This document shows, one piece after another, positions 1-52,204 of a stretch of 52,204 bases of DNA. Positions within the stretch are counted from its first letter, which is position 1. Each line of letters begins with the position of its first letter. Source of the DNA: Candidatus Pacearchaeota archaeon (lineage in GTDB: Archaea; Nanobdellota; Nanobdellia; Pacearchaeales; GW2011-AR1); contig JAWCQY010000001.1 in assembly GCA_038869535.1 (NCBI GenBank), positions 1 to 52,204 on the forward strand, written 5' to 3'. Below the pieces are notes generated by a model. The model did no database searches, was not told the DNA's origin, and worked only from the letters and a program-made list of their open reading frames with translations. Both the position numbers and the translations under genes were made by a program.

Positions 1-78
1 ATCATCTGTATTTGCTGATTTCCACGATACTTTTATTTTTTTACTTTCCCGGTTGTATTTAAACTTTTCTATTAACAT
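1..78 (-). CDS. hypothetical protein, truncated by left window edge (or a 28-aa ORF if the ends join)
   Basis: ATG at 78-76, six nt after AAGGAA. Open to base 1 (MLIEKFKYNRESKKIKVSWKSANTDD). Only 26 codons are visible. Confidence 0.25.
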   Translation of the reverse strand, partial: MLIEKFKYNRESKKIKVSWKSANTDD

Positions 79-113
79 TACTTATTCCTTTAATTGTTTA
101 AAATTATTTTTCT

Positions 114-1211
114 TTAACTTCTGATATAATGTTTTCCCATTTCGATATTCTGCATAAATTTCTGTTCTCTTTCTATTAGCGCTTTCAATATATTTTCTCT
201 GTCATTTCCTCCAAATGCATCAAGTCTTGATTTATTTTCTTTCTTAAATTTTCTTAGTTCACTTATATCATTTATGCATTCAATTGCTCTTATAATCTTT
301 TCAGGATTTTCCCAGTCTTCTGCAGCTAATATTACTTTTTCATTAACTATTTCTGCCTTTTCAATTTCCGAAGGAATGTCCCATTGAATTGACTTATTTT
401 CAGCCGATTGACCATTTTCTTTTGCTTCAATTCCTTTTGGAAAAGCATCATTTATACTGTGATATCCTTCTTCTATTCCTTTTAGTGTCCCGCTTATTAA
501 TAATATTTTATCAATATCCCAGCTGCTCGATTTGCCAAAATTTTTTTCGATCAATTCTTTGGCAACATTTAATCTCTCAGCTCTCTTAACTAACATATCC
601 CTTGCTTTTTCAATCCCGTTCTTCTTTATATACTCTTCTAATTTTTTGCGATACCCTTCTTTTGCTCTTCTGAGACCAGCTTCTATTACATAATTAGGCA
701 GTGCATTAAGTATTACATTCCTCATTGCTTTTGAAGTCCCTATCTGAAATACTATTTCATCATTTCTCTCTTTTTCATATATAGCATTGCCTTTCTTATT
801 TTTCAAAATCTTTTTCTTAAGTATATATGGTCTCGATAAATTGAAACCAGTTTCAAAATCAATAAAGTCCCCTATCAATACATATTTATCACCTAAATCA
901 AATGGTCTCACTTCTACTGCATTATTGCCCCAATTTCTTGCAAGTATTAACGCCCCGTTTATTCCAACACCTTCTATATACTTGTCCCCCTGCGGATATG
1001 AATAATAAAAATCTTCACCGCTTATTGCTGCCTCTTGTTCTACTCTGTTTATAATATCGGTTAATTCTCTTTTTTTAATTACCTGAACTGCAGTTTGATA
1101 TCTCGTCTTTGTCTGCACAAGTCCTTGAACCCTTAAAAGTTCAGAAGCATTTAATGAATCTTCTTTTATTTCTTCTGCTTTAATTTCCAGTGCTTCATTA
1201 TTATTGTTCAT
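114..1211 (-). CDS. putative single-strand annealing protein (RecT-like)
   Basis: 365 aa, ATG with GGAG RBS. Immediately downstream of a Cas4/RecB-like exonuclease gene (the usual phage exo + annealase pair). IGTSKAMRNVILNALP resembles the RecT C-terminal KTAIRRLxKxLP motif. Not verifiable without an HMM search. Confidence 0.5.
   Translation of the reverse strand: MNNNNEALEIKAEEIKEDSLNASELLRVQGLVQTKTRYQTAVQVIKKRELTDIINRVEQEAAISGEDFYYSYPQGDKYIEGVGINGALILARNWGNNAVEVRPFDLGDKYVLIGDFIDFETGFNLSRPYILKKKILKNKKGNAIYEKERNDEIVFQIGTSKAMRNVILNALPNYVIEAGLRRAKEGYRKKLEEYIKKNGIEKARDMLVKRAERLNVAKELIEKNFGKSSSWDIDKILLISGTLKGIEEGYHSINDAFPKGIEAKENGQSAENKSIQWDIPSEIEKAEIVNEKVILAAEDWENPEKIIRAIECINDISELRKFKKENKSRLDAFGGNDRENILKALIEREQKFMQNIEMGKHYIRS
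366..383 (+). repeat. palindromic element, half copy (TTCCGAAGGAATGTCCCA)
   Basis: 16/16 match to the left arm of the 63-mer (TTCCGAAGGAATGTCC); the trailing CA diverges. Encodes DIPSE in the RecT-like ORF. Confidence 0.6.
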
Positions 1212-1229
1212 TTTATTTCTCCTTTGGAA

Positions 1230-2006
1230 TTAATTTTTAACTGTCCCGCCGTATTTTCTTTCGCATTCTGCATAATATTTGCAGTAACGTTTTGTGCACA
1301 AAAAAGAATTCCTGTTAGGTATGAAAACTCCGTTCTTTATTGCATCTCCAACTGTTTGAAATATTCTTAAAAAATGTTCTTTGTCTATTTCAACTTTTAA
1401 ATGTCTTATTTCAGTTGTATCACGCTTTAAATAATCTATTCTTGCACCTTCGACTTTATGTCCCGCTGCTTCTTCTAATATTGCATAAGCACTTATCTGC
1501 CTTTGATAGCTGATTGGAATTTTGCCGTTAATTTCTTTTGATGTTGTTTTATGATCGATAATTTGATTGTCTGTATCATATAAATCAATTGTTCCTGCTA
1601 AACCATAATCATAATTCTTAAATTTTACTTTTATCTTTTGTTCAACTGCAGCAGGAATGATTCTCGGACTCACTTCCTTTTGATATTTCTCAATTAATTT
1701 AATCCCCTGATCTTTAATTAAACCGGGTTTCTCCTCCGCTAAATCTATTTTGTCTACATTTTCAAATTCTTTGTCAAATACTTCACTGAATATCTGCTTT
1801 GCTTCTTCAATTTCTAAATCTGTTTTTGTGATTATTTTATAAGCAAAATTTTCTTTCAGGGTTTGATGTATTGAAGTGCCGAATGCTAAATAAGATTTAT
1901 TAGGCACCGCCATTTTTTCAATCTCTTGAAAGTAATATTTTGCTCCGCATTCAAGATAAGTATTTATTCCTGTTGGTCTTAAATATGTAATTGCTTTTTC
2001 TTCCAA
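1230..2006 (-). CDS. PD-(D/E)XK exonuclease, Cas4/RecB-like with Cys cluster
   Basis: 258 aa, TTG start with GAGGG RBS. Nuclease core GTIDLYD...QIIDHKT. One N-terminal Cys (LECGAKY) plus a C-terminal C-x4-C-x5-C (CTKRYCKYYAEC), as in Cas4/AddB Fe-S nucleases. Confidence 0.7.
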   Translation of the reverse strand: MEEKAITYLRPTGINTYLECGAKYYFQEIEKMAVPNKSYLAFGTSIHQTLKENFAYKIITKTDLEIEEAKQIFSEVFDKEFENVDKIDLAEEKPGLIKDQGIKLIEKYQKEVSPRIIPAAVEQKIKVKFKNYDYGLAGTIDLYDTDNQIIDHKTTSKEINGKIPISYQRQISAYAILEEAAGHKVEGARIDYLKRDTTEIRHLKVEIDKEHFLRIFQTVGDAIKNGVFIPNRNSFLCTKRYCKYYAECERKYGGTVKN

Positions 2007-2023
2007 TTTTATCCCTCAATTAT

Positions 2024-2686
2024 CTAAACAACTGTTTCTTCAAATGTAAATTCCACACCGGGAATTGTTGACTTTGCTTCATAGTCATATTTCATTCGTT
2101 CTGCTCTAATCTTCTTTTCGTCTATCATCAAGTATTCTCTTGGTACTTTGCTTTCATCAATTACTCTAAATGTCTTTATACGTCTTGTTGTTACTTTTGA
2201 TGTATTAAGCTCAGATATTTTTTTTGTTTCGGGAATAATCTCAGGTATTATCGGCACTTCTTCTCTCCCTTCTTTAATTGCTCTTTCAAGTGCTTCTTCT
2301 TCAAGTTTCCTCCGTTCTTCTTCTGCTTTTCTTTTTGCTTCTGCTTCTGTCTTCTTCTTAAATTCAAGCACTTCTCTTTCAAGCCGCTTTAATTCATCTT
2401 CATAAAGCTCTGGTATTGACTTAAAGAATGCATCAACTTCTGCTTTTTTATCTATTAATGGCTGAACTGCTCTCTTTCTGAGATTTTCAATTTCTTTTGT
2501 TATCTTTTTATAATTAGCTATATAATTAGCTGCAATTGATACATCAGATGCTGTTATTACTGCTACATCTGAGCTTTCTGCAACTGCCTTCTCAATATTG
2601 CTTTTTAATTCAAGATATCCTTCGCTGTATTTAAATGCTGCAATTATATCAGGCAGATTTATCTCAACAGATTGCATTTCGAACAT
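2024..2686 (-). CDS. hypothetical early protein, coiled-coil
   Basis: 220 aa, ATG with GAGGGA RBS. Charged coiled-coil centre (KKTEAEAKRKAEEERRKLEEEALERA). Confidence 0.6.
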   Translation of the reverse strand: MFEMQSVEINLPDIIAAFKYSEGYLELKSNIEKAVAESSDVAVITASDVSIAANYIANYKKITKEIENLRKRAVQPLIDKKAEVDAFFKSIPELYEDELKRLEREVLEFKKKTEAEAKRKAEEERRKLEEEALERAIKEGREEVPIIPEIIPETKKISELNTSKVTTRRIKTFRVIDESKVPREYLMIDEKKIRAERMKYDYEAKSTIPGVEFTFEETVV

Positions 2687-2696
2687 ATTAATCCCT

Positions 2697-2963
2697 CTAA
2701 TTTAATTTTGTAAATAAATTTACTTTTTCAGCTGCATAAGAATTTCTTAATCGTTCAGATAATACTATAGATGTAATTATTAACCGCACTAATGCTCTTT
2801 CTTCTTCACAAAGAAGTTTATGATACTTTTCATACTCTTTTAGTCTTTTTCCGAAGGAATGTCCAAAAGGACTCCTTTTGGGAATCCATTCCTTCGGAAG
2901 GAGGATTCCCACTTCAATTATTGGTCTAATTTTAAAAAGCAAATTATGATTTGATGCTGTCAC
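2697..2963 (-). CDS. hypothetical small protein; 21 codons supplied by the palindromic element
   Basis: 88 aa, GTG start abutting the upstream stop. GILLPKEWIPKRSPFGHSFGK is encoded by repeat 2849-2911. May not be a genuine gene. Confidence 0.35.
   Translation of the reverse strand: MTASNHNLLFKIRPIIEVGILLPKEWIPKRSPFGHSFGKRLKEYEKYHKLLCEEERALVRLIITSIVLSERLRNSYAAEKVNLFTKLN
2849..2911 (+). repeat. palindromic element, full 63-nt copy
   Basis: TTCCGAAGGAATGTCCAAAAGGACTCCTTTTGGGAATCCATTCCTTCGGAAGGAGGATTCCCA. Confidence 0.95.
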
Positions 2964-3206
2964 TTACCCCCCTAATTTGTTGTATAAAAATTCAATGTAT
3001 TTAATTTGTGCATCGGTTAATTCAACATTCTTCATTATTATATTTTCTGCATCATTTATAAATCTTTCATGCCTGCCGTCAGTATCAAATAATCTTATTT
3101 CTTTTATATTCTTTTTTATATAATTCAGCTTGAACAAAATCGCTTTTTGCCTGGCATTTTTATTAAGCAAATCATAACCGCTCAGTTTTGTATTTGAATA
3201 ATCCAT
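2964..3206 (-). CDS. hypothetical early protein
   Basis: 80 aa, ATG, tightly packed in the co-oriented operon. Confidence 0.5.
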   Translation of the reverse strand: MDYSNTKLSGYDLLNKNARQKAILFKLNYIKKNIKEIRLFDTDGRHERFINDAENIIMKNVELTDAQIKYIEFLYNKLGG

Positions 3207-3575
3207 TTATTTCTCCATCTGCAGCACTTTTAAATAACTCAATTGTGTTCTTAAACTGTCTAATTGATGCGTAATCGTCCTGTTAATTCTTTCTGCTAAT
3301 TTCACAATCTTCCCTTCTAAAGCACATCGTGATTTTGCAAGATTTGTAATTACTGACGGAGATAACTGCTGCTCACTTAGTAATGCTTCCGTTTCGTCTG
3401 CATATTTTCTATCATATAAATATTGAGCTTCACTTAATAATACTGCACTCCTTGCAAGATATACATTTAAATTTGTTATCCTTTCATTTATCTCTTCACT
3501 GTTGTCTTTGTTATAATAGCATCCTGCAAAATCTATTATCTCTGATAATTCATTTTCAATTTCTTCAATCCTCAT
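3207..3575 (-). CDS. hypothetical early protein
   Basis: 122 aa, ATG. 4-nt overlap with the upstream ORF. Confidence 0.55.
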   Translation of the reverse strand: MRIEEIENELSEIIDFAGCYYNKDNSEEINERITNLNVYLARSAVLLSEAQYLYDRKYADETEALLSEQQLSPSVITNLAKSRCALEGKIVKLAERINRTITHQLDSLRTQLSYLKVLQMEK

Positions 3576-3880
3576 TTTAACAGCTCCTCATCATATATTA
3601 ATTCTTTAATATATTTTTCTAATCTCTGTCCCTTGCCGTTTCCTATCATATCCAGCAGTTCTTCAAGCATATTTTCTTTGTTATGCCAGGTGTCCATTAT
3701 TCCTTCTTTAATAGCTTCCCAAAATTCATCATCATCTAAACATTTATTAACAATATGATCTTTTGCAATTTTGTATGCTTCACTGAAAGTGAGTTCATTA
3801 ATTCTCTCTTTCCTGTCATCATAATAATCTTCAATAGTTTCGCCGTGTTCTTCCATCCATTTTTCAATTTCAATTCTCAT
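3572..3880 (-). CDS. hypothetical early protein (acidic)
   Basis: 102 aa, ATG with AGGAGGGG RBS. Confidence 0.6.
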   Translation of the reverse strand: MRIEIEKWMEEHGETIEDYYDDRKERINELTFSEAYKIAKDHIVNKCLDDDEFWEAIKEGIMDTWHNKENMLEELLDMIGNGKGQRLEKYIKELIYDEELLK

Positions 3881-3889
3881 TTTCCCCTC

Positions 3890-4087
3890 CTATACTTTTA
3901 AATTTTCATTTATTTTTTTTAGCATTATATCGCACACAACAACAGTCGTTGTGCAAACAGCAATAATTATTATTGCTGCAGTATATTCCTTATAACCAAT
4001 TAACAGCCCGCTTGTAAACGCTGTCATTACCGCAGTTGCAATCCATACATGAATTTTACTCAGTAGATATAAAGCATCCTTAATCAT
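3890..4087 (-). CDS. small membrane protein
   Basis: 65 aa with two hydrophobic helices. ATG with GGGGG RBS. Confidence 0.5.
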   Translation of the reverse strand: MIKDALYLLSKIHVWIATAVMTAFTSGLLIGYKEYTAAIIIIAVCTTTVVVCDIMLKKINENLKV

Positions 4088-4184
4088 ATTACCCCCAGAT
4101 AGTTTAGTAAAAAGTATAAGTTAATTAATACACCCAGATTGATATAGATTGTTAAAAAATTTTTAGAAAGCAAATCACAACGTC

Positions 4185-4556
4185 TCATGTCTTTTGCCTC
4201 TTAAATATTCTTGTTGCAATCTCTTCTGCTGTTTCAATTCCGTCGAAACCATCTTCTATTCTTGTAGCTCTCTTATTCTGATATTCTATTATATCATTTA
4301 GTCTGAACTTGTATTTCTTTTCTTTGTTTTTGCCTTTATAAACAACAGCTCTTAATCTTCCTGACCTAACTTCATTTTTCAAAAATTCAGATGACCTGTG
4401 CAGCAGTCTGCTTGCTTTATTTAACGATATCTCTTCAATACTTGCGGCAATCTGCTTTTCTAATAATTCATTAATCTTCTTTTCTAAACTTTCTATCTTA
4501 TCCAGTATGATTTTTTCTGCTGTTGTTATTATGATATTTTTATTTTGTATTTCCAT
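4185..4556 (-). CDS. excisionase/MerR-like HTH DNA-binding protein
   Basis: 123 aa. LNKASRLLHRSSEFLKNEVRSGRLRAVVYKG fits the excisionase-type HTH pattern. Confidence 0.5.
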   Translation of the reverse strand: MEIQNKNIIITTAEKIILDKIESLEKKINELLEKQIAASIEEISLNKASRLLHRSSEFLKNEVRSGRLRAVVYKGKNKEKKYKFRLNDIIEYQNKRATRIEDGFDGIETAEEIATRIFKRQKT

Positions 4557-4565
4557 TGCCGTTTA

Positions 4566-4650
4566 TTCCATAAGAATGTCCCAAAGGACTCCTTCTGGGA
4601 ATCCATTCCTTCGGAATGGGAATCTATTTCTTCGTAAGGAGGATTCCCAT
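4566..4650 (+). repeat. palindromic element, 85-nt mosaic copy (mostly intergenic)
   Basis: Contains the exact core at 4597-4616, plus an extra GGGAATC unit and a degenerate right end. Confidence 0.9.
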
Positions 4651-4917
4651 TAATTCTAATTCTTCTAATGCTTTTATAATTTTTTTTGCTTCATTTACTT
4701 CTCTCAACTTATAATTCAATTCATCAGCAATAATTCTCTTTGCTCTTTCTATTTTATCATCTGCATCTTTTGATGACAGCTCAACAAATGCTTTTGCTTT
4801 TGATAAAACATCAATTGGATTTTCATTCTCCTCCAGCTCGACTTCACAGCCAATTTTCTCATGTTCAAAATTTCCTAAGTTAAATAACTTGGAATATGAA
4901 ACTGTTTTTACTTTCAT
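4624..4917 (-). CDS. hypothetical early protein; last 8 codons and stop lie in repeat copy 4566-4650
   Basis: 97 aa, ATG with AAGGAGG RBS. The C-terminus MGILLTKK* is encoded by the degenerate end of the element. Confidence 0.55.
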   Translation of the reverse strand: MKVKTVSYSKLFNLGNFEHEKIGCEVELEENENPIDVLSKAKAFVELSSKDADDKIERAKRIIADELNYKLREVNEAKKIIKALEELELMGILLTKK

Positions 4918-4927
4918 ATTACCTCCT

Positions 4928-5257
4928 TTATTTTATTTTGAAATATGTAATTATTGCTTCAAGTATCCGTTCATCCCCAGTTTCATCATATATTATCTTT
5001 GCATCTTTTATCTTTAGATCATAATTCTTTCTCATCTCAATAATTGAATAAATTTGATTCTGTGATTTATATCCGCATAATTCTGCAAAAAACTTAAATG
5101 CATTCGGAATAAACTTTTTCATTTTAACTTGATACTCTCTTATTGCTGTGTCAATTGCATTTAATATTATTTTTATATTGTTTTCATCATGTATTCTTAA
5201 TGAATTCGTAATGGATTCATAATAAATTGTTTTTGGATTTTCATTTCTCATAACCAA
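4928..5257 (-). CDS. hypothetical early protein
   Basis: 109 aa. TTG at 5257, with an ATG two codons downstream (5251). Confidence 0.55.
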   Translation of the reverse strand: MVMRNENPKTIYYESITNSLRIHDENNIKIILNAIDTAIREYQVKMKKFIPNAFKFFAELCGYKSQNQIYSIIEMRKNYDLKIKDAKIIYDETGDERILEAIITYFKIK

Positions 5258-5479
5258 TTACCTATTTATCTTTGTTTTGGATTTTTGAGGAGTACTAAGA
5301 ATGTATCTGCTTAAATCTTCGTTATATATTTCTTCAAGCTTTTTAAGTAACGATGGTTTTATAGTCCCTCTTTTAATCATGATATATGCTGAAGGATTGG
5401 GTATGCTTAATATCTTTGAGAATTCATATCCATTCATTCTTTTATCCAATAAAAATTTTATGAAATCAAATCGCAGCAT
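5258..5479 (-). CDS. Cro-like HTH regulator
   Basis: 73 aa. HTH YEFSKILSIPNPSAYIMIKRGT. First gene of the leftward operon, divergent from the repressor across a 131-bp switch region. Confidence 0.6.
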   Translation of the reverse strand: MLRFDFIKFLLDKRMNGYEFSKILSIPNPSAYIMIKRGTIKPSLLKKLEEIYNEDLSRYILSTPQKSKTKINR

Positions 5480-5542
5480 TTTATATATCCTAAATTATTC
5501 TAAATTTCTCTTGTTAATATACAAAATAAAATCAAAATGTCA

Positions 5543-5555
5543 AGAGATATTTAGA
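5543..5555 (+). promoter_or_regulatory. candidate operator AGAGATATTTAGA (copy 1)
   Basis: Exact 13-mer repeated 53 bp downstream. Confidence 0.4.
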
Positions 5556-5595
5556 AATTTTTTATAATTATTTTCTTATGATTTTAGATTAATTT

Positions 5596-5608
5596 AGAGA
5601 TATTTAGA
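5596..5608 (+). promoter_or_regulatory. candidate operator AGAGATATTTAGA (copy 2)
   Basis: Exact 13-mer ending 3 nt before the repressor ATG. Confidence 0.4.
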
Positions 5609-5610
5609 TT

Positions 5611-6252
5611 ATGAATTGGCAAGAGCTTATTGAAACATTAATGAGGGAGTTTAGATTAAGTTCAATTGAGCTTGAGCAAAAGACAGGTGTATCAAATGCT
5701 GTTATTTCCCAATTAAGAACAGGTAAGACGAAAAAACCTAATCAATATACTATACGTAAAATTGAAAAAGGTCTCAATATTCGTATTGATGACTCTGATC
5801 CAGAAAATATAAAATATAAAAAAATTGAGATACCATTTGAGGGTGCAATTCCAGCTTCTGAATATCCTGTTTTAAGTGAAGTTTATGCAGGCGAGCCGGA
5901 GAAATTTGACGTGGAATTATATGACGAAAAAGAATATTTCATTTACAAATATCCGCATCATCGCTGTTTTGCTCTCAGAGTTAATGGCCGCAGCATGGAA
6001 ACAACTTTGCGTGATGGCGATGTTGTCCTGGTTGATATGGATTTAGAACCTGTAGCAGGTGATATTGTGGCTGTCAAACTCCGTAATGGCAATCAATACA
6101 TTAAACGATATTATCCAATTAATGAGTTTTTTATTAAACTGACTTCAGATAATCCAGATTATGATGTTCGTGTAATTGATACAAAAGATATTATTGCAAT
6201 TCATCCTGTTGTAGCAATTAATCTAAACATAAGAAATTCAAGAAAATTATAA
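5611..6252 (+). CDS. CI/LexA-like repressor (XRE HTH + S24 autopeptidase)
   Basis: 213 aa. N-terminal HTH IELEQKTGVSNAVISQLRTGK. C-terminal S24 signature VNGRSMETTLRDGDVVLVD ... QYIKRY (Ser/Lys dyad context). Confidence 0.85.
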   Translation: MNWQELIETLMREFRLSSIELEQKTGVSNAVISQLRTGKTKKPNQYTIRKIEKGLNIRIDDSDPENIKYKKIEIPFEGAIPASEYPVLSEVYAGEPEKFDVELYDEKEYFIYKYPHHRCFALRVNGRSMETTLRDGDVVLVDMDLEPVAGDIVAVKLRNGNQYIKRYYPINEFFIKLTSDNPDYDVRVIDTKDIIAIHPVVAINLNIRNSRKL

Positions 6253-6300
6253 TTTACTTAAATCGTAAAGCATAATTATATAAAAAGTATATTTAATATA

Positions 6301-6855
6301 ATGAGGGCTGCTTCATTTAAATATAGTTTAATTTTATTTAACTGCCTGTTAATTATTAATTTATTATTCCCCCCATACAAAATTGAAAATGAGAGGAAAT
6401 TCTTTGATTTTCTATTTAATGACGATCAAAGATATTTTTATGCTGGTTATAATAAAACCTACTTAGTAACCAATAGAAAACTTAACAAAGAAGACAGTAC
6501 ATACGCAATTAAAATCAGCAAAAAAATTCTATCTGATACAATTTACAAATACAAACAAATAAAAACTTTTCCACAATTTAATCCAAAGTATAACAAGCGT
6601 ACTAACAAAGGATTATTTGAATTAGAAAAGTTCGGATATGACCAAGAAATATTAGAAATAATTTTTAAAAAACCCCCTGAATATTACAAAAAAATTGTCG
6701 ATACAATTATTCATTATCCCCAATATAAAATCACTAAACCTGTTTATATCCAAACAACCAGAATTATGGATATAAGACAATTAATTTTTCAAATAATTAT
6801 TTCCTTCTGTACTTCTGTATTATTCTATCTAATTATTTCAATAAAAGAGGAGTAA
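6301..6855 (+). CDS. membrane protein, unknown function
   Basis: 184 aa with N- and C-terminal hydrophobic helices. Co-oriented downstream of the repressor. Confidence 0.5.
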   Translation: MRAASFKYSLILFNCLLIINLLFPPYKIENERKFFDFLFNDDQRYFYAGYNKTYLVTNRKLNKEDSTYAIKISKKILSDTIYKYKQIKTFPQFNPKYNKRTNKGLFELEKFGYDQEILEIIFKKPPEYYKKIVDTIIHYPQYKITKPVYIQTTRIMDIRQLIFQIIISFCTSVLFYLIISIKEE

Positions 6856-6859
6856 ATAA

Positions 6860-7084
6860 ATGAAAAAATTAATTTCTTTATTTGTAGTCTTATTTATTTT
6901 TAATATCTCTTACTCGCAAGAGCAAGAAGTCCTTTATAAGTATAACACTAATACTGGAAAATATCATAGACAAGAGTGCAAGTGGGCAATTAAATGCACA
7001 AAAAACTGCATTGATTTAACTTTGAAAGAAATTAAAGATAGAAAAGGTATCCCTTGTAAAGTTTGTAAACCACCAAGATATTAG
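6860..7084 (+). CDS. small secreted Cys-rich protein (Ada-type Zn-binding-like motif)
   Basis: 74 aa, GAGGAG RBS. Signal peptide MKKLISLFVVLFIFNISYS. YHRQECKW...CKVCKPP. Confidence 0.55.
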   Translation: MKKLISLFVVLFIFNISYSQEQEVLYKYNTNTGKYHRQECKWAIKCTKNCIDLTLKEIKDRKGIPCKVCKPPRY

Positions 7085-7162
7085 AAAAATTTAGTCCTTT
7101 AATTAGTAAATTGTAGATTTTTTATAGAGAATGACCATAGATTTTTCAACATTTATAATTTT

Positions 7163-7666
7163 ATGCTCATGAATACTATAACTCCATATCAAATACTGAA
7201 TGCAATTATTTCTTTCTGTTTTGATGAAGAAAAATTGCAAAATATTATACTTAGACTAAAAGAACACGCATCGGAAAATTTATTAGAAGATGAAGAAACA
7301 TATTTAACTGCTGCTTTATTAATATCAGTAATTGCGGTTCTGGAAATTGTTTATAAGGTTTTTGATGATTATAGAATATCGAGCATAATTGCCGATAATT
7401 TATTCACAACAATTGAAAAATTATACCCTTCAAAATATGATTTAATATTTTATAATTATCTCGATTACCTGAATTTATCTTTAAACAATAATGATAAGTT
7501 TGTTTCTTTTGGAAAATTCTTTTCCAATAAAATCTGGATAAATAAAGACGATAATTCCCTTCTTGTTAATCAATGTATTGTTGAGTTTACTTCATTATTA
7601 ATCCAGTTAGAAAATTTTCTTAACTCGGTTAAAGAAAATTTTATAATAGAGCAGGATGATATTTAA
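7163..7666 (+). CDS. hypothetical protein
   Basis: 167-aa ORF. No motif recognised. Confidence 0.45.
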   Translation: MLMNTITPYQILNAIISFCFDEEKLQNIILRLKEHASENLLEDEETYLTAALLISVIAVLEIVYKVFDDYRISSIIADNLFTTIEKLYPSKYDLIFYNYLDYLNLSLNNNDKFVSFGKFFSNKIWINKDDNSLLVNQCIVEFTSLLIQLENFLNSVKENFIIEQDDI

Positions 7667-8531
7667 TAGACCATCGGGCAAAAAAAATAACTGCATTGCA
7701 TATTCTGTCATTGTATTGCTTGTTTCTGCGGTCTTACCATTACCTTACATATATTATAAACTTTTGGGAATCCTCCTTCCGAAGGAATGGATTCCCAAAA
7801 GGAGTCCTTTTGGACATTCCTTCGGAATAAGATGGATTTTATTATTTGCCTCATTATACTTCTTTGCTCTCTTCCTGCATATAAATGACAAATATCTTGA
7901 AAGATGGTTGAAAATTTTTTTTGCAATATCTTTCCCAATTATTGCTGTTCTCTTTAATCCATTCAAACCGTTCCACTTTAATAAAATTCTTTGGAGTTAT
8001 ATTGATGTTTTTTCAGCTGTAATTTTCTCAATCTCAATTTTCCCACTAAAAGAAATGCAGGAAAATTATTCAGTAATCAAACTATTCAGTTGCTTAGAAG
8101 AACATGCACATTTAGAAAAAATACATGTTCCAATATTCGTTGCAGGCTTTATAATTTTATCTTTATTCATTCAGTTTATTCTGCCTGTTTCATTCAATAC
8201 ATATTTTCACCAGGAAACATTAATTAGTATACTGATTTATATAAGTCTGCGGGGTCTTATAGTCATTTATCTTTTAACAGTATTATTTGTTATCAATTAT
8301 TTTTACTTAAGAAGAAAACTAATTAATAATATCAAAAACAAAATTTTTTTAGAACAAAATGAATTATTCCATACATTATGCCGGGATCTTTATTCATTAA
8401 AAGACATAAACGATATAAAAAATTGGGAATATAACAATACTTACTGGCTTAAAAAACTAACAAAATCACAATATGATGAAATAATAAAATTAATAGATAC
8501 CAAAAGAAAACAGTTATCTGCTATAAATTAA
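7656..8531 (+). CDS. polytopic membrane protein carrying an in-frame palindromic element
   Basis: 291 aa with at least 5 hydrophobic helices. GILLPKEWIPKRSPFGHSFGI is encoded by repeat 7765-7827. Confidence 0.55.
   Translation: MIFNRPSGKKNNCIAYSVIVLLVSAVLPLPYIYYKLLGILLPKEWIPKRSPFGHSFGIRWILLFASLYFFALFLHINDKYLERWLKIFFAISFPIIAVLFNPFKPFHFNKILWSYIDVFSAVIFSISIFPLKEMQENYSVIKLFSCLEEHAHLEKIHVPIFVAGFIILSLFIQFILPVSFNTYFHQETLISILIYISLRGLIVIYLLTVLFVINYFYLRRKLINNIKNKIFLEQNELFHTLCRDLYSLKDINDIKNWEYNNTYWLKKLTKSQYDEIIKLIDTKRKQLSAIN
7765..7827 (-). repeat. palindromic element, full 63-nt copy (inverted)
   Basis: 63/63 identical to the reverse complement of 2849-2911. Confidence 0.95.
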
Positions 8532-8567
8532 CTTGTATAAAAAATTTACTTTGAGAAATTATTTATT

Positions 8568-8783
8568 ATGAGCAAACTAAAATTTCTTATCCGCAAATCA
8601 ATGTGCAAAAAAGTAAAAATTATTTATCCTGGAGATATTATTGAAGTAGACGTAAAAGCAGAAAAACATAAAGGTGAACTTGTTCTTATATTCGACAACG
8701 AACATTGCTGGATTGATTATTATTCTGATGAATTAAAAAACAAAAATGCATATCTTATTACAAAAGTGATTATGAACAGCTGA
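8568..8783 (+). CDS. hypothetical small protein
   Basis: 71-aa ORF. Confidence 0.4.
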   Translation: MSKLKFLIRKSMCKKVKIIYPGDIIEVDVKAEKHKGELVLIFDNEHCWIDYYSDELKNKNAYLITKVIMNS

Positions 8784-8893
8784 TAGTAAAGATAGTAAAT
8801 TATTATTGAATTACGATGATAAAATTTTTATACTCATTATAAAAGGGGAACCTTATTACTTTATTAATTCATTAAATAATATGGAGCTTTCTT

Positions 8894-9172
8894 ATGAGTA
8901 AAGTAAAAACTGTTATCTGTCCTCATTGTAATTCACAAATCAATATTAGAAAAAAAATTATAGGAAGAGTATCTTTATCTTTGGGAAGTTCAGTTTTGTC
9001 AGGGTCTATAGGTAGCACTTTAGGTATAGCTGGCGCAATATTTTCATTCCCCATTGCAATCCCTGCTACACTTGCTGGAGTAGCAATAGGAGGTATTATT
9101 GGTTACAGTTTTGGTAAAAAATTAGATTCCAATTTTGATTGTCCTGTATGTAAAATGAAAGTCAAAATCTGA
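8894..9172 (+). CDS. zinc-ribbon / glycine-zipper membrane protein
   Basis: 92 aa. CPHC...CPVC flanks GSSVLSGSIGSTLGIAGAIFSFPIAIPATLAGVAIGGIIG. Confidence 0.55.
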   Translation: MSKVKTVICPHCNSQINIRKKIIGRVSLSLGSSVLSGSIGSTLGIAGAIFSFPIAIPATLAGVAIGGIIGYSFGKKLDSNFDCPVCKMKVKI

Positions 9173-9184
9173 AATTTTCCCATT

Positions 9185-9216
9185 ACTGCAACAGTTGTAT
9201 TTATGACTGTTGCAGT
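9185..9216. terminator. bidirectional hairpin between convergent genes
   Basis: Perfect 11-bp inverted repeat ACTGCAACAGT/ACTGTTGCAGT with a 10-nt loop, between 8894-9172(+) and 9234-9605(-). Confidence 0.6.
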
Positions 9217-9233
9217 ATCATTAATCATTATTA

Positions 9234-9605
9234 CTAAGGAATTTTGACTATTTGAATTATTTTTACTAAAGATCGTTGCTTCTGCGGTGGTAATATTATT
9301 TTTTCAGGATCAAGAATTAATGCATGATATTCATTGTCAGGCAATTTATCAGGCTTCAAATATATCCCAACCTCTTTTGTCTCACCAGCATTTAATTTAC
9401 CCGCACCATAATTTGTTCTATTTCTTAATAAAAATTGAATAATATCTTTCTCTTCTCTTTCACCATCTCTATCTACAGATACACCTTTTTTATCTTTAAA
9501 TAAAGCAGTTGAAGGTCTATTCTCATCTTCTTTCCAAAAATTGGGATGTATCGCTCTGTACAAGTATTCATTATCTAATATTTCGGAATCAGGATTGAAA
9601 CTCAT
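9234..9605 (-). CDS. hypothetical protein (last gene of a 3-gene accessory operon)
   Basis: 123 aa. 17-nt overlap with the upstream ORF. No motif recognised. Confidence 0.55.
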   Translation of the reverse strand: MSFNPDSEILDNEYLYRAIHPNFWKEDENRPSTALFKDKKGVSVDRDGEREEKDIIQFLLRNRTNYGAGKLNAGETKEVGIYLKPDKLPDNEYHALILDPEKIILPPQKQRSLVKIIQIVKIP

Positions 9606-10143
9606 TAATTAAATCTACAATTTCGTTAATATTTATAACTTCTTTTTCTTCTGATATGTTATTTTCTTCTTTGTATAATATATATTTATCCTTAAAAATT
9701 TCTACTTCTAAATAATCTCTATTTGGTTTTTCATACTCAATTTGAATTGTTCCTCGACCAGTTGGGAAAACCTCTGGTTGATACTTTAATTCTTTATGAA
9801 TTATTAGCTCTAAGACTCTTTTCAAAACATTATTGTCAATTTTTTCAGCCCCATAACCATCCCAATTTTCATCTAATTCAGAAAATGAAATTATTTTAAT
9901 TATGTTATTAATTTTTTTCTTTAGAAAATCTTTTTCAGCTAAATCTGACCTTAATTTTTTTACTTCTTCATCCTGTTTTTTTTCTTTAACTTGTTGTAAG
10001 TCTAAATTTATTGCTAATTCTTCATCTAATATATTTATATTGTTCGTAATGTCTTTAGGTCTTATTGGGAATATTCCCAAAATATTATCAATACTTGTTT
10101 GTTGTATTCTCAGTATTGGATAACTTATAGTCGAGGCATTCAT
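9589..10143 (-). CDS. hypothetical protein
   Basis: 184 aa. C-terminal NWDGYGAEKI...PTGRGTIQIEYE. Function unknown. Confidence 0.55.
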   Translation of the reverse strand: MNASTISYPILRIQQTSIDNILGIFPIRPKDITNNINILDEELAINLDLQQVKEKKQDEEVKKLRSDLAEKDFLKKKINNIIKIISFSELDENWDGYGAEKIDNNVLKRVLELIIHKELKYQPEVFPTGRGTIQIEYEKPNRDYLEVEIFKDKYILYKEENNISEEKEVININEIVDLINEFQS

Positions 10144-10148
10144 AATAA

Positions 10149-10814
10149 TTAATTACCATTTTTATTTAAGAATTCTAAAATTTCTTCTTCAAAATATTTT
10201 TTTGCACTGGAAAATATTCTATCACATGACTCATCTGTTATTCCCGTTAACTTATTCTCTGTTTTTTCATTAAAATCAACCATTCCTTGTAGTATATATT
10301 CTTTCTCAATATTTTCTGACATAGAAAAATGTATATTATAATCATATCCCTTGTAATTCGTTACATAATAAATATGAAAATCAAGCCCTTTTAACTTTTC
10401 ACCTATTTGAAAATTTCGAAAAACCTTTTCTTTTAATATAAATCGATTATAAACAGGACGTTCTAATTTCATTTTAAAATTAGTAATAAGACCAACTAAT
10501 GAAAGTTTAATTTTAGGTGAATATTCTTTCCAAATATCTAAAATTTTTTTCGAGTTCTCGATTATTTTTTTAAAATCTGGAATATCTTGATATACTATTG
10601 AATTAGGAGTTAATTGTATTTCAAATACTTTATTTTCTGGAACTTTAAGTATATCAAGACCCCCTACTCTTATTACTTTAAAATTTAAATTAAATAAATA
10701 TTGTAAGTCATTAATCAAATTTGATTTAAAATTCTCATAATTATGGTCTATGTTAAATGCATGCATTCCCACTAAGTATGATGCGATTTCTACATTATCT
10801 TTATTAATTTTCAT
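10149..10814 (-). CDS. hypothetical protein
   Basis: 221-aa ORF, 5 nt upstream of the next gene. Confidence 0.55.
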   Translation of the reverse strand: MKINKDNVEIASYLVGMHAFNIDHNYENFKSNLINDLQYLFNLNFKVIRVGGLDILKVPENKVFEIQLTPNSIVYQDIPDFKKIIENSKKILDIWKEYSPKIKLSLVGLITNFKMKLERPVYNRFILKEKVFRNFQIGEKLKGLDFHIYYVTNYKGYDYNIHFSMSENIEKEYILQGMVDFNEKTENKLTGITDESCDRIFSSAKKYFEEEILEFLNKNGN

Positions 10815-10920
10815 AGCAAAATTTTATTAACTGATATATTACATTTTTCTCAAATTATTTATCAAAAATAATAAATCACTCTATCATTTACACATAATAT
10901 ATATACTTTGTTTCATTTGA

Positions 10921-11298
10921 TCATCTTGCGAGATATATTTCAAGTTTTTTCCTAATTGGTAAATTCCATGATATTTCTGGTTTTGCTTCATCTAATAGTA
11001 CTTTCCCTGGGATTATGTAATGTTTAATCTCATCCGTTCCAATTCCAATAACTAAATGAATCCTATACTCTAAATTTTGTTTCTTGCATAATCTTGCTTT
11101 TTCATATTCAGTATTAGTAAAATATCTAAATAAAACTCTGGTTAAATCTTTAGTTGTTGCTCCTTTAACTTCAATGAATAGTGTTGAATCTTCATTTTTA
11201 AAATCATAGCCAAGTTCTCCTTTAGTCTTAACTAATCTAACATTTTGCTTTCTATAATATTCCTTTACAAATTCTTCGGCTGCTTTTCCAGTATTCAT
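10921..11298 (-). CDS. restriction-endonuclease-like (PD-(D/E)XK, DUF3883/Mrr-type) small protein
   Basis: 125 aa, GGGAGGA RBS. GYDF-x9-FIEVKG gives a D...E-x-K core. Confidence 0.5.
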   Translation of the reverse strand: MNTGKAAEEFVKEYYRKQNVRLVKTKGELGYDFKNEDSTLFIEVKGATTKDLTRVLFRYFTNTEYEKARLCKKQNLEYRIHLVIGIGTDEIKHYIIPGKVLLDEAKPEISWNLPIRKKLEIYLAR

Positions 11299-11341
11299 TT
11301 CTCATCCTCCCTAATTTTCAAAAATATTTTATAAATAAAAT

Positions 11342-11947
11342 TTAATAATACCTATGACTTGCTTCCCAATTTGACAATCTCATATAAAACTGTCCATAAA
11401 AAGTATTCCTTTCTTCAATGCTCATTGCAAGATCTCTGTCGTTTAAAAATGCTCTTATAAAATTAATAATACTTATTTCTGGAAAATATTCTCTAAAAAA
11501 ATTATTCCATGTTTCTGTATAAAAATTAACAAATTCATTTACATCTATTCCATTAAATCTTGTTACTTGTCTTTCATAAGGCACACTCAAAATTTTCTTG
11601 GGATTTTCATGATTAGGACGCATTCCTGGCCACCCAAATTTTGGATATTTCGTAAGTTCCCTGAATTCTAAATATTGGTCGTGATAATAAGTATGCATTA
11701 ACGAATCTGTTACAACAATCATAAATAAACAAAGAATAAAATAGTCAAGATTGTTTCTGTCAATATTTCTAATATCTCTTTCAATATTTTGCCAGTTTAT
11801 GCCCCCAAAAAACCTTGTATATTCATCAACACCATATAAATGCGGATCTCTAAAATAGTATTCTGGAAGTTCTTGATATTCTAATGTTTCAATATCATGA
11901 GGGAATTGATTAAGATAATAATCTTGAAACGGCATCACCCCCTCCAT
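11342..11947 (-). CDS. hypothetical protein
   Basis: 201-aa aromatic-rich ORF. No motif recognised. Confidence 0.5.
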   Translation of the reverse strand: MEGVMPFQDYYLNQFPHDIETLEYQELPEYYFRDPHLYGVDEYTRFFGGINWQNIERDIRNIDRNNLDYFILCLFMIVVTDSLMHTYYHDQYLEFRELTKYPKFGWPGMRPNHENPKKILSVPYERQVTRFNGIDVNEFVNFYTETWNNFFREYFPEISIINFIRAFLNDRDLAMSIEERNTFYGQFYMRLSNWEASHRYY

Positions 11948-12104
11948 TTATATAATAAATTTGCTTTACCCTCATTCATAAAACTTTACAATCATATTTA
12001 TTAACAAATTTGCAAATAATTTATTTTCTTTTCAATAATATTTTTTTGATGCTTTAATTAAAATCATTTTTTTATTTTACAAACGTTTAAAAATAATTTT
12101 ATCC

Positions 12105-13271
12105 ATGAAGGGCATCTACATCCAAAAAAATTCTCCTTATTATTGGCTTCGTTATTATGATAAATTAGAAACTGATCCTTCTCGTAAAAGAAAATCTGTA
12201 AATACAAAAATTCCTGTTACGGAAGCTGACCGCAAAAGATACGAGAAAGGCGAAAAACTTGTCGGCACTCAACAGCTTCGAAATTTGGTTCGTGAATTTA
12301 AAGCAGGACTTGCAGAAAGAGACCTGCAGGCTAAATCTGGTGTAAGATTAAAAAAACAATTGCTGCTTTCCGATGCATTAAAAGAATTTGCTGAAATAAG
12401 AACAATCCCCGGAATAAAAAAATTTCTTAAACAAAAGACTTTAGAAAATTATAATATTGCGGTAAACCATTTTATTAATGCCTGCGGTGATAAATATATT
12501 TATAAGTATAACGATAAAGATTATTATAAACTGCTCTTTTACTTTGAAAAAAAGAAATTATCAAAAAATTCCCGGTCTATTTATACCCGCACACTTCACT
12601 CACTCTGGAAATATTTTGTTGATAAAAAATATGTATCGAAAAACATAATAGAACCAATTGATTCGGAAGAGAAAGATCCAAATCCAATATTATTTGAAGA
12701 TATGTATACTATAATTCAATCATTTAAGGAAGACACAAAATATCCGCATCATTATTGGTTAATTTATTTTATGCTGCTTACTGGCTGCCGTCCTTCCAGT
12801 GCTATGGTCCAGATGAAAGAAGACATCGATTTCAAACGCAAACAAATTATTATAAGAAACATTAAAGCAGGCGAGTTAAAAGGAAAACCATATTATCGTT
12901 TTCCTCTTTATAAAGAATTAGAAAATCTTTTAATAGTAATGAATGTATCTCCTGGGGATAAGGGCAGATTATTTCCTATGTACAAAATAAATCCACGAAA
13001 TTATACTTATCCTTTAAGCTTCTGGGAAAGAAAAATTAATACACTTTACAATGAAGGCAAAATCGAAAAACGTTATACATTAAAACAAATTCGTTCAACT
13101 ACTGCCAGCTTTTTAATAAACATACTTAAAATGGATATTTTTACAGTAAAAAAATTGCTCGACCACGCAAATATTCAAATAACAGATAAAAATTACATTG
13201 ACTATAATGTTAATGTTGCAAGGAAAGATTTAGATAAGTTTACACTGAAGAATCTAAAAAAAGTGTTATAA
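12105..13271 (+). CDS. int: tyrosine recombinase / phage integrase
   Basis: 388 aa. LLTGCRPSS (Arg I), KQIRSTTASF, LLDHANIQITDKNYIDY (His + catalytic Tyr). attP lies directly downstream. Confidence 0.85.
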   Translation: MKGIYIQKNSPYYWLRYYDKLETDPSRKRKSVNTKIPVTEADRKRYEKGEKLVGTQQLRNLVREFKAGLAERDLQAKSGVRLKKQLLLSDALKEFAEIRTIPGIKKFLKQKTLENYNIAVNHFINACGDKYIYKYNDKDYYKLLFYFEKKKLSKNSRSIYTRTLHSLWKYFVDKKYVSKNIIEPIDSEEKDPNPILFEDMYTIIQSFKEDTKYPHHYWLIYFMLLTGCRPSSAMVQMKEDIDFKRKQIIIRNIKAGELKGKPYYRFPLYKELENLLIVMNVSPGDKGRLFPMYKINPRNYTYPLSFWERKINTLYNEGKIEKRYTLKQIRSTTASFLINILKMDIFTVKKLLDHANIQITDKNYIDYNVNVARKDLDKFTLKNLKKVL

Positions 13272-13283
13272 AAAGTGTTATAA
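13262..13283 (+). repeat. attP arm-type sites, 2 x AGTGTTATAA
   Basis: Direct copies at 13262-13271 and 13274-13283, overlapping the integrase stop. Confidence 0.55.
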
Positions 13284-13310
13284 TAATTTTTTTATATATT
13301 CCATTAAAAC

Positions 13311-13347
13311 TAAAAAAGCCCTGTAACTTATTTAATTACAAGGCTTT
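13311..13347 (-). terminator. intrinsic terminator just 3' of the tRNA-derived core
   Basis: Minus strand: AAAGCCTTGTAA-loop-TTACAGGGCTTT followed by TTTTTTA. Confidence 0.55.
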
Positions 13348-13354
13348 AGAATTG

Positions 13355-13396
13355 CGGGGCCGACGAGACTCGAACTCGCGACCTCCTGCGTGACAG
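13355..13396 (-). other. attP core = 3' half of tRNA-Asp(GTC); not a complete tRNA gene
   Basis: Minus strand reads CTGTCAC-GCAGG-AGGTC-GCGAG-TTCGAGT-CTCGT-CGGCCCC-G: anticodon loop, 3' anticodon stem, variable loop, T arm, 3' acceptor strand and discriminator. The preceding bases cannot form the 5' anticodon stem. Confidence 0.8.
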
Positions 13397-13476
13397 TAAG
13401 CTTAACCTTTGTTTTTCGCTTTTTTTCAAAGATTTTTCAATAAAAATTGCTCCTGCCTGTGCCCTTTTTTAAAAAA

Positions 13477-13496
13477 AGTGTTATAATAGTGTTATA
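13477..13496 (+). repeat. attP arm-type sites, AGTGTTATAA + AGTGTTATA
   Basis: Direct copies at 13477-13486 and 13488-13496, on the other side of the core. Confidence 0.55.
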
Positions 13497-13664
13497 TATA
13501 AATTTATTATACTATTCTTAAATATAGTAAAGTAATCATAACATAGTTAAATTCATCAATCTTTCCTCTGAAATCCTCTATTTGATTAAATTCTTCAATT
13601 CTTTTAAAAAAGCATTCTTTGTGGTATTGGCATATCAATCCCACAAAAAATTTATTGAAAAATT

Positions 13665-14096
13665 TTAATTTCCTCTTACAAATTTTTTTGGATCAACAAT
13701 AGGCAAATAAGCACCTTCCAAAAACGTGCCTTTTGTTTTTTCCGATAATATTCCTCTTGTGGTAGATATCGAAATACTTATTAATGTAGTTACAAAAATA
13801 TCTGGAAGATTAATTTCTTTATCATCTGATTTCTGTAATTTCTCTAATTCTTTTATTTCGTAACTAATCCTTGTTATTAATTCACATAATTTGTAATTAT
13901 CTTTTGATAATTCCACGTAAGTATCTACATTAATTATACTGTTCTTATCATCAATACTTAAACCTATTTTTATATCAAATTTTATCTCTTTTTCATCAAT
14001 ACTCGATGAATCTAATTTATTTTCTATAAAAAATTTAATTAAAGAGATTTTCTTAAGTCGAAATCCAATCTTCTCTGTTATCTTATCAGGCTGCAT
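13665..14096 (-). CDS. SecB-like chaperone (third gene of the TAC module)
   Basis: 143 aa. FRLKKISLIKFFIE / CELITRISYEI / TTRGILSEKTKGTFLEGAYLPIVDPKKF parallel E. coli SecB FQIQRIYTKDISFE / FLCEVQQ / [24 protein letters not shown]. 11-nt overlap with the antitoxin gene. Confidence 0.6.
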   Translation of the reverse strand: MQPDKITEKIGFRLKKISLIKFFIENKLDSSSIDEKEIKFDIKIGLSIDDKNSIINVDTYVELSKDNYKLCELITRISYEIKELEKLQKSDDKEINLPDIFVTTLISISISTTRGILSEKTKGTFLEGAYLPIVDPKKFVRGN

Positions 14097-14463
14097 CTTC
14101 TAATACATATTTGTTATCATCAACACTTATATTGCTCATTTCTTTATAAATATACACATACTTATAAATAATTTTTTCTTTATCTTCTAAATCATATTTT
14201 GTAAATATCAATTTTTCACCAAGCGCTTCTTCTATTTTAGCTATTGTATCAATCGTAAAATTATGACTCCCCGATAACCATTTACTAATTTCCGATTCTT
14301 TCTTATTCATCTTTTCTGCAAGTTCTTTTTGTCTCATGCCTTTCTTTTCTAATATATCTTCTATAGATGCTGCTATTCCCATAGAATGATCAATAAAATA
14401 TTTAAGATTATCTTCTGTTTTTTCTAAAAATTTTTTTACTTCATCTTTTACATTATTATTCAT
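14086..14463 (-). CDS. XRE-family HTH antitoxin (HigA-like) with aggregation-prone C-terminal tail
   Basis: 125 aa. HTH MRQKELAEKMNKKESEISKWLSGSHNFTIDTIAKIEEALG. C-terminal extension contains KIIYKYVYIYK. Confidence 0.65.
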   Translation of the reverse strand: MNNNVKDEVKKFLEKTEDNLKYFIDHSMGIAASIEDILEKKGMRQKELAEKMNKKESEISKWLSGSHNFTIDTIAKIEEALGEKLIFTKYDLEDKEKIIYKYVYIYKEMSNISVDDNKYVLEDAA

Positions 14464-14481
14464 TTTATACCTTCTTCTTTT

Positions 14482-15003
14482 TTATAAAATAATATTGTTA
14501 ACTTCTTCAGTATCAAACTCTAAATTCCCTTCTAATCCATTCTCATTAATTAAAATCTCTTTGTTCATAACACGTTCATCAATTAATTTGTCTAACTTCA
14601 TTAGAAAATTGCATATATCATTTAATTCTGGATTCTCAATCAATTTTTGTTTATTCTCATCTTTAATTCCTCCGCCGCCGATAATTATTGCTAAGTTTGA
14701 TAATTTTATACAATATAATCTTAATAATGGCAATTTCAATTCCTCATCCCTTTCATTAAGTATTCTGTAAACTCTGAAATTATGTGGTCTTTCCGGACTT
14801 TCTCTTTTAAATGAACCATCTCGTATCCCAAATTTCTTAACCATATTTTCTAACAATATGTCTATGGTTTTAATTCCAGATGGGTTAATATCTTTATGTG
14901 TGTAGACAAATTCTTCGTATTCATTGTATTCTTTTGAATTATACTTGATAGTATAAATAATACCTTTTTTGCCTTTTTTTACTTCAATTATCGAAAACTT
15001 CAC
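14482..15003 (-). CDS. RelE/HigB (Gp49-like) toxin-domain protein with N-terminal extension
   Basis: 173 aa, GTG start. LRLYCIKLSNLAIIIGGGGIKDENKQKLIENPEL matches the R-x-[FY]...hydrophobic-GG-x-K signature of Gp49/HigB toxins. Directly precedes the HTH gene. Confidence 0.45.
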   Translation of the reverse strand: MKFSIIEVKKGKKGIIYTIKYNSKEYNEYEEFVYTHKDINPSGIKTIDILLENMVKKFGIRDGSFKRESPERPHNFRVYRILNERDEELKLPLLRLYCIKLSNLAIIIGGGGIKDENKQKLIENPELNDICNFLMKLDKLIDERVMNKEILINENGLEGNLEFDTEEVNNIIL

Positions 15004-15108
15004 TTATAAGTTAAGTTTTTTAATTAATAATTGCAAATTATTTAGTAAAATAAAAATACTTTCTTAATATTCAAATTCATTTGTCATTAGGAAAATAAAT
15101 GTCATTAT

Positions 15109-18100
15109 TTATCTTCCTGCGCTTGCTCTTTCTATATTTATTTTCGGTATCATTATTTTTGTTTTTTCTTTTTCTTCTTCCGGTACTATCCAATCTGTTA
15201 TCTTCTTGCTTATTGCTCGCCCCGTTACTCTGTCAACTAATCCCAATACTGGAACTACATTTAATCCATAACTTGTTAAACTTCTTGTTATTCCTCTTTT
15301 ATTCCAGTTGAAATAATCTCCATAGGGGAATATTTCTACTTTCGGAAGCAATGGAGAAGCTGCAAAGTTTTGAGGATTCAAAGCATAAAATGGCAATGGA
15401 GAAATATCAAATAATGTTTTTGCAATTAATTTATTAATCAATCTTTCTTTTTCTTTTTCAGTTAAATTTTCGCCCGCCAGTAATTCCATTAATCTGTCTT
15501 TCTCTTCTTCTCCATGTATTAAATTATAAAACATTGCATCAGTTAAATCATATATGAAGGAAAACGCTGATGATATTAATGCTGCTTTAGCCCAGTATTT
15601 ACTCCAGTGATATATAATTTGTGATTTATTTCTCATCGGCTCTAATTTTTCTATTGTTTTATTTAATGATTCTTCCTGTTTCTTAAGCCAATAATGATAT
15701 TCTTTTAAATCACTAATTCCGAATTCTTCTTCATAATTTTTATAATTTTTAATCATCAATTCTGCTGCTTTCCTGTATAATTCTGCGGCTCTTAACATCT
15801 CTACTGGTTTTACATTCTCGCTTAATCCTCTTCTTAATATCCTTTGTGCTCTCAATCCTTCAGCACCCTTCATACTTGTGAAAATTGTTTGACTTATATG
15901 CTCAAGTGTTGCAATTGGAAATCTCTTGAACATCAAAAAGAATCTTATCAGTTCTTTATCAAATAATGATGGTCTGTAAGCTGCAGATGGGCTGATCTGT
16001 GTCTGCGATGCTAAATCCATACCATTTCGTACCGCCGTATCAAATGTATCTCTGTTTTCAAGAACTTTATTTATAGCTTCAATTTCAGATAATCCTTTAT
16101 TTCTTAATCTTTTATATTCCGGTTGTTTAATTACATAATCAATAATGCCGCCAAGTTCTGCATACTTCCAATTGCTCAATTCTGCAAGTTGAAATGGTTC
16201 TACTTTTCTAATTTTTTCATTAATTCTCAACAACCTGCTTCTCTTAATATCCTCCATTGATAATTCAAGATAGCGTGGTGTTTCGTGTGATGCTTCATAT
16301 ATTGCATTTAATAAATTGCCTGTTGCCTGCTTGTATTTATAAAATATTTTATTTGTAATCCTTACCGCTTCAGGTGTCATATAAAGTTTTGCAAAATCTT
16401 TTTGAGTATAATTTTGTACTGCATTCTTAAGTGAGAATGAAAGAAAGTTAGTATACTCAGCATTTCTCATTCCTCTTAACATTCTCATAAATAGATTTCG
16501 TGATGGTATCTCCGGATCAAGCACGGATCTCATATACTGAATTGCTGTTCTCATTGATTGTTTCTTAAGAAGCGGCGGAATATCATTTTTAAAATCAGTA
16601 TAATAATAATTAACTGCATCTTTATAAGCTAATGCTTTTGAAACAGAGAAAATATAATTCTTTGTTATTCCGAGTAAATCTCTTCGAATATCTTTTATAT
16701 CAAATTCTCTTGGATTAAGATATCTGCTGTTTGCAGATATAAAATTGTTTAATCCCTTTGTATTAATTTCCATAACATCTGCTGGATTACTTATTATCTC
16801 ATCAATTATAAATGAATCTCTAATTATATGCGGGAAATAATCACTTCGAACTTTATAACCTGCCTTTTTAATTTCATTATAAAATCCAAAAGGTATATCT
16901 TTGCCGCCATAAATTTTTAAGTACAATTCATATAATTCCTTTTCAATATCACTTTTTAATATTTCTTTAACATTATCTCTGTCTTCAAGTGCTTTAATTA
17001 TTTTTGCTTCAATTCTCTTTATCTCCTGTTCTCCGCTCTCTGATTTAATTTTATCATAAACATCTTCAATCTTATTTATTATCTCATAATATCTTTCTAT
17101 TATATCCATTCTATTTTTAGTCCCATGTGCAATCCTTTGTGCAAGTTCTGCTCCCGCTGCACCATACTTTAATGTCATTAATTTGATTTTCTCACCAAAT
17201 TCTGTTAATGCTCTAATTTTCGAATACTTACCTAATCTGTTTTTAGGATTATTAATTATTTCTTCTGCTGTTCTTAATATTTCTTCCTGTAATTTTTTAG
17301 GCATATTTTTGTTAATTAATATTTTCTTAATCTCATTTTTTAATTCTTCTGTTTTTTTATCTGTCAAATCGGCTTTAGGCTCAACTATTGTTCCTTCTTC
17401 TTCTTTGCTTTTTCTATATTCTCTTAATTTTGCTTTATATGTTTCTCTGAATAATTTTAAAATATCATCTGGACTTATATCACCAGCTCTTTCTCTAATC
17501 TTTTTAGAAAAATCTGCATATCTTCTATAACCTTCATCAAATAACTCAGATGCCTGAGGCAGATATTTCTTAAATTCTTCTTTAGTCCCTTCATATTTAC
17601 TTTCATACTTTCTATTTACTTTTTCAGCTTCCCAGCCGCCTCTTTCACCTGTAAATAATCTGTGCTGTTCATTCCATGCATTTATTATATCATCTCTTTC
17701 CCATGCAGGCAATTCTTCAATTTCAGCTTCATGTTTTTTCCTCCAATTTTTCAATTCATATATATTTTTTATCGTTGCAATTCTGTCCATATAATATTTC
17801 AGATCCTTAGGATACAGCTCCTCTTGAATCTCGCTTATTTTTTGCATTAGTTTATTATTGATTAAATCATCCTCAGTTAATATTTTTGTGGAGCCGGATT
17901 TGGTTACTTCCATGGGCAATCGGAGCCCGGCGGATCGTAACCAAATCTGGCTTTTGTTTTTATTATAATATCTTAATAATCCTTTATCAATCCACTCAAT
18001 AAAAGTTTTATCTCTTTCCTTTATGTAAACACTTGCTATCTTATTTACAAAATGTTGCTGTTCTCTCTTGCTTAAATGAATTGCTGCTACAATATTGCCT

Positions 18101-21100
18101 TTATCACTTCTTAATTCTGTCATAATAACAAAGCTGTTAGGTCTAGTTGCTGATTGGAATACCATAATTGGATCATGAAGTTCTACAGGCAAATCTTTTA
18201 ATTGCTCATAAGTTATTTGATGTTTGTGAATTACTTTTGCAATTGTCTCCGGTGTTATAATAACTGGCAGTTGTTCAGCTCCAAGTTTAACTAATATTTC
18301 TGGTGTTGTAGTTACTTTTGCAGGTTTTGTTAGTTTGCCATTTTTGAAATCTTCTAAGCTTTTCTCAAAATCTGTTTGTGATTTTGCCAATTCATTATAA
18401 AACTCATTATCCGAAACTTTTTCATTGCTCTTCCTTAATTTCCCGGTTGCAAGATCATAAAAATATCCTGCTTCAGTCTTAAATCCTATTTTATTCAAAA
18501 ATGACGCAATCTTAGCCCATAATTCACGCAAAAGCTGAAATAATTTTTCTAATCTTGTTTTTGGTTCCGCAGGATTTTCTTCCTGCCTTTTTCTCCATTC
18601 TATATACTTTTTAGCAAGATTTTCATGAGCATTTCTTAAACTCTCATTATTCTTTACATCCCATATTTCTCCTTTACCATCCCAGCCGTTTTCTCTTAAA
18701 AGATTTCTTGCAAGATAAGGTCTTGCCAGCGTTACTATAGAAGCATGAAAGCTTTCTTCCCATGCTGTTGTCAGATCTGCTTTTTCTGGATCAAACAAAA
18801 TTGCTTTTTCTAATAAATCTGTTAAACCTTTTGCCTGCTCTTTGGTCAAATCTTTTTGACCTATTAACCATTCTTTATCAATTCCCTTAACAAGTTCATC
18901 TAAAAATTTCCTCCTCTGCCCTTCGCTCATCTTGCTGTATACAGTTCTTAAATCATTCTTTCTGCTTTGTTTTAATTTTATTTCTCTGTCATAATCATTT
19001 AAGTTTTGGAATTTTTCTCTCGAAGGCTGTGTTGCTGACTGCTGAAATAAATTTCCCTGTTCAGCTTCGAATATATTTAATTGATTGTTTTGTTCTCTTA
19101 ATTTCTTTAATTGAATTTCTACTTTCTTAAGTTCTTCTTCTGCTTTTATTTTTTCATTCTTGCTGCTTTTATCTGATTCTATTATATATTGAAGATGTCT
19201 TCTGCGGTCCTGAAGTTCTTGCAGCGGTGTCCGTTCTAATTCCCAGAGTTGAAATAATTCTTCTCTTTCACCTTGATAATCTTTTGATTTTCGTATTTCA
19301 TCTATTTTACTTTTGCTTTTTCCATAAATAAAATAATTTTCAATATCAGAAATTATTTCATCCGTTTTTGTTCCTTTATCATATTCTCTATAAAAATCTT
19401 CACCTATTCCCAATGTTATATAGCCATCTTTTATATCAGCGATTTTTTTTATGATTTTCATTTGCTGCACTGTGGGCATTCGAGTAAAATAAAATGCATC
19501 AGCCTCTGGCATGAATCTGATTGCACCCTTATCAATAAAATCTTCAATGCTTGTGTTAAGTCTTCTTATTTCTGTATGATCAAGATATCGTTTGTCTTCC
19601 CCTCCGCTGAAGTCAAGCATTGAACCATCTGGCAGTATATATCCTGCCTTTCGAATATTCTGAGTTGTTCCAAATTCTTCCTTCGCTGCATTAAATATAT
19701 TTTTTGATGTATGTTCTTGCTTTAAGATTTGCTTATTTTCTTTTTCAATAGATGAGCTCTGTTGTGATAGGTTCTCTCGCTTTTCTTTCCTTTCAATTTC
19801 TCTTCTATAATCTGATATAAAATTATTATCTTTTTCTCTTTTTCTGACTGCTTCATTTAATTTACTTCTTAAGTAAATATAACTCGTTATTAATTCAGGT
19901 TTTTCTTTTAATGCTCTCTTAATATAGTTATCATAACTTTCATATCTTCCCTGTTTTACAAATTCTTTTAAGAATGATATAAGTGCTCTTTTTACTTCCT
20001 CATCTTGAGTTTTTCTTATCCATCTATTCCTTATTAAATTATCTAATATTTCTTCTCTTAAAGGAAGTTCATTGTCAAAACTATTATATGCCCTTAATAA
20101 AGAAATCTCAATTTCATTCTTTGGATTATCATTATATTCAATATATCTTTGAAAAAGTATCTGACCTGATTTATTTATTTCTTTTCTGAGCTCCTCCGTG
20201 CTAATTCTTCCAGCAGTTTCCGCCTTGCTTTCAAGATCCTCAGCAAGTTTTTCAAGTTCCTCCGGATCTCCGCTGGCGACAATTTGTGATCCGCTTTCTT
20301 CATTAAAACCTCCTTCCTTTAATTCTTGATTGAGCTGCTCAAATATATCAAACTGTGAATTTACAATCTCATTAATATTGCTCTCAAGTTTTTTAATTTC
20401 TTCAATATTTGAAATAATTTCTTTCTGAAATATTTTCTTTTGTTCTTCTGGTGCTCCTAAAGAAAGTTTTTTTAATTCTCTATTCCTTGCTTTCAGTAAA
20501 TCAATTTTTAACTGTATGTCTCTTGTATCGCTTCTTGCTCTTGCCCCTGCATTCTCTAATTTATCAAGCGCAAGCTTTTGATATTTATTAAAAGTTACAT
20601 CTGTTACTCTGTCTTCAACCTTATCAAATAATTCTTCTTTTTTAATAAATGAATGACTTAATCTGTCTCTATAGAAGTAGTCAAATAATTCTTGCTCGTG
20701 TCCATCTGTAAGCTGCGGATACATTTTTCTTAATTCACCAACCCATGATGCATTGCGTTCAAGATAAGGATATGTTTTAGCAGATTCCGAATTTAATGCA
20801 CTTAAAAATTGTCCATTTTCATCAAGATGAGAATAATTTTCAAGCGTTTTAATCTTGGATTCTTTTTTAAATAACTCCAATAATTTTTGTTTGCTGTATC
20901 CTTCTGATTTTGCCTTTTTATATGCACGGATATCTGCTAATATATCTTCCTGTGTTGCTTTTCTGTTGCTTTCTATTATTGCATAATTAATTGCCTCTCT
21001 TTCAGTTCCTTCAAAAAATTTTGCAGGAATAGTTTTAGCTCCTCTTCGTTTCATTCCTTCGAGTCTTGAATGTCCGGCTAATACATAAATGTTATTATCC

Positions 21101-23577
21101 TTTGGGTCTTTCCATACAATTATAGGATCAAATGCGGCTGGATTATAATTTTTTTCAATTGATGATGCTGTCTCTTCACTAAATGATGTTGCTCTATTCT
21201 GAAATCTTCCCTCATCTGTTTTTATGTCTTTAATTGGTATTTCTTTAATTTCTGCAATCTTTGTTTCAGTGGGAATCTCTTCCTTCGGATAAGGAATATC
21301 CTGTTTTTGTATTTCCTTTTCTAAAGGAATTTCTAAGGAAGAAGATTTCGGTTGAATATGTTCTTGTTTTTTCCAGCTGCTTATAAATTTTCCTTCTTTA
21401 TAATCTCCAATATCTATTTCATCATTAATTGCAGCTTGAGTTATATAATCTTCTGCAAGATTTTCTGCTTCTTTTTCTTCAATACCTTGTTTCTTAAAAT
21501 CATCAGCTAAGTATCTAAAAGCCATAGCCATAGGATCTTTGTGTGTCCCCTCTCCCATTACAAATATTTTTTCTTCACCTTTCGGTAATTTTATTTTTAT
21601 TGCTCTGCCTCTATTTGCCCCTATAACTTCCGGCTGCTTTGTTAGTGCTGATTTTTGTTCTGCAAGTCCATATAAATCTGAATCTATATCTGCATTTAAC
21701 AAATCAGCTGCTAATGTCCGCCTGCTGAAATCTTCCAGCAGTAGTCCTTTTTCAAGTTCTTTATCTTCTGCTGATGAAATTCTTGCTTTATTATTAGGCA
21801 ACTTTAAATATTCATTAAATTCAGTTTCAAAATTCTTTCCTAATTTATCTTTTGCTTCTTTAATTACTTCTGCAGTTGGTTTTTTCGTCAGGATTTCTTT
21901 TGCTTTTTGTACATTCTCTCTTTCACTTCCTGTGGGAATCCATTCCTTAGTTTGTTGTATACCCTTTCTGCTAATCCCTTCTTTTAATTTATTAACCTCT
22001 TGTTCTAATAACTCAGGATAATTTTTTTGCAGCTGCAATTCTTCCAGTGTAAATTCTTTTTCACCTTCTGCTATCTTATCAGCTAATGCTTTAATTTGCT
22101 TTTGTTCACTCGATTCTAATAATCCTTGTATTCCTTTTTTCATTGGTTCCGTTGTTTCTATCTTATCTCGTTTTTCACCAAAGAAAATTTCCCCTGCTGT
22201 AGGTGCAAGCTGTTCTAATTTCTTTTCTATTATTTCTTTCTCTTCCTGTGTTCTTCCTTTTGTGTATTTTGCTGCTTCAATTACTTTCTCGGCAGTTTTA
22301 GATTGAGGAATTCTCTCTGATGGTATTATTGGTTTTGCTTGGATTGGTATGCCTAAGCTTAGATTCTCAAATGCTTCGTTTATTTCTTTGTTTAATTTTT
22401 TCTCTAAGTTTTTATCAAGCTTAACTTTCCCGGCTTTAATTCCAATTACAGTCCCAAAGAATAATCCATTGCTTATTAATTCCTTTGCTATCTCTCTGTC
22501 CTGAGGTTTTAATTTATCAAATGCCCCTGCTTCTTCAAGTTTTTTAATTCCTTCTTCAGATAATAATGAACCTATCCCTACAGCTGGACCAAAAGCGAAT
22601 GGCAGTATTTTATTTGTAATTTCTTCTCCTTTTCTTTTATCGTAACCAAGATTTTCGGCAATTTCACCGCCAATTTCAGCTGCGAGTGGTTGTATAGCTG
22701 TATATGCTGCAACTGCAGGTATTGATTGTAACATACCTTTTAATGCACCTGCGGCCTGCTGTGCCGTACCTCTTGCTGTAGTCTCTAATCCTGCAGATAA
22801 TGGACTTATTTTGTCAAACTTAGATTTAACATTGAATCCCTGTAAACGATATAAATCTGCAATTTCTTTATTTGACGTACTTGTTATTTCATTCCCTTTT
22901 TCATCATATATTGTATAAACATTTTTTAATTCATCCTGCCCGGTTATATATCGAATCCCCTTTCTTACATTTTCTCTTCCTTTACCTATTAATTCAAGTG
23001 CATCAGCTAAATTTTCAGGAATATTTTTTATCCCTTCACCTATCTTTGATAAATATTCGAGTGCATTAACTTTTCTTGATCTTGGTGCTTCAACTGCAAT
23101 TCCGCCAACCTGAGTAAGTATGGAAGGGTGAATTTGTGCAGGTGTAAATCTTCTTCCTTTTGATGCTTCAAGTATTTTATTGATATCTTCCTTTGTTTTG
23201 ATGTCAATTGGAGTATTATGGGAATCCATTCCTTCGGAATAAGTTTGTGCAAAATTATTTTCTTTTTTTTGCTGATAATCTCTCTCTGAATTTAAGCCAG
23301 ATACTTTTGCTTTCTCAACATTATATATTGAATCTTTTTGCTCATCTGTTAAATCAGTTCTTAACCAGAAATCTGCATTGAAAGGATCATTTAGGGAATT
23401 ATATATTTCTTCTTTTCTTAATGGGGCTTGAGTCCTTTTTTTAAGTACTGATTCTACATAATCAATACGTTTTCCGACATCAATTAATTTTTGTAAGCCT
23501 CTGCCGATGGATCTTTCATTTACATCAGTTGAACTTCCCTCTATATCTATATTGATTAATTTTTCTAATCCTGTCAT
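15109..23577 (-). CDS. giant (2822 aa) polyvalent virion/ejection protein with ParB/Srx-like nuclease domain
   Basis: Single uninterrupted ORF with an ATGA overlap to the upstream gene, last gene of the late block. Gly-zipper hydrophobic region at aa 258-385 and a ParB-like domain at aa 778-880 (VLAGHSRLEG). Carries at least 3 repeat copies. Confidence 0.7.
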   Translation of the reverse strand: MTGLEKLINIDIEGSSTDVNERSIGRGLQKLIDVGKRIDYVESVLKKRTQAPLRKEEIYNSLNDPFNADFWLRTDLTDEQKDSIYNVEKAKVSGLNSERDYQQKKENNFAQTYSEGMDSHNTPIDIKTKEDINKILEASKGRRFTPAQIHPSILTQVGGIAVEAPRSRKVNALEYLSKIGEGIKNIPENLADALELIGKGRENVRKGIRYITGQDELKNVYTIYDEKGNEITSTSNKEIADLYRLQGFNVKSKFDKISPLSAGLETTARGTAQQAAGALKGMLQSIPAVAAYTAIQPLAAEIGGEIAENLGYDKRKGEEITNKILPFAFGPAVGIGSLLSEEGIKKLEEAGAFDKLKPQDREIAKELISNGLFFGTVIGIKAGKVKLDKNLEKKLNKEINEAFENLSLGIPIQAKPIIPSERIPQSKTAEKVIEAAKYTKGRTQEEKEIIEKKLEQLAPTAGEIFFGEKRDKIETTEPMKKGIQGLLESSEQKQIKALADKIAEGEKEFTLEELQLQKNYPELLEQEVNKLKEGISRKGIQQTKEWIPTGSERENVQKAKEILTKKPTAEVIKEAKDKLGKNFETEFNEYLKLPNNKARISSAEDKELEKGLLLEDFSRRTLAADLLNADIDSDLYGLAEQKSALTKQPEVIGANRGRAIKIKLPKGEEKIFVMGEGTHKDPMAMAFRYLADDFKKQGIEEKEAENLAEDYITQAAINDEIDIGDYKEGKFISSWKKQEHIQPKSSSLEIPLEKEIQKQDIPYPKEEIPTETKIAEIKEIPIKDIKTDEGRFQNRATSFSEETASSIEKNYNPAAFDPIIVWKDPKDNNIYVLAGHSRLEGMKRRGAKTIPAKFFEGTEREAINYAIIESNRKATQEDILADIRAYKKAKSEGYSKQKLLELFKKESKIKTLENYSHLDENGQFLSALNSESAKTYPYLERNASWVGELRKMYPQLTDGHEQELFDYFYRDRLSHSFIKKEELFDKVEDRVTDVTFNKYQKLALDKLENAGARARSDTRDIQLKIDLLKARNRELKKLSLGAPEEQKKIFQKEIISNIEEIKKLESNINEIVNSQFDIFEQLNQELKEGGFNEESGSQIVASGDPEELEKLAEDLESKAETAGRISTEELRKEINKSGQILFQRYIEYNDNPKNEIEISLLRAYNSFDNELPLREEILDNLIRNRWIRKTQDEEVKRALISFLKEFVKQGRYESYDNYIKRALKEKPELITSYIYLRSKLNEAVRKREKDNNFISDYRREIERKEKRENLSQQSSSIEKENKQILKQEHTSKNIFNAAKEEFGTTQNIRKAGYILPDGSMLDFSGGEDKRYLDHTEIRRLNTSIEDFIDKGAIRFMPEADAFYFTRMPTVQQMKIIKKIADIKDGYITLGIGEDFYREYDKGTKTDEIISDIENYFIYGKSKSKIDEIRKSKDYQGEREELFQLWELERTPLQELQDRRRHLQYIIESDKSSKNEKIKAEEELKKVEIQLKKLREQNNQLNIFEAEQGNLFQQSATQPSREKFQNLNDYDREIKLKQSRKNDLRTVYSKMSEGQRRKFLDELVKGIDKEWLIGQKDLTKEQAKGLTDLLEKAILFDPEKADLTTAWEESFHASIVTLARPYLARNLLRENGWDGKGEIWDVKNNESLRNAHENLAKKYIEWRKRQEENPAEPKTRLEKLFQLLRELWAKIASFLNKIGFKTEAGYFYDLATGKLRKSNEKVSDNEFYNELAKSQTDFEKSLEDFKNGKLTKPAKVTTTPEILVKLGAEQLPVIITPETIAKVIHKHQITYEQLKDLPVELHDPIMVFQSATRPNSFVIMTELRSDKGNIVAAIHLSKREQQHFVNKIASVYIKERDKTFIEWIDKGLLRYYNKNKSQIWLRSAGLRLPMEVTKSGSTKILTEDDLINNKLMQKISEIQEELYPKDLKYYMDRIATIKNIYELKNWRKKHEAEIEELPAWERDDIINAWNEQHRLFTGERGGWEAEKVNRKYESKYEGTKEEFKKYLPQASELFDEGYRRYADFSKKIRERAGDISPDDILKLFRETYKAKLREYRKSKEEEGTIVEPKADLTDKKTEELKNEIKKILINKNMPKKLQEEILRTAEEIINNPKNRLGKYSKIRALTEFGEKIKLMTLKYGAAGAELAQRIAHGTKNRMDIIERYYEIINKIEDVYDKIKSESGEQEIKRIEAKIIKALEDRDNVKEILKSDIEKELYELYLKIYGGKDIPFGFYNEIKKAGYKVRSDYFPHIIRDSFIIDEIISNPADVMEINTKGLNNFISANSRYLNPREFDIKDIRRDLLGITKNYIFSVSKALAYKDAVNYYYTDFKNDIPPLLKKQSMRTAIQYMRSVLDPEIPSRNLFMRMLRGMRNAEYTNFLSFSLKNAVQNYTQKDFAKLYMTPEAVRITNKIFYKYKQATGNLLNAIYEASHETPRYLELSMEDIKRSRLLRINEKIRKVEPFQLAELSNWKYAELGGIIDYVIKQPEYKRLRNKGLSEIEAINKVLENRDTFDTAVRNGMDLASQTQISPSAAYRPSLFDKELIRFFLMFKRFPIATLEHISQTIFTSMKGAEGLRAQRILRRGLSENVKPVEMLRAAELYRKAAELMIKNYKNYEEEFGISDLKEYHYWLKKQEESLNKTIEKLEPMRNKSQIIYHWSKYWAKAALISSAFSFIYDLTDAMFYNLIHGEEEKDRLMELLAGENLTEKEKERLINKLIAKTLFDISPLPFYALNPQNFAASPLLPKVEIFPYGDYFNWNKRGITRSLTSYGLNVVPVLGLVDRVTGRAISKKITDWIVPEEEKEKTKIMIPKINIERASAGR
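17892..17952. repeat. long GC-containing hairpin inside the giant ORF
   Basis: AGCCGGATTTGGTTAC (17892-17907) pairs with GTAACCAAATCTGGCT (17937-17952): 16 bp with one mismatch. The 29-nt loop is GC-rich. Confidence 0.6.
20938..21246 (-). other. ParB/sulfiredoxin-like nuclease domain of the giant protein
   Basis: IPIKDIKTDEGRFQNR...DPIIVWKDPKDNNIYVLAGHSRLEGMKRRG. Confidence 0.65.
21271..21289 (+). repeat. palindromic element core, degenerate
   Basis: GGGAATCTCTTCCTTCGGA in the giant ORF (KEEIPT). Confidence 0.45.
21934..21948 (+). repeat. palindromic element core, 15-nt partial
   Basis: GGGAATCCATTCCTT in the giant ORF (KEWIPT). Confidence 0.6.
22423..22806 (-). other. Gly/Ala-rich hydrophobic (glycine-zipper-like) region of the giant protein
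   Basis: PLSAGLETTARGTAQQAAGALKGMLQSIPAVAAYTAIQPLAAEIGG...LPFAFGPAVGIGSLL...GLFFGTVIGIKAG. Confidence 0.5.
23220..23239 (+). repeat. palindromic element core, exact 20-mer
   Basis: GGGAATCCATTCCTTCGGAA. Encodes SEGMDSH in the giant ORF. Confidence 0.95.
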
Positions 23578-24686
23578 CTTATCCCTTGATAAATTACATT
23601 ATAGTACGGCAAAAATTCAGCAATTTCTCCAGCTGCATCATCTGGAAGTTTACCCTCTTTTGCATGTTTTATTGCTTCATTTTTCAATTCTTGCGGCGAT
23701 AATCTTCTGCCATATAATTTTTCCATATTTTTTATAAATTCATAACTTCTTGATCCTAATGTTTGCAGCATTATATTTTGTAATGCATTCTCTTTTTGAT
23801 ATTTCCTGTCTTCTTCGCTTATTTTCATTGGCTTACCGGCTGGGTCAATTATATATTTCCCCGTATTATCATCTCTTACAAAATTTCCTTTCTTATCTGT
23901 CTTAAATTTCAATACATTGCCAAATTCATCTGTTACATATTCCTTGGGATGTAATATATCTGCAATTAATTTTGAAGTTGATTGAGAAAGTTGTTTGGAT
24001 TGTTTTTCCTTTGGTTCAAACTGCCATTCTTTAGCTGGCGCTTTTAAATTTGTTTTTTCAAATTTCTTCTTGTCAAAATCCCATTGATATAAGTATCCAT
24101 CTGCTCCAACTTTTACAAATGGATTTTTTTCTGTTTCAAATTTTTCTCCTTCTGCTACCTTAATTGGCAAATTTCCCGGATATTGTATAAATCTTGATTC
24201 GCCTCTCCCAAGTTCGAATGATTCTGGCTGCTTTGGTTTTAGCTCTTCTGCTTCTTTTGCTAATAAATTAGAAAGTATATTTACTTTATTTATTCTATTT
24301 GTATCCAGATCTTCTTTCAAAATATACGGCAGCATGGATTCCTGAAATTCATTGAAAACATTTTTTGCTTTACTATATCTCTCACTGCTTGGTATATTTA
24401 TTTTTTGCCCTTCTATTTTAATTTGAGTTTCTTTTGGAATTATATCCCCAAGTATATAATCCCCAATTTCATCCTCGCTTTTACCGGGATTGTAAGTTAT
24501 GTCATTTACATCAAATCCTTCTGAAATTTGCCTTTGTCTTTCTTTTGCCCTATTATAAATATTCAAAAGATTATTATAGAATTCATTCTCTTCTTTCTTT
24601 TTTCTCTGCTCTTCTAAAAACTTGCCAAGCTGATTGAGTCCTAAGTCATAATTTAATCTTGCTAATGCTTTACCAAGTGCCGGCAT
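23574..24686 (-). CDS. hypothetical virion-associated protein
   Basis: 370 aa, ATG with AGGAG RBS. 4-nt overlap with the giant ORF. Confidence 0.6.
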   Translation of the reverse strand: MPALGKALARLNYDLGLNQLGKFLEEQRKKKEENEFYNNLLNIYNRAKERQRQISEGFDVNDITYNPGKSEDEIGDYILGDIIPKETQIKIEGQKINIPSSERYSKAKNVFNEFQESMLPYILKEDLDTNRINKVNILSNLLAKEAEELKPKQPESFELGRGESRFIQYPGNLPIKVAEGEKFETEKNPFVKVGADGYLYQWDFDKKKFEKTNLKAPAKEWQFEPKEKQSKQLSQSTSKLIADILHPKEYVTDEFGNVLKFKTDKKGNFVRDDNTGKYIIDPAGKPMKISEEDRKYQKENALQNIMLQTLGSRSYEFIKNMEKLYGRRLSPQELKNEAIKHAKEGKLPDDAAGEIAEFLPYYNVIYQGIR

Positions 24687-24687
24687 T

Positions 24688-25296
24688 TTAAACTCCTAAT
24701 ACTTTTAATAATGATGCTATTCCTTCTGCATTCTGTGTTCCTGTTTTTACTAATCCTAAAACATCATCTAACCAGGTTGTATCATCTAATACATCAAGCA
24801 GATTTTGTTGATATCCATACCCTGTGCTTAAACCCCCAAGCTTGTTTCTGATATTTGCCATATCAATATTTGATGCAAGCTGCGTCTGTGTGAGTTTATT
24901 TTGATTAATATACTTCATTAAATCTGCTAAAGATGATGCTTTGCTCACTCCTAATTGTCCTAATACATTATATTTATTTTTATTTATATCCGATGCAATA
25001 CTATTCTGTATATCTGTTAATATAGAACCGCCTGTAATACCTCTCGATGCTAAAGATGATATAGCATTTCTCTGCTGCTTTGCTATATCTTCATTTATAT
25101 CTCTTTTAATTATTTCTTCCTGTCCAGAATATATATCATTAAGCTTTTGAGTTATATCATAATAACCAAACGGTTCAACGTAATTATTAAATCGATTCAG
25201 TACATTGTACCTGTCGGATTTAATGTCACCAACAAAATTTTTTAAATCACCAAGCTGTCTTTGTGCTTCTGCTTCTCGTGTTGAAGTTCCTGCCAT
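24688..25296 (-). CDS. hypothetical virion-associated protein
   Basis: The ORF track starts at a TTG (25344). An ATG at 25296 has a perfect AGGGAGGAAAAAATG RBS, so it is preferred (MAGTSTREAEAQ...). Confidence 0.55.
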   Translation of the reverse strand: MAGTSTREAEAQRQLGDLKNFVGDIKSDRYNVLNRFNNYVEPFGYYDITQKLNDIYSGQEEIIKRDINEDIAKQQRNAISSLASRGITGGSILTDIQNSIASDINKNKYNVLGQLGVSKASSLADLMKYINQNKLTQTQLASNIDMANIRNKLGGLSTGYGYQQNLLDVLDDTTWLDDVLGLVKTGTQNAEGIASLLKVLGV

Positions 25297-25327
25297 TTTT
25301 TCCTCCCTGCTTGTCTTAGGTGTTAAT

Positions 25328-25792
25328 TCATTCCTTTGGAACAAGCCAATAATTTTTTTCTAAAATTTTATGATTTTCAAAACATTCATAAAATCCTGCT
25401 TTCTTGAAAATCTTTGCATTTTTTTCATTCGCAAAACATCTTATAATTTTTATTCCTTTTTCTTTAATATAATTTTCAATGTAATCCCAGAGTTTTTTCC
25501 CAATTATTGCATTCTCGGAAATGAATGGTTCTATCATCAACACAAATCTTAAATTTGCAATTGCTTTTATTTGACCATTATTATCCTCTGCAATAATCAA
25601 TTTGCCTTCTTTCGGAAATGTTATATTATATTTTTTCTCAAATTCATTTATTTTATTACTGTCATTTTCTAATATTGGGTATCCTCCTTCCGAAGGAATG
25701 TCCAAAAGGACTCCTTTGGAGGATTCCCAAAAGGAGTCTTTTGGGACATCCATTTGGGAATAATCACGAATTTTCATAATTGTAAATCCCAT
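25328..25792 (-). CDS. GNAT-family N-acetyltransferase with repeat-derived N-terminal segment
   Basis: 154 aa. ...ENAIIGKKLWDYIENYIKEKGIKIIRCFANEKNAKIFKKAGFYE fits the GNAT motif A region. Residues about 11-38 are encoded by mosaic repeat 25677-25760. Confidence 0.6.
   Translation of the reverse strand: MGFTIMKIRDYSQMDVPKDSFWESSKGVLLDIPSEGGYPILENDSNKINEFEKKYNITFPKEGKLIIAEDNNGQIKAIANLRFVLMIEPFISENAIIGKKLWDYIENYIKEKGIKIIRCFANEKNAKIFKKAGFYECFENHKILEKNYWLVPKE
25677..25760. repeat. palindromic element, 84-nt rearranged mosaic copy
   Basis: GGGTATCCTCCTTCCGAAGGAATGTCCAAAAGGACTCCTTTGGAGGATTCCCAAAAGGAGTCTTTTGGGACATCCATTTGGGAA. 28 codons of the GNAT ORF. Confidence 0.85.
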
Positions 25793-25824
25793 TTCGCATT
25801 CAATATATTCTCAATTTCTTTATT

Positions 25825-26847
25825 TTACATAGAACCCAACTCTAATATTATTCTATGAGTCTCTCTGCCATCATGAACAGCTCCAGCTTTCAAATAATAT
25901 TTATTGTTTATCAATGATATAGTCCCATAGTTACCAGCAACAGCATTTGGATTAACAAGATATAAACCTTCTATTTCATCGCTAACTGCTTTAACATTAG
26001 CACCATCTGTAATACCAATTCTTAATTTTGAAGTTATTGCATATTGATTACCACCCCAGGTTAATAATGCTGTTGGTAACGAGCCTGCAGATGTCAGTGG
26101 AGATAAACCTGATGGCGGCGATGCACCAGTCTGTGCCGACCCAAAATTACCAAATCCTTCATAAAAACTATGATATGGGTTTGCTGTTAATGCTGCAACG
26201 GCTCTAAAATTTAATCCTTCTGTTATAGAACCAATGTTAGTTTTGTATCCAGCATACGATGGATTTACTATTAAACCAGAACCATAATAATCACCATTAC
26301 TTTTTCTGATACCCATAATTAGGTTAGCATTACTGCTTTTCCATAATAATAATTTAGGAGCAAGAGACATATCTGTGAAAGTAGAACTGATTGTCTCAAT
26401 CCCATAAGCAAATTGATTAGTATTTGAAGAACTGCCACTTGTCAGTATAATAGGAGTGGTTTTTGTCCCGCCCTCAATTTTAAAACTAACATTGACCTCA
26501 AATAGAGAGTTATAACTTGCAACAGATGCGGTTTTAAAAGCAAAGATTAACACAGACTTTGGATTTTGCGAGAGACCGGGGTCGTTGGCTAAATAAAAAT
26601 TAATCGTATCATTAGCAGTTGAACGACTCTGAGCTGGTTCACTTGTTAATACACCAACTTCATTTTGCAAAAATGTTGGCGTGGGGTCAGAATTGGTTAT
26701 TAATTTAACATTAGAATCAAAATTCCTTAATAAATCAAATATTTTCCACATTAACCATGACCTTCCCACAGTTCCTGATATCCCAGCAACTGGATCCACG
26801 CAACTTAATTGATTAGATATGTCAGATAAATTGTGACTGATTGCCAT
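25825..26847 (-). CDS. tail-associated protein (hypothetical)
   Basis: 340 aa, Ser/Thr/Asn/Gly-rich. TAATG junction with the upstream tail gene. Confidence 0.5.
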   Translation of the reverse strand: MAISHNLSDISNQLSCVDPVAGISGTVGRSWLMWKIFDLLRNFDSNVKLITNSDPTPTFLQNEVGVLTSEPAQSRSTANDTINFYLANDPGLSQNPKSVLIFAFKTASVASYNSLFEVNVSFKIEGGTKTTPIILTSGSSSNTNQFAYGIETISSTFTDMSLAPKLLLWKSSNANLIMGIRKSNGDYYGSGLIVNPSYAGYKTNIGSITEGLNFRAVAALTANPYHSFYEGFGNFGSAQTGASPPSGLSPLTSAGSLPTALLTWGGNQYAITSKLRIGITDGANVKAVSDEIEGLYLVNPNAVAGNYGTISLINNKYYLKAGAVHDGRETHRIILELGSM

Positions 26848-27728
26848 TATAGCACCACAATTTTAGTAGATAAAAAATTCAGTAGTTGACTATATATACC
26901 ACCAACCTGCCACGAATATAATAATATAGCCGCTCCACTAACTGAAATAGTAATTGGCTTCCATTTATTTAAACCAGCATCATAACTTAACACTTGCCCA
27001 TCTTGAGGATTATCAATACTTACATCTTTTAATGATTTTAACTCGTTATCTTTCCATTCAACATCATAATCTGAAGTAGATTTCTTAACTATAATTTGAC
27101 CAACATTGCCGCCTGTTATTAAACCTGGACCTCTATATTTCTTCCACAATCCTGCAAAATCAGAAGCTTGTGGATTCTCAATCGGTGTTGTTGCAGAAAG
27201 TATAGCAATATAATCTAAATCAGGATTGAAATTTAATGTGAAATTATTGCCTTCATTATCAGATGCATAAGCTATATAAACAAATGCACCTGTTCCGTCA
27301 TTTCCTTGCTCTCCTTTTATCTTTTTCCATAAACCGACAAAATCTGATTGTGTTGGATTTATTATTTCTTCTCTTGTATGCTTTATAGCTATATAATCTT
27401 TATTTTCATCAAAAGTTAACGTGAACCCATTACCATTAGCATCATCTGCATAAGCAATGTAAATATATGTATTAGAACCACCAGAGCTTGAATTTTCTAT
27501 TTCCGAAGGAATGGATTCCCATACTCTGTATTCTCCATTGATTTTTATATACTCTTTATAAATTCCTTCTTTTTCTTTCTTGAAAAATCTCGAGTATTCT
27601 TTTACAAGATTTTTTGGGGGCAATTCATTTACTAATTTCCCTGTTAAATTTTCTACCTCATGGATTATAAAATCTAATTCTTTGTCAAGTCCGTTTATCT
27701 GAGGAAATTTATGAAGTCTCTTAATCAT
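26847..27728 (-). CDS. tail fibre / host-specificity-like protein with two tandem about 52-aa repeats
   Basis: 293 aa. Y[IV]YIAYA.D..G..FTL.F....DYIAI......I.NP..SDF.GLWKK..G occurs twice, a motif common in phage receptor-binding proteins. Confidence 0.6.
   Translation of the reverse strand: MIKRLHKFPQINGLDKELDFIIHEVENLTGKLVNELPPKNLVKEYSRFFKKEKEGIYKEYIKINGEYRVWESIPSEIENSSSGGSNTYIYIAYADDANGNGFTLTFDENKDYIAIKHTREEIINPTQSDFVGLWKKIKGEQGNDGTGAFVYIAYASDNEGNNFTLNFNPDLDYIAILSATTPIENPQASDFAGLWKKYRGPGLITGGNVGQIIVKKSTSDYDVEWKDNELKSLKDVSIDNPQDGQVLSYDAGLNKWKPITISVSGAAILLYSWQVGGIYSQLLNFLSTKIVVL
27132..27470 (-). repeat. in-frame tandem domain repeat (2 x about 52 aa) in the tail protein
   Basis: aa 87-139 and 148-199 of ORF 26847-27728. 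Confidence 0.7.
27501..27520 (-). repeat. palindromic element core, exact 20-mer (inverted)
   Basis: TTCCGAAGGAATGGATTCCC. Encodes ESIPSE in the tail protein. Confidence 0.95.
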
Positions 27729-29182
27729 TAAGATCCTCCGCCTGTTTGAACTTTTAATGTATATACAACTTTTAGTATAACCCCATTTTGAATATCGATA
27801 GATGAGCTTAATACATTTCTTGCAATTAAATAAATATACTTTGCTCCTGAAAATGTATCGCTTCCATCCACTTCTGCATAAGCTCCTATTGTTAATCCAT
27901 ATTCATTTACTTGGATTGTATTGCCTGAAGCATTTTCAAATGCTTTTATAATTTTAAATTGTGCATAATCTGTTCCTGTTTCGAAATCCTCTGCAAATCC
28001 TCCATAATAGAGCATTTTACCATTAGATTTGCCGTGTTCAATCAATTGATTTAGATTGTAATCCCCCATACTTACTGAAGCATTGCCGCTTCCTATAATT
28101 ATTCCTATCTTCCAATTTTGTTCGCTTTCATCATCAGGATATTCTATTGAATATCCACCTGCTTTTACTGCAATAAAATCAATCTTTGATGAACCATCTG
28201 TAATGTTATTATTATTAATATCAAACGCCGCCCTTGTTGAATTTGCTACATGTCTATACAATATCCTCATAAAGTTTGATACAAAGCCGCCGGGATCTGT
28301 CTGGGTATTTAATGATGTTTTTATTCTATAATTTACTGTTAATGTTTTCCCTGCTGCTACATTTACGCCGCTCGGAATCAGATCTCTCATTACTAATAAT
28401 TGCATCGAATTACTTCCCGCATACATTAACATTCCTATTTCATTTACCTGAACCGTATTAGAGGCTTGATTTGTAAATGTTCTTGTAATTGTTATTTGTG
28501 CTGAATTTGCATCATTAGTATCCTGTGATACTATAATGTTGTTATATATCAATCCTCCGTTTGTTGCTGATGAAGGTATTTGCTTTTCTAATAATTGATC
28601 ATCAATTGCAACAGCTGCGGTTCCTGTACCGATTACTATTTGAGCAATTCTAAAACTATTGTAAGATGGTTTATTTAAATTTGTGATAGGAACATATATA
28701 TTAACTCCTCCTGTTCCGCTTTGCCATCCAGATTGGTATACTGAATTTTCTAATTCCATAGTCGTATTATTAATCCTTGTAAAATCATATCTCCCGTCTA
28801 TATTAACTCCCTGAAATCCTCCTAATGTTACTTTGCCTGCTGGATAATTACTTAATATACTTGTATCAAACGTTATTCTTATTTTATTATTATTGCCGGG
28901 TCCGATAGATACAATACCAGAGCCTGATTTTGTTGTTTCATATCTGTAAAATGTACCTCCCATTACATTATTTCTAATGTCCCTGCTCATCTGCAGATAC
29001 ATAATTCTCAAAAAATTAGCTAATATAGAATCTCCCTTTTTTGTCAATATCTTTTCAGTCTTCCCATTTTCATCCGTAATAAATAAGTCAAGATATAAAT
29101 CTAAATCCCCGCAGTTTATGTTAAGTTCTTTGTTAATGATTTTTATTTTTTTTATTTCATTTTTACTGTTTTGTTTTATCAT
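27728..29182 (-). CDS. tail/baseplate protein with internal two-fold duplication
   Basis: 484 aa. ANFLRIMYLQMS/SNFMRILYRHVA, IVIGTGTAAVAIDD/IIIGSGNASVSMGD, NTVQVNEIG/NTIQVNEYG and TLTVNYRIKT/ILKVVYTLKV pair up between the two halves. Confidence 0.55.
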   Translation of the reverse strand: MIKQNSKNEIKKIKIINKELNINCGDLDLYLDLFITDENGKTEKILTKKGDSILANFLRIMYLQMSRDIRNNVMGGTFYRYETTKSGSGIVSIGPGNNNKIRITFDTSILSNYPAGKVTLGGFQGVNIDGRYDFTRINNTTMELENSVYQSGWQSGTGGVNIYVPITNLNKPSYNSFRIAQIVIGTGTAAVAIDDQLLEKQIPSSATNGGLIYNNIIVSQDTNDANSAQITITRTFTNQASNTVQVNEIGMLMYAGSNSMQLLVMRDLIPSGVNVAAGKTLTVNYRIKTSLNTQTDPGGFVSNFMRILYRHVANSTRAAFDINNNNITDGSSKIDFIAVKAGGYSIEYPDDESEQNWKIGIIIGSGNASVSMGDYNLNQLIEHGKSNGKMLYYGGFAEDFETGTDYAQFKIIKAFENASGNTIQVNEYGLTIGAYAEVDGSDTFSGAKYIYLIARNVLSSSIDIQNGVILKVVYTLKVQTGGGS

Positions 29183-29202
29183 GCTGTCTCCTCTTAAAAA
29201 TA

Positions 29203-29268
29203 AAAACCGATAATTATCCTTCTCTTTTTTAGAAAAAGATCATCATCGGCTTCTTTTTATCGAATTAC
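29203..29268 (-). terminator. late-gene punctuation module (box + imperfect hairpin + U-tract), copy b
   Basis: Minus strand: GTAATTCGATAAAAAGAAG-CCGAT...ATCGG-TTTTTATTTTTAAGAGGAGACAGCATG. 29249-29268 is 20/20 identical to 41431-41450. Confidence 0.45.
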
Positions 29269-29304
29269 CGTTAATAAATCTGCTTGCCGCAGTTAAGTTT
29301 ATTT

Positions 29305-30252
29305 TTATGGAGTTACCGTATAATCAAATTCATTCACTATTTTATTTAATGCATTTAACTCTGATTTATTAAGAACAGATAATGATGCATAATTGTTTAC
29401 TGTTACATCTGCTTCAGGCTCACTTGTAAGAAATGTTTCTGTTTCATATAAAATGTTGTTCACGTTTTTATTCAACTTATCTTTAACAATATATTCGATA
29501 TTTGTTATACCGAATATATTTTGGAATGTAATTTCTTTGCCTGTAGAAAATGCCATCAATTCACTGCTTATTTCCTGTTTTGTTTGCTCGCTTGTTGAAT
29601 ATATTCTGCAGTAATATATCTGCTCTAATTCCAACCCGGTAATTAATTCATCGTGATAAAATTCATATTCATCATTTCTTACCTCATTGCTTAAATTCTC
29701 AGGAGACAGTCCATATACTACTCTTCCTTTGGCTCTATGTGTAGTTGCCCATACTACTTTTACAGAATTTGCCGTTACCTCACCTGCTAATGGTACTTTT
29801 ATTTCAAATGGAGTATATATTATAGAAAAACTTGGCGGTTCAGGCTGTTCTTCTATTTCCATTAATTGCAATGGTTTGCCGCCATACTTCCCAATTGGAA
29901 TTTCTTTTACTGAAATCCTTAAAGATGTCAATTCAAGTTCTTCTGCATATCCATATAATCTAATGTAAAAACATACTGCGAGTATTCCCGGCGGCAGTTT
30001 CTGCTTGAATATTTTATCATCTTTGTTCAGTTTAAATGTTACGCTTTCCCATTGCATATCAGTATTTCTTTTATAATATACAGTTATAAATAATTCTCCA
30101 TGGGAATCCATTCCTTCGGAAGAAGTTTTTATTTTATAAAATTCACCTGATATATAGCCAAGTAAATATCTGCCATTGCTTTGACTTTCTTCGAATATAT
30201 TAATTACTGGACCCGAAACATCTATTTCAATAGCATTACCATAATCATTCAT
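29305..30252 (-). CDS. structural protein with FN3-like domain
   Basis: 315 aa. VTANSVKVVWATTHRAKGRVVYGLSPENLSNEV...YYCRIYS is fibronectin-III / PAP-N-like. Core repeat at 30102-30121 encodes SSEGMDSH. Confidence 0.5.
   Translation of the reverse strand: MNDYGNAIEIDVSGPVINIFEESQSNGRYLLGYISGEFYKIKTSSEGMDSHGELFITVYYKRNTDMQWESVTFKLNKDDKIFKQKLPPGILAVCFYIRLYGYAEELELTSLRISVKEIPIGKYGGKPLQLMEIEEQPEPPSFSIIYTPFEIKVPLAGEVTANSVKVVWATTHRAKGRVVYGLSPENLSNEVRNDEYEFYHDELITGLELEQIYYCRIYSTSEQTKQEISSELMAFSTGKEITFQNIFGITNIEYIVKDKLNKNVNNILYETETFLTSEPEADVTVNNYASLSVLNKSELNALNKIVNEFDYTVTP
30102..30121 (+). repeat. palindromic element core, exact 20-mer
   Basis: Encodes SEGMDSH in the FN3-domain protein. Confidence 0.95.
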
Positions 30253-30776
30253 AATATTTTTCCTGTTATATTGAATTTAACAACGAAAATAATTATTAAT
30301 ACAATTACCAGAAATATTATTATTCCTTTTGCTGCATATCCCAATTTTTCGGTTGTTGTAACTTCTTTTTTCTCTGTTATCATTGTTGTATCTGATATTA
30401 TTGTATCAACTTTATGTTCTTCTATATCAAGCTCAAAAAATTTTTTCTTGGGATAATATTTTACTTTTGCTTTTGTTTTGCCTTTTGCTGTCATTATCTC
30501 TTTTTCTCCTTCTATTCTTGCTTCTTCTGGTACCTTTTGAAATAGACTGTCAATTGCTTTGGTTATTTCAGCAGATATATCTTTATATTCAGCTTTTATC
30601 GAATCTTCAATTTTAGGGATGGTAATTTCAACTTTTCTTGCTTTAATTATTGTCTCCCCGCTTGAACAGGCAATTACAAGTATTATTAAACTAATTCCGA
30701 AGGAATGTCCAAAAGGACTCCTTTTGGGAATCCATTCCTTCAGAAGGAGGATTCCCAAAACAATTATATTTTTCAT
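30249..30776 (-). CDS. unimolecular-spanin-like lipoprotein (N-terminal lipobox, C-terminal TMD) interrupted by the 63-nt element
   Basis: 175 aa. ATGA overlap with the endolysin stop. Lipobox LVIAC|SSG. C-terminal helix GIIIFLVIVLIIIFVV. Codons 8-26 come from the repeat. Confidence 0.55.
   Translation of the reverse strand: MKNIIVLGILLLKEWIPKRSPFGHSFGISLIILVIACSSGETIIKARKVEITIPKIEDSIKAEYKDISAEITKAIDSLFQKVPEEARIEGEKEIMTAKGKTKAKVKYYPKKKFFELDIEEHKVDTIISDTTMITEKKEVTTTEKLGYAAKGIIIFLVIVLIIIFVVKFNITGKIL
30695..30757 (+). repeat. palindromic element, full 63-nt copy (62/63)
   Basis: One mismatch (CGGAAGG to CAGAAGG). Lies inside the spanin-like signal peptide. Confidence 0.95.
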
Positions 30777-31282
30777 GATTTCATTAAATACTTTTTGTAT
30801 AATGTTTCTTTGTCGCCTGTACTGTAAAGAAATGTTTCGGCTTCTCTTCTTTTAATTAATCCTTTCAACACAATCAATTTCCCGTTTATATTTGCTTTGT
30901 TATACTGACTCATTATATAAACAGTAGTTCTAACATTATTTTCATTTATAGACTTTTGTAAATTTCCTTTAATTCTGTAACCTGTGTTGTAACTAAAACT
31001 TACTATAGCATCAAATTGATTCCAGATTAAAATCCTTTTTACTGAGTTATTTACATATTTCTCAAATCTTTCAAGATCTTTCTTTAATAATTCTTCCGCT
31101 TCTTTTTCAGTAATTACCATATTGGGATATATATCTTTTCCTGTGTGTCCATAACCGATTGTTAAGATTGATGCCGGACATAAATAAGCCTGACTTCTGA
31201 ACCCTTCAAAAAATTTTATTAAATCTATTCCAGCTTGTGATGTTTTTAATCCCATAATTATTATTAATATTAAACCTTTCAT
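30773..31282 (-). CDS. GH24 (T4/P21-type) endolysin with N-terminal signal/SAR-like segment
   Basis: 169 aa. FFEGFRSQAYLCPASILTIGYGHTG gives E26-x8-C35-x5-T41. N-terminus MKGLILIIIMGLKTSQAG. Confidence 0.75.
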   Translation of the reverse strand: MKGLILIIIMGLKTSQAGIDLIKFFEGFRSQAYLCPASILTIGYGHTGKDIYPNMVITEKEAEELLKKDLERFEKYVNNSVKRILIWNQFDAIVSFSYNTGYRIKGNLQKSINENNVRTTVYIMSQYNKANINGKLIVLKGLIKRREAETFLYSTGDKETLYKKYLMKS

Positions 31283-31285
31283 TCT

Positions 31286-31765
31286 TCATCTTAAAAAGAT
31301 TGTTATATGTAATACAGTTACCAGTATACCGCTTGTAAGCAGTGCTGATGCTAAAACTACCATTGATGATGTTCTTTCTTTTTCACTTAATTTCATATCT
31401 TCGCCTTTGAATTTGTACCTTGTAAAAGGCAAATCTGTGAATAAATATTGCAGCAATGTTGCAAGTAATGCAGTTAATGGTATATAGATTAAACTCATTA
31501 TTATTACCTCAAATACTTTTATAATCCTGCTTTCTTTATCAATCGCAGTAATTTCATTTTGTAATTTTATTACAAGATTAATGTCTTTATAATTATTTGT
31601 TTTATCATCATACTGTTGCGCGATTAAGTTATACCTTTTAGAAATTTCTATTTCTTTTTCATTTGCATTTGGCAGCAGCCATATAGTTAATAAAATTAAA
31701 CCTGCTGTTGCAATAATAATTGCAGTTGTGTTCAGTTTCATCTTCTTTAACCATTCTTTTCCCAA
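31286..31765 (-). CDS. putative holin (3 TM segments)
   Basis: 159 aa, TTG with GAGG RBS. Hydrophobic helices at about aa 14-31, 85-105 and 135-157. Directly upstream of the endolysin. Confidence 0.45.
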   Translation of the reverse strand: MGKEWLKKMKLNTTAIIIATAGLILLTIWLLPNANEKEIEISKRYNLIAQQYDDKTNNYKDINLVIKLQNEITAIDKESRIIKVFEVIIMSLIYIPLTALLATLLQYLFTDLPFTRYKFKGEDMKLSEKERTSSMVVLASALLTSGILVTVLHITIFLR

Positions 31766-31774
31766 TTTATACCT

Positions 31775-32062
31775 CTACTTTTTTTGATAAATAAATTTAT
31801 CCTCAAACTTGTCAAACTTCTTATTCAGGATTTCAAGCTGTTCATTAATTAATTTTAATTGTTCCTGCAGTCCCGGTATTTGGTCAATTCTTATATACAT
31901 TTCTTTTATTTCCTGCCTGTAGCTTTCTATTGCATTTATTATTTCTTTTTTAACTTCTTCCTTTGACGGCTTCTCATCAAGTTTTGCAACTGTATATCCA
32001 ACATTAAATGTTACAATTGCAATCGCTACAATTATCTGCCAGTATTCAGTTATTTTCTTCAT
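31775..32062 (-). CDS. membrane-anchored coiled-coil protein (lysis-associated; antiholin or spanin-like)
   Basis: An ATG at 32062 after GGAGAG is preferred over the track start at 32104, which overlaps the fibre gene. One N-terminal TM helix, then a coiled coil. Confidence 0.4.
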   Translation of the reverse strand: MKKITEYWQIIVAIAIVTFNVGYTVAKLDEKPSKEEVKKEIINAIESYRQEIKEMYIRIDQIPGLQEQLKLINEQLEILNKKFDKFEDKFIYQKK

Positions 32063-32073
32063 TATTCTCTCCA

Positions 32074-33534
32074 TTATAATGTAGATGCTTTCCTTCTGAA
32101 CCAATAAAATTGCAAATCTGCTGTCCCGTTGCTTCCTCGTCTTACTATTAATTTACCTGTCTGTGCTTCAGCTATAAGCATATCATTTGCATTCCACACT
32201 TCTGATTTTGGGGTCAAATAATATCTGTCATTTGCATTTGCACCATTTATATTTATCTCACAGTATGATGATGTTCCTGAAAATTGTCCTGTCCCGCTTT
32301 GTATATAATCTTTTACTTCTTCTATCGTTGGTATTTCTTTGGTATATAAATTTGCACCGTCATCAAATCTTATTTTTAATCTGAATAATCTTTTGCCGGT
32401 TTCATCAATAAAAGTATTATCAGTCCAGACAGCATTTGCATAATATTGCGGATTTCCCATATATCTTACGTCTGGCAGTTGCAATAATCCTGAATTCATA
32501 TCAATGCTTGAACCTGTTTTCCCGATAATCCTGCTGTAAAAATCACGCTGAATCCCTGTCTTGCCTATAAGTATTTCCGCATCATTTTTTACAGCATCAA
32601 GTACCTTCTTAATTGGCAGCACTTCAAAATATTCATCGTTTATTGCATCTGGTTCATTATAATGACTTCTGCCAAAATTGACTAATATTCTTTTGTTTGT
32701 TTCATCGATATAAATTGCACCTGGTGCGTCTTCTGCATAATAACCATTCTGCGCATTTCTCACAGGTAATGCATATACTTGCCCATTGTGGTACATATAT
32801 ATACCGACACCGTTTATTTGTCCATCATGAACTGATAAACCATGAAGACTTACATAATTTTCACCTTCACTTGAACCTAAAACAAGAAAATTAGTCCCTG
32901 AACCATCCTTTGATATTTTTACTACATTATTTGCACTGTCATAATAAATTGCTCCAGTTCTCCGTCCTGGAGATGTATTCGGTGGTGTTAACGGCAATGC
33001 AAATGAACTGCCGGGAATAGGAGAAATATCTATATTGAAAAATGTTTTAACTCCTGTAATTGTTTGATCCCCTGATATTAAAACCATTCCCGAAGTTTGT
33101 CCGCTTCCTCCTCCGCTCCCTACAGCTATATAATTTCCATTGCCTTCTAAATCGACTTTAATAGTTCTGCTGTTAACATCAAAATATGCATTACCTACAG
33201 CATTTACTGCCGGTGGTTGTGTTGGCAGTTTAATTCTTACCGGCAAAACTGCCCCGATGAAGTTAAGATTTTGATCAAATAAAGCTGCTATATGCTGTAA
33301 TATGCTTTCTGGATGAAAAATATTCTGCGTATATAATGAACCATTGATATATATTTTATATTCACCAAGCGGCACACCATCTTTATAATACCAGCCTTTC
33401 CTTGTTGGATGTTCAATTAATGTTATTTTCCCTTCAGGATAATTTTTATCTTGCGGCACTAATTCAATTATAGCTCCAAGCAGAGGATTGCCAGTGTTAT
33501 TTGTAAATCTTCTCTCGAATTTTGATGTTGCCAT
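32074..33534 (-). CDS. tail fibre protein
   Basis: 486 aa. Gly-rich hinge GSGGGSGQTSG. Position between the tail spike and the lysis cassette. Confidence 0.5.
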   Translation of the reverse strand: MATSKFERRFTNNTGNPLLGAIIELVPQDKNYPEGKITLIEHPTRKGWYYKDGVPLGEYKIYINGSLYTQNIFHPESILQHIAALFDQNLNFIGAVLPVRIKLPTQPPAVNAVGNAYFDVNSRTIKVDLEGNGNYIAVGSGGGSGQTSGMVLISGDQTITGVKTFFNIDISPIPGSSFALPLTPPNTSPGRRTGAIYYDSANNVVKISKDGSGTNFLVLGSSEGENYVSLHGLSVHDGQINGVGIYMYHNGQVYALPVRNAQNGYYAEDAPGAIYIDETNKRILVNFGRSHYNEPDAINDEYFEVLPIKKVLDAVKNDAEILIGKTGIQRDFYSRIIGKTGSSIDMNSGLLQLPDVRYMGNPQYYANAVWTDNTFIDETGKRLFRLKIRFDDGANLYTKEIPTIEEVKDYIQSGTGQFSGTSSYCEININGANANDRYYLTPKSEVWNANDMLIAEAQTGKLIVRRGSNGTADLQFYWFRRKASTL

Positions 33535-33552
33535 TCTAAATCTCCAATTAAA

Positions 33553-33626
33553 ACAAAAAGGCAGTTATTTATCCTTTTATTACAAAAATTATAGAATAAA
33601 TAACTGCCTCTTTTTATTGAGTAACA
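33553..33626 (-). terminator. late-gene punctuation module, copy c
   Basis: Minus strand: GTTACTCAATAAAAAGA-GGCAGTTATTTAT(23-nt loop)ATAAATAACTGCC-TTTTTGTTTTAATTGGAGATTTAGAATG. The 13-bp stem is perfect (33560-33572 with 33596-33608). Confidence 0.6.
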
Positions 33627-33640
33627 GTAAATTTTAGATA

Positions 33641-36600
33641 TTAGAGTTCGTAAACAAACTCTCCTGTCATTACATATTCTTCTGCTGCGTTATAATCAAG
33701 AACTGCTTCTTCAGTATATATGTCTCCTAATGAAAGAAAATATAATTTATTCCTGAATCCTGCCCTGTAAACTTCTGGAAAATGATATTTCTTTTCTTCA
33801 ATCCATCCATTTTCAGTATATAAATATTCTGTTTTTTGTTCTGGTTTAAATAATCTTATTCTGTATGAATTATGCTTATCTCTTACTGCAAATATTAATT
33901 GTTTATCTGACGTATCTAAATATAAATCTCTGATTGTATTTTTAAGTAGCGGAATAATTTGCCCATTATTATACATATAAATATCTTCTCCACCGCACCA
34001 GTATATTATACCATTCATATTTACTATAGAATTTTTTGCTACCAAACTCACACCCAGATATGGTTCTTTTGCAATTCCAGTTTCAGGATCAAGTACGATA
34101 ATTGAACTGTCTTTTAATATCAATAGATCCATTGACGGCAATAGTGCCATGCTTAATGCTTCATTACTGTCATACTTTTCTAATTCTCTAAAATTTGAAA
34201 ATGAAGCTATATCATACATAAATGCACCGCTTGAGTGTATATGCGATACCATAAGATAATTTTCATATCTCTTATCAATAAATGGATTTAAATAATATGT
34301 TCTCCCTTTAAATGATAAAGCTTTATCCCAGCCTTTTACAAGATTAAAAGTTGGATTATAACCTAACTCATCTTTCATTTCTTCTTTTGCTTCAAATGTA
34401 TCTACTACTGTATAATTTTTTTCTTTAATTGATACTTTATCAATATAAAATTCAACTGAACTTGACTGCCTCCCAAATACTACTGCATTCTCAAATTCTC
34501 TAAATAAACTCCAGTTTTGACCATAATCATTGCTTTGATATATCCTGCCCTGTGAATCTGCTGACATAATTTTATCATTCATAATGTATAAATCATAAAT
34601 ATCCATGCTTGTTAAACCAGCATTGCTTTCAATCCAGTTATTGCCGTCAAGACTTCTGTAAATTCCATATTGTGTTCTCATATTATCAGCATTATACAGG
34701 GAGACAAGTAAATAATTATCTTTTTTAATAAAAGCTGAAATAAATTTATCTTCATTCGGGAGCCCATCATTCACTTCCGTCCAATTGTCTCCATTATTAT
34801 TGGTTTTGAAAATCCCTCCGCCAAACGTCCCCGCATATAAATTGTTCCCATCAGCAAATAATATTGTTACATCTGAGTTTGTTAATCCGTTGTTTTTTTG
34901 AATCCACGTCAACCCTTCATCATTACTCAAATACACTCCGCTTTGAAAGACTCCGGCAAATATGAGATTACCTATATTCGCAAATGTTGTGATTGCATTA
35001 CTGATACTATTACTTACAAGAGTAAAATTTTCTCCATCTTCACTTCTGTAAATTTTCCCGTCACTGCAGCCCAAAAATATTTTATTGTTAATTACTTTAA
35101 TTATGTTTGCATTTGTTATCAATGTAATTTGTGTCCAGCTGTTGCCTCCATTATCACTTTTGTAAATTTTAGTTGATACTGCAAGTAGCCTTGAACCAAA
35201 TTCAATTATATAATAACCATATCCTTCTTCCAACAAAGGAAGCCCGCTGTTTGATAACTGCCAATCCGAACCATTATATCTGTATACCTTCCCGGATTTA
35301 GTCGAAATAAATTGATATTTCCCCGGGAAAACTGCTAAAGTAAAATATTTCGGTGCTTCGTTAAAATTATCTGCAAATAATTCAAAATCATATTTTTGAT
35401 AATTACCTGTTACATTAATTGATTTCTGCGTTCTGTTTAATACTAATTTTGATTCCCCCAGGAAAAATGAGTAGATTTTATTCGTTGTAGATTTTATATA
35501 TGCAGAAATTGTATAATATCTATTCCTTGTAATATTGTTTAACGGCAGAATGATACCTGCTCTCGATGATGTTTCAGGAATTGAAACTATATTATCTTTT
35601 CTGTATCTGAAAGCATAATTATCAACCGCATCACTTACAACTTCTAAATTTCCTTCATTAAAAACATTCCATTCACCTATACTGTTTGCATCTGAAATTG
35701 ATACTGCATTGGCTCCATTATTTAATTCAATTTCAACCTCTTCCTGCGGCTGCAATGTGGATATAAGTGATATTTTCCCATAATTATCAATTTTCCAGCT
35801 GCCCTGATTAAATTCACTTTCTGTAATATTATACTTGCCTATCTTAAAGAAATTAATATTATCGTTGCTTATATATACTCCAAAACCTGTCAGTCTTTTA
35901 TTAATAATTCCAAAATTTATATTTGGTATGATCTCAATTGTTTTGTTATTTTCTATTTGAACATTTTCTTCTGCAATTAGCATTTCCTCATAATTATCAA
36001 TAATTCCGGTCAATCTTATCGTATAATCTCCTGCTGTAAGAGAACCGCCGTCTATTACATTTATCTGCAGTTTGTAATTTTTTTGTTCTAATATATGTGT
36101 GTCAAGTATGATTTCATCTATCTTGCTTAGATTTTCAAGTATATAACTTTCCTGTATATCTGGATGAATATTTGGGAAATCAAATTTTTTTATTTGATAG
36201 TATCTTTTTCTGTAACCTATTGTAAGCCCTGGTCTATTTTCATAACCGCCAAATCCTATTTTTAAATCATTTATTATTTTATGAAAAGTTATTTCACTCC
36301 AGTTAACTCTATGCAATTCTTCAAGATAATTTAAATCAATCCAATTTCTGCTTAATATTACAACATCCCCTGTGTTCCAGTTTGTATTATAATTTGTATG
36401 ACAAATCCTTATTTCATTGCCTTCTGCTTTGGAAGTAATGACTTTTGCAAATTCATTTTTTGTTCTGTTATATATTGTAAAATTATTAAATGAATTATTC
36501 TGTACCCCGTTATTAATTCCGCCGTAGACTTTTATCATATTTGGATATGTGATATCTGAACCAGCTGTAATTTTTGTAATGATTGTTTTATTTAGCCAGT

Positions 36601-36988
36601 CCCATTCGTTTTCCCATTGATATCCATTCCAGAAAGGTCTCACCCAGAAATTCAATGTATCTATTGCATCATCTGAGTTTAACCCCTTTATTCTTGCTTT
36701 CTGAATTAAACAAACAATTTCTTTCCCGTTTTCATCAGCTTTTCTGTCAAAGAATAAATCAAAATTAATAAATCCAAAATCTGTGATTACTTCATTATTT
36801 TCATTATCCCGAATATTGCATGCTGGTTTTGAATATTGTTTATCATATCCAGGTCTTAATACTAATGCACCGGGTTTAATATGATTGTGAAGATTTAATA
36901 TTCTTCTGGCATACTTAGTACCAGGATTAACAGTATTAGTACTCATCCCTTTAGAAAAATCAAAATCTATGTCGTGCCATCTGCTCAA
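33641..36988 (-). CDS. tail spike/large tail protein with BNR (Asp-box) beta-propeller
   Basis: 1115 aa. The TTG start overlaps the upstream TGA. Six S-x-D-x-G-x-x-W/F boxes spaced about 45 aa apart. Confidence 0.65.
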   Translation of the reverse strand: MSRWHDIDFDFSKGMSTNTVNPGTKYARRILNLHNHIKPGALVLRPGYDKQYSKPACNIRDNENNEVITDFGFINFDLFFDRKADENGKEIVCLIQKARIKGLNSDDAIDTLNFWVRPFWNGYQWENEWDWLNKTIITKITAGSDITYPNMIKVYGGINNGVQNNSFNNFTIYNRTKNEFAKVITSKAEGNEIRICHTNYNTNWNTGDVVILSRNWIDLNYLEELHRVNWSEITFHKIINDLKIGFGGYENRPGLTIGYRKRYYQIKKFDFPNIHPDIQESYILENLSKIDEIILDTHILEQKNYKLQINVIDGGSLTAGDYTIRLTGIIDNYEEMLIAEENVQIENNKTIEIIPNINFGIINKRLTGFGVYISNDNINFFKIGKYNITESEFNQGSWKIDNYGKISLISTLQPQEEVEIELNNGANAVSISDANSIGEWNVFNEGNLEVVSDAVDNYAFRYRKDNIVSIPETSSRAGIILPLNNITRNRYYTISAYIKSTTNKIYSFFLGESKLVLNRTQKSINVTGNYQKYDFELFADNFNEAPKYFTLAVFPGKYQFISTKSGKVYRYNGSDWQLSNSGLPLLEEGYGYYIIEFGSRLLAVSTKIYKSDNGGNSWTQITLITNANIIKVINNKIFLGCSDGKIYRSEDGENFTLVSNSISNAITTFANIGNLIFAGVFQSGVYLSNDEGLTWIQKNNGLTNSDVTILFADGNNLYAGTFGGGIFKTNNNGDNWTEVNDGLPNEDKFISAFIKKDNYLLVSLYNADNMRTQYGIYRSLDGNNWIESNAGLTSMDIYDLYIMNDKIMSADSQGRIYQSNDYGQNWSLFREFENAVVFGRQSSSVEFYIDKVSIKEKNYTVVDTFEAKEEMKDELGYNPTFNLVKGWDKALSFKGRTYYLNPFIDKRYENYLMVSHIHSSGAFMYDIASFSNFRELEKYDSNEALSMALLPSMDLLILKDSSIIVLDPETGIAKEPYLGVSLVAKNSIVNMNGIIYWCGGEDIYMYNNGQIIPLLKNTIRDLYLDTSDKQLIFAVRDKHNSYRIRLFKPEQKTEYLYTENGWIEEKKYHFPEVYRAGFRNKLYFLSLGDIYTEEAVLDYNAAEEYVMTGEFVYEL
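34400..35270 (-). other. BNR/Asp-box propeller region (approximate bounds)
   Basis: SDNGGNSWT, SEDGENFT, SNDEGLTWI, NNNGDNWT, SLDGNNWI, SNDYGQNWS. Confidence 0.6.
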
Positions 36989-37887
36989 CTTTCAATTCCT
37001 TTCCTGTTTTTTTGTTCAATTAAACCTTTTTCTCTCAATATATTTTCTCTAATTTCTCTTGTTTTTGCATCAATTAAACTTGTCAGTGACTCCGGTGCTG
37101 TCATTCCTAAATGTTCCAATGCATAATTTTTTGCTTTTGCAACAACTAATGGAATGTAATTATCTCTTATATCTAAATAATCATCATCGTTCATTACTCT
37201 CTGCGGATAACTCGTATACCACAATGTTAAAGTTCCAATATTCTGAACATTTGAACCTTTGTATAAATACAAATACTGTCCATGCTTAAACCAATAAACC
37301 TTATTTTGTTTTTCATCGAATCTGTGCAGATTATCAAATTCTCTGTCTCCTGCTTTTATTACTTCTTTATTTATTGAATCTGTGATCTTTGTAATATTTG
37401 CTATTTTATATGGTGATAAATCTACTGTAAAAGTTGAGTGCGCAGAAAAAACAGCATAATTAATTATACCATCCTGCCCTAATGCTTTTGTAATCTTAAA
37501 ATTATTATTATCTATTATTTCTTCTATTTCTCCAATTGCTGCTATTGTGGTTCCCATCCAGACTGATATCCTTTTACCCACATCATTTGCAGTTAATCCA
37601 TGATTATTTTTATTAATATTTCTTGCAGCATCAGTATAATTCGCATTTTGAATTATATTAGTTGTTACGCTTGATGCCTGATCATTAATTATAGCTGTTT
37701 TTCCATAATCATCTGAACCGGCTCCTGAAATTATTTCAGCAACATCAAGTGTAGCCAAATTTACGAATCCTTTTACAATTTCTGGATCCAATTCCTGCTG
37801 ATTTTCTTTCTTAAGCCATAATATGATAGTATTAACTACCATCTTCAGTGTATAAATTTTTGCTAAAGGCTGTGTTGGTGATGGCAT
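36985..37887 (-). CDS. hypothetical structural protein
   Basis: 300 aa, ATG with AGGGGA RBS. Confidence 0.55.
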   Translation of the reverse strand: MPSPTQPLAKIYTLKMVVNTIILWLKKENQQELDPEIVKGFVNLATLDVAEIISGAGSDDYGKTAIINDQASSVTTNIIQNANYTDAARNINKNNHGLTANDVGKRISVWMGTTIAAIGEIEEIIDNNNFKITKALGQDGIINYAVFSAHSTFTVDLSPYKIANITKITDSINKEVIKAGDREFDNLHRFDEKQNKVYWFKHGQYLYLYKGSNVQNIGTLTLWYTSYPQRVMNDDDYLDIRDNYIPLVVAKAKNYALEHLGMTAPESLTSLIDAKTREIRENILREKGLIEQKNRKGIES

Positions 37888-37898
37888 TTCTTAATCCC

Positions 37899-38531
37899 CT
37901 ATGTAGTTTGATTTGTCTCTTGCAGAAATCTTAAGTAAGCTAAATCTACTATCTCTTTATTCCAATGTTCAAAGAATGGTGAATCATATTCACCATTCTG
38001 CTCTAATGGTTCACCTGTAACAGGATTCAATGGAACTTTTATATATTGAAATTTTATTTGTCCTGTCATTGTCTGCGGAAATACCGCCAGCATTTGATTT
38101 ACTTGTATAATTACTGGATTATTTACAGTAACTTTGTATTCATCGTATTTCTGCGTGAAATACAATGTATATTGAGTTGCATCTTTAACTTTGAAATAAA
38201 TATTATCTGCTGTTCTGTATGCTCCTATTAGTTTATAAAAATTTCTATATGGGCTTGTAATTGTATAATTACCATTTTGCAAAGAAACTGAACCTGATAA
38301 TTCAACTAATTCCGGAAATATCGAAATGAATTTGTTAATCTCTCCGCTGCACATCTTCCAGAAATTGCCAAATAAATCCTGCATTCCTCTGTTTATATAA
38401 TCAACTATAATTTTTGAATCTAATAAATAACTGCTCGGCAATGCACCGCTTCCAGGTGTAAAATTACTTCTTAATTGGTCCGGAATTCTTTTAATGAAAT
38501 CAATACACATCCTGTCAAGTTTTGGTGTCAT
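37899..38531 (-). CDS. hypothetical structural protein
   Basis: 210-aa ORF in the head-tail region. Confidence 0.55.
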   Translation of the reverse strand: MTPKLDRMCIDFIKRIPDQLRSNFTPGSGALPSSYLLDSKIIVDYINRGMQDLFGNFWKMCSGEINKFISIFPELVELSGSVSLQNGNYTITSPYRNFYKLIGAYRTADNIYFKVKDATQYTLYFTQKYDEYKVTVNNPVIIQVNQMLAVFPQTMTGQIKFQYIKVPLNPVTGEPLEQNGEYDSPFFEHWNKEIVDLAYLRFLQETNQTT

Positions 38532-38534
38532 TCT

Positions 38535-39164
38535 CTACCATATACTCTTACTTTCTATAAAATTCATTTTGTTTGGAATCGGTTTTATCCTTGTTAATTC
38601 ATAATTAAATTCATTCAAAAACTGTACTCTTAAATTTCCTGCAAATAATTGAGAAGTTGCATAAAGTTCTATCGCTTTATCAAAATATTCAGGCAGTTCG
38701 GGATCAGTTGTTTCGTTTATTGTTGATGTTGATGAACTTAAATTGACTATAAGTTTAATAATATTTCCTTCATAATTTGCACCTGGTTTTGGATATACAA
38801 TTAACTTGTTATCGTATACTGTTCCAATTACTGGTTGACTTATTCCATAAGTATAATGTCTTTGTCTATACAAGAATTCTTTATTTGTTAATATCTCAAA
38901 TCCATATACCCAATTATCCGGTATCTTAATTGATTTAATAACTGCTACATTTCTCTTACTCTGATCCGAACTTAAAATATATTCAACTTGATTTTGATGT
39001 AATGTTATTTCTATCTCTTTTATTATTCCTGTCTCGTTAATAATTAAATCCTGAGCTCTCTGCATTTGGGAATATATTTCCTCGTCAGTAACATCACTTT
39101 CATATAAACCATGCCTTTTCAAATTGCTTAATATATTGCTTTTTATTTTTGTTGATCGATTCAT
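38535..39164 (-). CDS. hypothetical structural protein
   Basis: 209 aa. TAATG junction with the upstream gene. Confidence 0.55.
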   Translation of the reverse strand: MNRSTKIKSNILSNLKRHGLYESDVTDEEIYSQMQRAQDLIINETGIIKEIEITLHQNQVEYILSSDQSKRNVAVIKSIKIPDNWVYGFEILTNKEFLYRQRHYTYGISQPVIGTVYDNKLIVYPKPGANYEGNIIKLIVNLSSSTSTINETTDPELPEYFDKAIELYATSQLFAGNLRVQFLNEFNYELTRIKPIPNKMNFIESKSIW

Positions 39165-39649
39165 TATAAATCAACTTCTCCTGATTTCTTTTCCCGAAGG
39201 GATGAATTCCCAGATTTCACTTTTATATCATGTATAATTCTCTCAATTATTCTTTCACTGCTCTGATTTTCAACTTTTTTTAACCCCAATGCTTTTGCTG
39301 TTAGTATCAAATTTTTCTTTTCAAGTTCATTTAATGCTATCTCAAGTCTGTCATGGTTTATTTCAAGAAATTCAATTGGATTAAACTCACCCTTTTGCTC
39401 ATTCGTATCATTCGTTTCATAAGGCTCTTCTCCCGAAGGGATATCCCCTATGACTCCTTCAGAGGATTCCCGCTCATCTGCCAGTCTGTAAATATGCGGA
39501 TAATTCTTAATGTAGTAATCTGCTATATAATCAGGCACCTCTATTGGCTTTTTTGCTTCTAATTCTATAACCAACTTATCTTTATTTGGAAATTTCCATT
39601 TTGGTGGAATTACTAACACTTTATCTGCTTGGCTTATAATTTTTTTCAT
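39164..39649 (-). CDS. hypothetical acidic head-associated protein carrying two degenerate repeat copies
   Basis: 161 aa, AAGGAG RBS. ERESSEGVIGDIPSGEEP is encoded by 39429-39473. Confidence 0.55.
   Translation of the reverse strand: MKKIISQADKVLVIPPKWKFPNKDKLVIELEAKKPIEVPDYIADYYIKNYPHIYRLADERESSEGVIGDIPSGEEPYETNDTNEQKGEFNPIEFLEINHDRLEIALNELEKKNLILTAKALGLKKVENQSSERIIERIIHDIKVKSGNSSLREKKSGEVDL
39191..39212. repeat. palindromic element, degenerate fragment
   Basis: TTCCCGAAGGGATGAATTCCCA. Confidence 0.4.
39429..39473 (+). repeat. palindromic element, short variant
   Basis: TCTCCCGAAGGGATATCCCCTATGACTCCTTCAGAGGATTCCCGC. Confidence 0.65.
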
Positions 39650-39671
39650 ATTTTCTCCTTTTTATTTCAAA

Positions 39672-39692
39672 GGCAGCCTGTTAAAGGCTGCC
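39672..39692 (-). terminator. hairpin after the capsid-region genes
   Basis: GGCAGCC-TGTTAAA-GGCTGCC. On the minus strand it is followed by TTTGAAATAAAAAGG. Confidence 0.5.
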
Positions 39693-39698
39693 CGTGCA

Positions 39699-40046
39699 TT
39701 ATGTTTCTTGACTTGCAGTAAATGAATACCAGTCCGATACTGCAGGTATTGTAGATTTTGTTTTATGTATGTAAATCTTAGGAGCATTTAATTTTGGGGC
39801 TATTATTATTGTCCCAATAGGTGTTGCAGCAAAATCTGTCAGGGTTGGTGCAGTGGTACCATTATATATCAGTACAAATGTTTTTTGCTCATTTTCACTT
39901 TGATCTTTTCCAACAAATCCAATGAACTGACTGATTTTTTCTTCCTGTGCCTTAGTAAGCCCCAGTATATCTCGTGGCCTGTTAGATTCATAAGTAGAAG
40001 ACCAGCTTGCTCTTTTCCCTGCTTCTTCTCCAAGTGTTGATGCCAT
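39699..40046 (-). CDS. hypothetical protein downstream of the major capsid gene (possible decoration protein)
   Basis: 115 aa, AAGGAG RBS. The call rests on position only. Confidence 0.5.
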   Translation of the reverse strand: MASTLGEEAGKRASWSSTYESNRPRDILGLTKAQEEKISQFIGFVGKDQSENEQKTFVLIYNGTTAPTLTDFAATPIGTIIIAPKLNAPKIYIHKTKSTIPAVSDWYSFTASQET

Positions 40047-40083
40047 TTTAATCTCCTTTAATTAATTATTTATTCTAAATTAA

Positions 40084-41382
40084 TTATGGACCTGGCGGTG
40101 TCCATGATGGATTATTTGGTGAATATGTGGCTATTACAAGTGAACTTGTATTCCCTATGAATTCACTCGGTGCTAAGAATCCATCATGATCATACCTGTC
40201 TGCTCTTGTATAACCAATTACTGTATATGAACTTTCTCCTCTTACATTATCATAATCGGCAGTCCTGTTTTTAAAACCAAGTGGTACTGTATGACCGCAC
40301 AGTATTGCCGAAGCTCCAATATATAATGCAAGTTTACGATCTGATTGATGAATTGGATTCTCAAGCGGATTGGGATTTCCATAATTGATTATGCCTCTGT
40401 TTGAATCATATCCAGTATCGCCTGCTGTCCATACGCCCGGATTATTTATATCAACAAGAATTAATACACCTTCTACAAGATGAGCTTCGTAAGCCCCGGT
40501 AAATAATGCCGCATTAGTTCCCTCTTTTGTAATAAGTGCTACATGAAGTTTTTCAAATAATGGATCTTCAGCAAGCTGTGCCATTTGTGCATCATTAAGT
40601 ATTAATATGCCTTTTACCTGATATGGACCTGCAGTTGTTGGAACTATCATGTGTCTTGAACCATAAATTTGTGCATTTCTTATTACCTGCATAGTCATTT
40701 TATCGTCGCTGCCAAGATTATCCAATTGCGTCTTAATTGCATTTTCATAAGCCTGAGGATCTGAATCAAACGGCACTCTTCCATATCCTGCAACATAAAA
40801 GTTAGGGTGGCTTCGCTGCTTGATTACATCTCCAAATCCTCCTTCACTTTTCGGGGCAAGTATATTGTCAGAAAATCCCCTGTATGCAGCATCATAAGGT
40901 GCGTATGCCTGCCATCTTTGATTGTATGATATAAATTCATCTTTTAAATTATCCCATATTTGCATTAACAATTTTGGCGTCAATGCAAGTTCGCCCATCA
41001 ATCCATCCCTCGTTTTTACCGGTCTTCTTACTTGATTAATCAAACATTTATTATATACCCATGTAATATCTTCTTCTTTACCTTCTGCTTGATTGTCGCC
41101 ATATATTGGCTTGGCTCTCAACGGCAGTTTTATTGGGACATCAATTGAGTATCCTCCCATGTGATTCCAATCTGTCAATACTTCAATTGGCTTACCTGTT
41201 GGTCTTAAGGTTTTTGATTGCACAGCACCAAATGGAACACTTCTTGGATATCCATGTTCATCGGTCCCTCCTATATGACCAATCATTGGAGCCCATACTG
41301 GTATCTGATGCCATTGAGACTTTCTCATTTTTTGTGATAAAGCCTCACGATACATTTTCAAATCACTATTTATTATTCCCAT
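40084..41382 (-). CDS. major capsid protein
   Basis: About 432 aa. The ATG at 41382 with a GGAGG RBS is preferred over the track TTG at 41394. Follows the scaffold gene. Size and position are typical. Confidence 0.6.
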   Translation of the reverse strand: MGIINSDLKMYREALSQKMRKSQWHQIPVWAPMIGHIGGTDEHGYPRSVPFGAVQSKTLRPTGKPIEVLTDWNHMGGYSIDVPIKLPLRAKPIYGDNQAEGKEEDITWVYNKCLINQVRRPVKTRDGLMGELALTPKLLMQIWDNLKDEFISYNQRWQAYAPYDAAYRGFSDNILAPKSEGGFGDVIKQRSHPNFYVAGYGRVPFDSDPQAYENAIKTQLDNLGSDDKMTMQVIRNAQIYGSRHMIVPTTAGPYQVKGILILNDAQMAQLAEDPLFEKLHVALITKEGTNAALFTGAYEAHLVEGVLILVDINNPGVWTAGDTGYDSNRGIINYGNPNPLENPIHQSDRKLALYIGASAILCGHTVPLGFKNRTADYDNVRGESSYTVIGYTRADRYDHDGFLAPSEFIGNTSSLVIATYSPNNPSWTPPGP

Positions 41383-41406
41383 ATTTTCCTCCAAAATTTT
41401 TAAAAC

Positions 41407-41450
41407 AAAAAAAGCAGCCTATTATTAACTGCTTCTTTTTATCGAATTAC
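41407..41450 (-). terminator. late-gene punctuation module, copy a (immediately 5' of the capsid RBS)
   Basis: Minus strand: GTAATTCGATAAAAAGAAGCAG-TTAATAATAGG-CTGCTTTTTTTGTTTTAAAAATTTTGGAGGAAAATATG. Confidence 0.55.
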
Positions 41451-41520
41451 ATTCAATTATAAATTCTCTCTTAAAACTGATTAGAAAGTAAACCACAATA
41501 ACAAATAAGAACAAAAAAAA

Positions 41521-42879
41521 TTAATATTTATTTCTGATGCTCTCTAAAATTTTATCCAGCTGTTCATCATCTGTAATTTTTCTTATATCATCAAAATCTA
41601 TTGACTTACTCGTTCCTTTCGAATGTCCTAATGTTTTTAAATTTTCATCCTTCAATTTCTCAATAGTCTGTTTATCTTTTTTAATTTTATTATTAACAAG
41701 AGTTGTAAGAATTTTTGCATTATTCTCATAAATGAATTTCTTTGCTAATTGTCCTTTCTTCAGGAACGGAACTTTACCAATTCTGCCAATTACATTATTG
41801 TCAACTTCATTGCCATTCAGCATTAAAGAATTTAATGTTTCATTGTAATAGCTCCCATTTTCATCTTTTTCAAGATTCAAGTCTACTCCTAAATCTTTTT
41901 CCTCAATACCATATTTTTTTAACTCTTCCCTGATCATTTTCACTTCTTCTTCAAGTGCTCTGTTGTTCACTTCACGGAAATTATCATTTAATTCTTTAAG
42001 CTTTGGCAATGTTTTTTCATTTAGAATTGGCAAAAGCTCTGCAGGTGTTTCATTATACAGGTTCTTTAAATGCACTTGTGCATATAACACTTTTTGAAAT
42101 TCATTTTTTATTTCAGAAGTTGTATTTTCTAAATCACGAAGAAATTCATTTACTTTTTTATAACCGCCTTCATCAAATAACGCTCTTTCCCATTCCCTGT
42201 ACTCTTCGCTGGTCATATCTTCAGGCATATCAGGATATTTTTTCTTCAATCTTTTGACGGTTTCTCTGTCAATAATTTCTTTCATTTCATTTTCTGGTAC
42301 TTCGGAAAATTCTATTTTAGGTGAAGTTTTTATTTTCTCTTCTCCCTCTGTAACAGGTAATCCAGTCTTAGCCTGAGTTTCTATAAGTGTTTTTAATACT
42401 TCTTCGTCACTTTGAGAACTTATTTTTTTTGCTATAGCTTGTATTGCTTCTTCGTTGTCTCTCAAATAAGGATTTTTCATTGCTATAGCATTGGCAGCTG
42501 CAAAAGCAAGCTCTTCTTTGTTTTTGCCTCTGTACTTGTTCAGTATTTTTCTATATTCTTCAGGCTGATTCTCTATTATTTTATCACTTAAAACAAATGT
42601 CTCTTCTTCTGCTGTTTCTTCTTCTTCCGAAGGAATGTCCCGAAGGACTCCTTCTGAGGATTCCCGCTCTCCCTCATCTTGTTTTTCTTCTTCAGAAGTA
42701 TCCTTTTCGGGTTCTGAAGTTTCTTCTTTCGATGAAGTATCCATTTCGGGTTCATCGAATTTTTCTTTGATGAGTTCTAATGCAGCATCAATCTCTTCAT
42801 CATCAGTTAAATTCTTTATTACATCTAACCTGTCATCTTCATCTATAAATTCAGTTTCATTTTCTTTGTAATCAGCCAT
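41521..42879 (-). CDS. scaffolding protein (acidic, coiled-coil)
   Basis: 452 aa, highly acidic N-terminus, long helical regions. Lies between portal and capsid. Repeat variant 42625-42667 encodes ERESSEGVLRDIPSEEE. Confidence 0.55.
   Translation of the reverse strand: MADYKENETEFIDEDDRLDVIKNLTDDEEIDAALELIKEKFDEPEMDTSSKEETSEPEKDTSEEEKQDEGERESSEGVLRDIPSEEEETAEEETFVLSDKIIENQPEEYRKILNKYRGKNKEELAFAAANAIAMKNPYLRDNEEAIQAIAKKISSQSDEEVLKTLIETQAKTGLPVTEGEEKIKTSPKIEFSEVPENEMKEIIDRETVKRLKKKYPDMPEDMTSEEYREWERALFDEGGYKKVNEFLRDLENTTSEIKNEFQKVLYAQVHLKNLYNETPAELLPILNEKTLPKLKELNDNFREVNNRALEEEVKMIREELKKYGIEEKDLGVDLNLEKDENGSYYNETLNSLMLNGNEVDNNVIGRIGKVPFLKKGQLAKKFIYENNAKILTTLVNNKIKKDKQTIEKLKDENLKTLGHSKGTSKSIDFDDIRKITDDEQLDKILESIRNKY
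42625..42667 (+). repeat. palindromic element, short variant
   Basis: TTCCGAAGGAATGTCCCGAAGGACTCCTTCTGAGGATTCCCGC. Confidence 0.8.
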
Positions 42880-42891
42880 ATTAAACTCCTG

Positions 42892-43074
42892 TTAATGTTT
42901 GAACTTTTTTGCATTCTTTGCAAATCTTGCCTGCAGTCTTGTTTTTGCATCAAATTTACTCGGATTATCTAAAACATAATCAGCAAACTCTTGTACACTC
43001 ATACCATGTCTTTTAGCTTTCTTTGTAAATAATCCTTTATGTTTCGGATTTATAAAAATTCCTGATTTGTTCAT
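42892..43074 (-). CDS. hypothetical small basic protein
   Basis: The ATG at 43074 after AAGGAA is preferred over the track TTG at 43098. Confidence 0.45.
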   Translation of the reverse strand: MNKSGIFINPKHKGLFTKKAKRHGMSVQEFADYVLDNPSKFDAKTRLQARFAKNAKKFKH

Positions 43075-43078
43075 TTTA

Positions 43079-43369
43079 TTATTCCTTATAGCTTTCAATT
43101 ATCTCTTCATCTGATTTACTGAAAAACTCTTTTGCGTACTCTGTAAATTCATTTATGTCATTAAATATTTTTGTAAATGACCTGTAAGAGTTTTCAATTA
43201 ATCCATTATTTTTTTTTGCAGGCAGTCCCTCAATATCAATTTCAGCCATTATTTTATTATCAACCTCTTTTATTCTAATTGATTTTCTTAACTTGTTTTT
43301 CTTTAAATCCTTCATCATGTTAAATTTCTCTATAACTCTTTCTTTTGCCGACTTTTGTTTTTCTTCCAT
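43079..43369 (-). CDS. hypothetical protein
   Basis: The ATG at 43369 after GAGGAAAAAA is preferred over the ATG at 43381. Confidence 0.5.
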   Translation of the reverse strand: MEEKQKSAKERVIEKFNMMKDLKKNKLRKSIRIKEVDNKIMAEIDIEGLPAKKNNGLIENSYRSFTKIFNDINEFTEYAKEFFSKSDEEIIESYKE

Positions 43370-43401
43370 TTTTTTCCTCATCGATTATTTAAAACAAAAA
43401 A

Positions 43402-43441
43402 GGTAATTGTCTCTTACAATCACCTTTTATTATCAAGTAAC
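43402..43441 (-). terminator. late-gene punctuation module, copy d
   Basis: Minus strand: GTTACTTGATAATAAAAG-GTGATTGT-AAGAG-ACAATTAC-CTTTTTTGTTTTAAATAATCGATGAGGAAAAAAATG. Confidence 0.5.
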
Positions 43442-43518
43442 GATTGAATAAATATCTAATTAATAAATTAGATACTAATTTTTATTTATTATTAAAATCA
43501 AAAAATGACCTGTTATGT

Positions 43519-43541
43519 TCAACCTAATTTTCGTTAATATT
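43519..43541 (-). promoter_or_regulatory. conserved 23-nt box TCAACCTAATTTTCGTTAATATT (copy 1)
   Basis: 22/23 identical to 48098-48120. Lies in the 168-nt late-region gap. Confidence 0.4.
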
Positions 43542-43549
43542 TTGTAATA

Positions 43550-43777
43550 TTATAATTTCTCATCCGGGTCCGGGCTGTTCCATCTTCTTTTCCTTTCACT
43601 TGCACTTAAATCCCAATTTACCGGCTTTTTCTTAAAATAAAAATTCGGTGGTGTTATTATTATTCTCATCATTTCACCGCCGCAATCACATCTGTGTATA
43701 TATTTTTCATCTTCTATGTTTTCATAAAATTCTTTTTCTTTGCTGCATCTGATACATTTATAATCATAAAATCTCAT
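43550..43777 (-). CDS. FmdB-like zinc-ribbon protein
   Basis: 75 aa. MRFYDYKCIRCSKEKEF...HRCDCGGEM. Confidence 0.5.
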   Translation of the reverse strand: MRFYDYKCIRCSKEKEFYENIEDEKYIHRCDCGGEMMRIIITPPNFYFKKKPVNWDLSASERKRRWNSPDPDEKL

Positions 43778-43985
43778 TTATATTTTTATCCTCAATTTTA
43801 TCTACTGTATTAATTAATTCATTTATGTCTATTTTAGAATAATAATATTTAAAATCCTGAGGATTGCCGCTGAAGTTTGCTTCAAAGGTGAATCTTAATC
43901 TTCTTGAATACATTTTATGAAGTACTTCTACCATTTCTGCAAATTTTTTATCACAGTCTTTTATTATTAAATCTTTTATTGCCAT
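43764..43985 (-). CDS. hypothetical protein
   Basis: 73-aa ORF, coupled to its neighbours. Confidence 0.45.
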   Translation of the reverse strand: MAIKDLIIKDCDKKFAEMVEVLHKMYSRRLRFTFEANFSGNPQDFKYYYSKIDINELINTVDKIEDKNINEIL

Positions 43986-44215
43986 TATTCTCTTATTATT
44001 TTTTTTATATCTTTTGGTATATTATTCTTGATATATTCAATTTTATTTTTCGTACGATATCTCACTATTATTTTTTTAATAAACCCTTTTAAATTATTTA
44101 TTACTTTAGCTGTATCTGACTTGATAATTAGAATAAACATTATTAACAATATAAAATGAAATAAATCTGAGAAAAAATATTCAATTAATTTATATATCAT
44201 TTCCTGTGTATTCAT
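43985..44215 (-). CDS. small membrane protein
   Basis: 76 aa with one hydrophobic helix. 4-nt overlap with the portal gene. Confidence 0.45.
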   Translation of the reverse strand: MNTQEMIYKLIEYFFSDLFHFILLIMFILIIKSDTAKVINNLKGFIKKIIVRYRTKNKIEYIKNNIPKDIKKIIRE

Positions 44216-46278
44216 ACTACACTGCCTGAAACATTTGACCGTGCTTCTGCTTTTATTTTTATTCTTTGTGCTTTTTCAAGATTATCAAGTTTTTTAGCTT
44301 TTATCTCTTCTGCCTTATCTTGTATATTTAATTGTGTGATTATATCTTGAAGTTTTCTCATAATTTCTGCACTCTGCAGCTGTGCTGGACCGGGTTGTTC
44401 CAATTTTCTCCATTTTTCCAATATTTTCTGCCCATTCGGAAATGCTCCAAGTTCTACTATATCTTCTAACAACATATCAGCTTTTTGCGGATTAACTGAT
44501 ATTACTGCATTAAATAAATCTATTAATTTCGAGTACTCAATTTCTTTCGCATTTGCTGAATATGGCGCATCTGATATTTCAATATCATATTCACCAATTG
44601 TTATGTCATTTTTTATTCTTTCTATTATTTTTCCTTCTTCAATTGCATATTCGGATTTATTAACTGCTATTTCTTTTATTTCATTTACTCCGGGTTCAGT
44701 AATTCTAATAATTCTTTGTGTTGTTATATAGTGCTGTATAAATTTAACTGCAAGTTCGCATACTGCTCTTGCTGAATTATTTACATTATTAAATATATAA
44801 CTGAAACTTCTGGTCTGCTGCTGTTCTTTTGCTATAAAATGTCTTCCGCTCGTCACATCACTTGAACGGCGTCCTCTGATTTCATCATCTGCATTGCTTA
44901 TTACTTTCATTATTTCTTGTGTTTCAACCGGATCCCTTATTAAATCAGGACTTATTGTTTGTCCCTCTTCTGGTTTTATTTGATTTATATACCCTGCTCT
45001 TACTCTCCTGAATGGTGCTATTCTTTCAGTACTCCAGTCTTCTTCATACCCTGCTATTGCATTTTCATCAACAATCCATCCTTTATTCGCATAACGTCCA
45101 AGTAACTCTAATTTTAATGATTGTGCTTTATTAAAATGTGCTTGTGGATCTTTTAAATCATCTATAATTGATTGTGCTTTTAATTGATCTGCATGATAAT
45201 CATAACAAAACTGCGGTATATAAACATAATATTTACTGTCAAAAGGATAAGGCTGTTCATTTACTTTAATTCGAAAAGCAGGTATAACCGTTGTTAAAAA
45301 TCTTCTATTATGAAGTTCTAATTTAGCTTCACCATTAATCTTATAATGCTCTTTTACTAAATTGATTTTTTCTGTATTGAATCTTATCCCATCATTTTCT
45401 CTCGTTAATTCAGTTATATCATACAATCTTTCATTTTCATCTCTGATTATCAATCTTCTTTCTGTTCTTTTTTCATGTAATTCAAGAACATCAAATTTAC
45501 CGCTTACAGGATCCCACCATTGCAAATAACTTTTATATAGATTATCATTAGTTGAACTAAAATTAACAGCTGTCTCATAAACTGCACTGAACAATGCTTT
45601 TAGTTTGTTGCTTATCCACTTGCTTCTTTTTTCATCCTGCTGAAAAAATATTTTAGCTTCATTAATGATTTCATCCTGCATTTCAATATCATTTAAGGCA
45701 TAACGGTTTAATATTTCTTCAAGTGTTAATGAATGTTTTCTAAATAAATAATTTGTATTGCTCCATAATTGGTCACAGTAATTCGGTTCAAATACAAATT
45801 CTCTCGGATCAACTGATTCAATTTTCAATTCACCTGAATTATCATTCTCATAACTCCAGCTTACCGAATATACTCCATACCTCGCTGTTATTGAATCAAG
45901 AAATACTTTTGTTCTGTAGTAATCAAACTTTGTATTATTAAGAAAATGCATCAGAATTTGATTAAATAATTCCGCCAGTTCATTATCACCATGTCCTTTC
46001 GGTTTTGCTATTACCTGTCTTCTATTTACAAGCTCAATTGCAATTATCACATTTAATATCGTTCTTATTAAATTATAACTGTTTGCAGGTCTTCTTTCTT
46101 CCTTCAATTTTTCTTTTACTTCTTTATCCCACTGTAATGCAGCAACTGTAAAATCATAATTCTTCGTCATTTCATTGTGCATTGGTTCAAATTGTGCATA
46201 TAAATTGTTATACAATCTCATCATATCATATATCGTATCATCATCTCTTAAATTGAATTTTCTCTTTGTATTAAACAT
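44212..46278 (-). CDS. portal protein
   Basis: 688 aa, directly downstream of terL, GGGAG RBS. EERRPANSYNLIRTILNVI resembles the portal N-terminal motif. Confidence 0.7.
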   Translation of the reverse strand: MFNTKRKFNLRDDDTIYDMMRLYNNLYAQFEPMHNEMTKNYDFTVAALQWDKEVKEKLKEERRPANSYNLIRTILNVIIAIELVNRRQVIAKPKGHGDNELAELFNQILMHFLNNTKFDYYRTKVFLDSITARYGVYSVSWSYENDNSGELKIESVDPREFVFEPNYCDQLWSNTNYLFRKHSLTLEEILNRYALNDIEMQDEIINEAKIFFQQDEKRSKWISNKLKALFSAVYETAVNFSSTNDNLYKSYLQWWDPVSGKFDVLELHEKRTERRLIIRDENERLYDITELTRENDGIRFNTEKINLVKEHYKINGEAKLELHNRRFLTTVIPAFRIKVNEQPYPFDSKYYVYIPQFCYDYHADQLKAQSIIDDLKDPQAHFNKAQSLKLELLGRYANKGWIVDENAIAGYEEDWSTERIAPFRRVRAGYINQIKPEEGQTISPDLIRDPVETQEIMKVISNADDEIRGRRSSDVTSGRHFIAKEQQQTRSFSYIFNNVNNSARAVCELAVKFIQHYITTQRIIRITEPGVNEIKEIAVNKSEYAIEEGKIIERIKNDITIGEYDIEISDAPYSANAKEIEYSKLIDLFNAVISVNPQKADMLLEDIVELGAFPNGQKILEKWRKLEQPGPAQLQSAEIMRKLQDIITQLNIQDKAEEIKAKKLDNLEKAQRIKIKAEARSNVSGSVV

Positions 46279-46280
46279 AT

Positions 46281-47765
46281 TTATACTCCCATAAAATCAT
46301 TAATTTGCTTTTTGTGCTTTTCTTTTAACTCTTTCAGCCATAATGGTTCATCTTCAATAGCTTTAATTTTCGGCTTTACTAATGTCATATAAAGATATTT
46401 GGCTGCATCATAGCAATGATCATTTTGCCCATCTGCTATGTCTTCTGGATCTTTTTCATCTGTCATTAACAATGGAAACGTATCAATAAAATGTTTGCAT
46501 CTTTCGTATACTTTTAATTTAGGCTGCTTAATAATTTCCCCATGTTCATTTACTTTGTAATCCAGAGCATTATACATTGCTTCATTGCATGCAACTCTAA
46601 AACTTCTATTGTTTAATCCTGCAGCACTTTTTGAAACTTTTATTAATTTAATTCCTGCTCTTAAATAATATGCTGCAGGAAATTCTTCTCTCGCAATATC
46701 AAATGCATCTGGATTCCACATATTAGTATCGCCTGCTATTGTAATATTCATTAAATCCCTCTCTTTCAAAAATTTTTTAAGATCATTTATCTTTGCCTCT
46801 CTTATTGCTCTCTCATGGTATAATTCATCAAACAAAATTACATTCCCATTGTAGTCTTTTGCACCAAGCATTACTGCTGTAATATTACCGTAATCTATGG
46901 CTCCCATTACAGACATATTTTTTATCTGCTGATAGCTTAAATAATCTTTTGGTTTAACTATATGAATATCTGGATTCCAGTTATCAAAAAATTGTCCTTC
47001 AAAAATGTCCCAATTTCCATAAAGATATTTCTGTTGCTCTTTATATGGTAACTGCCTTAACCTGTTTAATACTTCAGGATCTCGTTCAAGTAATATTTTA
47101 TTGTCAAATACAGTAGCTGTTATAAAACATATTCTGTCTGGATTGTAATCGGGATATTTTTCTTTGCTCGCATTTTTCTTAACAAAATAATTTCTTACTT
47201 CTGTATGTGCTTTGCCGCCTGGATTTGTTGCCGCAGCAAAGAATGGTATAAAATCATTTCTGCTTGCTTCTAATCTTAATCTTAAATTATAACTTAAATC
47301 GAATGGTATTGTAGTAAGCTCATCAATCATAATAAAATCGTAATTAGCAGATAAATATTGACTTAAATCATCTATTGTTGAACCATATCCAAATTCAAGT
47401 ATACTTCCATTAAAATAAGTAAATGTATGCCTCTGCTGATTATAAGTTCCTATCTCAATAGGAAGATCAAATTGGATAAATCTTAAATGTGTTCTTTCTA
47501 ATTCAGGAAATGATGATCTCAGTAATAATCCCTTTATACCCTGATATTGCAGACAATTCCTGTGTGCTTCCCATCTTAATGCCCACGATTTCCCTCCTTT
47601 TGCCGCCCCTCCATATAAGAACTCTCTATAACCATTCTCTGCTCTGTTTAATATTGCATCATGAAACTGCTTCTGTTTGTCCTGCGGCTTATAATATATT
47701 TTGCCGTTTATTTCTATTGAATTAAATGATAACATCAGCAGTATGCTAAGAATTATTTTTATCAT
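46281..47765 (-). CDS. terL: terminase large subunit
   Basis: 494 aa. Walker A YGGAAKGGKSW, Walker B DFIMIDELT. C-terminal nuclease-size domain. Confidence 0.85.
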   Translation of the reverse strand: MIKIILSILLMLSFNSIEINGKIYYKPQDKQKQFHDAILNRAENGYREFLYGGAAKGGKSWALRWEAHRNCLQYQGIKGLLLRSSFPELERTHLRFIQFDLPIEIGTYNQQRHTFTYFNGSILEFGYGSTIDDLSQYLSANYDFIMIDELTTIPFDLSYNLRLRLEASRNDFIPFFAAATNPGGKAHTEVRNYFVKKNASKEKYPDYNPDRICFITATVFDNKILLERDPEVLNRLRQLPYKEQQKYLYGNWDIFEGQFFDNWNPDIHIVKPKDYLSYQQIKNMSVMGAIDYGNITAVMLGAKDYNGNVILFDELYHERAIREAKINDLKKFLKERDLMNITIAGDTNMWNPDAFDIAREEFPAAYYLRAGIKLIKVSKSAAGLNNRSFRVACNEAMYNALDYKVNEHGEIIKQPKLKVYERCKHFIDTFPLLMTDEKDPEDIADGQNDHCYDAAKYLYMTLVKPKIKAIEDEPLWLKELKEKHKKQINDFMGV

Positions 47766-48048
47766 CTGAATCTGTTATATAATTAATATTTACTTTGATA
47801 TTCCCCGATATTTCTCCTGTATGTTCCCTCTTTTTTGGCTTTATAAATTCAGCAAAATATTTTGTAGCATATAATCTGTCCTTTTTGCTTTTCGACTGCA
47901 GAAATTCTAATATATTTTCCTCAACAAGCTTTTCAGCTTTTGCCCAGTCTCTTATCTTTTCTCTGATTATCGTTCTTCTTTTCTTCTTGCCTTTATTAAC
48001 AGCTGCCGCTTTGTTTCCCGGCTTAAAATATCCATCACTTTTTGGCAT
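47746..48048 (-). CDS. terS: putative terminase small subunit
   Basis: 100 aa, basic N-terminus. 20-nt overlap with terL. First gene after the 231-nt late-region gap. The call rests on position. Confidence 0.45.
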   Translation of the reverse strand: MPKSDGYFKPGNKAAAVNKGKKKRRTIIREKIRDWAKAEKLVEENILEFLQSKSKKDRLYATKYFAEFIKPKKREHTGEISGNIKVNINYITDSDDKNNS

Positions 48049-48097
48049 ATAATACCTTTTTTCTCACAATAGAAAATTTGCAAAATTAATTACTGAA

Positions 48098-48120
48098 TCA
48101 ACCTAATTTTCGTTAGTATT
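48098..48120 (-). promoter_or_regulatory. conserved 23-nt box TCAACCTAATTTTCGTTAGTATT (copy 2)
   Basis: 50-72 nt upstream of the terS ATG. TAATTTTG lies between the box and the RBS on the coding strand. Confidence 0.4.
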
Positions 48121-48181
48121 CCGATTACAAACCGTTTATAATACTAAATTCATCTTCTTAAAGGAAAAAATAAATTCTTCT

Positions 48182-48201
48182 GGAAGTCCATTCCTTTGGA
48201 A
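48182..48201 (+). repeat. palindromic element core, degenerate (17/20), intergenic
   Basis: GGAAGTCCATTCCTTTGGAA in the terminase upstream gap. Confidence 0.5.
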
Positions 48202-48279
48202 GAAAACAATCTAAAAACGAAAGGAAATTCCCGAACCTCGATGGAATTGAGACATTTATTTATCTTTTCAACTCAACAG

Positions 48280-48555
48280 TCATAAATCCACAGGCACTTT
48301 TTTCTTATTTCTTTGTGAATATAAAATATAGTCTAACGTTTTTTGACTGATATTATATTTTTCTTGAAGATACTTTTTTGCTTTTATTTTTTGATTCTTA
48401 TTTCTCATGCCTAATCTTCGATACTCCTCTTTTATTAAATAATTTCTTAATCCGATCTCATCAATTAATCCTAATTGATTGAGTTTAATAAAAATTTTTG
48501 ATTTAATTATTTTTTGGATATTCATTCCAAATCCTACCTTTAAATTTTCTTCCAT
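48280..48555 (-). CDS. small HTH-like protein, possible late-gene regulator
   Basis: 91 aa (alternative ATG at 48525 with an AAGGTAGGA RBS). NISQKTLDYILYSQR is HTH-like. Last gene before the terminase gap. Confidence 0.35.
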   Translation of the reverse strand: MEENLKVGFGMNIQKIIKSKIFIKLNQLGLIDEIGLRNYLIKEEYRRLGMRNKNQKIKAKKYLQEKYNISQKTLDYILYSQRNKKKVPVDL

Positions 48556-49234
48556 TTGCCTTTTTACTTCTTTTTACTTCATCTTCTCCCCATGTGCCCC
48601 ATTGCTTGAAAAAGAAAGCAACATTTTGTGATTTGCATTGATTAAAAATTTCTTCAACCCATTCTACTTTTATAGGCCGAGCATTTTTCCCTGATTCACC
48701 TCCAACAATCGCCCAATGAATACCACTAAAATTTATTTCACCAACAGAACTAATCAATGGTTCAAAGGAAATAAATCTGATTTTTGCATTTACTTTTCTT
48801 AATGAATCTATTCTTTTTTTGAAAGCAGCACTTTCTACGCTGACACCAAGCCAAACATTATTCGGAATATCTCTTCTTGAAAAATACTCCAGCATAACTT
48901 TATCACGCTTGGTAAGGATTTGATAAATATGCTGTGGTGTTTTTTTAATTACATCAAAAACCATATCCAAATATTCAAATGGCATTTGCTCGTGGAATAA
49001 ATCACTCATTGAATTAACGAAAAATTTTGTGTGCTTTTTAATTTTGAGTGGTTCTTCCAAACGGTGCGGCAGTATTTTAAAGGTAAAGCCATCTTTATAG
49101 TCTTCTATCCCCATAGCTTTTAATCGCTTTGCAAATGTTTCCGCATAACAAAACTTGCATCCGGCGGAAACTTTATCGCAGCCAATGCTTGGATTCCAGA
49201 CCTTTTCTGTCCATTCGATTTTAGAGGCTTTCAT
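48503..49234 (-). CDS. phage Gp37/Gp68 (DUF5131) family protein
   Basis: 243 aa. IEWTEKVWNPSIGCDKVSAGCKFCYA is the family's N-terminal Cys signature. Confidence 0.75.
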   Translation of the reverse strand: MKASKIEWTEKVWNPSIGCDKVSAGCKFCYAETFAKRLKAMGIEDYKDGFTFKILPHRLEEPLKIKKHTKFFVNSMSDLFHEQMPFEYLDMVFDVIKKTPQHIYQILTKRDKVMLEYFSRRDIPNNVWLGVSVESAAFKKRIDSLRKVNAKIRFISFEPLISSVGEINFSGIHWAIVGGESGKNARPIKVEWVEEIFNQCKSQNVAFFFKQWGTWGEDEVKRSKKANGRKFKGRIWNEYPKNN

Positions 49235-49254
49235 ACTTTTCTTTTTCCGAAGGA

Positions 49255-49307
49255 ATGTCCTAAAGGATTCCTACGGAGGTCCAAAGGACTCCTTCGGGAG
49301 ATTTCCA
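49255..49307 (+). repeat. palindromic element, mosaic copy, intergenic
   Basis: TTCCGAAGGAATGTCCTAAAGGATTCCTACGGAGGTCCAAAGGACTCCTTCGGGAGATTTCCA. Confidence 0.8.
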
Positions 49308-49321
49308 TTAATGCTATAAAA

Positions 49322-49870
49322 TCACAACCATTTTTTTAGTTTATGTTTAATAAAATCTTCCTTCCTTACATATCTTGGTTTACCATTATAATTAATTAAT
49401 TCATACTCATTTGCAATTGGATCGTATTTAGCTCCATAGTAATATGCATCTTTATGTTTTTCTAAAAGTTCACTTCTTGTATATATTCTGACTTTTTTAT
49501 CATAACTGATAAAATCTGCAATCGAAGGTAGTTTGTCATATCCTCTGTAATTATCAATAACATAATTTACTGCATCCCTTAATCGTTCATCATTGAATCC
49601 GTTTGCTTTAAATCTTTCTCTCAAAAGATTTATCATCTGCGGTTCCATTTTAGGAAATGCCACTAAAATTTTACTTGTCTCTTCTACCATAGCTCTTTCA
49701 GTCAATTCCCCTCCCTGATAAACTGAAATTTCATTATCGCTTGAGATCGGGATCTCTCGCAATGTCTTCTGCAATTCTTCTGAGCTTATCCTCATTAATA
49801 TGTTTTGCATAGATTCCATTATTTCCCTCTTTTGGTTTGATATTCCCATTTTTATCAATTGCATTTTCAA
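49322..49870 (-). CDS. hypothetical replication-module protein (start uncertain)
   Basis: The track start is a TTG overlapping the upstream gene by 137 nt. An ATG at 49819 has an AAGAGGGAAATAATG RBS. Confidence 0.45.
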   Translation of the reverse strand: MKMQLIKMGISNQKREIMESMQNILMRISSEELQKTLREIPISSDNEISVYQGGELTERAMVEETSKILVAFPKMEPQMINLLRERFKANGFNDERLRDAVNYVIDNYRGYDKLPSIADFISYDKKVRIYTRSELLEKHKDAYYYGAKYDPIANEYELINYNGKPRYVRKEDFIKHKLKKWL

Positions 49871-50624
49871 GTGTTTTAAAATTCCTGAAATTACGTAACC
49901 TTGCTTCTTTCATGATTTCCAGCGTTTTATCTCCACCAAACTGCATAATCAAATTTTCAATGAACTCCCGTTCAGGAATCGTTGGACTTCTCCCATAACT
50001 CCGTATTAATATTTCTGCTGCAGGATCCTTGTTTTTCTCATGAGAAAAATTTTGGGAATCCATTCCTTCGGAATTTGATGCGGGCGGGTTTATATATATC
50101 TCACTCTCATTTAATTTCCTTTCCTTTAATTTCTTTTCCTTTAATTTCTTTTCCCCGTTTCTGACAGCAGAAACTTTAATTAAATCGAATTTCTGTTGGC
50201 AATTATCCGTTTCTATTTGGGAATCCATTCCTTTGGAAGTAGTTTCTGCTTGCATTAACGGCTTTTTAGGCAGCTCAGCCTTCCTTCTTCTAAATGCATC
50301 TTTCACGTTATCCACTAAGTTCTGGCACCATATTATTTTATTTTTAGTCCATAATTCCTTGTCTATTGCATCTAATTCTGCCAGTGTATTTAAGATACTG
50401 CAGGCAATATCCTTTGTTACCCGAGTTTTTGCCAGCAGAAACTCCCAGTCTCCAACGTTATTGCAGTCATAATACATTCCTTCAGTGTTGCCGAGTATTT
50501 CAAGCAGTTTGAACCAAAAAGCATATCCATCATTTCCGTATCTGTTTTCCAATATGTATATTGTTTTTCCATGATGAATATTATGCGGGAAATAATTTAT
50601 TGTAGATTTTTGCGGTCTGCTCAT
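49734..50624 (-). CDS. DUF4373 / DnaD-like replication initiator-organiser
   Basis: 296 aa. INYFPHNIHHGKTIYILENRYGNDGYAFWFKLLEILG is typical of DUF4373. C-terminus is DnaD-like. The linker holds 3 x 15-bp repeats and two core repeat copies. Confidence 0.65.
   Translation of the reverse strand: MSRPQKSTINYFPHNIHHGKTIYILENRYGNDGYAFWFKLLEILGNTEGMYYDCNNVGDWEFLLAKTRVTKDIACSILNTLAELDAIDKELWTKNKIIWCQNLVDNVKDAFRRRKAELPKKPLMQAETTSKGMDSQIETDNCQQKFDLIKVSAVRNGEKKLKEKKLKERKLNESEIYINPPASNSEGMDSQNFSHEKNKDPAAEILIRSYGRSPTIPEREFIENLIMQFGGDKTLEIMKEARLRNFRNFKTLENAIDKNGNIKPKEGNNGIYAKHINEDKLRRIAEDIARDPDLKR
50054..50073 (+). repeat. palindromic element core, exact 20-mer
   Basis: Encodes SEGMDSQ in the initiator linker. 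Confidence 0.95.
50110..50154. repeat. 3 tandem 15-bp repeats TTTAATTTCYTTTCC (iteron-like)
   Basis: 50110-50124, 50125-50139 and 50140-50154. They encode KKLKEKKLKERKL in the initiator linker. Confidence 0.7.
50229..50248 (+). repeat. palindromic element core, 19/20
   Basis: GGGAATCCATTCCTTTGGAA. Encodes SKGMDSQ. Confidence 0.9.
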
Positions 50625-50631
50625 ACTTAAC

Positions 50632-51183
50632 TCAATTTATTATTGTTATTTTAATGTCAGGATGAAGCATTTTAAATATGCTTTCAAAAAGTCTGAACTT
50701 CAGCTTCCATAGTTCCATTCTTACTCCTTTTATTTCTACATACTCAAGTGAATTATCATTATGCACAATTACAAAATCGATATAATAATTACATATATGT
50801 ACAGCATTTTTATTTTCTTTTTTTAATTCGAGCATTGTCCTGTCAGTTAATTCAGGTTTGTTATCATTATCTAATACATTGATTTCTATCTTTACCTGCC
50901 TCCGCCAGTCTTTAATATCTCCTGCATTCTTTCGTAAATCAAGTTCTTTTGCATACTCTGCTTCCCAGCTGCTGTGATATATTATTCCGTTATATACCGC
51001 TTTTTTATGCTTGTTAAGCCTTGCCTTCGACTTTTCGTATAATCTTTTATATTCATCAGGATTAATCAAATCGGGCAGCTCTTCTGGATTTCTGTAAAAG
51101 TAGATTTTTTTAATTCCCGCTTTATTAAGGAAACTTTTCTTTTTCTTTTTTCTAAAACTGTATTTTTCTATTTCATTATGCAT
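50632..51183 (-). CDS. DUF1064-like PD-(D/E)XK endonuclease (resolvase-like)
   Basis: 183 aa. YHSSWEAEYAKEL...NYYIDFVIV...LEYVEIKG. Confidence 0.5.
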   Translation of the reverse strand: MHNEIEKYSFRKKKKKSFLNKAGIKKIYFYRNPEELPDLINPDEYKRLYEKSKARLNKHKKAVYNGIIYHSSWEAEYAKELDLRKNAGDIKDWRRQVKIEINVLDNDNKPELTDRTMLELKKENKNAVHICNYYIDFVIVHNDNSLEYVEIKGVRMELWKLKFRLFESIFKMLHPDIKITIIN

Positions 51184-51216
51184 ATACTGCCTTTAATTGA
51201 CTTATATTATTTAATA

Positions 51217-51280
51217 ATGCAGGGAGTGGAGACAGAGGATGTCTCAAGTGCGGCGAGGGCGGACCGCCAACCCCCTGCAT
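51217..51280. ncRNA. GC-rich three-helix structured element (candidate ncRNA/leader)
   Basis: 8-bp closing helix ATGCAGGG/CCCTGCAT. Hairpin GAGACA-GAGGA-TGTCTC. GC helix GGCG/CGCC. About 60% G+C in an intergenic gap. Confidence 0.35.
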
Positions 51281-51294
51281 AATTAACTTGCACA

Positions 51295-51747
51295 TCAATC
51301 AATAAATAATTCCATTTGCTCTCCCGTTACTAATTTTTGCAGTTTCATCTGCATTACTTTAACTTTATATGCATATATCATCGACTGCAGAAATTCGTAT
51401 TTGCCGCCTTTTGCTCTGTAAAATTTTATTCCTTTTACCATTCCTTTCTTGGTGTATGCTATATAAAATCCTTCATTGCAGCTGCATATTGGGAATCCAT
51501 TCCTTCGGAAAAAGTAAAAAGGTTTGTTTAACAAAGATTTTGCAAATTCTTCATCCTGCAGCTGCCTCATTAATTTTGTTAACCTCCTTTGAAAATTATG
51601 CTCACTATCATTTTGTCCCGAATATCTTAAATAGAAAAATTCAGTGCTCTTCAATGCTCTTTCATCATTGCTGTATATTATCAAATCATTTAATATGTTT
51701 TCTTTTGTTAGTTCTTTCATCATTAATCCCTGCAATTTCATATTCAT
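51295..51747 (-). CDS. hypothetical protein
   Basis: 150 aa. Core repeat 51491-51510 encodes RRNGFPI. Confidence 0.5.
   Translation of the reverse strand: MNMKLQGLMMKELTKENILNDLIIYSNDERALKSTEFFYLRYSGQNDSEHNFQRRLTKLMRQLQDEEFAKSLLNKPFYFFRRNGFPICSCNEGFYIAYTKKGMVKGIKFYRAKGGKYEFLQSMIYAYKVKVMQMKLQKLVTGEQMELFID
51491..51510 (+). repeat. palindromic element core, exact 20-mer
   Basis: Encodes RRNGFPI in ORF 51295-51747. Confidence 0.95.
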
Positions 51748-51846
51748 CTAATCTGCTCTTTATCAATTTTACAGCCTGGAAATAACTCCTCAATGCTTTC
51801 TTTGTCTGTAATATCTTTCCTGTTTTTTTATTTCTTATAATAAATA

Positions 51847-52204
51847 TCATACTGCTGCTTCCTCTGGAAATAATTCCAGCTGTAACGATTCAGATTTTAT
51901 AAAACTTTTTAATTCCTGTATAATCTTATAAAATATAGGCAGGTATCTATCATCTATTAAGTTATTTTCATCTCCAATTATTGAATATAAATCTTCAGTT
52001 TTATGCGGTGTATTTATTACAAGAGGAGTATTTGATCTTTCTAATTCTTTTAATGCTGTAACCGTTACTCCCATTACATCTTTCGTCCAGCTGAAACTAA
52101 TCCCTGTAATAAATATTTTATTTAATTCACTCTCATTTAATTCACATACTTCGCATACATATTTTTTCAGCTCATTTAATAATCTCTTTAATTCATCAGT
52201 TATA
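51847..52204 (-). CDS. hypothetical protein, 5' end beyond the right window edge
   Basis: The frame of track ORF 51847-52074 stays open upstream to base 52203 (ITDELKRLLNELKKYVCEVCELNESELNKIFITGISFSWTKDVMGVT...). Confidence 0.45.
   Translation of the reverse strand, partial: ITDELKRLLNELKKYVCEVCELNESELNKIFITGISFSWTKDVMGVTVTALKELERSNTPLVINTPHKTEDLYSIIGDENNLIDDRYLPIFYKIIQELKSFIKSESLQLELFPEEAAV

Follow-up and report, generated by a model that had tools for sequence, protein, structure and literature searches.

A family of nested 21-nt units inserted in frame within genes of a probable Ignavibacteria phage and probably mobilised in trans

How can one short DNA sequence be present many times within unrelated genes of a phage without breaking them? 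The question is raised by a 52,204 nt stretch of DNA (the window) that is a temperate phage, probably with a host among the Ignavibacteria, and is matched by Logan assemblies from another, independent run at 100% (L054) and 99.98% (L055) identity. The initial annotation described eight exact copies of a 20-mer and a 63-nt palindrome at three sites, and both observations were reproduced. The 20-mer is found 8 times at the positions and on the strands originally given (0 expected; no match in 100 dinucleotide shuffles), a 13-nt core (CATTCCTTYGGAA) 19 times (0.22 expected), and the 63-mer at 2849, 7765 (minus strand) and 30695 (one mismatch). Also as reported, the 63-mer has 30 G+C out of 63 positions, in a window of 30.5% G+C, lacks the TA dinucleotide and is free of stop codons in six frames. 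The latter property is shared by 0.015% of its mononucleotide shuffles and 0.15% of the window 63-mers; its occurrence by chance is improbable. The one-mismatch copy assigned to the replication-initiator ORF exists, at position 50219 rather than 50229.

The repeats are built from two units. The 20-mer belongs to a 21-nt unit, A (TGGGAATCCATTCCTTYGGAA; 7 codons), because the 5′ T is part of the unit. Unit B (TCCAAAAGGACTCCTTTGGAG, 21 nt) occurs exclusively within A, each time at C8^C9 (TGGGAATC^CATTCC, the centre of A) and in a fixed relative orientation, either alone or carrying a nested A. Units are thus also inserted into each other, and what look like palindromes of 42, 63 and 84 nt are A and B units stacked one within another (“Russian dolls”). 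The mobile unit is the 21-mer and not the 63-mer, a nested composite. The 3′ side of A has a hairpin with a 4-bp stem (TTCC-TTY-GGAA), although folding of the solo 21-mer shows no advantage over shuffled sequence. GTAG and CGTC tags are missing from A, and real terminal inverted repeats are absent from the A/B units. Stem pair 12-20 of A varies on both sides (17 variants have UA and 8 have CG), a covariation of a single pair that is possibly the property of one subfamily.

Copies of the family (Table 1) occupy the termini of proteins, linkers or variable sites, and no gene is broken by these insertions into unrelated genes. Within long ORFs lie 16 of the 19 listed copies (17 in the initial annotation), the exceptions at 4566-4650, 48182 and 49240-49307 being intergenic or only touching an ORF end. 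The same DNA yields different peptides according to frame (GILLPKEWIPKRSPFGHSFG, SEGMDS, WESIPSE, FRRNGFP, DSFWESSKGVLLDIPSEGG), and the claim that identity is at the DNA level is borne out in several frames and both orientations. The orientation bias described for 10 of 11 copies is retained only among intact 21-mers (9 of 10); when each element is counted by its outermost unit, the plus strand has 11 and the minus strand 9.

Table 1. Copies of units A and B and their composites in the window (A′, A on the other strand).
Position	Strand	Element	Location and product	Relatives
366-383	-	truncated A; + strand TTCCGAAGGAATG-TCCCA, 18 nt, GAT missing	C-terminal linker, RecT-like ORF 114-1211	
2849-2911	-	63-nt composite, A ends + 42-nt cargo (B + nested A)	21 codons of ORF 2697-2963	L038 wholly empty (GAAG^AAAG); sister L052 solo 21-mer only, 42 nt window-only
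4566-4650	-	~84-nt composite: degenerate A ends, B, intact A, tandem degenerate A	intergenic, overlaps last codons of ORF 4624-4917	common to sister
7765-7827	+	63-nt composite	DUF6804 membrane-protein ORF 7656-8531	sister solo A, 42-nt cargo window-only
21270-21290	+	degenerate solo A, 3 mismatches	gene of 2822-aa MuF/ParB polyvalent protein	
21933-21953	+	partial A, first 16 nt intact, 3′ end decayed	giant-protein gene, ..EWIP..	
23219-23239	+	intact solo A	giant-protein gene, SEGMDSH	missing in R
25676-25760	+	four-level nested composite A(B′(A′(B))), 84/85 nt	28 codons, N-terminus of ORF 25328-25792	R lacks all 28 codons; innermost B (25701-25721) window-only vs sister L053
27501-27521	-	intact solo A, sole intact sense-orientation copy	tail/host-range-like ORF 26847-27728, WESIPSE	common to sister
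30101-30121	+	intact solo A	ORF 29305-30252, SEGMDSH	window-only vs L053 (exact 21-nt indel); R lacks 8 codons
30695-30757	-	63-nt composite, 1 mismatch	N-terminus of membrane ORF 30249-30776	sister solo A′, 42-nt cargo window-only
39192-39212	-	solo A variant, compensated stem TCCC..GGGA	ORF 39164-39649	
39429-39473	-	diverged 42-nt composite, A′ + B-like cargo	ORF 39164-39649	R orthologue has different family copies in same linker
42625-42666	-	42-nt composite, A′ + B variant	acidic N-terminal linker of ORF 41521-42879	
48181-48201	+	degenerate solo A, 3 mismatches	intergenic	
49245-49307	-	63-nt composite, A′ ends + two B-like units	intergenic, immediately upstream of DUF5131 gene	composite + DUF5131 cassette (~48527-49310) missing in sister
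50053-50073	+	intact solo A	linker of replication-initiator ORF 49734-50624, SEGMDSQ	window-only, exact 7-codon gap in P0121/L052
50218-50238	+	solo A, TTTGGAA loop variant	linker of replication-initiator ORF 49734-50624, SKGMDSQ	window-only, exact 7-codon gap in P0121/L052
51490-51510	+	intact solo A	ORF 51295-51747, FRRNGFP	window-only vs sister; R lacks 13 codons

Evidence for mobility comes from a sister strain (L052 and L053) that is ~99% identical to the window over ~24.5 kb, with 157 substitutions. Exactly nine indels of at least 2 nt separate the two, and all nine are A/B family events. Solo A is found only in the window at 30101, 50053, 50218 and 51490 and only in the sister at window position 342 (an extra intact 21-nt A′ in the region of the RecT-like ORF 114-1211), B alone differs at 25701, and an identical 42-nt B+A cargo is present at 2862, 7774 and 30708, in the centre of what is a solo A in the sister. 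None of the nine indels has a target-site duplication. The boundaries of the recent solo-A events are exactly 21 nt in 5/5 cases, with a junction microhomology of 1, 0, 0, 1 and 3 nt. The check for empty sites proposed at the outset gave clean gaps of exactly 7, 14, 21 and 28 codons in relatives, whose orthologues do not encode the same peptides with divergent codons. The 50053 and 50218 peptides are encoded by neither of the related phages R and L038. Phage R in turn carries exact 7-codon inserts of its own (SKGMDSQ, WDSIPSE and FQRNGFP). Some older insertions relative to R measure 8, 10 or 13 codons, which are not multiples of 21 nt, at a divergence where boundaries cannot be fixed. The outgroups L038 and R support insertion rather than deletion, and in this phage lineage the A/B family is currently active.

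Insertion shows a preference for the neighbouring sequence. Of 57 non-redundant copies, 39 have G at position +25 of the flank, and +23 and +24 are mostly A; +25 is G at 5/5 recent solo-A sites. A favours sites immediately 5′ of N-A-A-G which, on the other strand, places A′ immediately 3′ of CTTN. This preference could partly originate from survival in Glu/Lys-rich linkers and not from enzyme specificity.

The family had been thought to have spread through this phage. It is indeed dense here (~1 copy per 3 kb, far above any host genome found), but A is also present in other phages, both related and unrelated, and in chromosomal genes of Ignavibacteriaceae, the probable hosts of the phage, whose housekeeping genes carry A in frame. 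Transketolase with A has 7–8 residues more than the solved structures, and three versions of an NfnB-like host gene exist: an empty one, one with +33 nt and one with +33+21 nt, the last holding A′ at TCTYC^GACT. A was also found within a 150-nt host TIR-MITE and three times within one IS5-type transposase ORF.

We favour, as the probable explanation, a non-autonomous family of mobile mini-elements made of 21-nt (7-codon) units and mobilised in trans. Unit A would insert precisely at many sites, without target-site duplication, and unit B, alone or with a nested A, would enter only the centre of A to give the 42-, 63- and 84-nt hairpins. Because the length of each unit is divisible by 3 and none of the six frames contains a stop codon, the residues added number 7, 14, 21 or 28, and the placement of the copies is consistent with their survival where extra residues are tolerated. 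Mobilisation would occur in trans because no enzyme for it is encoded in the window: transposase, RAYT, HNH and RT domains were absent from the window ORFs scanned, as noted initially, and a crude tblastn with an approximate IS200 TnpA query found no TnpA in 411 kb of retrieved loci. The family also reaches the probable Ignavibacteriaceae hosts, both their chromosomes and their other mobile DNA. We infer that the likeliest mobiliser would be an HUH-type enzyme (Y1/RAYT-like or IS91-like) that acts on single-strand DNA and recognises hairpins. To our knowledge, no element as small as 21 nt with one hairpin has been experimentally shown to transpose.

Spread without a transposase is a possible but unlikely alternative. 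Hairpins would stall replication, and copies would arise when the polymerase switches template or when single strands bearing hairpins anneal, leading to gene conversion between copies and occasional ectopic templated insertion with a phage-encoded RecT-like annealing protein and exonuclease. The window does encode a RecT-like protein and a PD-(D/E)XK exonuclease, no transposase was found in the ORFs scanned, and one 42-nt cargo at three separate solo-A sites would be neatly explained if a composite donor were copied via the two halves of A, of 13 and 8 nt. The composites of other phages, in which lineage-specific 8-mers are reused as inverted copies, resemble local inverted duplication. However, arms of 8 or 13 nt are too short for efficient annealing-based recombination by Red/RecT systems, the composites shared with the sister hold no donor with the exact B sequence there, and new solo A units appear at naive sites with just 0–3 nt of microhomology yet exact boundaries. 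Moreover, phage L038 has a RecT/exonuclease module 81–82% identical, yet no copies in the 21 kb examined.

Considerably less probable is the alternative already raised in the initial annotation, a 21-mer selected as a functional cis-element (an iteron-like protein-binding site, a recombination or uptake signal, or an RNA hairpin) that proteins tolerate. The linker of the replication-initiator gene, which is where iterons are located in lambda-type origins, holds two of the copies, A is found amid arrays of CTAATTC heptamers in unrelated phage contigs, 21 nt correspond to two helical turns, and the sequence is conserved with a compensated stem pair. Against this, copies are not kept between the 99%-identical strains or related phages: R has no counterpart of the window copy at any site compared, and the initiator-gene copies are missing in three relatives. 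One host-gene copy has decayed (4/21 positions changed in L050), others lie inside a MITE and a transposase gene, and the 21-mer has no Rfam match. A search of 185,579 species representatives gave at most four exact copies per host genome, and the 21-mer is therefore not an uptake-sequence-like signal. Lastly, similarity at the protein level through selection of a peptide motif, or through faulty assembly or chimeras, is favoured by nothing beyond the repeated peptides themselves and is refuted by identical DNA being read in at least five frame/orientation combinations and by the presence of the 21-mer in assemblies made independently from other runs and at other centres.

The preferred reading of a family mobilised in trans invites comparison with known systems. 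IS200/IS605 (Y1 HUH) and IS91/Helitron (Y2 HUH) elements share with A/B units the lack of target-site duplication, hairpin-defined ends, exact boundaries and a one-sided short preferred sequence (CTTN^ beside A′ here; TTAC^ for IS608 and CTTG or GTTC for IS91). In contrast to HUH elements and their miniature derivatives, A/B units have a single small hairpin per unit and a loose target preference, no HUH gene was found with them, and 21 nt is far below the known sizes. Fungal mitochondrial GC clusters and double-hairpin elements are likewise modular and nested G+C-rich hairpins that invade an AT-rich, gene-dense genome, coding regions included. A/B units differ in being bacterial/phage and strictly 21 nt long; since such a unit is open in six frames, it requires neither splicing nor bypassing by the ribosome.

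Intragenic REP and the palindromic elements of Rickettsia (RPE) are short G+C-rich palindromic repeats dispersed in the genome as singletons, dimers and clusters and thought to be mobilised in trans; some lie in frame within functional genes, adding 20–30 or more residues (PMC3733652). A/B units are similarly short, G+C-rich, palindromic and dispersed, in frame within genes and with mobilisation in trans proposed. They differ by their 21-nt length with a 4-bp stem, mostly intragenic rather than extragenic location, phage habitat and density, two-unit nesting in which B enters nothing but the centre of A, and the absence of a RAYT gene in the window. They are best read as resembling REP and RPE while falling within neither definition. 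The coding-tolerant “MITE/REP-like” element of the initial annotation stands as regards mobile insertions, supported by empty sites, but not its labels: the lack of GTAG/CGTC tags means that A is not a classical REP, and “MITE” is wrong because target-site duplications and real terminal inverted repeats are lacking. Prokaryotic virus–host MITEs have both features, are 50–800 bp long and, in cells, ~90% intergenic (bioRxiv 10.1101/2024.01.18.576219). A/B units, at 21–84 nt, mostly intragenic and without target-site duplication, would escape MITE-finding software. The same short non-autonomous MITE is found in virus and host, tying the virus to a host lineage (bioRxiv 10.1101/2024.01.18.576219), and A is similarly present in both phage and host genomes.

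The 20-mer GGGAATCCATTCCTTCGGAA singled out in the initial annotation occurs exactly eight times in the window, at the positions first reported, and is accompanied by six further near-copies with 1–3 mismatches. No match was found in 100 dinucleotide-preserving shuffles. The 13-nt core CATTCCTTYGGAA is present 19 times in the window against 0.22 expected. The 63-mer, described as a three-copy element, was recovered three times with at most one mismatch; it has a G+C content of 30/63 in a window of 30.5% G+C, contains no TA dinucleotide and is, as had been claimed, open in all six frames, a property of 0.015% of its shuffled versions and of 0.15% of the window 63-mers. The one-mismatch copy placed at 50229 lies in fact at 50219, and 16 rather than 17 of the 19 copies are located within long ORFs. 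The orientation bias attributed to the copies holds for intact 21-mers and does not extend beyond them. Peptides encoded by the inserts include SEGMDSQ, FRRNGFP and GILLPKEWIPKRSPFGHSFG.

The consensus of 57 non-redundant copies from the window and other loci defines the basic unit A (TGGGAATCCATTCCTTYGGAA; its reverse-strand reading is named A′). A T is found directly 5′ of almost every copy and the unit is therefore 21 nt, or seven codons, long. Conservation is strong at all 21 positions, with two patterns of variation: position 17, in the loop, is C or T, and A20>G tends to go with T12>C, the pair 12–20 being UA in 17/30 and CG in 8/30 distinct variants. This is modest evidence, from one pair and possibly one subfamily, for what would be a small hairpin TTCC-TTY-GGAA. 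A single hairpin was found in A, at positions 11–21; a second, subterminal hairpin was not found. In solo A the stem is limited to 4 bp and the folding energy does not stand out from that of shuffles; composites of 42 and 63 nt fold as strong hairpins (z-scores −2.7 to −4.8), with −20.8 kcal/mol (DNA) and −31.6 kcal/mol (RNA) for the 63-mer. These composites are nested stacks of A and of a second 21-nt unit, B (TCCAAAAGGACTCCTTTGGAG). In the 42-mer, B interrupts an A′ (TTCCGAAGGAATG^GATTCCCA) at ^; in the 63-mer, the B of such a 42-mer is in turn interrupted by an A, at CTCCTTT^GGAG; two elements of ~84 nt carry one further unit each. The target of B, the centre of A, is very specific and the relative orientation of the two units is always the same; B alone was never found in any sequence examined. 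B or B+A enters A site-specifically. Both units are tolerated in coding sequences because of their length and six-frame openness.

Recent movement of the family was assessed by comparison with a sister strain, a ~99%-identical phage from run SRR27730022 (contigs L052 and L053). The ~24.5 kb alignment has 157 substitutions and exactly nine indels of at least 2 nt, all of the A/B family (Table). The remaining differences are two gene-cassette swaps only. Outgroup states in two more distant relatives point to insertion rather than loss: phage L038 has a perfectly empty site (GAAG^AAAG) at window position 2849, where the window carries a 63-mer; phage R (IMGVR_UViG_3300009503_000040, ~70% DNA identity to the window) has no copies at 30101 and 51490; the peptides encoded at 50053 and 50218 are absent from both. 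The comparison with the sister strain is the decisive evidence for recent insertion. R is itself heavily invaded, with copies at different sites: the exact 7-codon inserts SKGMDSQ, WDSIPSE and FQRNGFP are missing from the window, which has in turn a 28-codon insert missing from R. Empty sites in relatives, anticipated by the initial annotation, were found both as these clean 7- and 28-codon gaps and as the L038 site. The replication and recombination module of L038 shares 52–82% protein identity with that of the window, and no copies were found in the 21 kb fetched. For the 84-mer at 25677, a solo A of R was considered as orthologous precursor and rejected, the insertions being 5 codons apart. 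No target-site duplication was detected in ten filled-versus-empty site pairs, and the junctions of the five new solo-A insertions have 1, 0, 0, 1 and 3 nt of microhomology. The insertions are precise, recent and repeated, occur in 21-nt units and leave no target-site duplication; the A/B family is real and currently active. Exact-protein look-ups for further sister sequence (8–24 kb and 39–48 kb regions) returned window-type contigs only, or nothing.

Features of the window, differences from the sister strain and copies of the repeat in bacterial contigs
Feature	Location	Remark
Solo A	30101, 50053, 50218, 51490	window only, relative to sister
A′	window position 342	sister only
B	25701	window only, within existing composite
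Identical 42-nt B+A cargo	2862, 7774, 30708	window only; uninterrupted solo A in sister
Integrase	12105-13271	window
S24/LexA-type repressor		window
RecT-like protein and exonuclease		window
Lin1244/DnaD-type initiator		window
Portal, large terminase, major capsid proteins		window
MuF/ParB polyvalent protein		window; 2822 aa
bin_135 MITE	L007, L011, L012 (about 4037-4190), L014	intact A, 18 nt from one end
Eubacterium 20-mer locus	L008, L010, L013, L025, L031, L033, L034	

The 3′ flank of the copies, read in the A orientation, is N-A-A-G, with a G at +25 in 39/57 copies and in 5/5 recent events. This preference is loose and codon content could confound it. The target motif pre-existed in two of the four readable empty sites (AAAG in L038 and GGAG in the host gene of locus L049), and the site of A within B (^GGAG) obeys the same flank rule.

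Two stretches that distinguish the window from its sister are larger than the elements. The DUF5131 gene (48503-49234) and a composite just upstream are missing from the sister (window 48527-49310). The cassette junction, ATTCATT/TTCCATTA, falls exactly at the composite end, a hint that A/B elements may mark or mediate gene-cassette exchange. For window segment 6255-7570 (ORFs 6301-6855 and 7163-7666) the sister has no alignable sequence and carries an NfeD/ClpP-like protease gene instead; here two near-identical phages differ by a swapped module in the lysogeny region.

Mobilisation would occur in trans, since nothing transposase-like is present in the window: in agreement with the initial annotation no transposase, HNH or reverse transcriptase gene was identified among the ORFs scanned, nor was an HUH or Y1 domain. 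By analogy, HUH single-strand DNA enzymes (RAYT/IS200-IS605 or IS91 types) may be considered, as the family resembles them in several respects: its ends are exact, its short target preference is one-sided, its hairpin has a compensated pair and no target site is duplicated. A likeness to IS200/IS605-type elements in particular may lie in the lack of target duplication and in the one-sided N-A-A-G flank, which is loose and open to confounding by codon content; A has one hairpin rather than subterminal hairpins at both ends, and a crude tblastn of 411 kb of fetched loci revealed no TnpA-like gene. A search for long elements bounded by A termini gave coincidental pairs only, in the case of L044 and L045 one and the same unrelated sequence. 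DUF5131, present in the window and missing from the less-invaded sister, was rejected as mobiliser, given its radical-SAM-like family association, the lack of a PDB relative and its absence from the fetched parts of R. DUF5131 is mentioned with radical-SAM-like families in the literature (PMC9477430).

The main rival is transposase-free spread via template switching or annealing. It would explain the triple acquisition of one 42-nt cargo but accounts poorly for boundaries that are exact, for microhomology close to zero at naive sites and for L038, which has the same RecT/exonuclease module yet no copies in the 21 kb fetched. That the repeat is a functional cis-site is disfavoured, as copies are not conserved between 99%-identical strains and an A′ has decayed in one lineage of a host gene encoding an NfnB/GltD-like oxidoreductase (4/21 positions changed), which argues against sequence-level constraint after insertion. 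The copies in the initiator gene were considered as origin iterons and this was rejected, three relatives being without them. Since the repeat is read in multiple frames, similarity at the protein level is excluded. An assembly artefact is ruled out because two independent Logan assemblies from another run match the window over 20 kb, elements included (L054, 100%; L055, 99.98% identity). Returning to insertion of discrete units, we propose, tentatively and with more doubt than confidence, that A and B, at 21 nt each, would be smaller than any self-defined mobile DNA unit described so far and would form a two-tier parasite system, in which A is a generalist entering coding DNA and B a hyper-parasite restricted to the centre of A and able to carry a further A. 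They would spread in phage outside known transposase families, by a new hairpin-specific enzyme or by an enzyme-independent replication-linked route, with a sequence shaped for translatability in six frames.

Exact matches outside the phage clade of the window are few. They were found in an unrelated phage contig (L001), in other metagenomic contigs and in MAGs of Ignavibacteriaceae, Ignavibacteriales and Melioribacter. The main habitat seen is the phage of the window, because the window carries about 20 elements in 52 kb and the maximum in any of 185,579 species representatives is four exact 20-mers, a number that also sets the family apart from a DNA uptake sequence or Chi-like signal. The four 20-mers of one MAG are all in copies of one MITE. 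This ~150-nt element of Ignavibacteriales MAG bin_135 has 14-bp terminal inverted repeats (AGAGACATCTGAAA...TTTCAGAAGTCTCT) and is found in at least four contigs, several of which break inside it (Table). It was examined as an autonomous parent and proved to be a MITE merely containing A. An IS5/IS1182-type transposase ORF (L022 1945-3135; also in L023 and L030) has three in-frame A-family copies (FRRNGFP, RRDGFP, GIHPFG); other mobile elements are therefore invaded as well. In several unrelated phage-like contigs A lies within long CTAATTC/CTTACTT heptamer arrays (L001 ~5470, L018 ~6120, L021 1340-1470), which may represent an origin or iteron region. Tandem 21-mer runs, with an 8-nt variable and a 13-nt conserved part in each 21-mer, are found in L021 and L036. 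The 20-mer is also present once in a conserved G+C-rich stretch of human-gut Eubacterium MAG contigs, flanked by CTCGCG...CGCG and without Rfam match; these contigs represent one orthologous locus, taken as a chance or unrelated match.

Host housekeeping genes carry A in frame as well. The transketolase has 7–8 residues that solved structures lack, and the NfnB/GltD-like oxidoreductase has 18–19 extra residues. Among 120 close orthologues of the latter ~108 are empty, two have an 11-residue insert and ten an 18-residue insert, whose extra 7 residues are A-derived in 8/10. Their DNA forms a series from the empty site to +33 nt and to +33 nt with A′ at TCTYC^GACT. The 33-nt in-frame insert, located after DELMKK in the L049 gene, is distinct (GGAGCTTCGTCTCCGACTTCGCCTTCTCAAGG-like, with two small hairpins) and older than A. 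Two of the orthologues, P0010 and P0120, have another 7-residue segment (PAGQAGS or PAGKAGS) where the A peptide would lie, so that there may be further families of mini-inserts.

The nearest phenomena described so far are intragenic REPs and the RPEs of Rickettsia (PMC3733652), and in-frame palindromic elements are already known as a class. The initial label of MITE/REP-like element is retained as REP/RPE-like, without its MITE part. Unlike MITEs (TIRs of at least 10 bp, 50–800 bp), the unit is 21 nt long, its ends (TGGGAATC and TTCGGAA) do not form inverted repeats and no target site is duplicated; the MITEs surveyed as shared by viruses and hosts are 50–800 bp long and have target-site duplications (bioRxiv 10.1101/2024.01.18.576219). 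REPs/REPINs are short (20–40 nt) imperfect palindromes; solo A has its 4-bp stem, with a folding energy at the level of shuffles, and the composites are strong hairpins. One end of REPs bears a conserved GTAG or CGTC tetranucleotide (PMC3733652), a tag missing from the A consensus. REPs are moreover mainly extragenic, whereas most window copies are inside long ORFs, and their cognate RAYT is flanked by repeats, whereas the window ORFs scanned contain no such Y1/HUH protein. The family is like RPEs in its in-frame insertion into functional ORFs without disruption, and is set apart from them (~100–150 bp, Rickettsia) by length, 21–84 nt, and by lineage, exact matches being limited to Ignavibacteria MAGs and phages plus the one Eubacterium locus. 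It is a REP/RPE-like but distinct variant, characterized by the 21-nt unit, two-unit nesting, six-frame openness and phage enrichment. In the literature searched, whose coverage is incomplete, no such elements were found described for Ignavibacteria or for structural genes of phages.

Mobile DNA as small as seven codons still spreads, with exact ends and at a high rate (~9 events per 157 substitutions between window and sister). Phage structural and replication proteins and host housekeeping proteins are remodelled by added peptides while genes stay unbroken, and the insertion sites provide a natural map of peptide-tolerant positions in phage proteins. Elements so short are missed by MITE and IS finders, and protein alignments and phylogenies based on indels can be led astray by them. 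Being shared, the element serves as a marker that ties these phages to Ignavibacteria. The two near-identical strains in public runs SRR27730022 and SRR27730037 offer a testable system for the enzyme or process behind the movement of REP-like hairpins.

Domain scans of the ORFs identify the window as a temperate tailed phage (Table). No relatives were found by BLAST among annotated phage records. Rfam and tRNA scans of the window and of 10 loci gave nothing relevant, with no Rfam family and no tRNA in the window. Sister contig L052 runs from window position 52204 through ~450 nt to position 128; ~320 of those bases are missing from the window, which is therefore a nearly complete, permuted genome and not a whole one. 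A separate ~37-nt repeat (ATCATCATCGGCTTCTTTTTATCGAATTACCGTTAAT-like, 70–81% identity) is found at 29239-29275, 33596-33632 and 41421-41457, always in intergenic gaps. On the coding strand each gap immediately precedes a late gene (ORF 27728-29182, ORF 32074-33534 or the gene of the major capsid protein), and the repeat may be a late promoter or leader motif.

Follow-up and report, generated by a model that had tools for sequence, protein, structure and literature searches.

Three adjacent genes of a temperate phage, here called orfA, orfB and orfC, very probably form a type II toxin-antitoxin-chaperone (TAC) operon that is carried as a 'moron' by a phage whose host is a thermophilic, Melioribacter-like member of the Ignavibacteriota; this estimate includes the mechanism proposed below. 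We regard the trio as a genuine but very diverged TAC, not as a new kind of system. The window, i.e. the whole stretch of 52,204 nucleotides that was analysed, carries genes for TerL, portal, MCP, a CI repressor and an integrase and, at the sequence level, is a temperate phage of hot-spring bacteria. The initial annotation had proposed a tripartite TAC module that is borne by a temperate phage and sits beside attP at the prophage end, and those of its features that can be tested computationally agree with this proposal.

The coordinates of the operon and its surroundings are summarized in Table 1. The three genes are co-oriented and follow one another as toxin, antitoxin and chaperone; 18 nt separate orfA from orfB, and orfB overlaps orfC by 11 nt. 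The co-orientation and the overlap of the last two genes had been noted before and were confirmed, on the minus strand, as was the gene order of the prototype, M. tuberculosis HigBAC (Rv1955-Rv1956-Rv1957), which likewise consists of a toxin, an HTH antitoxin and a SecB-fold chaperone. We found the trio in at least 11 non-redundant loci and the toxin-antitoxin-chaperone order in 14 non-redundant loci besides that of the window. Comparison with the copy in Melioribacter gave dN/dS values of 0.12 (orfA), 0.09 (orfB) and 0.19 (orfC); by this measure, purifying selection acts on all three genes, and values of 0.09-0.19 dispose of the idea that they are chance ORFs.

Table 1. Features of the TAC operon and its surroundings in the window.
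Feature	Position	Strand	Description
Tyrosine integrase	12105..13271	plus	PF00589 5e-11; phrog_1 1e-28
Hairpin, 14-bp stem	13315..13347	.	between integrase gene and TAC operon
attP core, 43 nt	13354..13396	minus	tRNA-Asp(GTC) 3' half, anticodon loop to acceptor end
orfC, SecB-fold chaperone	14096..13665	minus	ORF, 143 aa
orfB, HTH antitoxin	14463..14086	minus	ORF, 125 aa
ChAD-like orfB C-terminal tail	14089..14208	minus	residues 86-125, IFTKYDLEDKEKIIYKYVYIYKEMSNISVDDNKYVLEDAA
HTH_3 DNA-binding domain of orfB	14209..14364	minus	residues 34-85, Pfam
orfA, putative toxin	15003..14482	minus	ORF, 173 aa, GTG start
Intergenic region upstream of orfA	15004..15108	minus	alignment with Melioribacter copy

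The product of orfC had been aligned with SecB by eye along its length. This likeness holds for the fold, as judged by Foldseek, whereas sequence profiles support it for the β-sheet half alone. The AF2 model of orfC (pLDDT 86, pTM 0.80) predicts four strands (β1-4; residues 12-24, 39-49, 54-65 and 68-81), a long helix (99-120) that bears the family-invariant residues S111, R114 and G115, and a short helix (136-139), just past which the protein ends in KKFVRGN. Housekeeping SecB has the same fold of a four-stranded sheet, a long α1 and a short α2, and the most conserved orfC motif lies in the long helix, where the literature also places that of SecB and of TAC chaperones. The initial annotation had staked its reading on SecB-fold similarity of the third ORF: the top 13 Foldseek matches in the PDB were exclusively SecB (1fx3, 1ozb, 1qyn) and Rv1957 (5mtw), all with a probability of 1.0, E values of 2e-5 to 3e-4 and TM scores of at most 0.62. 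Sequence identity to Rv1957 is 8-12%. An orfC profile retrieved E. coli SecB from the PDB sequences at E=0.0057, and hhalign aligned orfC with the same protein at E=1.9e-4; this weak, co-linear similarity to housekeeping SecB is restricted to the sheet (orfC residues 3-85 with SecB residues 2-90). The Pfam SecB model PF02556 gave no match to orfC at E<=1 and weak matches to 3 of 113 members of the orfC family (best E 0.0039), and NCBIfam gave no match. As modelled, orfC is SecB-like by fold and stands outside the annotated PF02556 membership. Unlike housekeeping SecB, it falls below the Pfam threshold and is never solitary but always operonic with an antitoxin. Bacteroidota and Ignavibacteriota are generally not known to have a housekeeping SecB.

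A Pfam check of the three ORFs, as suggested initially, succeeded for orfB, where it found HTH_3, but at E<=1 it revealed no SecB domain in orfC and no Gp49/HigB domain in orfA. The by-eye resemblances of orfA and orfC therefore lie beyond standard HMM annotation. Weak PHROGs matches of the same two proteins (E 0.02-0.09) were to families of unknown function only.

The description of orfB as an XRE HTH protein with an aromatic tail was borne out: HTH_3 (PF01381) matches at E=1.6e-12, and seven aromatic residues lie in the 40 amino acids that follow the domain. In addition, HigA and HI1420 'antidote' models are matched weakly. The tail contains an alternating, strand-like YKYVYIY motif and ends in Ala-Ala (LEDAA). 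All 15 related antitoxins have C-terminal tails, 40-94 amino acids long, and 12 of them end in Ala (seven in AA, two in VA, three in another residue plus Ala), compared with none of 30 partner proteins. Aromatic ChAD residues and ClpXP degrons of the AA, VA or LAA type have been described for known TACs. The aromatic residues are critical in the Mtb HigBAC antitoxin, whose extension is likewise ~40-46 amino acids long; the ClpXP degron of Mtb HigA1 is VA, and CmdA, which is degraded by ClpXP, ends in LAA. Based on its sequence, the orfB tail is a ChAD-type extension, and its Ala-Ala is predicted to be a ClpXP-type degron of TAC antitoxins. An aliphatic residue followed by Ala is thus the common terminus of Mtb HigA1 (VA), the window antitoxin (AA) and its Melioribacter counterpart (VA). 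With 40 amino acids and one aromatic cluster, the tail differs from that of E. coli HigA, which has 96 amino acids and four spaced aromatic residues. Such a short ChAD, a single aromatic cluster plus Ala-Ala, would lend itself well to studies of chaperone addiction.

A Gp49-like peptide, LRLYCIK...GGGGIKDENKQ, had been assigned to the C-terminus of the putative toxin, orfA. The peptide is present, but at residues 94-119 of 173; behind it comes a 55-aa extension composed of a long helix and a small β-sheet. The N-terminus is conserved in the Melioribacter homolog, which uses the identical GTG start and likewise begins with MKFSII. The AF2 model of orfA (pLDDT 84.5; one of five models was good) predicts a beta-beta-alpha-alpha-beta4 core that continues into a long helix (125-146), with a small sheet at the C-terminus. 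The residues invariant in the orfA family are G59, F65, R95, C98, G109 and K114. In the model, the third core strand carries R95, and K114 falls within the loop ahead of the long helix. The RelE/BECR fold combines two helices, a four-stranded antiparallel sheet and a long C-terminal α3, and has its basic catalytic residues on β3 and in the β4-α3 loop; the predicted elements of orfA come in this order. The layout predicted for orfA, with β4 leading into a long α3 and an invariant Lys in the β4-α3 loop, is that of HigB(TAC); R95 and K114 of orfA would correspond to the catalytic residues R77 and K95 of HigB(TAC). Foldseek placed HigB1 (Rv1955) first among PDB structures, below significance (E=0.14, probability 0.6), followed by S. 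pneumoniae HigB, HigB2 and HP0894, all at E>=0.14 and none significant. orfA exceeds Rv1955 by 50 amino acids, with a hairpin at its N-terminus and a mini-sheet at its C-terminus. Alignment of the orfA family by hhalign to one Gp49 toxin (E=0.01) and to a Gp49 profile of three sequences (E=0.036) was not significant either; a tblastn search for further Gp49 sequences yielded three from plasmids and none from the phage collection. The orfA family profile produced only noise against the PDB sequences (hmmsearch), Foldseek found no meaningful match in the viral BFVD library, NCBIfam gave nothing, and the Gp49 model PF05973 had no match to orfA or six other family members at E<=10.

Taken together, these matches are suggestive of a Gp49/HigB-RelE assignment, with all scores below significance and the family unproven. 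Based on the model, the most likely identity of orfA is that of a diverged Gp49/HigB-type protein of the RelE fold that would act as a ribosome-dependent mRNase. A rather unlikely alternative is that the operon is a TAC whose antitoxin-chaperone chassis has taken up a new toxin fold or activity instead of a RelE/Gp49 RNase. No toxin family matches orfA significantly by sequence or structure, its invariant Cys, GGGG loop and 55-aa C-terminal extension are unusual, and TAC chassis are known to accept toxins as unrelated as HigB, MqsR, HicA and the ART CmdT. Against this, the only compact, low-rmsd PDB matches belong to the RelE superfamily, headed by HigB1, itself a TAC toxin; the order of secondary structure elements, long α3 included, is that of Gp49-like toxins; hhalign places K66, R80, R95 and the 'LRLYCIK' strand co-linear with a Gp49 toxin; and orfB is weakly similar to the antidotes of Gp49-type killers. 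In sister loci, the slot of orfA is occupied by Gp49 or HigB_toxin. The orfA-like family could be a new branch of the RelE fold, distinguished by the invariant Cys and the GGGG-K loop, or an altogether new toxin, and offers a new toxin family for testing.

Among known systems, Mtb HigBAC provides the best, though non-significant, structural match of orfA (Rv1955) and one of the top structural matches of orfC (Rv1957). The window operon differs from it in being phage-borne and in belonging to Ignavibacteriota/Bacteroidota. E. coli HigBAC (NT1F31) and CmdTAC (ECOR22 / O112ab:H26) are prophage-carried TACs that act in abortive-infection defence and occupy a comparable position, in the variable region of a temperate phage. 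Their chaperone recognises aromatic patterns of the ChAD and is titrated by the major tail or capsid protein of the phage. Among the PADLOC models we found no sequence match to these two systems at E<=1, and unlike CmdT, orfA is not an ADP-ribosyltransferase. The initial remark on how rarely phages are annotated with TAC modules is outdated, since the prophage systems HigBAC and CmdTAC have already been characterised as anti-phage. Our analysis leaves the TAC concept as it was: both the carriage of TACs by prophages and the way they work have been published before.

By analogy with these systems, we propose the following mechanism. orfC, which has the SecB fold according to model and fold search and is presumably a tetramer, would bind the aromatic, strand-prone tail of orfB, as extrapolated from Mtb HigBAC, E. 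coli HigBAC and CmdTAC, thereby keeping the antitoxin soluble and hiding its Ala-Ala from ClpXP. The stabilised orfB would neutralise orfA, on weak fold evidence most likely a ribosome-dependent mRNase of diverged RelE fold, and would probably autoregulate the operon through its HTH domain. Upon superinfection, the abundant unfolded capsid or tail protein of the incoming phage would compete for orfC, so that orfB would be lost, orfA would stop translation and the infection would abort. The same circuitry would also render the operon addictive. A point against this mechanism is that a phage equipped with such a chaperone-based sensor of structural proteins has to keep its own virion proteins from setting it off.

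The TAC systems characterised to date are those of Mycobacterium and E. coli. With the window locus and its relatives, which number in the thousands, the class reaches into thermophilic Ignavibacteriota and into Bacteroidota: the orfC family comprises at least 3,199 clusters at 50% identity in Bacteroidota/Ignavibacteriota. In all 15 non-redundant loci, nearly all of them chromosomal and free of phage structural genes, the orfC-family gene lies at most 60 nt downstream of an HTH antitoxin gene. The toxin upstream is orfA-like in 11 of these loci, Gp49 in one (PF05973, 2.6e-7), HigB_toxin in two (PF09907, ~1e-20) and absent in one. As far as can be told from these gene neighbourhoods, the orfC chaperone clade pairs modularly with different TA pairs, matching the literature on SecB(TA) chaperones, for which modular partnering with TA pairs has been described. 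Restriction-modification (RM) genes frequently adjoin the loci, with type I RM at L023, L026 and L027 and type IIG RM at L019; ABC-3C is the neighbour at L016. A genome scan with a narrow alignment recovered five loci, and the metagenome scan recovered eight.

The adjacent genes orfA, orfB and orfC match all component HMMs of the PADLOC candidate PDC-M64. The matches were PDC-M64B (2.5e-23) and PDC-M64A (2.5e-12) for orfA, PDC-M64C (8.1e-32) for orfB, which also matched other HTH-protein models weakly at E<=1, and PDC-M64C (5.1e-18) for orfC; for orfA and orfC, PDC-M64 was the sole candidate matched at E<=1. PDC-M64 was nominated by guilt-by-embedding in RM/BREX/DISARM, and its source paper nowhere mentions SecB, chaperones or TAC; the homologs of the window operon share the RM-embedded contexts. 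We assign PDC-M64 to the TAC class, as predicted from these profile matches. We lean towards the broader view that PDC-M64 represents a very large, unannotated TAC clade of Bacteroidota/Ignavibacteriota, with a SecB-fold chaperone diverged beyond Pfam and an undescribed orfA-like toxin family. An anonymous defence candidate would thereby gain a concrete mechanistic annotation, and this within a class of systems that has recently come to be understood as anti-phage immunity in which the chaperone doubles as a sensor of viral structural proteins.

Melioribacter sp. Ez-97 harbours a decayed prophage island with att-like repeats on both sides. It has lost its integrase gene, its giant gene and the phage body of ~50 kb, and the TAC operon alone is intact; the antitoxin encoded there is the one ending in VA. 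We searched this locus for the tRNA-Asp core of the window, which is absent; the repeats there are tRNA-Val-like, and the same hairpin as in the window follows both tRNA-Val and the att-like repeats. The addictive circuitry of the operon would explain why the remnant kept the TAC operon alone, and the island provides a clean natural case of a defence/addiction cassette that outlived the complete decay of its prophage.

This leads to a reading that keeps the TAC architecture and sees the main role in addiction, i.e. post-segregational stabilisation of the prophage or island, instead of abortive infection. Such stabilisation of mobile elements is the classical role of TA systems. In Ez-97 the att-bracketed island keeps the operon under purifying selection without int or a phage body, and in the window the operon is located directly beside att, where its loss through imprecise excision would be punished. 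However, a useful defence gene would be kept in a remnant too, the chromosomal homologs lie inside or beside RM and other conflict systems, not in obvious mobile elements, the derivation of the PADLOC family rests on embedding in defence systems, and phage defence was found for every TAC so examined so far. The two roles are not mutually exclusive, and we consider addiction as the main role possible but improbable, with abortive infection remaining the preferred function of the TAC.

Very improbable is the view that orfC is a general SecB-like folding or assembly chaperone of the phage beside an unrelated orfA/orfB regulator pair: the operon does follow directly downstream of the late/morphogenesis operon, without a terminator being predicted between the two, and a Clostridium phage has been reported to carry a solitary SecB, but the HTH antitoxin is linked in 15 of 15 loci that are nearly all chromosomal and without phage structural genes, textbook Gp49/HigB toxins occur in three orfC-family loci, orfC overlaps orfB, and the Melioribacter remnant keeps the trio without virion genes. 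Given this invariable linkage to an antitoxin, we also rejected a role of orfC as housekeeping or virion-assembly chaperone.

Two alignments used to scan the viral contigs of IMG/VR yielded no close relatives, and the int-TAC region had no match among GenBank phages. Phage carriage of the family therefore looks rare, and the phage may have acquired its copy recently from a host defence island. On the broader view of PDC-M64 given above, the phage copy would document a cassette that moves between defence islands and temperate phages and outlives its prophage.

In the window, the TAC operon is flanked by the late operon (3' end) on one side and by attP/int on the other, and would therefore come to lie at the extreme end of the prophage in a lysogen. 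Terminator prediction gave nothing in the stretch from the giant gene to orfA. The region upstream of orfA is a candidate promoter/operator of the operon's own, as judged from the alignment: its proximal ~45 nt are shared with Melioribacter and contain TTTG (15037-15034), a 20-nt spacer and TAACTTAT (15013-15006), an arrangement that resembles the -33/-7 promoter consensus of Bacteroidota. A scan for sigma-70 promoters remained at background level and was thereby uninformative for this phylum, and the single metatranscriptome of the study had no real coverage and gave no signal for the lysogenic expression proposed initially. The integrase gene is convergent with the operon, and the hairpin between them is a likely bidirectional terminator.

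The attP core lies 269 nt downstream of the orfC stop codon. A tyrosine integrase gene next to an att core that repeats the 3' portion of a tRNA gene is the arrangement of temperate phages whose integrase targets tRNAs. ARAGORN found no tRNA within the window, and Rfam did not call the half-tRNA, giving only weak tmRNA and HPnc0260 T-arm-like matches. The window has no terminal repeats. The end of a sibling contig (L014, at window position 13367) was considered as an att junction and discarded as a plain contig end without divergent sequence. Read depth over the core spikes to 400-730x compared with ~10x, and dozens of foreign contigs match 13354-13396 alone and then run into a tRNA D-arm. The reconstructed junction, consisting of a bacterial 5' half, the core and three assumed G residues, folds as tRNA-Asp(gtc).

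The operon consists of three minus-strand open reading frames encoding a putative toxin (orfA), a helix-turn-helix (HTH) antitoxin (orfB) and a SecB-fold chaperone (orfC), which were found in the sequence exactly where the initial annotation had placed them. Its closest copy is present in Melioribacter sp. Ez-97 (locus L001), with protein identities of 77, 75, and 59% for orfA, orfB, and orfC, respectively. With a dS of 1.1-1.7, synonymous sites of the two copies are close to saturation, and dN/dS amounts to 0.12 for orfA, 0.09 for orfB, and 0.19 for orfC. All three are genuine genes, and chance open reading frames are ruled out. The GTG start of orfA is supported by the Melioribacter homolog, since it shares both this codon and the first residues MKFSII.

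Features of the window and of the related Melioribacter locus (L001, NZ_JBPSEG010000002.1)
Feature	Position	Strand	Remarks
orfA	15003-14482	minus	173 aa, GTG start
orfB	14463-14086	minus	125 aa, begins 18 nt past orfA
orfC	14096-13665	minus	143 aa, 11-nt overlap with orfB
Large terminase	46281-47765		
Portal	44212-46278		
Major head protein	40084-41394		
Giant gene (MuF_C/ParB_N polyvalent protein)	15109-23577	minus	2,822 aa; Pfam MuF_C, weak ParB_N
CI/S24-type repressor	5611-6252	plus	S24/UmuD-type self-cleaving domain; phrog_4, 4e-32
Tyrosine integrase (int)	12105-13271		
Strong hairpin	13315-13347		between int stop and att core
att core	13354-13396	minus	3' half of tRNA-Asp(GTC), anticodon loop to acceptor end; depth jump and fold
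L001 tandem repeat	767-1483		215-nt unit x3.3, after tRNA-Val(tac)
L001 right-hand tRNA-Val-like copy	3538-3592		93-98% identical to left-hand copies

Of the domains proposed initially, Pfam recovered only the HTH in orfB (HTH_3, residues 34-85, E = 1.6e-12); at E <= 1, orfA and orfC had no match at all, including Gp49/HigB and SecB. NCBIfam likewise gave no matches for these two proteins, and PHROGs yielded only weak matches to families of unknown function. All three proteins match a single PADLOC phage defence candidate, PDC-M64 (orfA, 2.5e-23; orfB, 8e-32; orfC, 5e-18). The PDC set comprises 145 untested candidates that were chosen for their embedding in restriction-modification (RM), BREX, or DISARM systems. 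SecB, chaperones, and toxin-antitoxin-chaperone (TAC) systems are all absent from the underlying paper, and our literature search found no paper naming PDC-M64.

Relatives of orfC increased from 6 in a single-sequence search to 584 in a profile search and 3,199 clusters at 50% identity in an exhaustive HMMER search. All are about 140-160 aa long, lack a Pfam domain, and derive mostly from Ignavibacteria and Bacteroidota MAGs. The AlphaFold2 model of orfC, based on an alignment of 113 sequences, is confident (pLDDT 86, pTM 0.80) and consists of four long strands followed by two helices, one long (99-120) and the other short and C-terminal. In a Foldseek search against the PDB, the best 13 matches were all SecB (1fx3, 1ozb, 1qyn) or M. 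tuberculosis Rv1957 (5mtw), the TAC chaperone in complex with a peptide of the chaperone-addiction (ChAD) tail, with a probability of 1.00, E-values of 2e-5 to 3e-4, and TM-scores up to 0.62. Below these, a few other entries of SecB-like fold were followed by unrelated thioesterases at E > 0.01. The structure search is independently backed by sequence profiles, since these agree: the family HMM ranked E. coli SecB first among PDB sequences (E = 0.0057), hhalign aligned orfC residues 4-85 with SecB 3-90 (E = 1.9e-4), and 3 of the 113 family members weakly matched Pfam SecB. The invariant residues S111, R114, and G115 are located in the long helix, and a conserved motif common to SecB and TAC chaperones has been published for the corresponding helix. 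SecB-fold similarity was thus found by Foldseek, HMM, and hhalign alike, and model and profiles identify orfC as a SecB-fold protein. The earlier by-eye assignment holds for fold and profile, but its exact C-terminal register was not confirmed.

Beyond its HTH domain, orfB carries a tail of 40 residues (IFTKYDLEDKEKIIYKYVYIYKEMSNISVDDNKYVLEDAA) with seven aromatic residues, an alternating Tyr/aliphatic run, and an Ala-Ala terminus. In known TACs, the ChAD is an aggregation-prone C-terminal extension whose aromatic residues fit the client groove of SecB, and the antitoxins carry a terminal ClpXP degron, such as Val-Ala in M. tuberculosis HigA1 or LAA in CmdA. We compared 15 nonredundant loci carrying orfC-family genes. 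In every one of them, an antitoxin gene ends <=60 nt upstream of the chaperone gene, and its tail measures 40-94 aa. Twelve antitoxins end in Ala (7 AA, 2 VA), which holds for 0/15 upstream proteins and 0/15 chaperones. Thirteen are detectably related to orfB; the two linked to HigB represent a different HTH antitoxin (one of the two was checked with Pfam). In these features, orfB resembles a chaperone-addicted antitoxin.

Upstream of the antitoxin, 11 of these loci carry an orfA-like gene, one carries Gp49 (L007; Pfam, 2.6e-7), two carry HigB_toxin (L004 and L010; ~1e-20), and one has no toxin gene. TAC chaperones have been described as pairing modularly with different toxins, including toxin-less pairs, and the orfC family resembles them (SecB(TA)) in both respects. 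At the locus without a recognizable toxin (Prolixibacteraceae MAG, L003, 2522-3420), an orfB-like antitoxin ending in -SC instead of Ala accompanies an orfC-like chaperone, and the preceding gene appears to encode a lipoprotein; similar "AC" pairs were noted by Sala et al. (2013). On contigs from Balneolaceae and marine metagenomes (L004/L008/L009 and L010/L012), the chaperone is paired with a canonical HigB_toxin (PF09907) and with a different, longer HTH protein, the tail of which ends in -TG or -AI, not Ala. These antitoxins may represent a ClpXP-independent subtype, for which HigA of E. coli NT1F31 provides a precedent. The chromosomal loci are found in defence-island contexts, next to type I RM (L023, L026, L027), a type IIG enzyme (L019), or an ABC-3C conflict system (L016).

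Because of its position in the operon and the toxin swaps in sister loci, orfA is very probably the toxin. Its model was confident in only one of five cases (pLDDT 84.5); it runs from an N-terminal hairpin through two helices and four strands to a long helix and a small C-terminal sheet. In the PDB, HigB1 (Rv1955), which is the prototype TAC's toxin, ranked first, ahead of S. pneumoniae HigB, V. cholerae HigB2, H. pylori HP0894, and Cami1. No other matches were compact and of low rmsd, and all of these had E >= 0.14 and a probability <=0.63. Foldseek found nothing in a viral structure library, and the family gave only noise against PDB sequences. A profile comparison with Gp49 toxins remained subsignificant (E = 0.01 and 0.036) and paired only K66, R80, R95, and the strands LRLYCIK...AIII with LRVFCVM...TIVL. 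HigB(TAC) has the four strands and long α3 typical of Gp49-like toxins, with the catalytic K95 in the β4-α3 loop and R77 on the sheet. In the orfA family, the invariant K114 lies in the loop before the long helix and the invariant R95 on the preceding strand, and we infer that they correspond to K95 and R77. Taken together, these data make orfA a probable RelE-fold RNase of diverged sequence, with Gp49/HigB as a candidate family.

Judged from its genes, which also include an exonuclease, the window is a temperate phage. Its CI-like repressor indicates an SOS-inducible lysogeny switch, and the product of the giant gene resembles the large "polyvalent" phage proteins of the head-morphogenesis/MuF type. 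No terminal repeats were detected in the window, and no close relatives in IMG/VR or GenBank phages. Its occurrence in hot-spring metagenomes fits a Melioribacter-like host. The TAC operon follows the final late gene after a 105-nt spacer, with no terminator predicted between the giant gene and orfA, and is convergent with int. Contigs from four hot-spring metagenome runs rise in depth from ~10x to 400-730x over ~13350-13396 (rise region, 13321-13437). Dozens of unrelated contigs share only the 43 nt of the att core and then run into a tRNA D-arm. Joined to their consensus, and with three 5' G residues assumed, this segment folds as tRNA-Asp(GTC); ARAGORN and Rfam did not report this half from the window alone. 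It is a classic phage att core, separated from the stop codons of orfC and int by 269 and 83 nt, respectively. As initially proposed, the operon would lie at the prophage end, being the outermost gene cluster after integration, given the att core beside it. Single metagenome contigs (runs X1 and X3; 12045->14949 and 12075->14188) seem to skip int, attP, and TAC. These joints are probably spurious, since the shorter side comprises only 20-22 nt of AT-rich sequence, but could represent variants without the cassette. Two small minus-strand genes on the far side of int from TAC, 10921-11298 with a match to NOV_C (PF13020), which we take to be a nuclease-like domain, and 11342-11947 without any match, may represent additional cargo beside int with an accessory or defence role.

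The L001 locus (700-3600) is a prophage remnant between att-like repeats that has lost essentially all but TAC. Its order is tRNA-Gly, tRNA-Val, the tandem repeat, a 3' stretch of int, a giant-gene stub, TAC, and a further repeat copy. Each 215-nt unit combines the 3' half of a pseudo tRNA-Val, into which ~24 nt are inserted, with the same hairpin as in the window, and the tandem copies suggest that integration and excision took place more than once at tRNA-Val. About 250 nt match the window hairpin and the integrase 3' end, and the ~250-nt stub of the giant-gene 3' end is frame-broken; TAC is intact, and purifying selection still acts on it. Between both loci, the ~45 nt before the orfA start codon are conserved; they contain TTTG-N20-TAACTTAT, resembling the Bacteroidota -33/-7 consensus. 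Since no late operon is located upstream in the remnant, TAC is probably transcribed from a promoter of its own. The study's single metatranscriptome yielded no RNA signal for the operon.

The operon is not new in kind, because prophage-encoded TACs with anti-phage function, HigBAC and CmdTAC (the latter on a P2-like prophage), are already known; the initial view that TACs are rarely annotated in phages is thus out of date. New are the phylum and environment, an undescribed toxin family, the remnant prophage, and a SecB(TA) clade that is invisible to Pfam, comprises thousands of proteins, and is here identified with PDC-M64. Our literature search found no paper tying SecB-like TAC chaperones to Bacteroidota. 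For the architecture, SecB fold, tail with degron, modularity, and context established here, the published TAC circuit is the best-supported model, its binding, proteolysis, toxicity, and triggering steps being extrapolated to this operon. An orfC tetramer would protect the orfB tail against aggregation and ClpXP, and orfB would neutralise orfA. Unfolded phage structural protein in excess would compete for orfC, orfB would then be lost, and freed orfA would arrest translation. Addiction and defence are both compatible with these data, and the L001 remnant fits either; the RM-embedded chromosomal contexts favour defence.

Follow-up and report, generated by a model that had tools for sequence, protein, structure and literature searches.

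A nested 63-nt insert in a phage lysis gene and a candidate class of 21-nt mobile elements in Ignavibacteria and their phages

The lysis gene and its insert

The window, the whole stretch of 52,204 nt analyzed here, belongs to a temperate phage, as indicated by an integrase and a CI-like repressor. Its lysis cassette includes the following genes.

30249..30776, minus strand: u-spanin-like ORF with a signal peptide (lipobox VIAC) and a C-terminal transmembrane segment; no family match
30773..31282, minus strand: endolysin; Pfam PF00959 (Phage_lysozyme), E=5.6e-35; PHROG phrog_7

ORF 30249-30776 encodes a product of 175 aa, which starts with MKNIIVLGILLLKEWIPKRSPFGHSFGISLIILVIACSSG and ends in a hydrophobic helix. 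Its ATG (30776-30774) lies on the TGA of the endolysin ORF, forming an ATGA overlap. An earlier sequence-only reading had described these coordinates, the overlap and the hydrophobic C-terminus, and all were present as described; the Pfam and PHROG matches likewise bore out its assignment of the upstream gene as an endolysin. ORFs 31286-31765 and 31775-32104 have transmembrane segments and gave no family above the cut-off in Pfam or PHROG; their putative holin label is taken from the transmembrane segments alone.

Unimolecular spanins of the T1 gp11 type are known from the work of Summer, Young and colleagues. ORF 30249-30776 resembles them in its N-terminal lipoprotein (SPII) signal, its C-terminal transmembrane segment and its place in the lysis cassette right after the endolysin gene. 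The same layout, with a lipobox Cys in the signal, is kept in 11 orthologues, and both the orthologues and the de-inserted sequence pass the lipoprotein rules. The window allele differs from the T1 gp11 type by a 21-residue insert inside the signal peptide. It also differs in sequence: the ORF had no match in PHROG or Pfam, these searches gave no homology to a characterized spanin, no similarity to annotated spanin families was found, and the lysis region as a query had no match among GenBank phages. The putative spanin label is given from architecture.

The insert is a 63-nt compound of two kinds of 21-nt units, S (TTCCGAAGGAATGGATTCCCA) and T (CTCCAAAGGAGTCCTTTTGGA), arranged as follows.

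30695..30757, minus strand: complete 63-nt compound in the signal-peptide codons of the spanin gene (outer S > T > inner S)
30750..30757, plus strand (unit sense; antisense to the gene): 3' part of the outer S unit (GATTCCCA), at the 42-nt indel boundaries
30746..30749, minus strand: first 4 nt of the T unit (CTCC); compare the intact T at 25701-25721
30725..30745, minus strand: inner S unit (TTCTGAAGGAATGGATTCCCA, 1 mismatch), nested in T
30708..30724, minus strand: last 17 nt of the T unit (AAAGGAGTCCTTTTGGA)
30695..30707, plus strand: 5' part of the outer S unit (TTCCGAAGGAATG)

The outer S is antisense in the signal-peptide codons, T lies in the centre of S (GGGAATC^CATTCC), and the second S lies in T after CTCC. 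The earlier observation that a 63-nt element splits the lipoprotein signal peptide at 30695-30757, with GGA codons at 30755-30753 and 30698-30696 spaced 57 nt apart, was correct. A pattern search allowing up to 3 mismatches gave 3 matches to the 63-nt element, compared with 0 in 100 shuffles. As had been noticed from the copies in ORFs 2697-2963 (2849-2911, minus) and 7656-8531 (7765-7827, plus), the three copies share one reading frame, GILL[P/L]KEWIPKRSPFGHSFG. The orthologues (6 from IMG/VR and 11 from the database) have short classical lipoprotein signal peptides without the insert, such as MKILFYILIILLLIGCSSSETIIKD. The sequence-only reading had proposed a comparison with orthologues, and none of the 11 carries a comparable extension. 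The exact core of the long element had no match in IMG/VR.

Unit copies in the window and between strains

Further copies of the units were located across the window. The sister-strain contigs named in the list are L038 and L041.

339..340, plus strand: empty site (ttacttt^ttcatt) in ORF 114-1211; an S unit is here in L041
2849..2911, minus strand: 63-nt compound in ORF 2697-2963; central 42 nt missing from L041
4566..4649, minus strand: 84-nt intergenic compound, outer S > T > two tandem S
7765..7827, plus strand: 63-nt compound in ORF 7656-8531 (DUF6804); central 42 nt missing from the sister strain (P0013, L041)
21270..21290, minus strand: decayed S (3 mismatches), in frame in the 2822-aa gene
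21933..21953, minus strand: decayed S (4 mismatches), in frame in the 2822-aa gene
23219..23239, minus strand: solo S in the 2822-aa gene
25688..25729, minus strand: 42-nt compound (outer S > T) in ORF 25328-25792; T at 25701-25721 missing from L038
27501..27521, plus strand: solo S, antisense in ORF 26847-27728 (read WESIPSE)
30101..30121, minus strand: solo S in ORF 29305-30252 (read SEGMDSH); missing from L038 and from the more distant orthologue L003
39192..39212, plus strand: S variant TCCCGAAGGGATGAATTCCCA, antisense in ORF 39164-39649
39431..39472, plus strand: diverged 42-nt compound with a compensated TCCC...GGGA hairpin in ORF 39164-39649; in both strains
42625..42666, minus strand: 42-nt compound (variant) in ORF 41521-42879
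48181..48201, minus strand: decayed intergenic S
49245..49310, minus strand: intergenic compound of an S half and T-like units
50053..50073, minus strand: solo S in ORF 49734-50624
50218..50238, minus strand: solo S in ORF 49734-50624; missing from L041
51490..51510, minus strand: solo S in ORF 51295-51747 (read FRRNGFP); missing from L041

Further unit fragments adjoin the compound at 25688..25729 and extend to about 25762.

Eight exact and about eight variant copies of S, in addition to the compounds, were present in the 52-kb window, where 0.19 would be expected for the 17-nt core. Most copies in the window are intragenic. S and T copies cover all six frames (three sense and three antisense) and all are in frame; of the antisense frames, the two rarer ones occur only in the split outer units of the 63-nt copies and in the variant S at 39192.

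The window was compared with L038 and L041 over about 26-26.5 kb at 98-99.5% identity. Ten indels were found, eight of which are exactly 21 or 42 nt and consist of S, T or T-plus-S units; the remaining two are 1-nt homopolymer differences. The boundaries at the 8 polymorphic sites were exact, and no target-site duplication was found there. Where the window has its three 63-nt copies, the sister strain has a plain 21-nt S unit each time. At the spanin site, L038 has only TGGGAATC followed by TATTCCTTCGGAA, and its spanin (P0001, 161 aa) starts with MKNIIGLGIYSFGISLIILVIAC. One S unit was found solely in the sister strain, the window site being empty. The three 42-nt differences could all be gains on the window's lineage, or they could all be precise losses on the sister-strain side. 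The sequence-only reading had suspected a recent insertion in the signal-peptide h-region, which agrees with a sister strain of 98-99.5% identity without 42 of the 63 nt and with distant orthologues without all of them. A search for more sister-strain contigs by exact-protein look-up returned mostly the window's own strain or no match.

The same pattern was seen at a greater distance. In the 2822-aa protein of L002, a phage of 52% identity, S units occupy non-orthologous positions, and each corresponds to a 7-codon gap in the other phage. One exact filled/empty pair between the window phage and L002 reads AATTT[S]AACAGAT vs GATTTAACAGAT. In L002, three S units are on the plus strand and three on the minus strand.

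A short Logan contig (L037) stops within the 63-nt element, which shows that repeats can interfere with these assemblies, and we considered whether the 21- and 42-nt differences are assembly artefacts. This is extremely improbable. At 8 separate sites in two long contigs, the filled and empty alleles are flanked by unique sequence and differ exactly at the unit boundaries, and distinct phages show the same filled/empty pattern. At 21 nt, S probably falls below the assembler k-mer and therefore should not mislead the assembly graph. Furthermore, the window junction, including a C-to-T variant, was reproduced in an independent assembly, L037 itself (run SRR27730037).

The units share several properties. 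First, S is preferentially inserted 3' of CTTN: among 36 independent contexts, C was at -4 in 28, T at -3 in 27 and T at -2 in 23. In addition, S and T have a common 5' hairpin of four base pairs with an RAA triloop. The paired columns (1-4 with 8-11) covary, with 95% of cells paired and 7 double-change cells, a level reached in 0 of 500 shuffles. Finally, all unit inserts have lengths divisible by 21 nt, and neither S nor T contains a stop in any of the six frames (p about 0.07 for S and about 0.07 for T); the 62-nt consensus is likewise free of stops (p about 0.001-0.002). Two candidate features were rejected. A second S hairpin (GGAA/TTCC, columns 8-11 with 16-19) showed no covariation. The idea of a GANTC site (HinfI/CcrM-type) was dropped: 26 of the 30 GGANTCC sites fall in the units, but GANTC as a whole shows no depletion (121 observed vs 135 expected).

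These results make it likely that the 63 nt are three nested copies from a family of very small mobile repeats with a unit of 21 nt. Insertion was precise, and the presence of S and T differs between strains 98-99.5% identical. Alternatively, the 21-mer might serve mainly as a functional site in DNA or RNA, bound for instance by a host or phage protein and maintained by selection, with its spread only a secondary effect. The identical 21-mer was found in 26 distinct contexts across unrelated phage contigs and hosts, including Ignavibacteria MAGs, and S is dense in the phage (about 1 per 3 kb). Moreover, in a host gltD-like gene, S and 15 flanking nt form a 36-nt block that is invariant in three lineages, while 22% of the flanking columns differ (P about 0.005 for 21 nt and 1e-4 for 36 nt). 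This invariance may point to conversion, or to a function at the nucleotide level, more than to the drift of a purely selfish element. However, a selected site accords poorly with gain and loss between near-identical strains, with positions that are not conserved and are non-orthologous between related phages, with the decay of several copies and with the mixed orientation in L002. We therefore regard a primarily functional site as unlikely.

Probable translation of the insert and the signal peptide

As judged from the sequence, the 63-nt insert is most likely translated rather than skipped by the ribosome. A length of 3n, stop-free frames and in-frame decay are expected if the units are translated and would be unneeded if they were skipped or excised, which favours read-through. 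With 21 nt per unit and no stop in any of six frames, the units would let ribosomes read straight through, and the spanin would therefore carry 21 extra residues. The read-through precursor would be the full 175 aa and would include LLLKEWIPKRSPFGH.

The sequence-only reading had raised translational bypass, in which ribosomes skip the 57 nt between the GGA codons, in the style of T4 gene 60 or mitochondrial byp, and restore MKNIIVLGISLIILVIAC. The byp elements of Magnusiomyces mitochondria were reportedly described by Lang et al. in 2014. Both systems resemble the present one as short, structured, mobile inserts in coding sequence with matched codons at their bounds. Here, the GGA codons are matched at 57 nt apart, and the gap between them contains an AAGGAG and is predicted to fold into a stable structure (-30 to -35 kcal/mol, z from -3.3 to -4.3). 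Gene-60 cassettes, too, are mobile (bioRxiv 10.1101/2022.08.31.505936). However, the codon after the take-off GGA is ATC (7.9 per 1000), which is neither a stop nor a hungry codon, and the whole insert is free of stops in this frame. Take-off would occur at codon 8, when only MKNIIVLG has been made; therefore, there would be no long nascent peptide, and no nascent-peptide signal is possible. The SD-like AAGGAG is about 20 nt from the landing GGA instead of about 6. Unlike the gene-60 and byp inserts, the units here are always 3n and stop-free in six frames, and decayed copies remain in frame in the 2822-aa gene, which looks essential.

The matched codons themselves have a simpler origin. Each half of the outer 21-nt unit (TGGGAATC / CATTCCTTCGGAA) contains one of them, and they are therefore present with every copy, including the 21-nt version of the sister strain; every S unit has the pair, even where 15 nt separate the codons. 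We infer that the GGA...GGA pair is intrinsic to the outer S unit, a by-product of its internal repeat, and not a recoding signal. Bypass is thus very improbable, and this suggestion of the earlier reading was not upheld.

Removal at the RNA level, the other suggestion, would require that units be cut from the mRNA before translation by self-cleavage and ligation or by a host splicing endonuclease. The conserved, covarying hairpin core and the strict sequence conservation at one host locus would suit such a process. On the other hand, Rfam at gathering thresholds gave nothing in the whole window, a permissive scan of 30600-30850 gave matches at chance level only, and known self-splicing RNAs are all far longer than 21 nt. 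Translation is again favoured by the 3n, stop-free units and the in-frame decayed copies, and we see very little chance that RNA removal occurs. A tRNA scan found none.

Given that read-through is the preferred reading, the effect on the signal peptide was considered. The window spanin fails the G+LPP lipoprotein pattern and its limit on N-terminal length, and its Cys is at position 37. The de-inserted version passes, in agreement with the earlier claim that the N-terminus without the insert is a lipoprotein signal peptide; the sister-strain version and the stretch from K18 onward also pass. The insert would produce a signal peptide with an n1-h1-n2-h2 layout. Its last 14 residues, which include K, E, K, R and two P, would have been gained, or lost in the sister strain, within strain-level time. 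An alternative start was rejected: no in-frame ATG, GTG or TTG lies between the insert and the lipobox.

One possibility, which we hold only tentatively, is that the translated insert inactivates or cripples the spanin through loss of Sec and signal peptidase II recognition. The allele would then be a recent hitch-hiker, mildly deleterious to its temperate phage and not yet purged by selection. The former h-region is interrupted by the charged residues and prolines, the standard patterns fail, and nothing comparable extends the signal peptide of any orthologue. The charges come with the 42 nt, which are polymorphic at 98-99.5% identity and are therefore very young. Since the phage is temperate, a lysis defect could persist for a while. 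Against this, the ORF is otherwise intact, and the sole substitution in the 30695-30757 copy, P to L, makes the first segment more hydrophobic. The second half of the signal peptide, KRSPFGHSFGISLIILVIAC, by itself fits the lipoprotein rules as far as sequence patterns can tell; therefore, export and lipidation of the window spanin may survive. Bipartite long signal sequences work in other proteins, and such sequences with a domain organization are known in autotransporters (PMC2805444).

Relation to known small repeats and a possible route of movement

The SDRs of heterocystous cyanobacteria, attributed to Elhai et al. in 2008, are reportedly units of 21-27 nt. They are said to share a small hairpin with compensatory changes, to nest in copies of themselves, to be embedded in tandem heptamer repeats and mini-transposons, and to show recent mobility with no known enzyme. 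We know of neither an enzyme nor an intermediate for this class. Likened through this description rather than through SDR sequences, cyanobacterial SDRs are the closest analogue of S and T. Similarly, S and T are 21 nt, dispersed and present in many copies, they are nested, and their hairpin covaries. Units also occur in heptamer repeats (L001, L023 and L026) and in a 150-nt MITE with terminal inverted repeats, and the 8 precise 21- or 42-nt indels between close strains parallel the recent mobility.

There are also differences. The Elhai et al. 2008 work (Genome Res 18:1484) is cited in passages of PMC3116915 and PMC5861425, and the passage of the latter reports SDRs only in Nostocaceae, whereas S and T occur in Ignavibacteria and their phages, with no known sequence relationship to SDRs. 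In addition, S and T are mostly in protein-coding genes, strictly 21 nt and stop-free in six frames, and they have a defined CTTN preference and are polymorphic between strains about 99% identical.

The Rickettsia palindromic elements (RPE), reportedly described by Ogata et al. in 2000, are in-frame 'coding' repeats. They resemble S and T as palindromic in-frame repeats in protein genes that are translated as extra segments, with no target duplication and no associated transposase. RPEs, however, are about 100-150 nt, old and largely immobile; they have no 21-nt modularity or nesting and are not known from phages.

The REP/REPIN-RAYT system shares with S and T the size class (20-40 nt), hairpin-based recognition, and singlets and inverted doublets that give longer hairpins. 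REPs are extragenic and have a GTAG/CGTC tag (PMC3733652). In contrast, S and T lack this tag, are mostly intragenic and have no linked RAYT, as Pfam found neither a RAYT nor a Y1_Tnp in the window. The IS200/IS605 family also inserts without target duplication, 3' of a fixed tetranucleotide on one flank. This compares with the exact empty sites of S and with the left-flank CTTN in about 75% of the 36 contexts. IS200/IS605 derivatives, however, need two subterminal hairpins and are much longer, and no TnpA was found in the phage (Pfam). A classical MITE was rejected, given that there was no duplication at the 8 polymorphic sites and S has no terminal inverted repeats. In the literature, no report of the unit sequence or of similar phage elements was found.

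A mobilizing gene was sought with Pfam in all window ORFs of at least 70 aa except 6860-7084 and 8568-8783. No transposase, HUH enzyme, reverse transcriptase or homing nuclease was found; the matches were only an integrase, a PD-(D/E)XK nuclease, HTH proteins and DUFs. The units might be moved by a factor outside this phage's own genes. They would be recognized single-stranded, either as ssDNA by an HUH/Y1-type enzyme or through an RNA intermediate, and T with its nested S would move as one 42-nt unit into S centres. On balance, we lean towards the view that S and T form a class of mobile elements not described before, 21 nt long, headed by a hairpin and now active in Ignavibacteria and their phages. 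By single-strand transposition, such elements would enter CTTN sites and each other, and they would have evolved to be translatable in every frame, allowing them to colonize the dense coding genomes of viruses.

To our knowledge, how repeats of 20-30 nt move has been an open question since REPs and SDRs were described. If S and T are a new active class, no smaller mobile element would be known from a virus, and they would be a tractable system in which to study the movement of very small repeats. The handles include 8 insertion or excision events, two co-sampled strains, exact empty sites, defined targets in CTTN and in the centres of other units, and a covarying hairpin. With visible events, a defined target and a hairpin, the question of small-repeat movement therefore becomes experimentally approachable. 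The units also illustrate that a mobile element can be built harmless in any frame, with 21 nt and stops in none of the six, and they supply phage structural, lysis and replication proteins with variation in the form of 7-residue indels. In annotation, odd charged segments in phage signal peptides or loops may be such inserts rather than recoding sites.

Spanin insert and strain polymorphism

The spanin ORF (30249-30776, minus strand) encodes 175 aa; its start codon and the stop of ORF 30773-31282 overlap as ATGA. The latter encodes a phage lysozyme (PF00959, E=5.6e-35), matches the PHROG endolysin phrog_7, and is preceded by two ORFs encoding membrane proteins, putative holins by their hydrophobic segments. 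The 175-aa protein has the N-terminus MKNIIVLGILLLKEWIPKRSPFGHSFGISLIILVIACSSG and, at its other end, a transmembrane segment. Since it matched no PHROG or Pfam family, the name unimolecular spanin rests on architecture and position, namely the lipobox, the C-terminal transmembrane segment and the place after the endolysin. The ORF and overlap were found as the sequence-only reading had described them, as were the GGA codons (30755-30753 and 30698-30696) and the same-frame copies in ORFs 2697-2963 and 7656-8531. A pattern search of the window recovered the 63-nt sequence three times at ≤3 mismatches (0 expected).

Copies of the 63-nt sequence in the window (pattern search)
2849-2911, minus strand
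7765-7827, plus strand
30695-30757, minus strand, in the spanin gene

All three are read as GILL[P/L]KEWIPKRSPFGHSFG, and the spanin junction is also present in an independent assembly, L037. The spanin orthologues (6 IMG/VR loci and 11 database proteins, 31-60% identity, gene order conserved) all carry a short classical lipoprotein signal peptide, e.g. MKILFYILIILLLIGCSSSETIIKD, and none has a charged N-terminal extension.

The window proteins are each longer by exactly 14 residues than their closest homologues, P0001 (161 aa) for the spanin and P0013 (277 aa) for the ORF 7656-8531 product. The contigs of these homologues, L038 and L041 (run SRR27730022 in both cases), represent a sister strain with 97.7-99.5% nucleotide identity to the window over 24729-40776, 50119-52204, 124-6255 and 7570-9843. 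Global alignments revealed ten indels in total.

Indels between the window and the sister strain (global alignment)
30708-30749, 42 nt, T with nested S, window only
2861-2902, 42 nt, T with nested S, window only
7773-7814, 42 nt, T with nested S, window only
25701-25721, 21 nt, T, window only
30101-30121, 21 nt, S, window only
50218-50238, 21 nt, S, window only
51490-51510, 21 nt, S, window only
~339, 21 nt, S, sister strain only
two 1-nt homopolymer indels

All the unit indels coincided precisely with unit boundaries, and none showed a target-site duplication; an example of an exact empty site is aaaacttc[S]tggagaa versus aaaacttctggagaa. The sister-strain spanin begins MKNIIGLGIYSFGISLIILVIAC, in which the insert is antisense S alone (7 residues, uncharged). 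A more distant relative (L002/L003, ~50-60% protein identity) had a similar pattern of S units: those in the 2822-aa protein are at non-orthologous positions, in the other phage each is matched by a gap of 7 codons, and one insertion is nucleotide-exact. The strain-level mobility of the units is the decisive result. The insert consists of three very small mobile units, inserted one within another and active at strain level. The earlier suggestion of a recent insertion is supported, as the insert is absent from the orthologues and 42 of its 63 nt are absent from the near-identical sister strain.

The same contigs bear on genome structure. L041 2044-2492 joins the window end (52204) to its start (1-124) with ~30 nt between, so the window amounts in essence to the complete genome (~52 kb), circular or circularly permuted. 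Instead of window 26-123, the sister strain has ~390 nt of unrelated sequence. In place of ORFs 6301-6855, 6860-7084 and 7163-7666 (window 6255-7570), L041 8601-9915 carries a 335-aa protease of the NfeD/ClpP type and an ORF of 70 aa, a strain-level cassette replacement beside the CI-like repressor. The Logan contig L037, which comes from the same strain as the window, breaks off within the 63-nt element (1436-1479), and the sister-strain contigs run through the 21-nt version; compound copies thus break short-read assemblies. A 37-nt conserved motif (consensus ~ATnAnnAnCnGCtTCTTTTTATCGAATTAC; 29239-29275, 33596-33632 and 41421-41457) occupies three intergenic gaps between late-gene blocks, with a 32-nt inverted repeat adjoining at 33550-33618. 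It looks like a terminator or promoter module shared by the gaps, and is unrelated to the S/T units.

Unit structure, target site and movement

The core of S (TTCCGAAGGAATGGATTCCCA) occurs in the window as 8 exact copies and ~8 with 1-4 mismatches; its 17-nt core gave 15 matches against 0.19 expected. A few copies are intergenic, and those in coding sequences span all six reading frames. Sense readings are SEGMDS[HQ], PKEWIP and FRRNGFP; antisense S is mostly read WESIPSE, but the reading is GIHSFG where S is the outer unit of a 63-nt copy, and of GNPFLR type in an antisense variant at 39192. Unit T (CTCCAAAGGAGTCCTTTTGGA) is intact at 25701-25721 and present elsewhere as variants. GGANTCC heptamers fall in S/T units at 26 of 30 window sites (3 expected). 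The compound forms resolve exactly into S and T, the three 63-nt compounds being the 42-nt form plus S within T, 3' of CTCC.

Other compound forms in the window
25688-25729, 42 nt, antisense S split by T at GGGAATC^CATTCC
42625-42666, 42 nt, the same
39431-39472, 42 nt, the same
4566-4649, 84 nt, intergenic, two tandem S units inside T, after CTCC

A further intergenic compound (49245-49310) is directly adjoined by a DUF5131 (phage Gp37/Gp68) gene (48503-49234, E=5e-100). The 2822-aa 'polyvalent' protein (15109-23577), with MuF_C and weak ParB_N domains, carries three S units; its L002 orthologue carries five, at other positions.

A set of 36 independent S contexts, drawn from the window, from further phage contigs and from MAGs of Ignavibacteria, has CTTN as the left flank (C at -4 in 28/36, T at -3 in 27/36, T at -2 in 23/36), and +2 and +3 on the right are rich in A. 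CTTN is retained in empty alleles and is therefore the target, not part of the element. The 5' half YTCCRAAGGART, common to S and T, folds as a 4-bp stem with an RAA triloop. Among 26 distinct variants, 95% of stem cells are paired; pair 2-10 is UA in 22 and CG in 4 and never unpaired, and pair 1-11 is UA in 21, CG in 2 and GC in 1. None of 500 shuffles reached this covariation. A competing hairpin of S (columns 8-11 with 16-19) lacked covariation.

Because the units recognize a target on one flank, leave no duplication, have a covarying hairpin and carry nested cargo (T with S), we propose that they may move by single-strand HUH/Y1 transposition or an RNA-mediated route. Pfam matches among window-encoded proteins include an integrase, a PD-(D/E)XK nuclease, a CI-like repressor, portal, terminase, capsid and DUF5131, and no HUH/Y1-type or RNA-route mobilizing enzyme was found among them. 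The identical S 21-mer is also present in contigs of unrelated phages and in MAGs of Ignavibacteriaceae and Melioribacter, which points to a host factor as the likely mobilizer.

S was observed in several other contexts. A host gltD-like gene (glutamate-synthase-small-subunit-like; L011 (1056), L012, L029, L033 and L036) reads it as SSEGMDSQ, just before the GYDAVFIAVGAG motif. There a 36-nt block (CTTCGTCTTC+S+GACTT, the unit plus 15 flanking nt) is invariant in 3 lineages, while the flanks differ at 22% of columns; a direct ACTTCG repeat flanks the block. In other phage contigs S is embedded in long tandem heptamer arrays (GGAATTA / GAATTAG / GAAGTAA; L001 ~5430-5491, L023 ~6080-6143, L026 ~1300-1500, L032 ~2100-2159); after these comes a G-rich stretch, gtgggggtggaaagagtggggtgg, which is conserved and may be an origin or packaging region. 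In one MAG (Ignavibacteriales bin QH2S170213_bin_135; L017 161-311, L018, L020, L013), four contigs share a ~150-nt multi-copy element with terminal inverted repeats AGAGACTTCTGAAA...TTTCAGATGTCTCT, and an exact copy of S lies 18 nt from the end of this element. S and a compensated variant, TCCCGAAGGGATGGATTCCCA, are present in L027, L028 and L034 (45% GC), so the family is not confined to 30%-GC phages.

Probable translation and the signal peptide

Neither S nor T contains a stop codon in any of the six frames (p ~0.07 each), and the same is true of the 62-nt compound consensus (p ~0.001-0.002 by shuffling or window sampling). Unit lengths are multiples of 21 throughout, and decayed copies with 3-4 mismatches stay in frame within the 2822-aa gene. 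Such properties would be expected from selection on translated inserts, whereas a skipped or excised insert could do without them, and read-through is favoured. The sequence-only reading had also offered ribosome bypass between the GGA codons, as in T4 gene 60, or removal at the RNA level. Of the features that Manning and Atkins list for gene 60 (bioRxiv 10.1101/2022.08.31.505936), the matched GGA codons are present and RNA structure is predicted (-30 to -35 kcal/mol, z -3.3 to -4.3). However, the GGA codons belong to the two halves of the outer S and occur also in the 21-nt-only allele, and the structure would follow from the palindromic build. The codon after the take-off GGA is ATC (7.9 per 1000), neither stop nor hungry, in line with the earlier remark that no stop follows. 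Furthermore, take-off at codon 8 makes a nascent-peptide signal impossible, and the SD-like AAGGAG lies ~20 nt from the landing site, not ~6. Bypass is thus very improbable. Excision from the RNA deserves equally little credence, given that no Rfam family matched the insert and that the unit properties fit translation.

In a rule-based check, the window spanin failed the G+LPP lipoprotein pattern. Its Cys is at position 37, outside the range of PROSITE rule PS51257, which we take to be 15-35. The pattern was passed by the sister-strain allele (Cys 23), most orthologues and the de-inserted sequence, the last of these agreeing with the lipoprotein signal read earlier once the insert was removed. 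Damage to the spanin is conceivable and could persist, as the charge-adding 42 nt are very young, so that selection may not yet have acted, and the phage is temperate. On the other hand, the stretch from K18 (KRSPFGHSFGISLIILVIAC) alone satisfies the lipoprotein rule, which gives the predicted precursor the layout n1-h1-n2-h2. The sole substitution in the spanin copy of the insert, P to L (GILLL), makes h1 more hydrophobic. Long signal sequences with a domain organization are functional in autotransporters (PMC2805444). Between the insert and the lipobox there is no in-frame ATG, GTG or TTG. Tolerance and damage are both plausible, damage somewhat less so.

Relation to known small repeats

Nostocaceae small dispersed repeats (SDRs) are reportedly 21-27 nt long, share a common hairpin with compensatory changes, self-insert, and occur within heptamer repeats and mini-transposons; they are said to have been proposed as the smallest mobile elements. 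We know of no enzyme that mobilizes them. The paper on these repeats (Elhai et al. 2008) is cited by PMC3116915 and PMC5861425, and the latter states that none like them had been found beyond Nostocaceae. Rickettsia palindromic elements, like S/T, reside in frame, but they are static and 5-7 times longer. REP/REPIN and IS200/IS605 elements are alike in size class or insertion style, but their defining features (GTAG tag, RAYT or TnpA, extragenic location) are absent from S/T. Judged by this description, SDRs would be the closest analogue of the S/T units, with which they share small size, a covarying hairpin, self-nesting, and heptamer-repeat and MITE contexts. Unlike SDRs, the S/T units belong to another phylum and to phage, are mostly intragenic, keep a strict 21-nt quantum translatable in six frames, use a CTTN target, and are demonstrably polymorphic at strain level.
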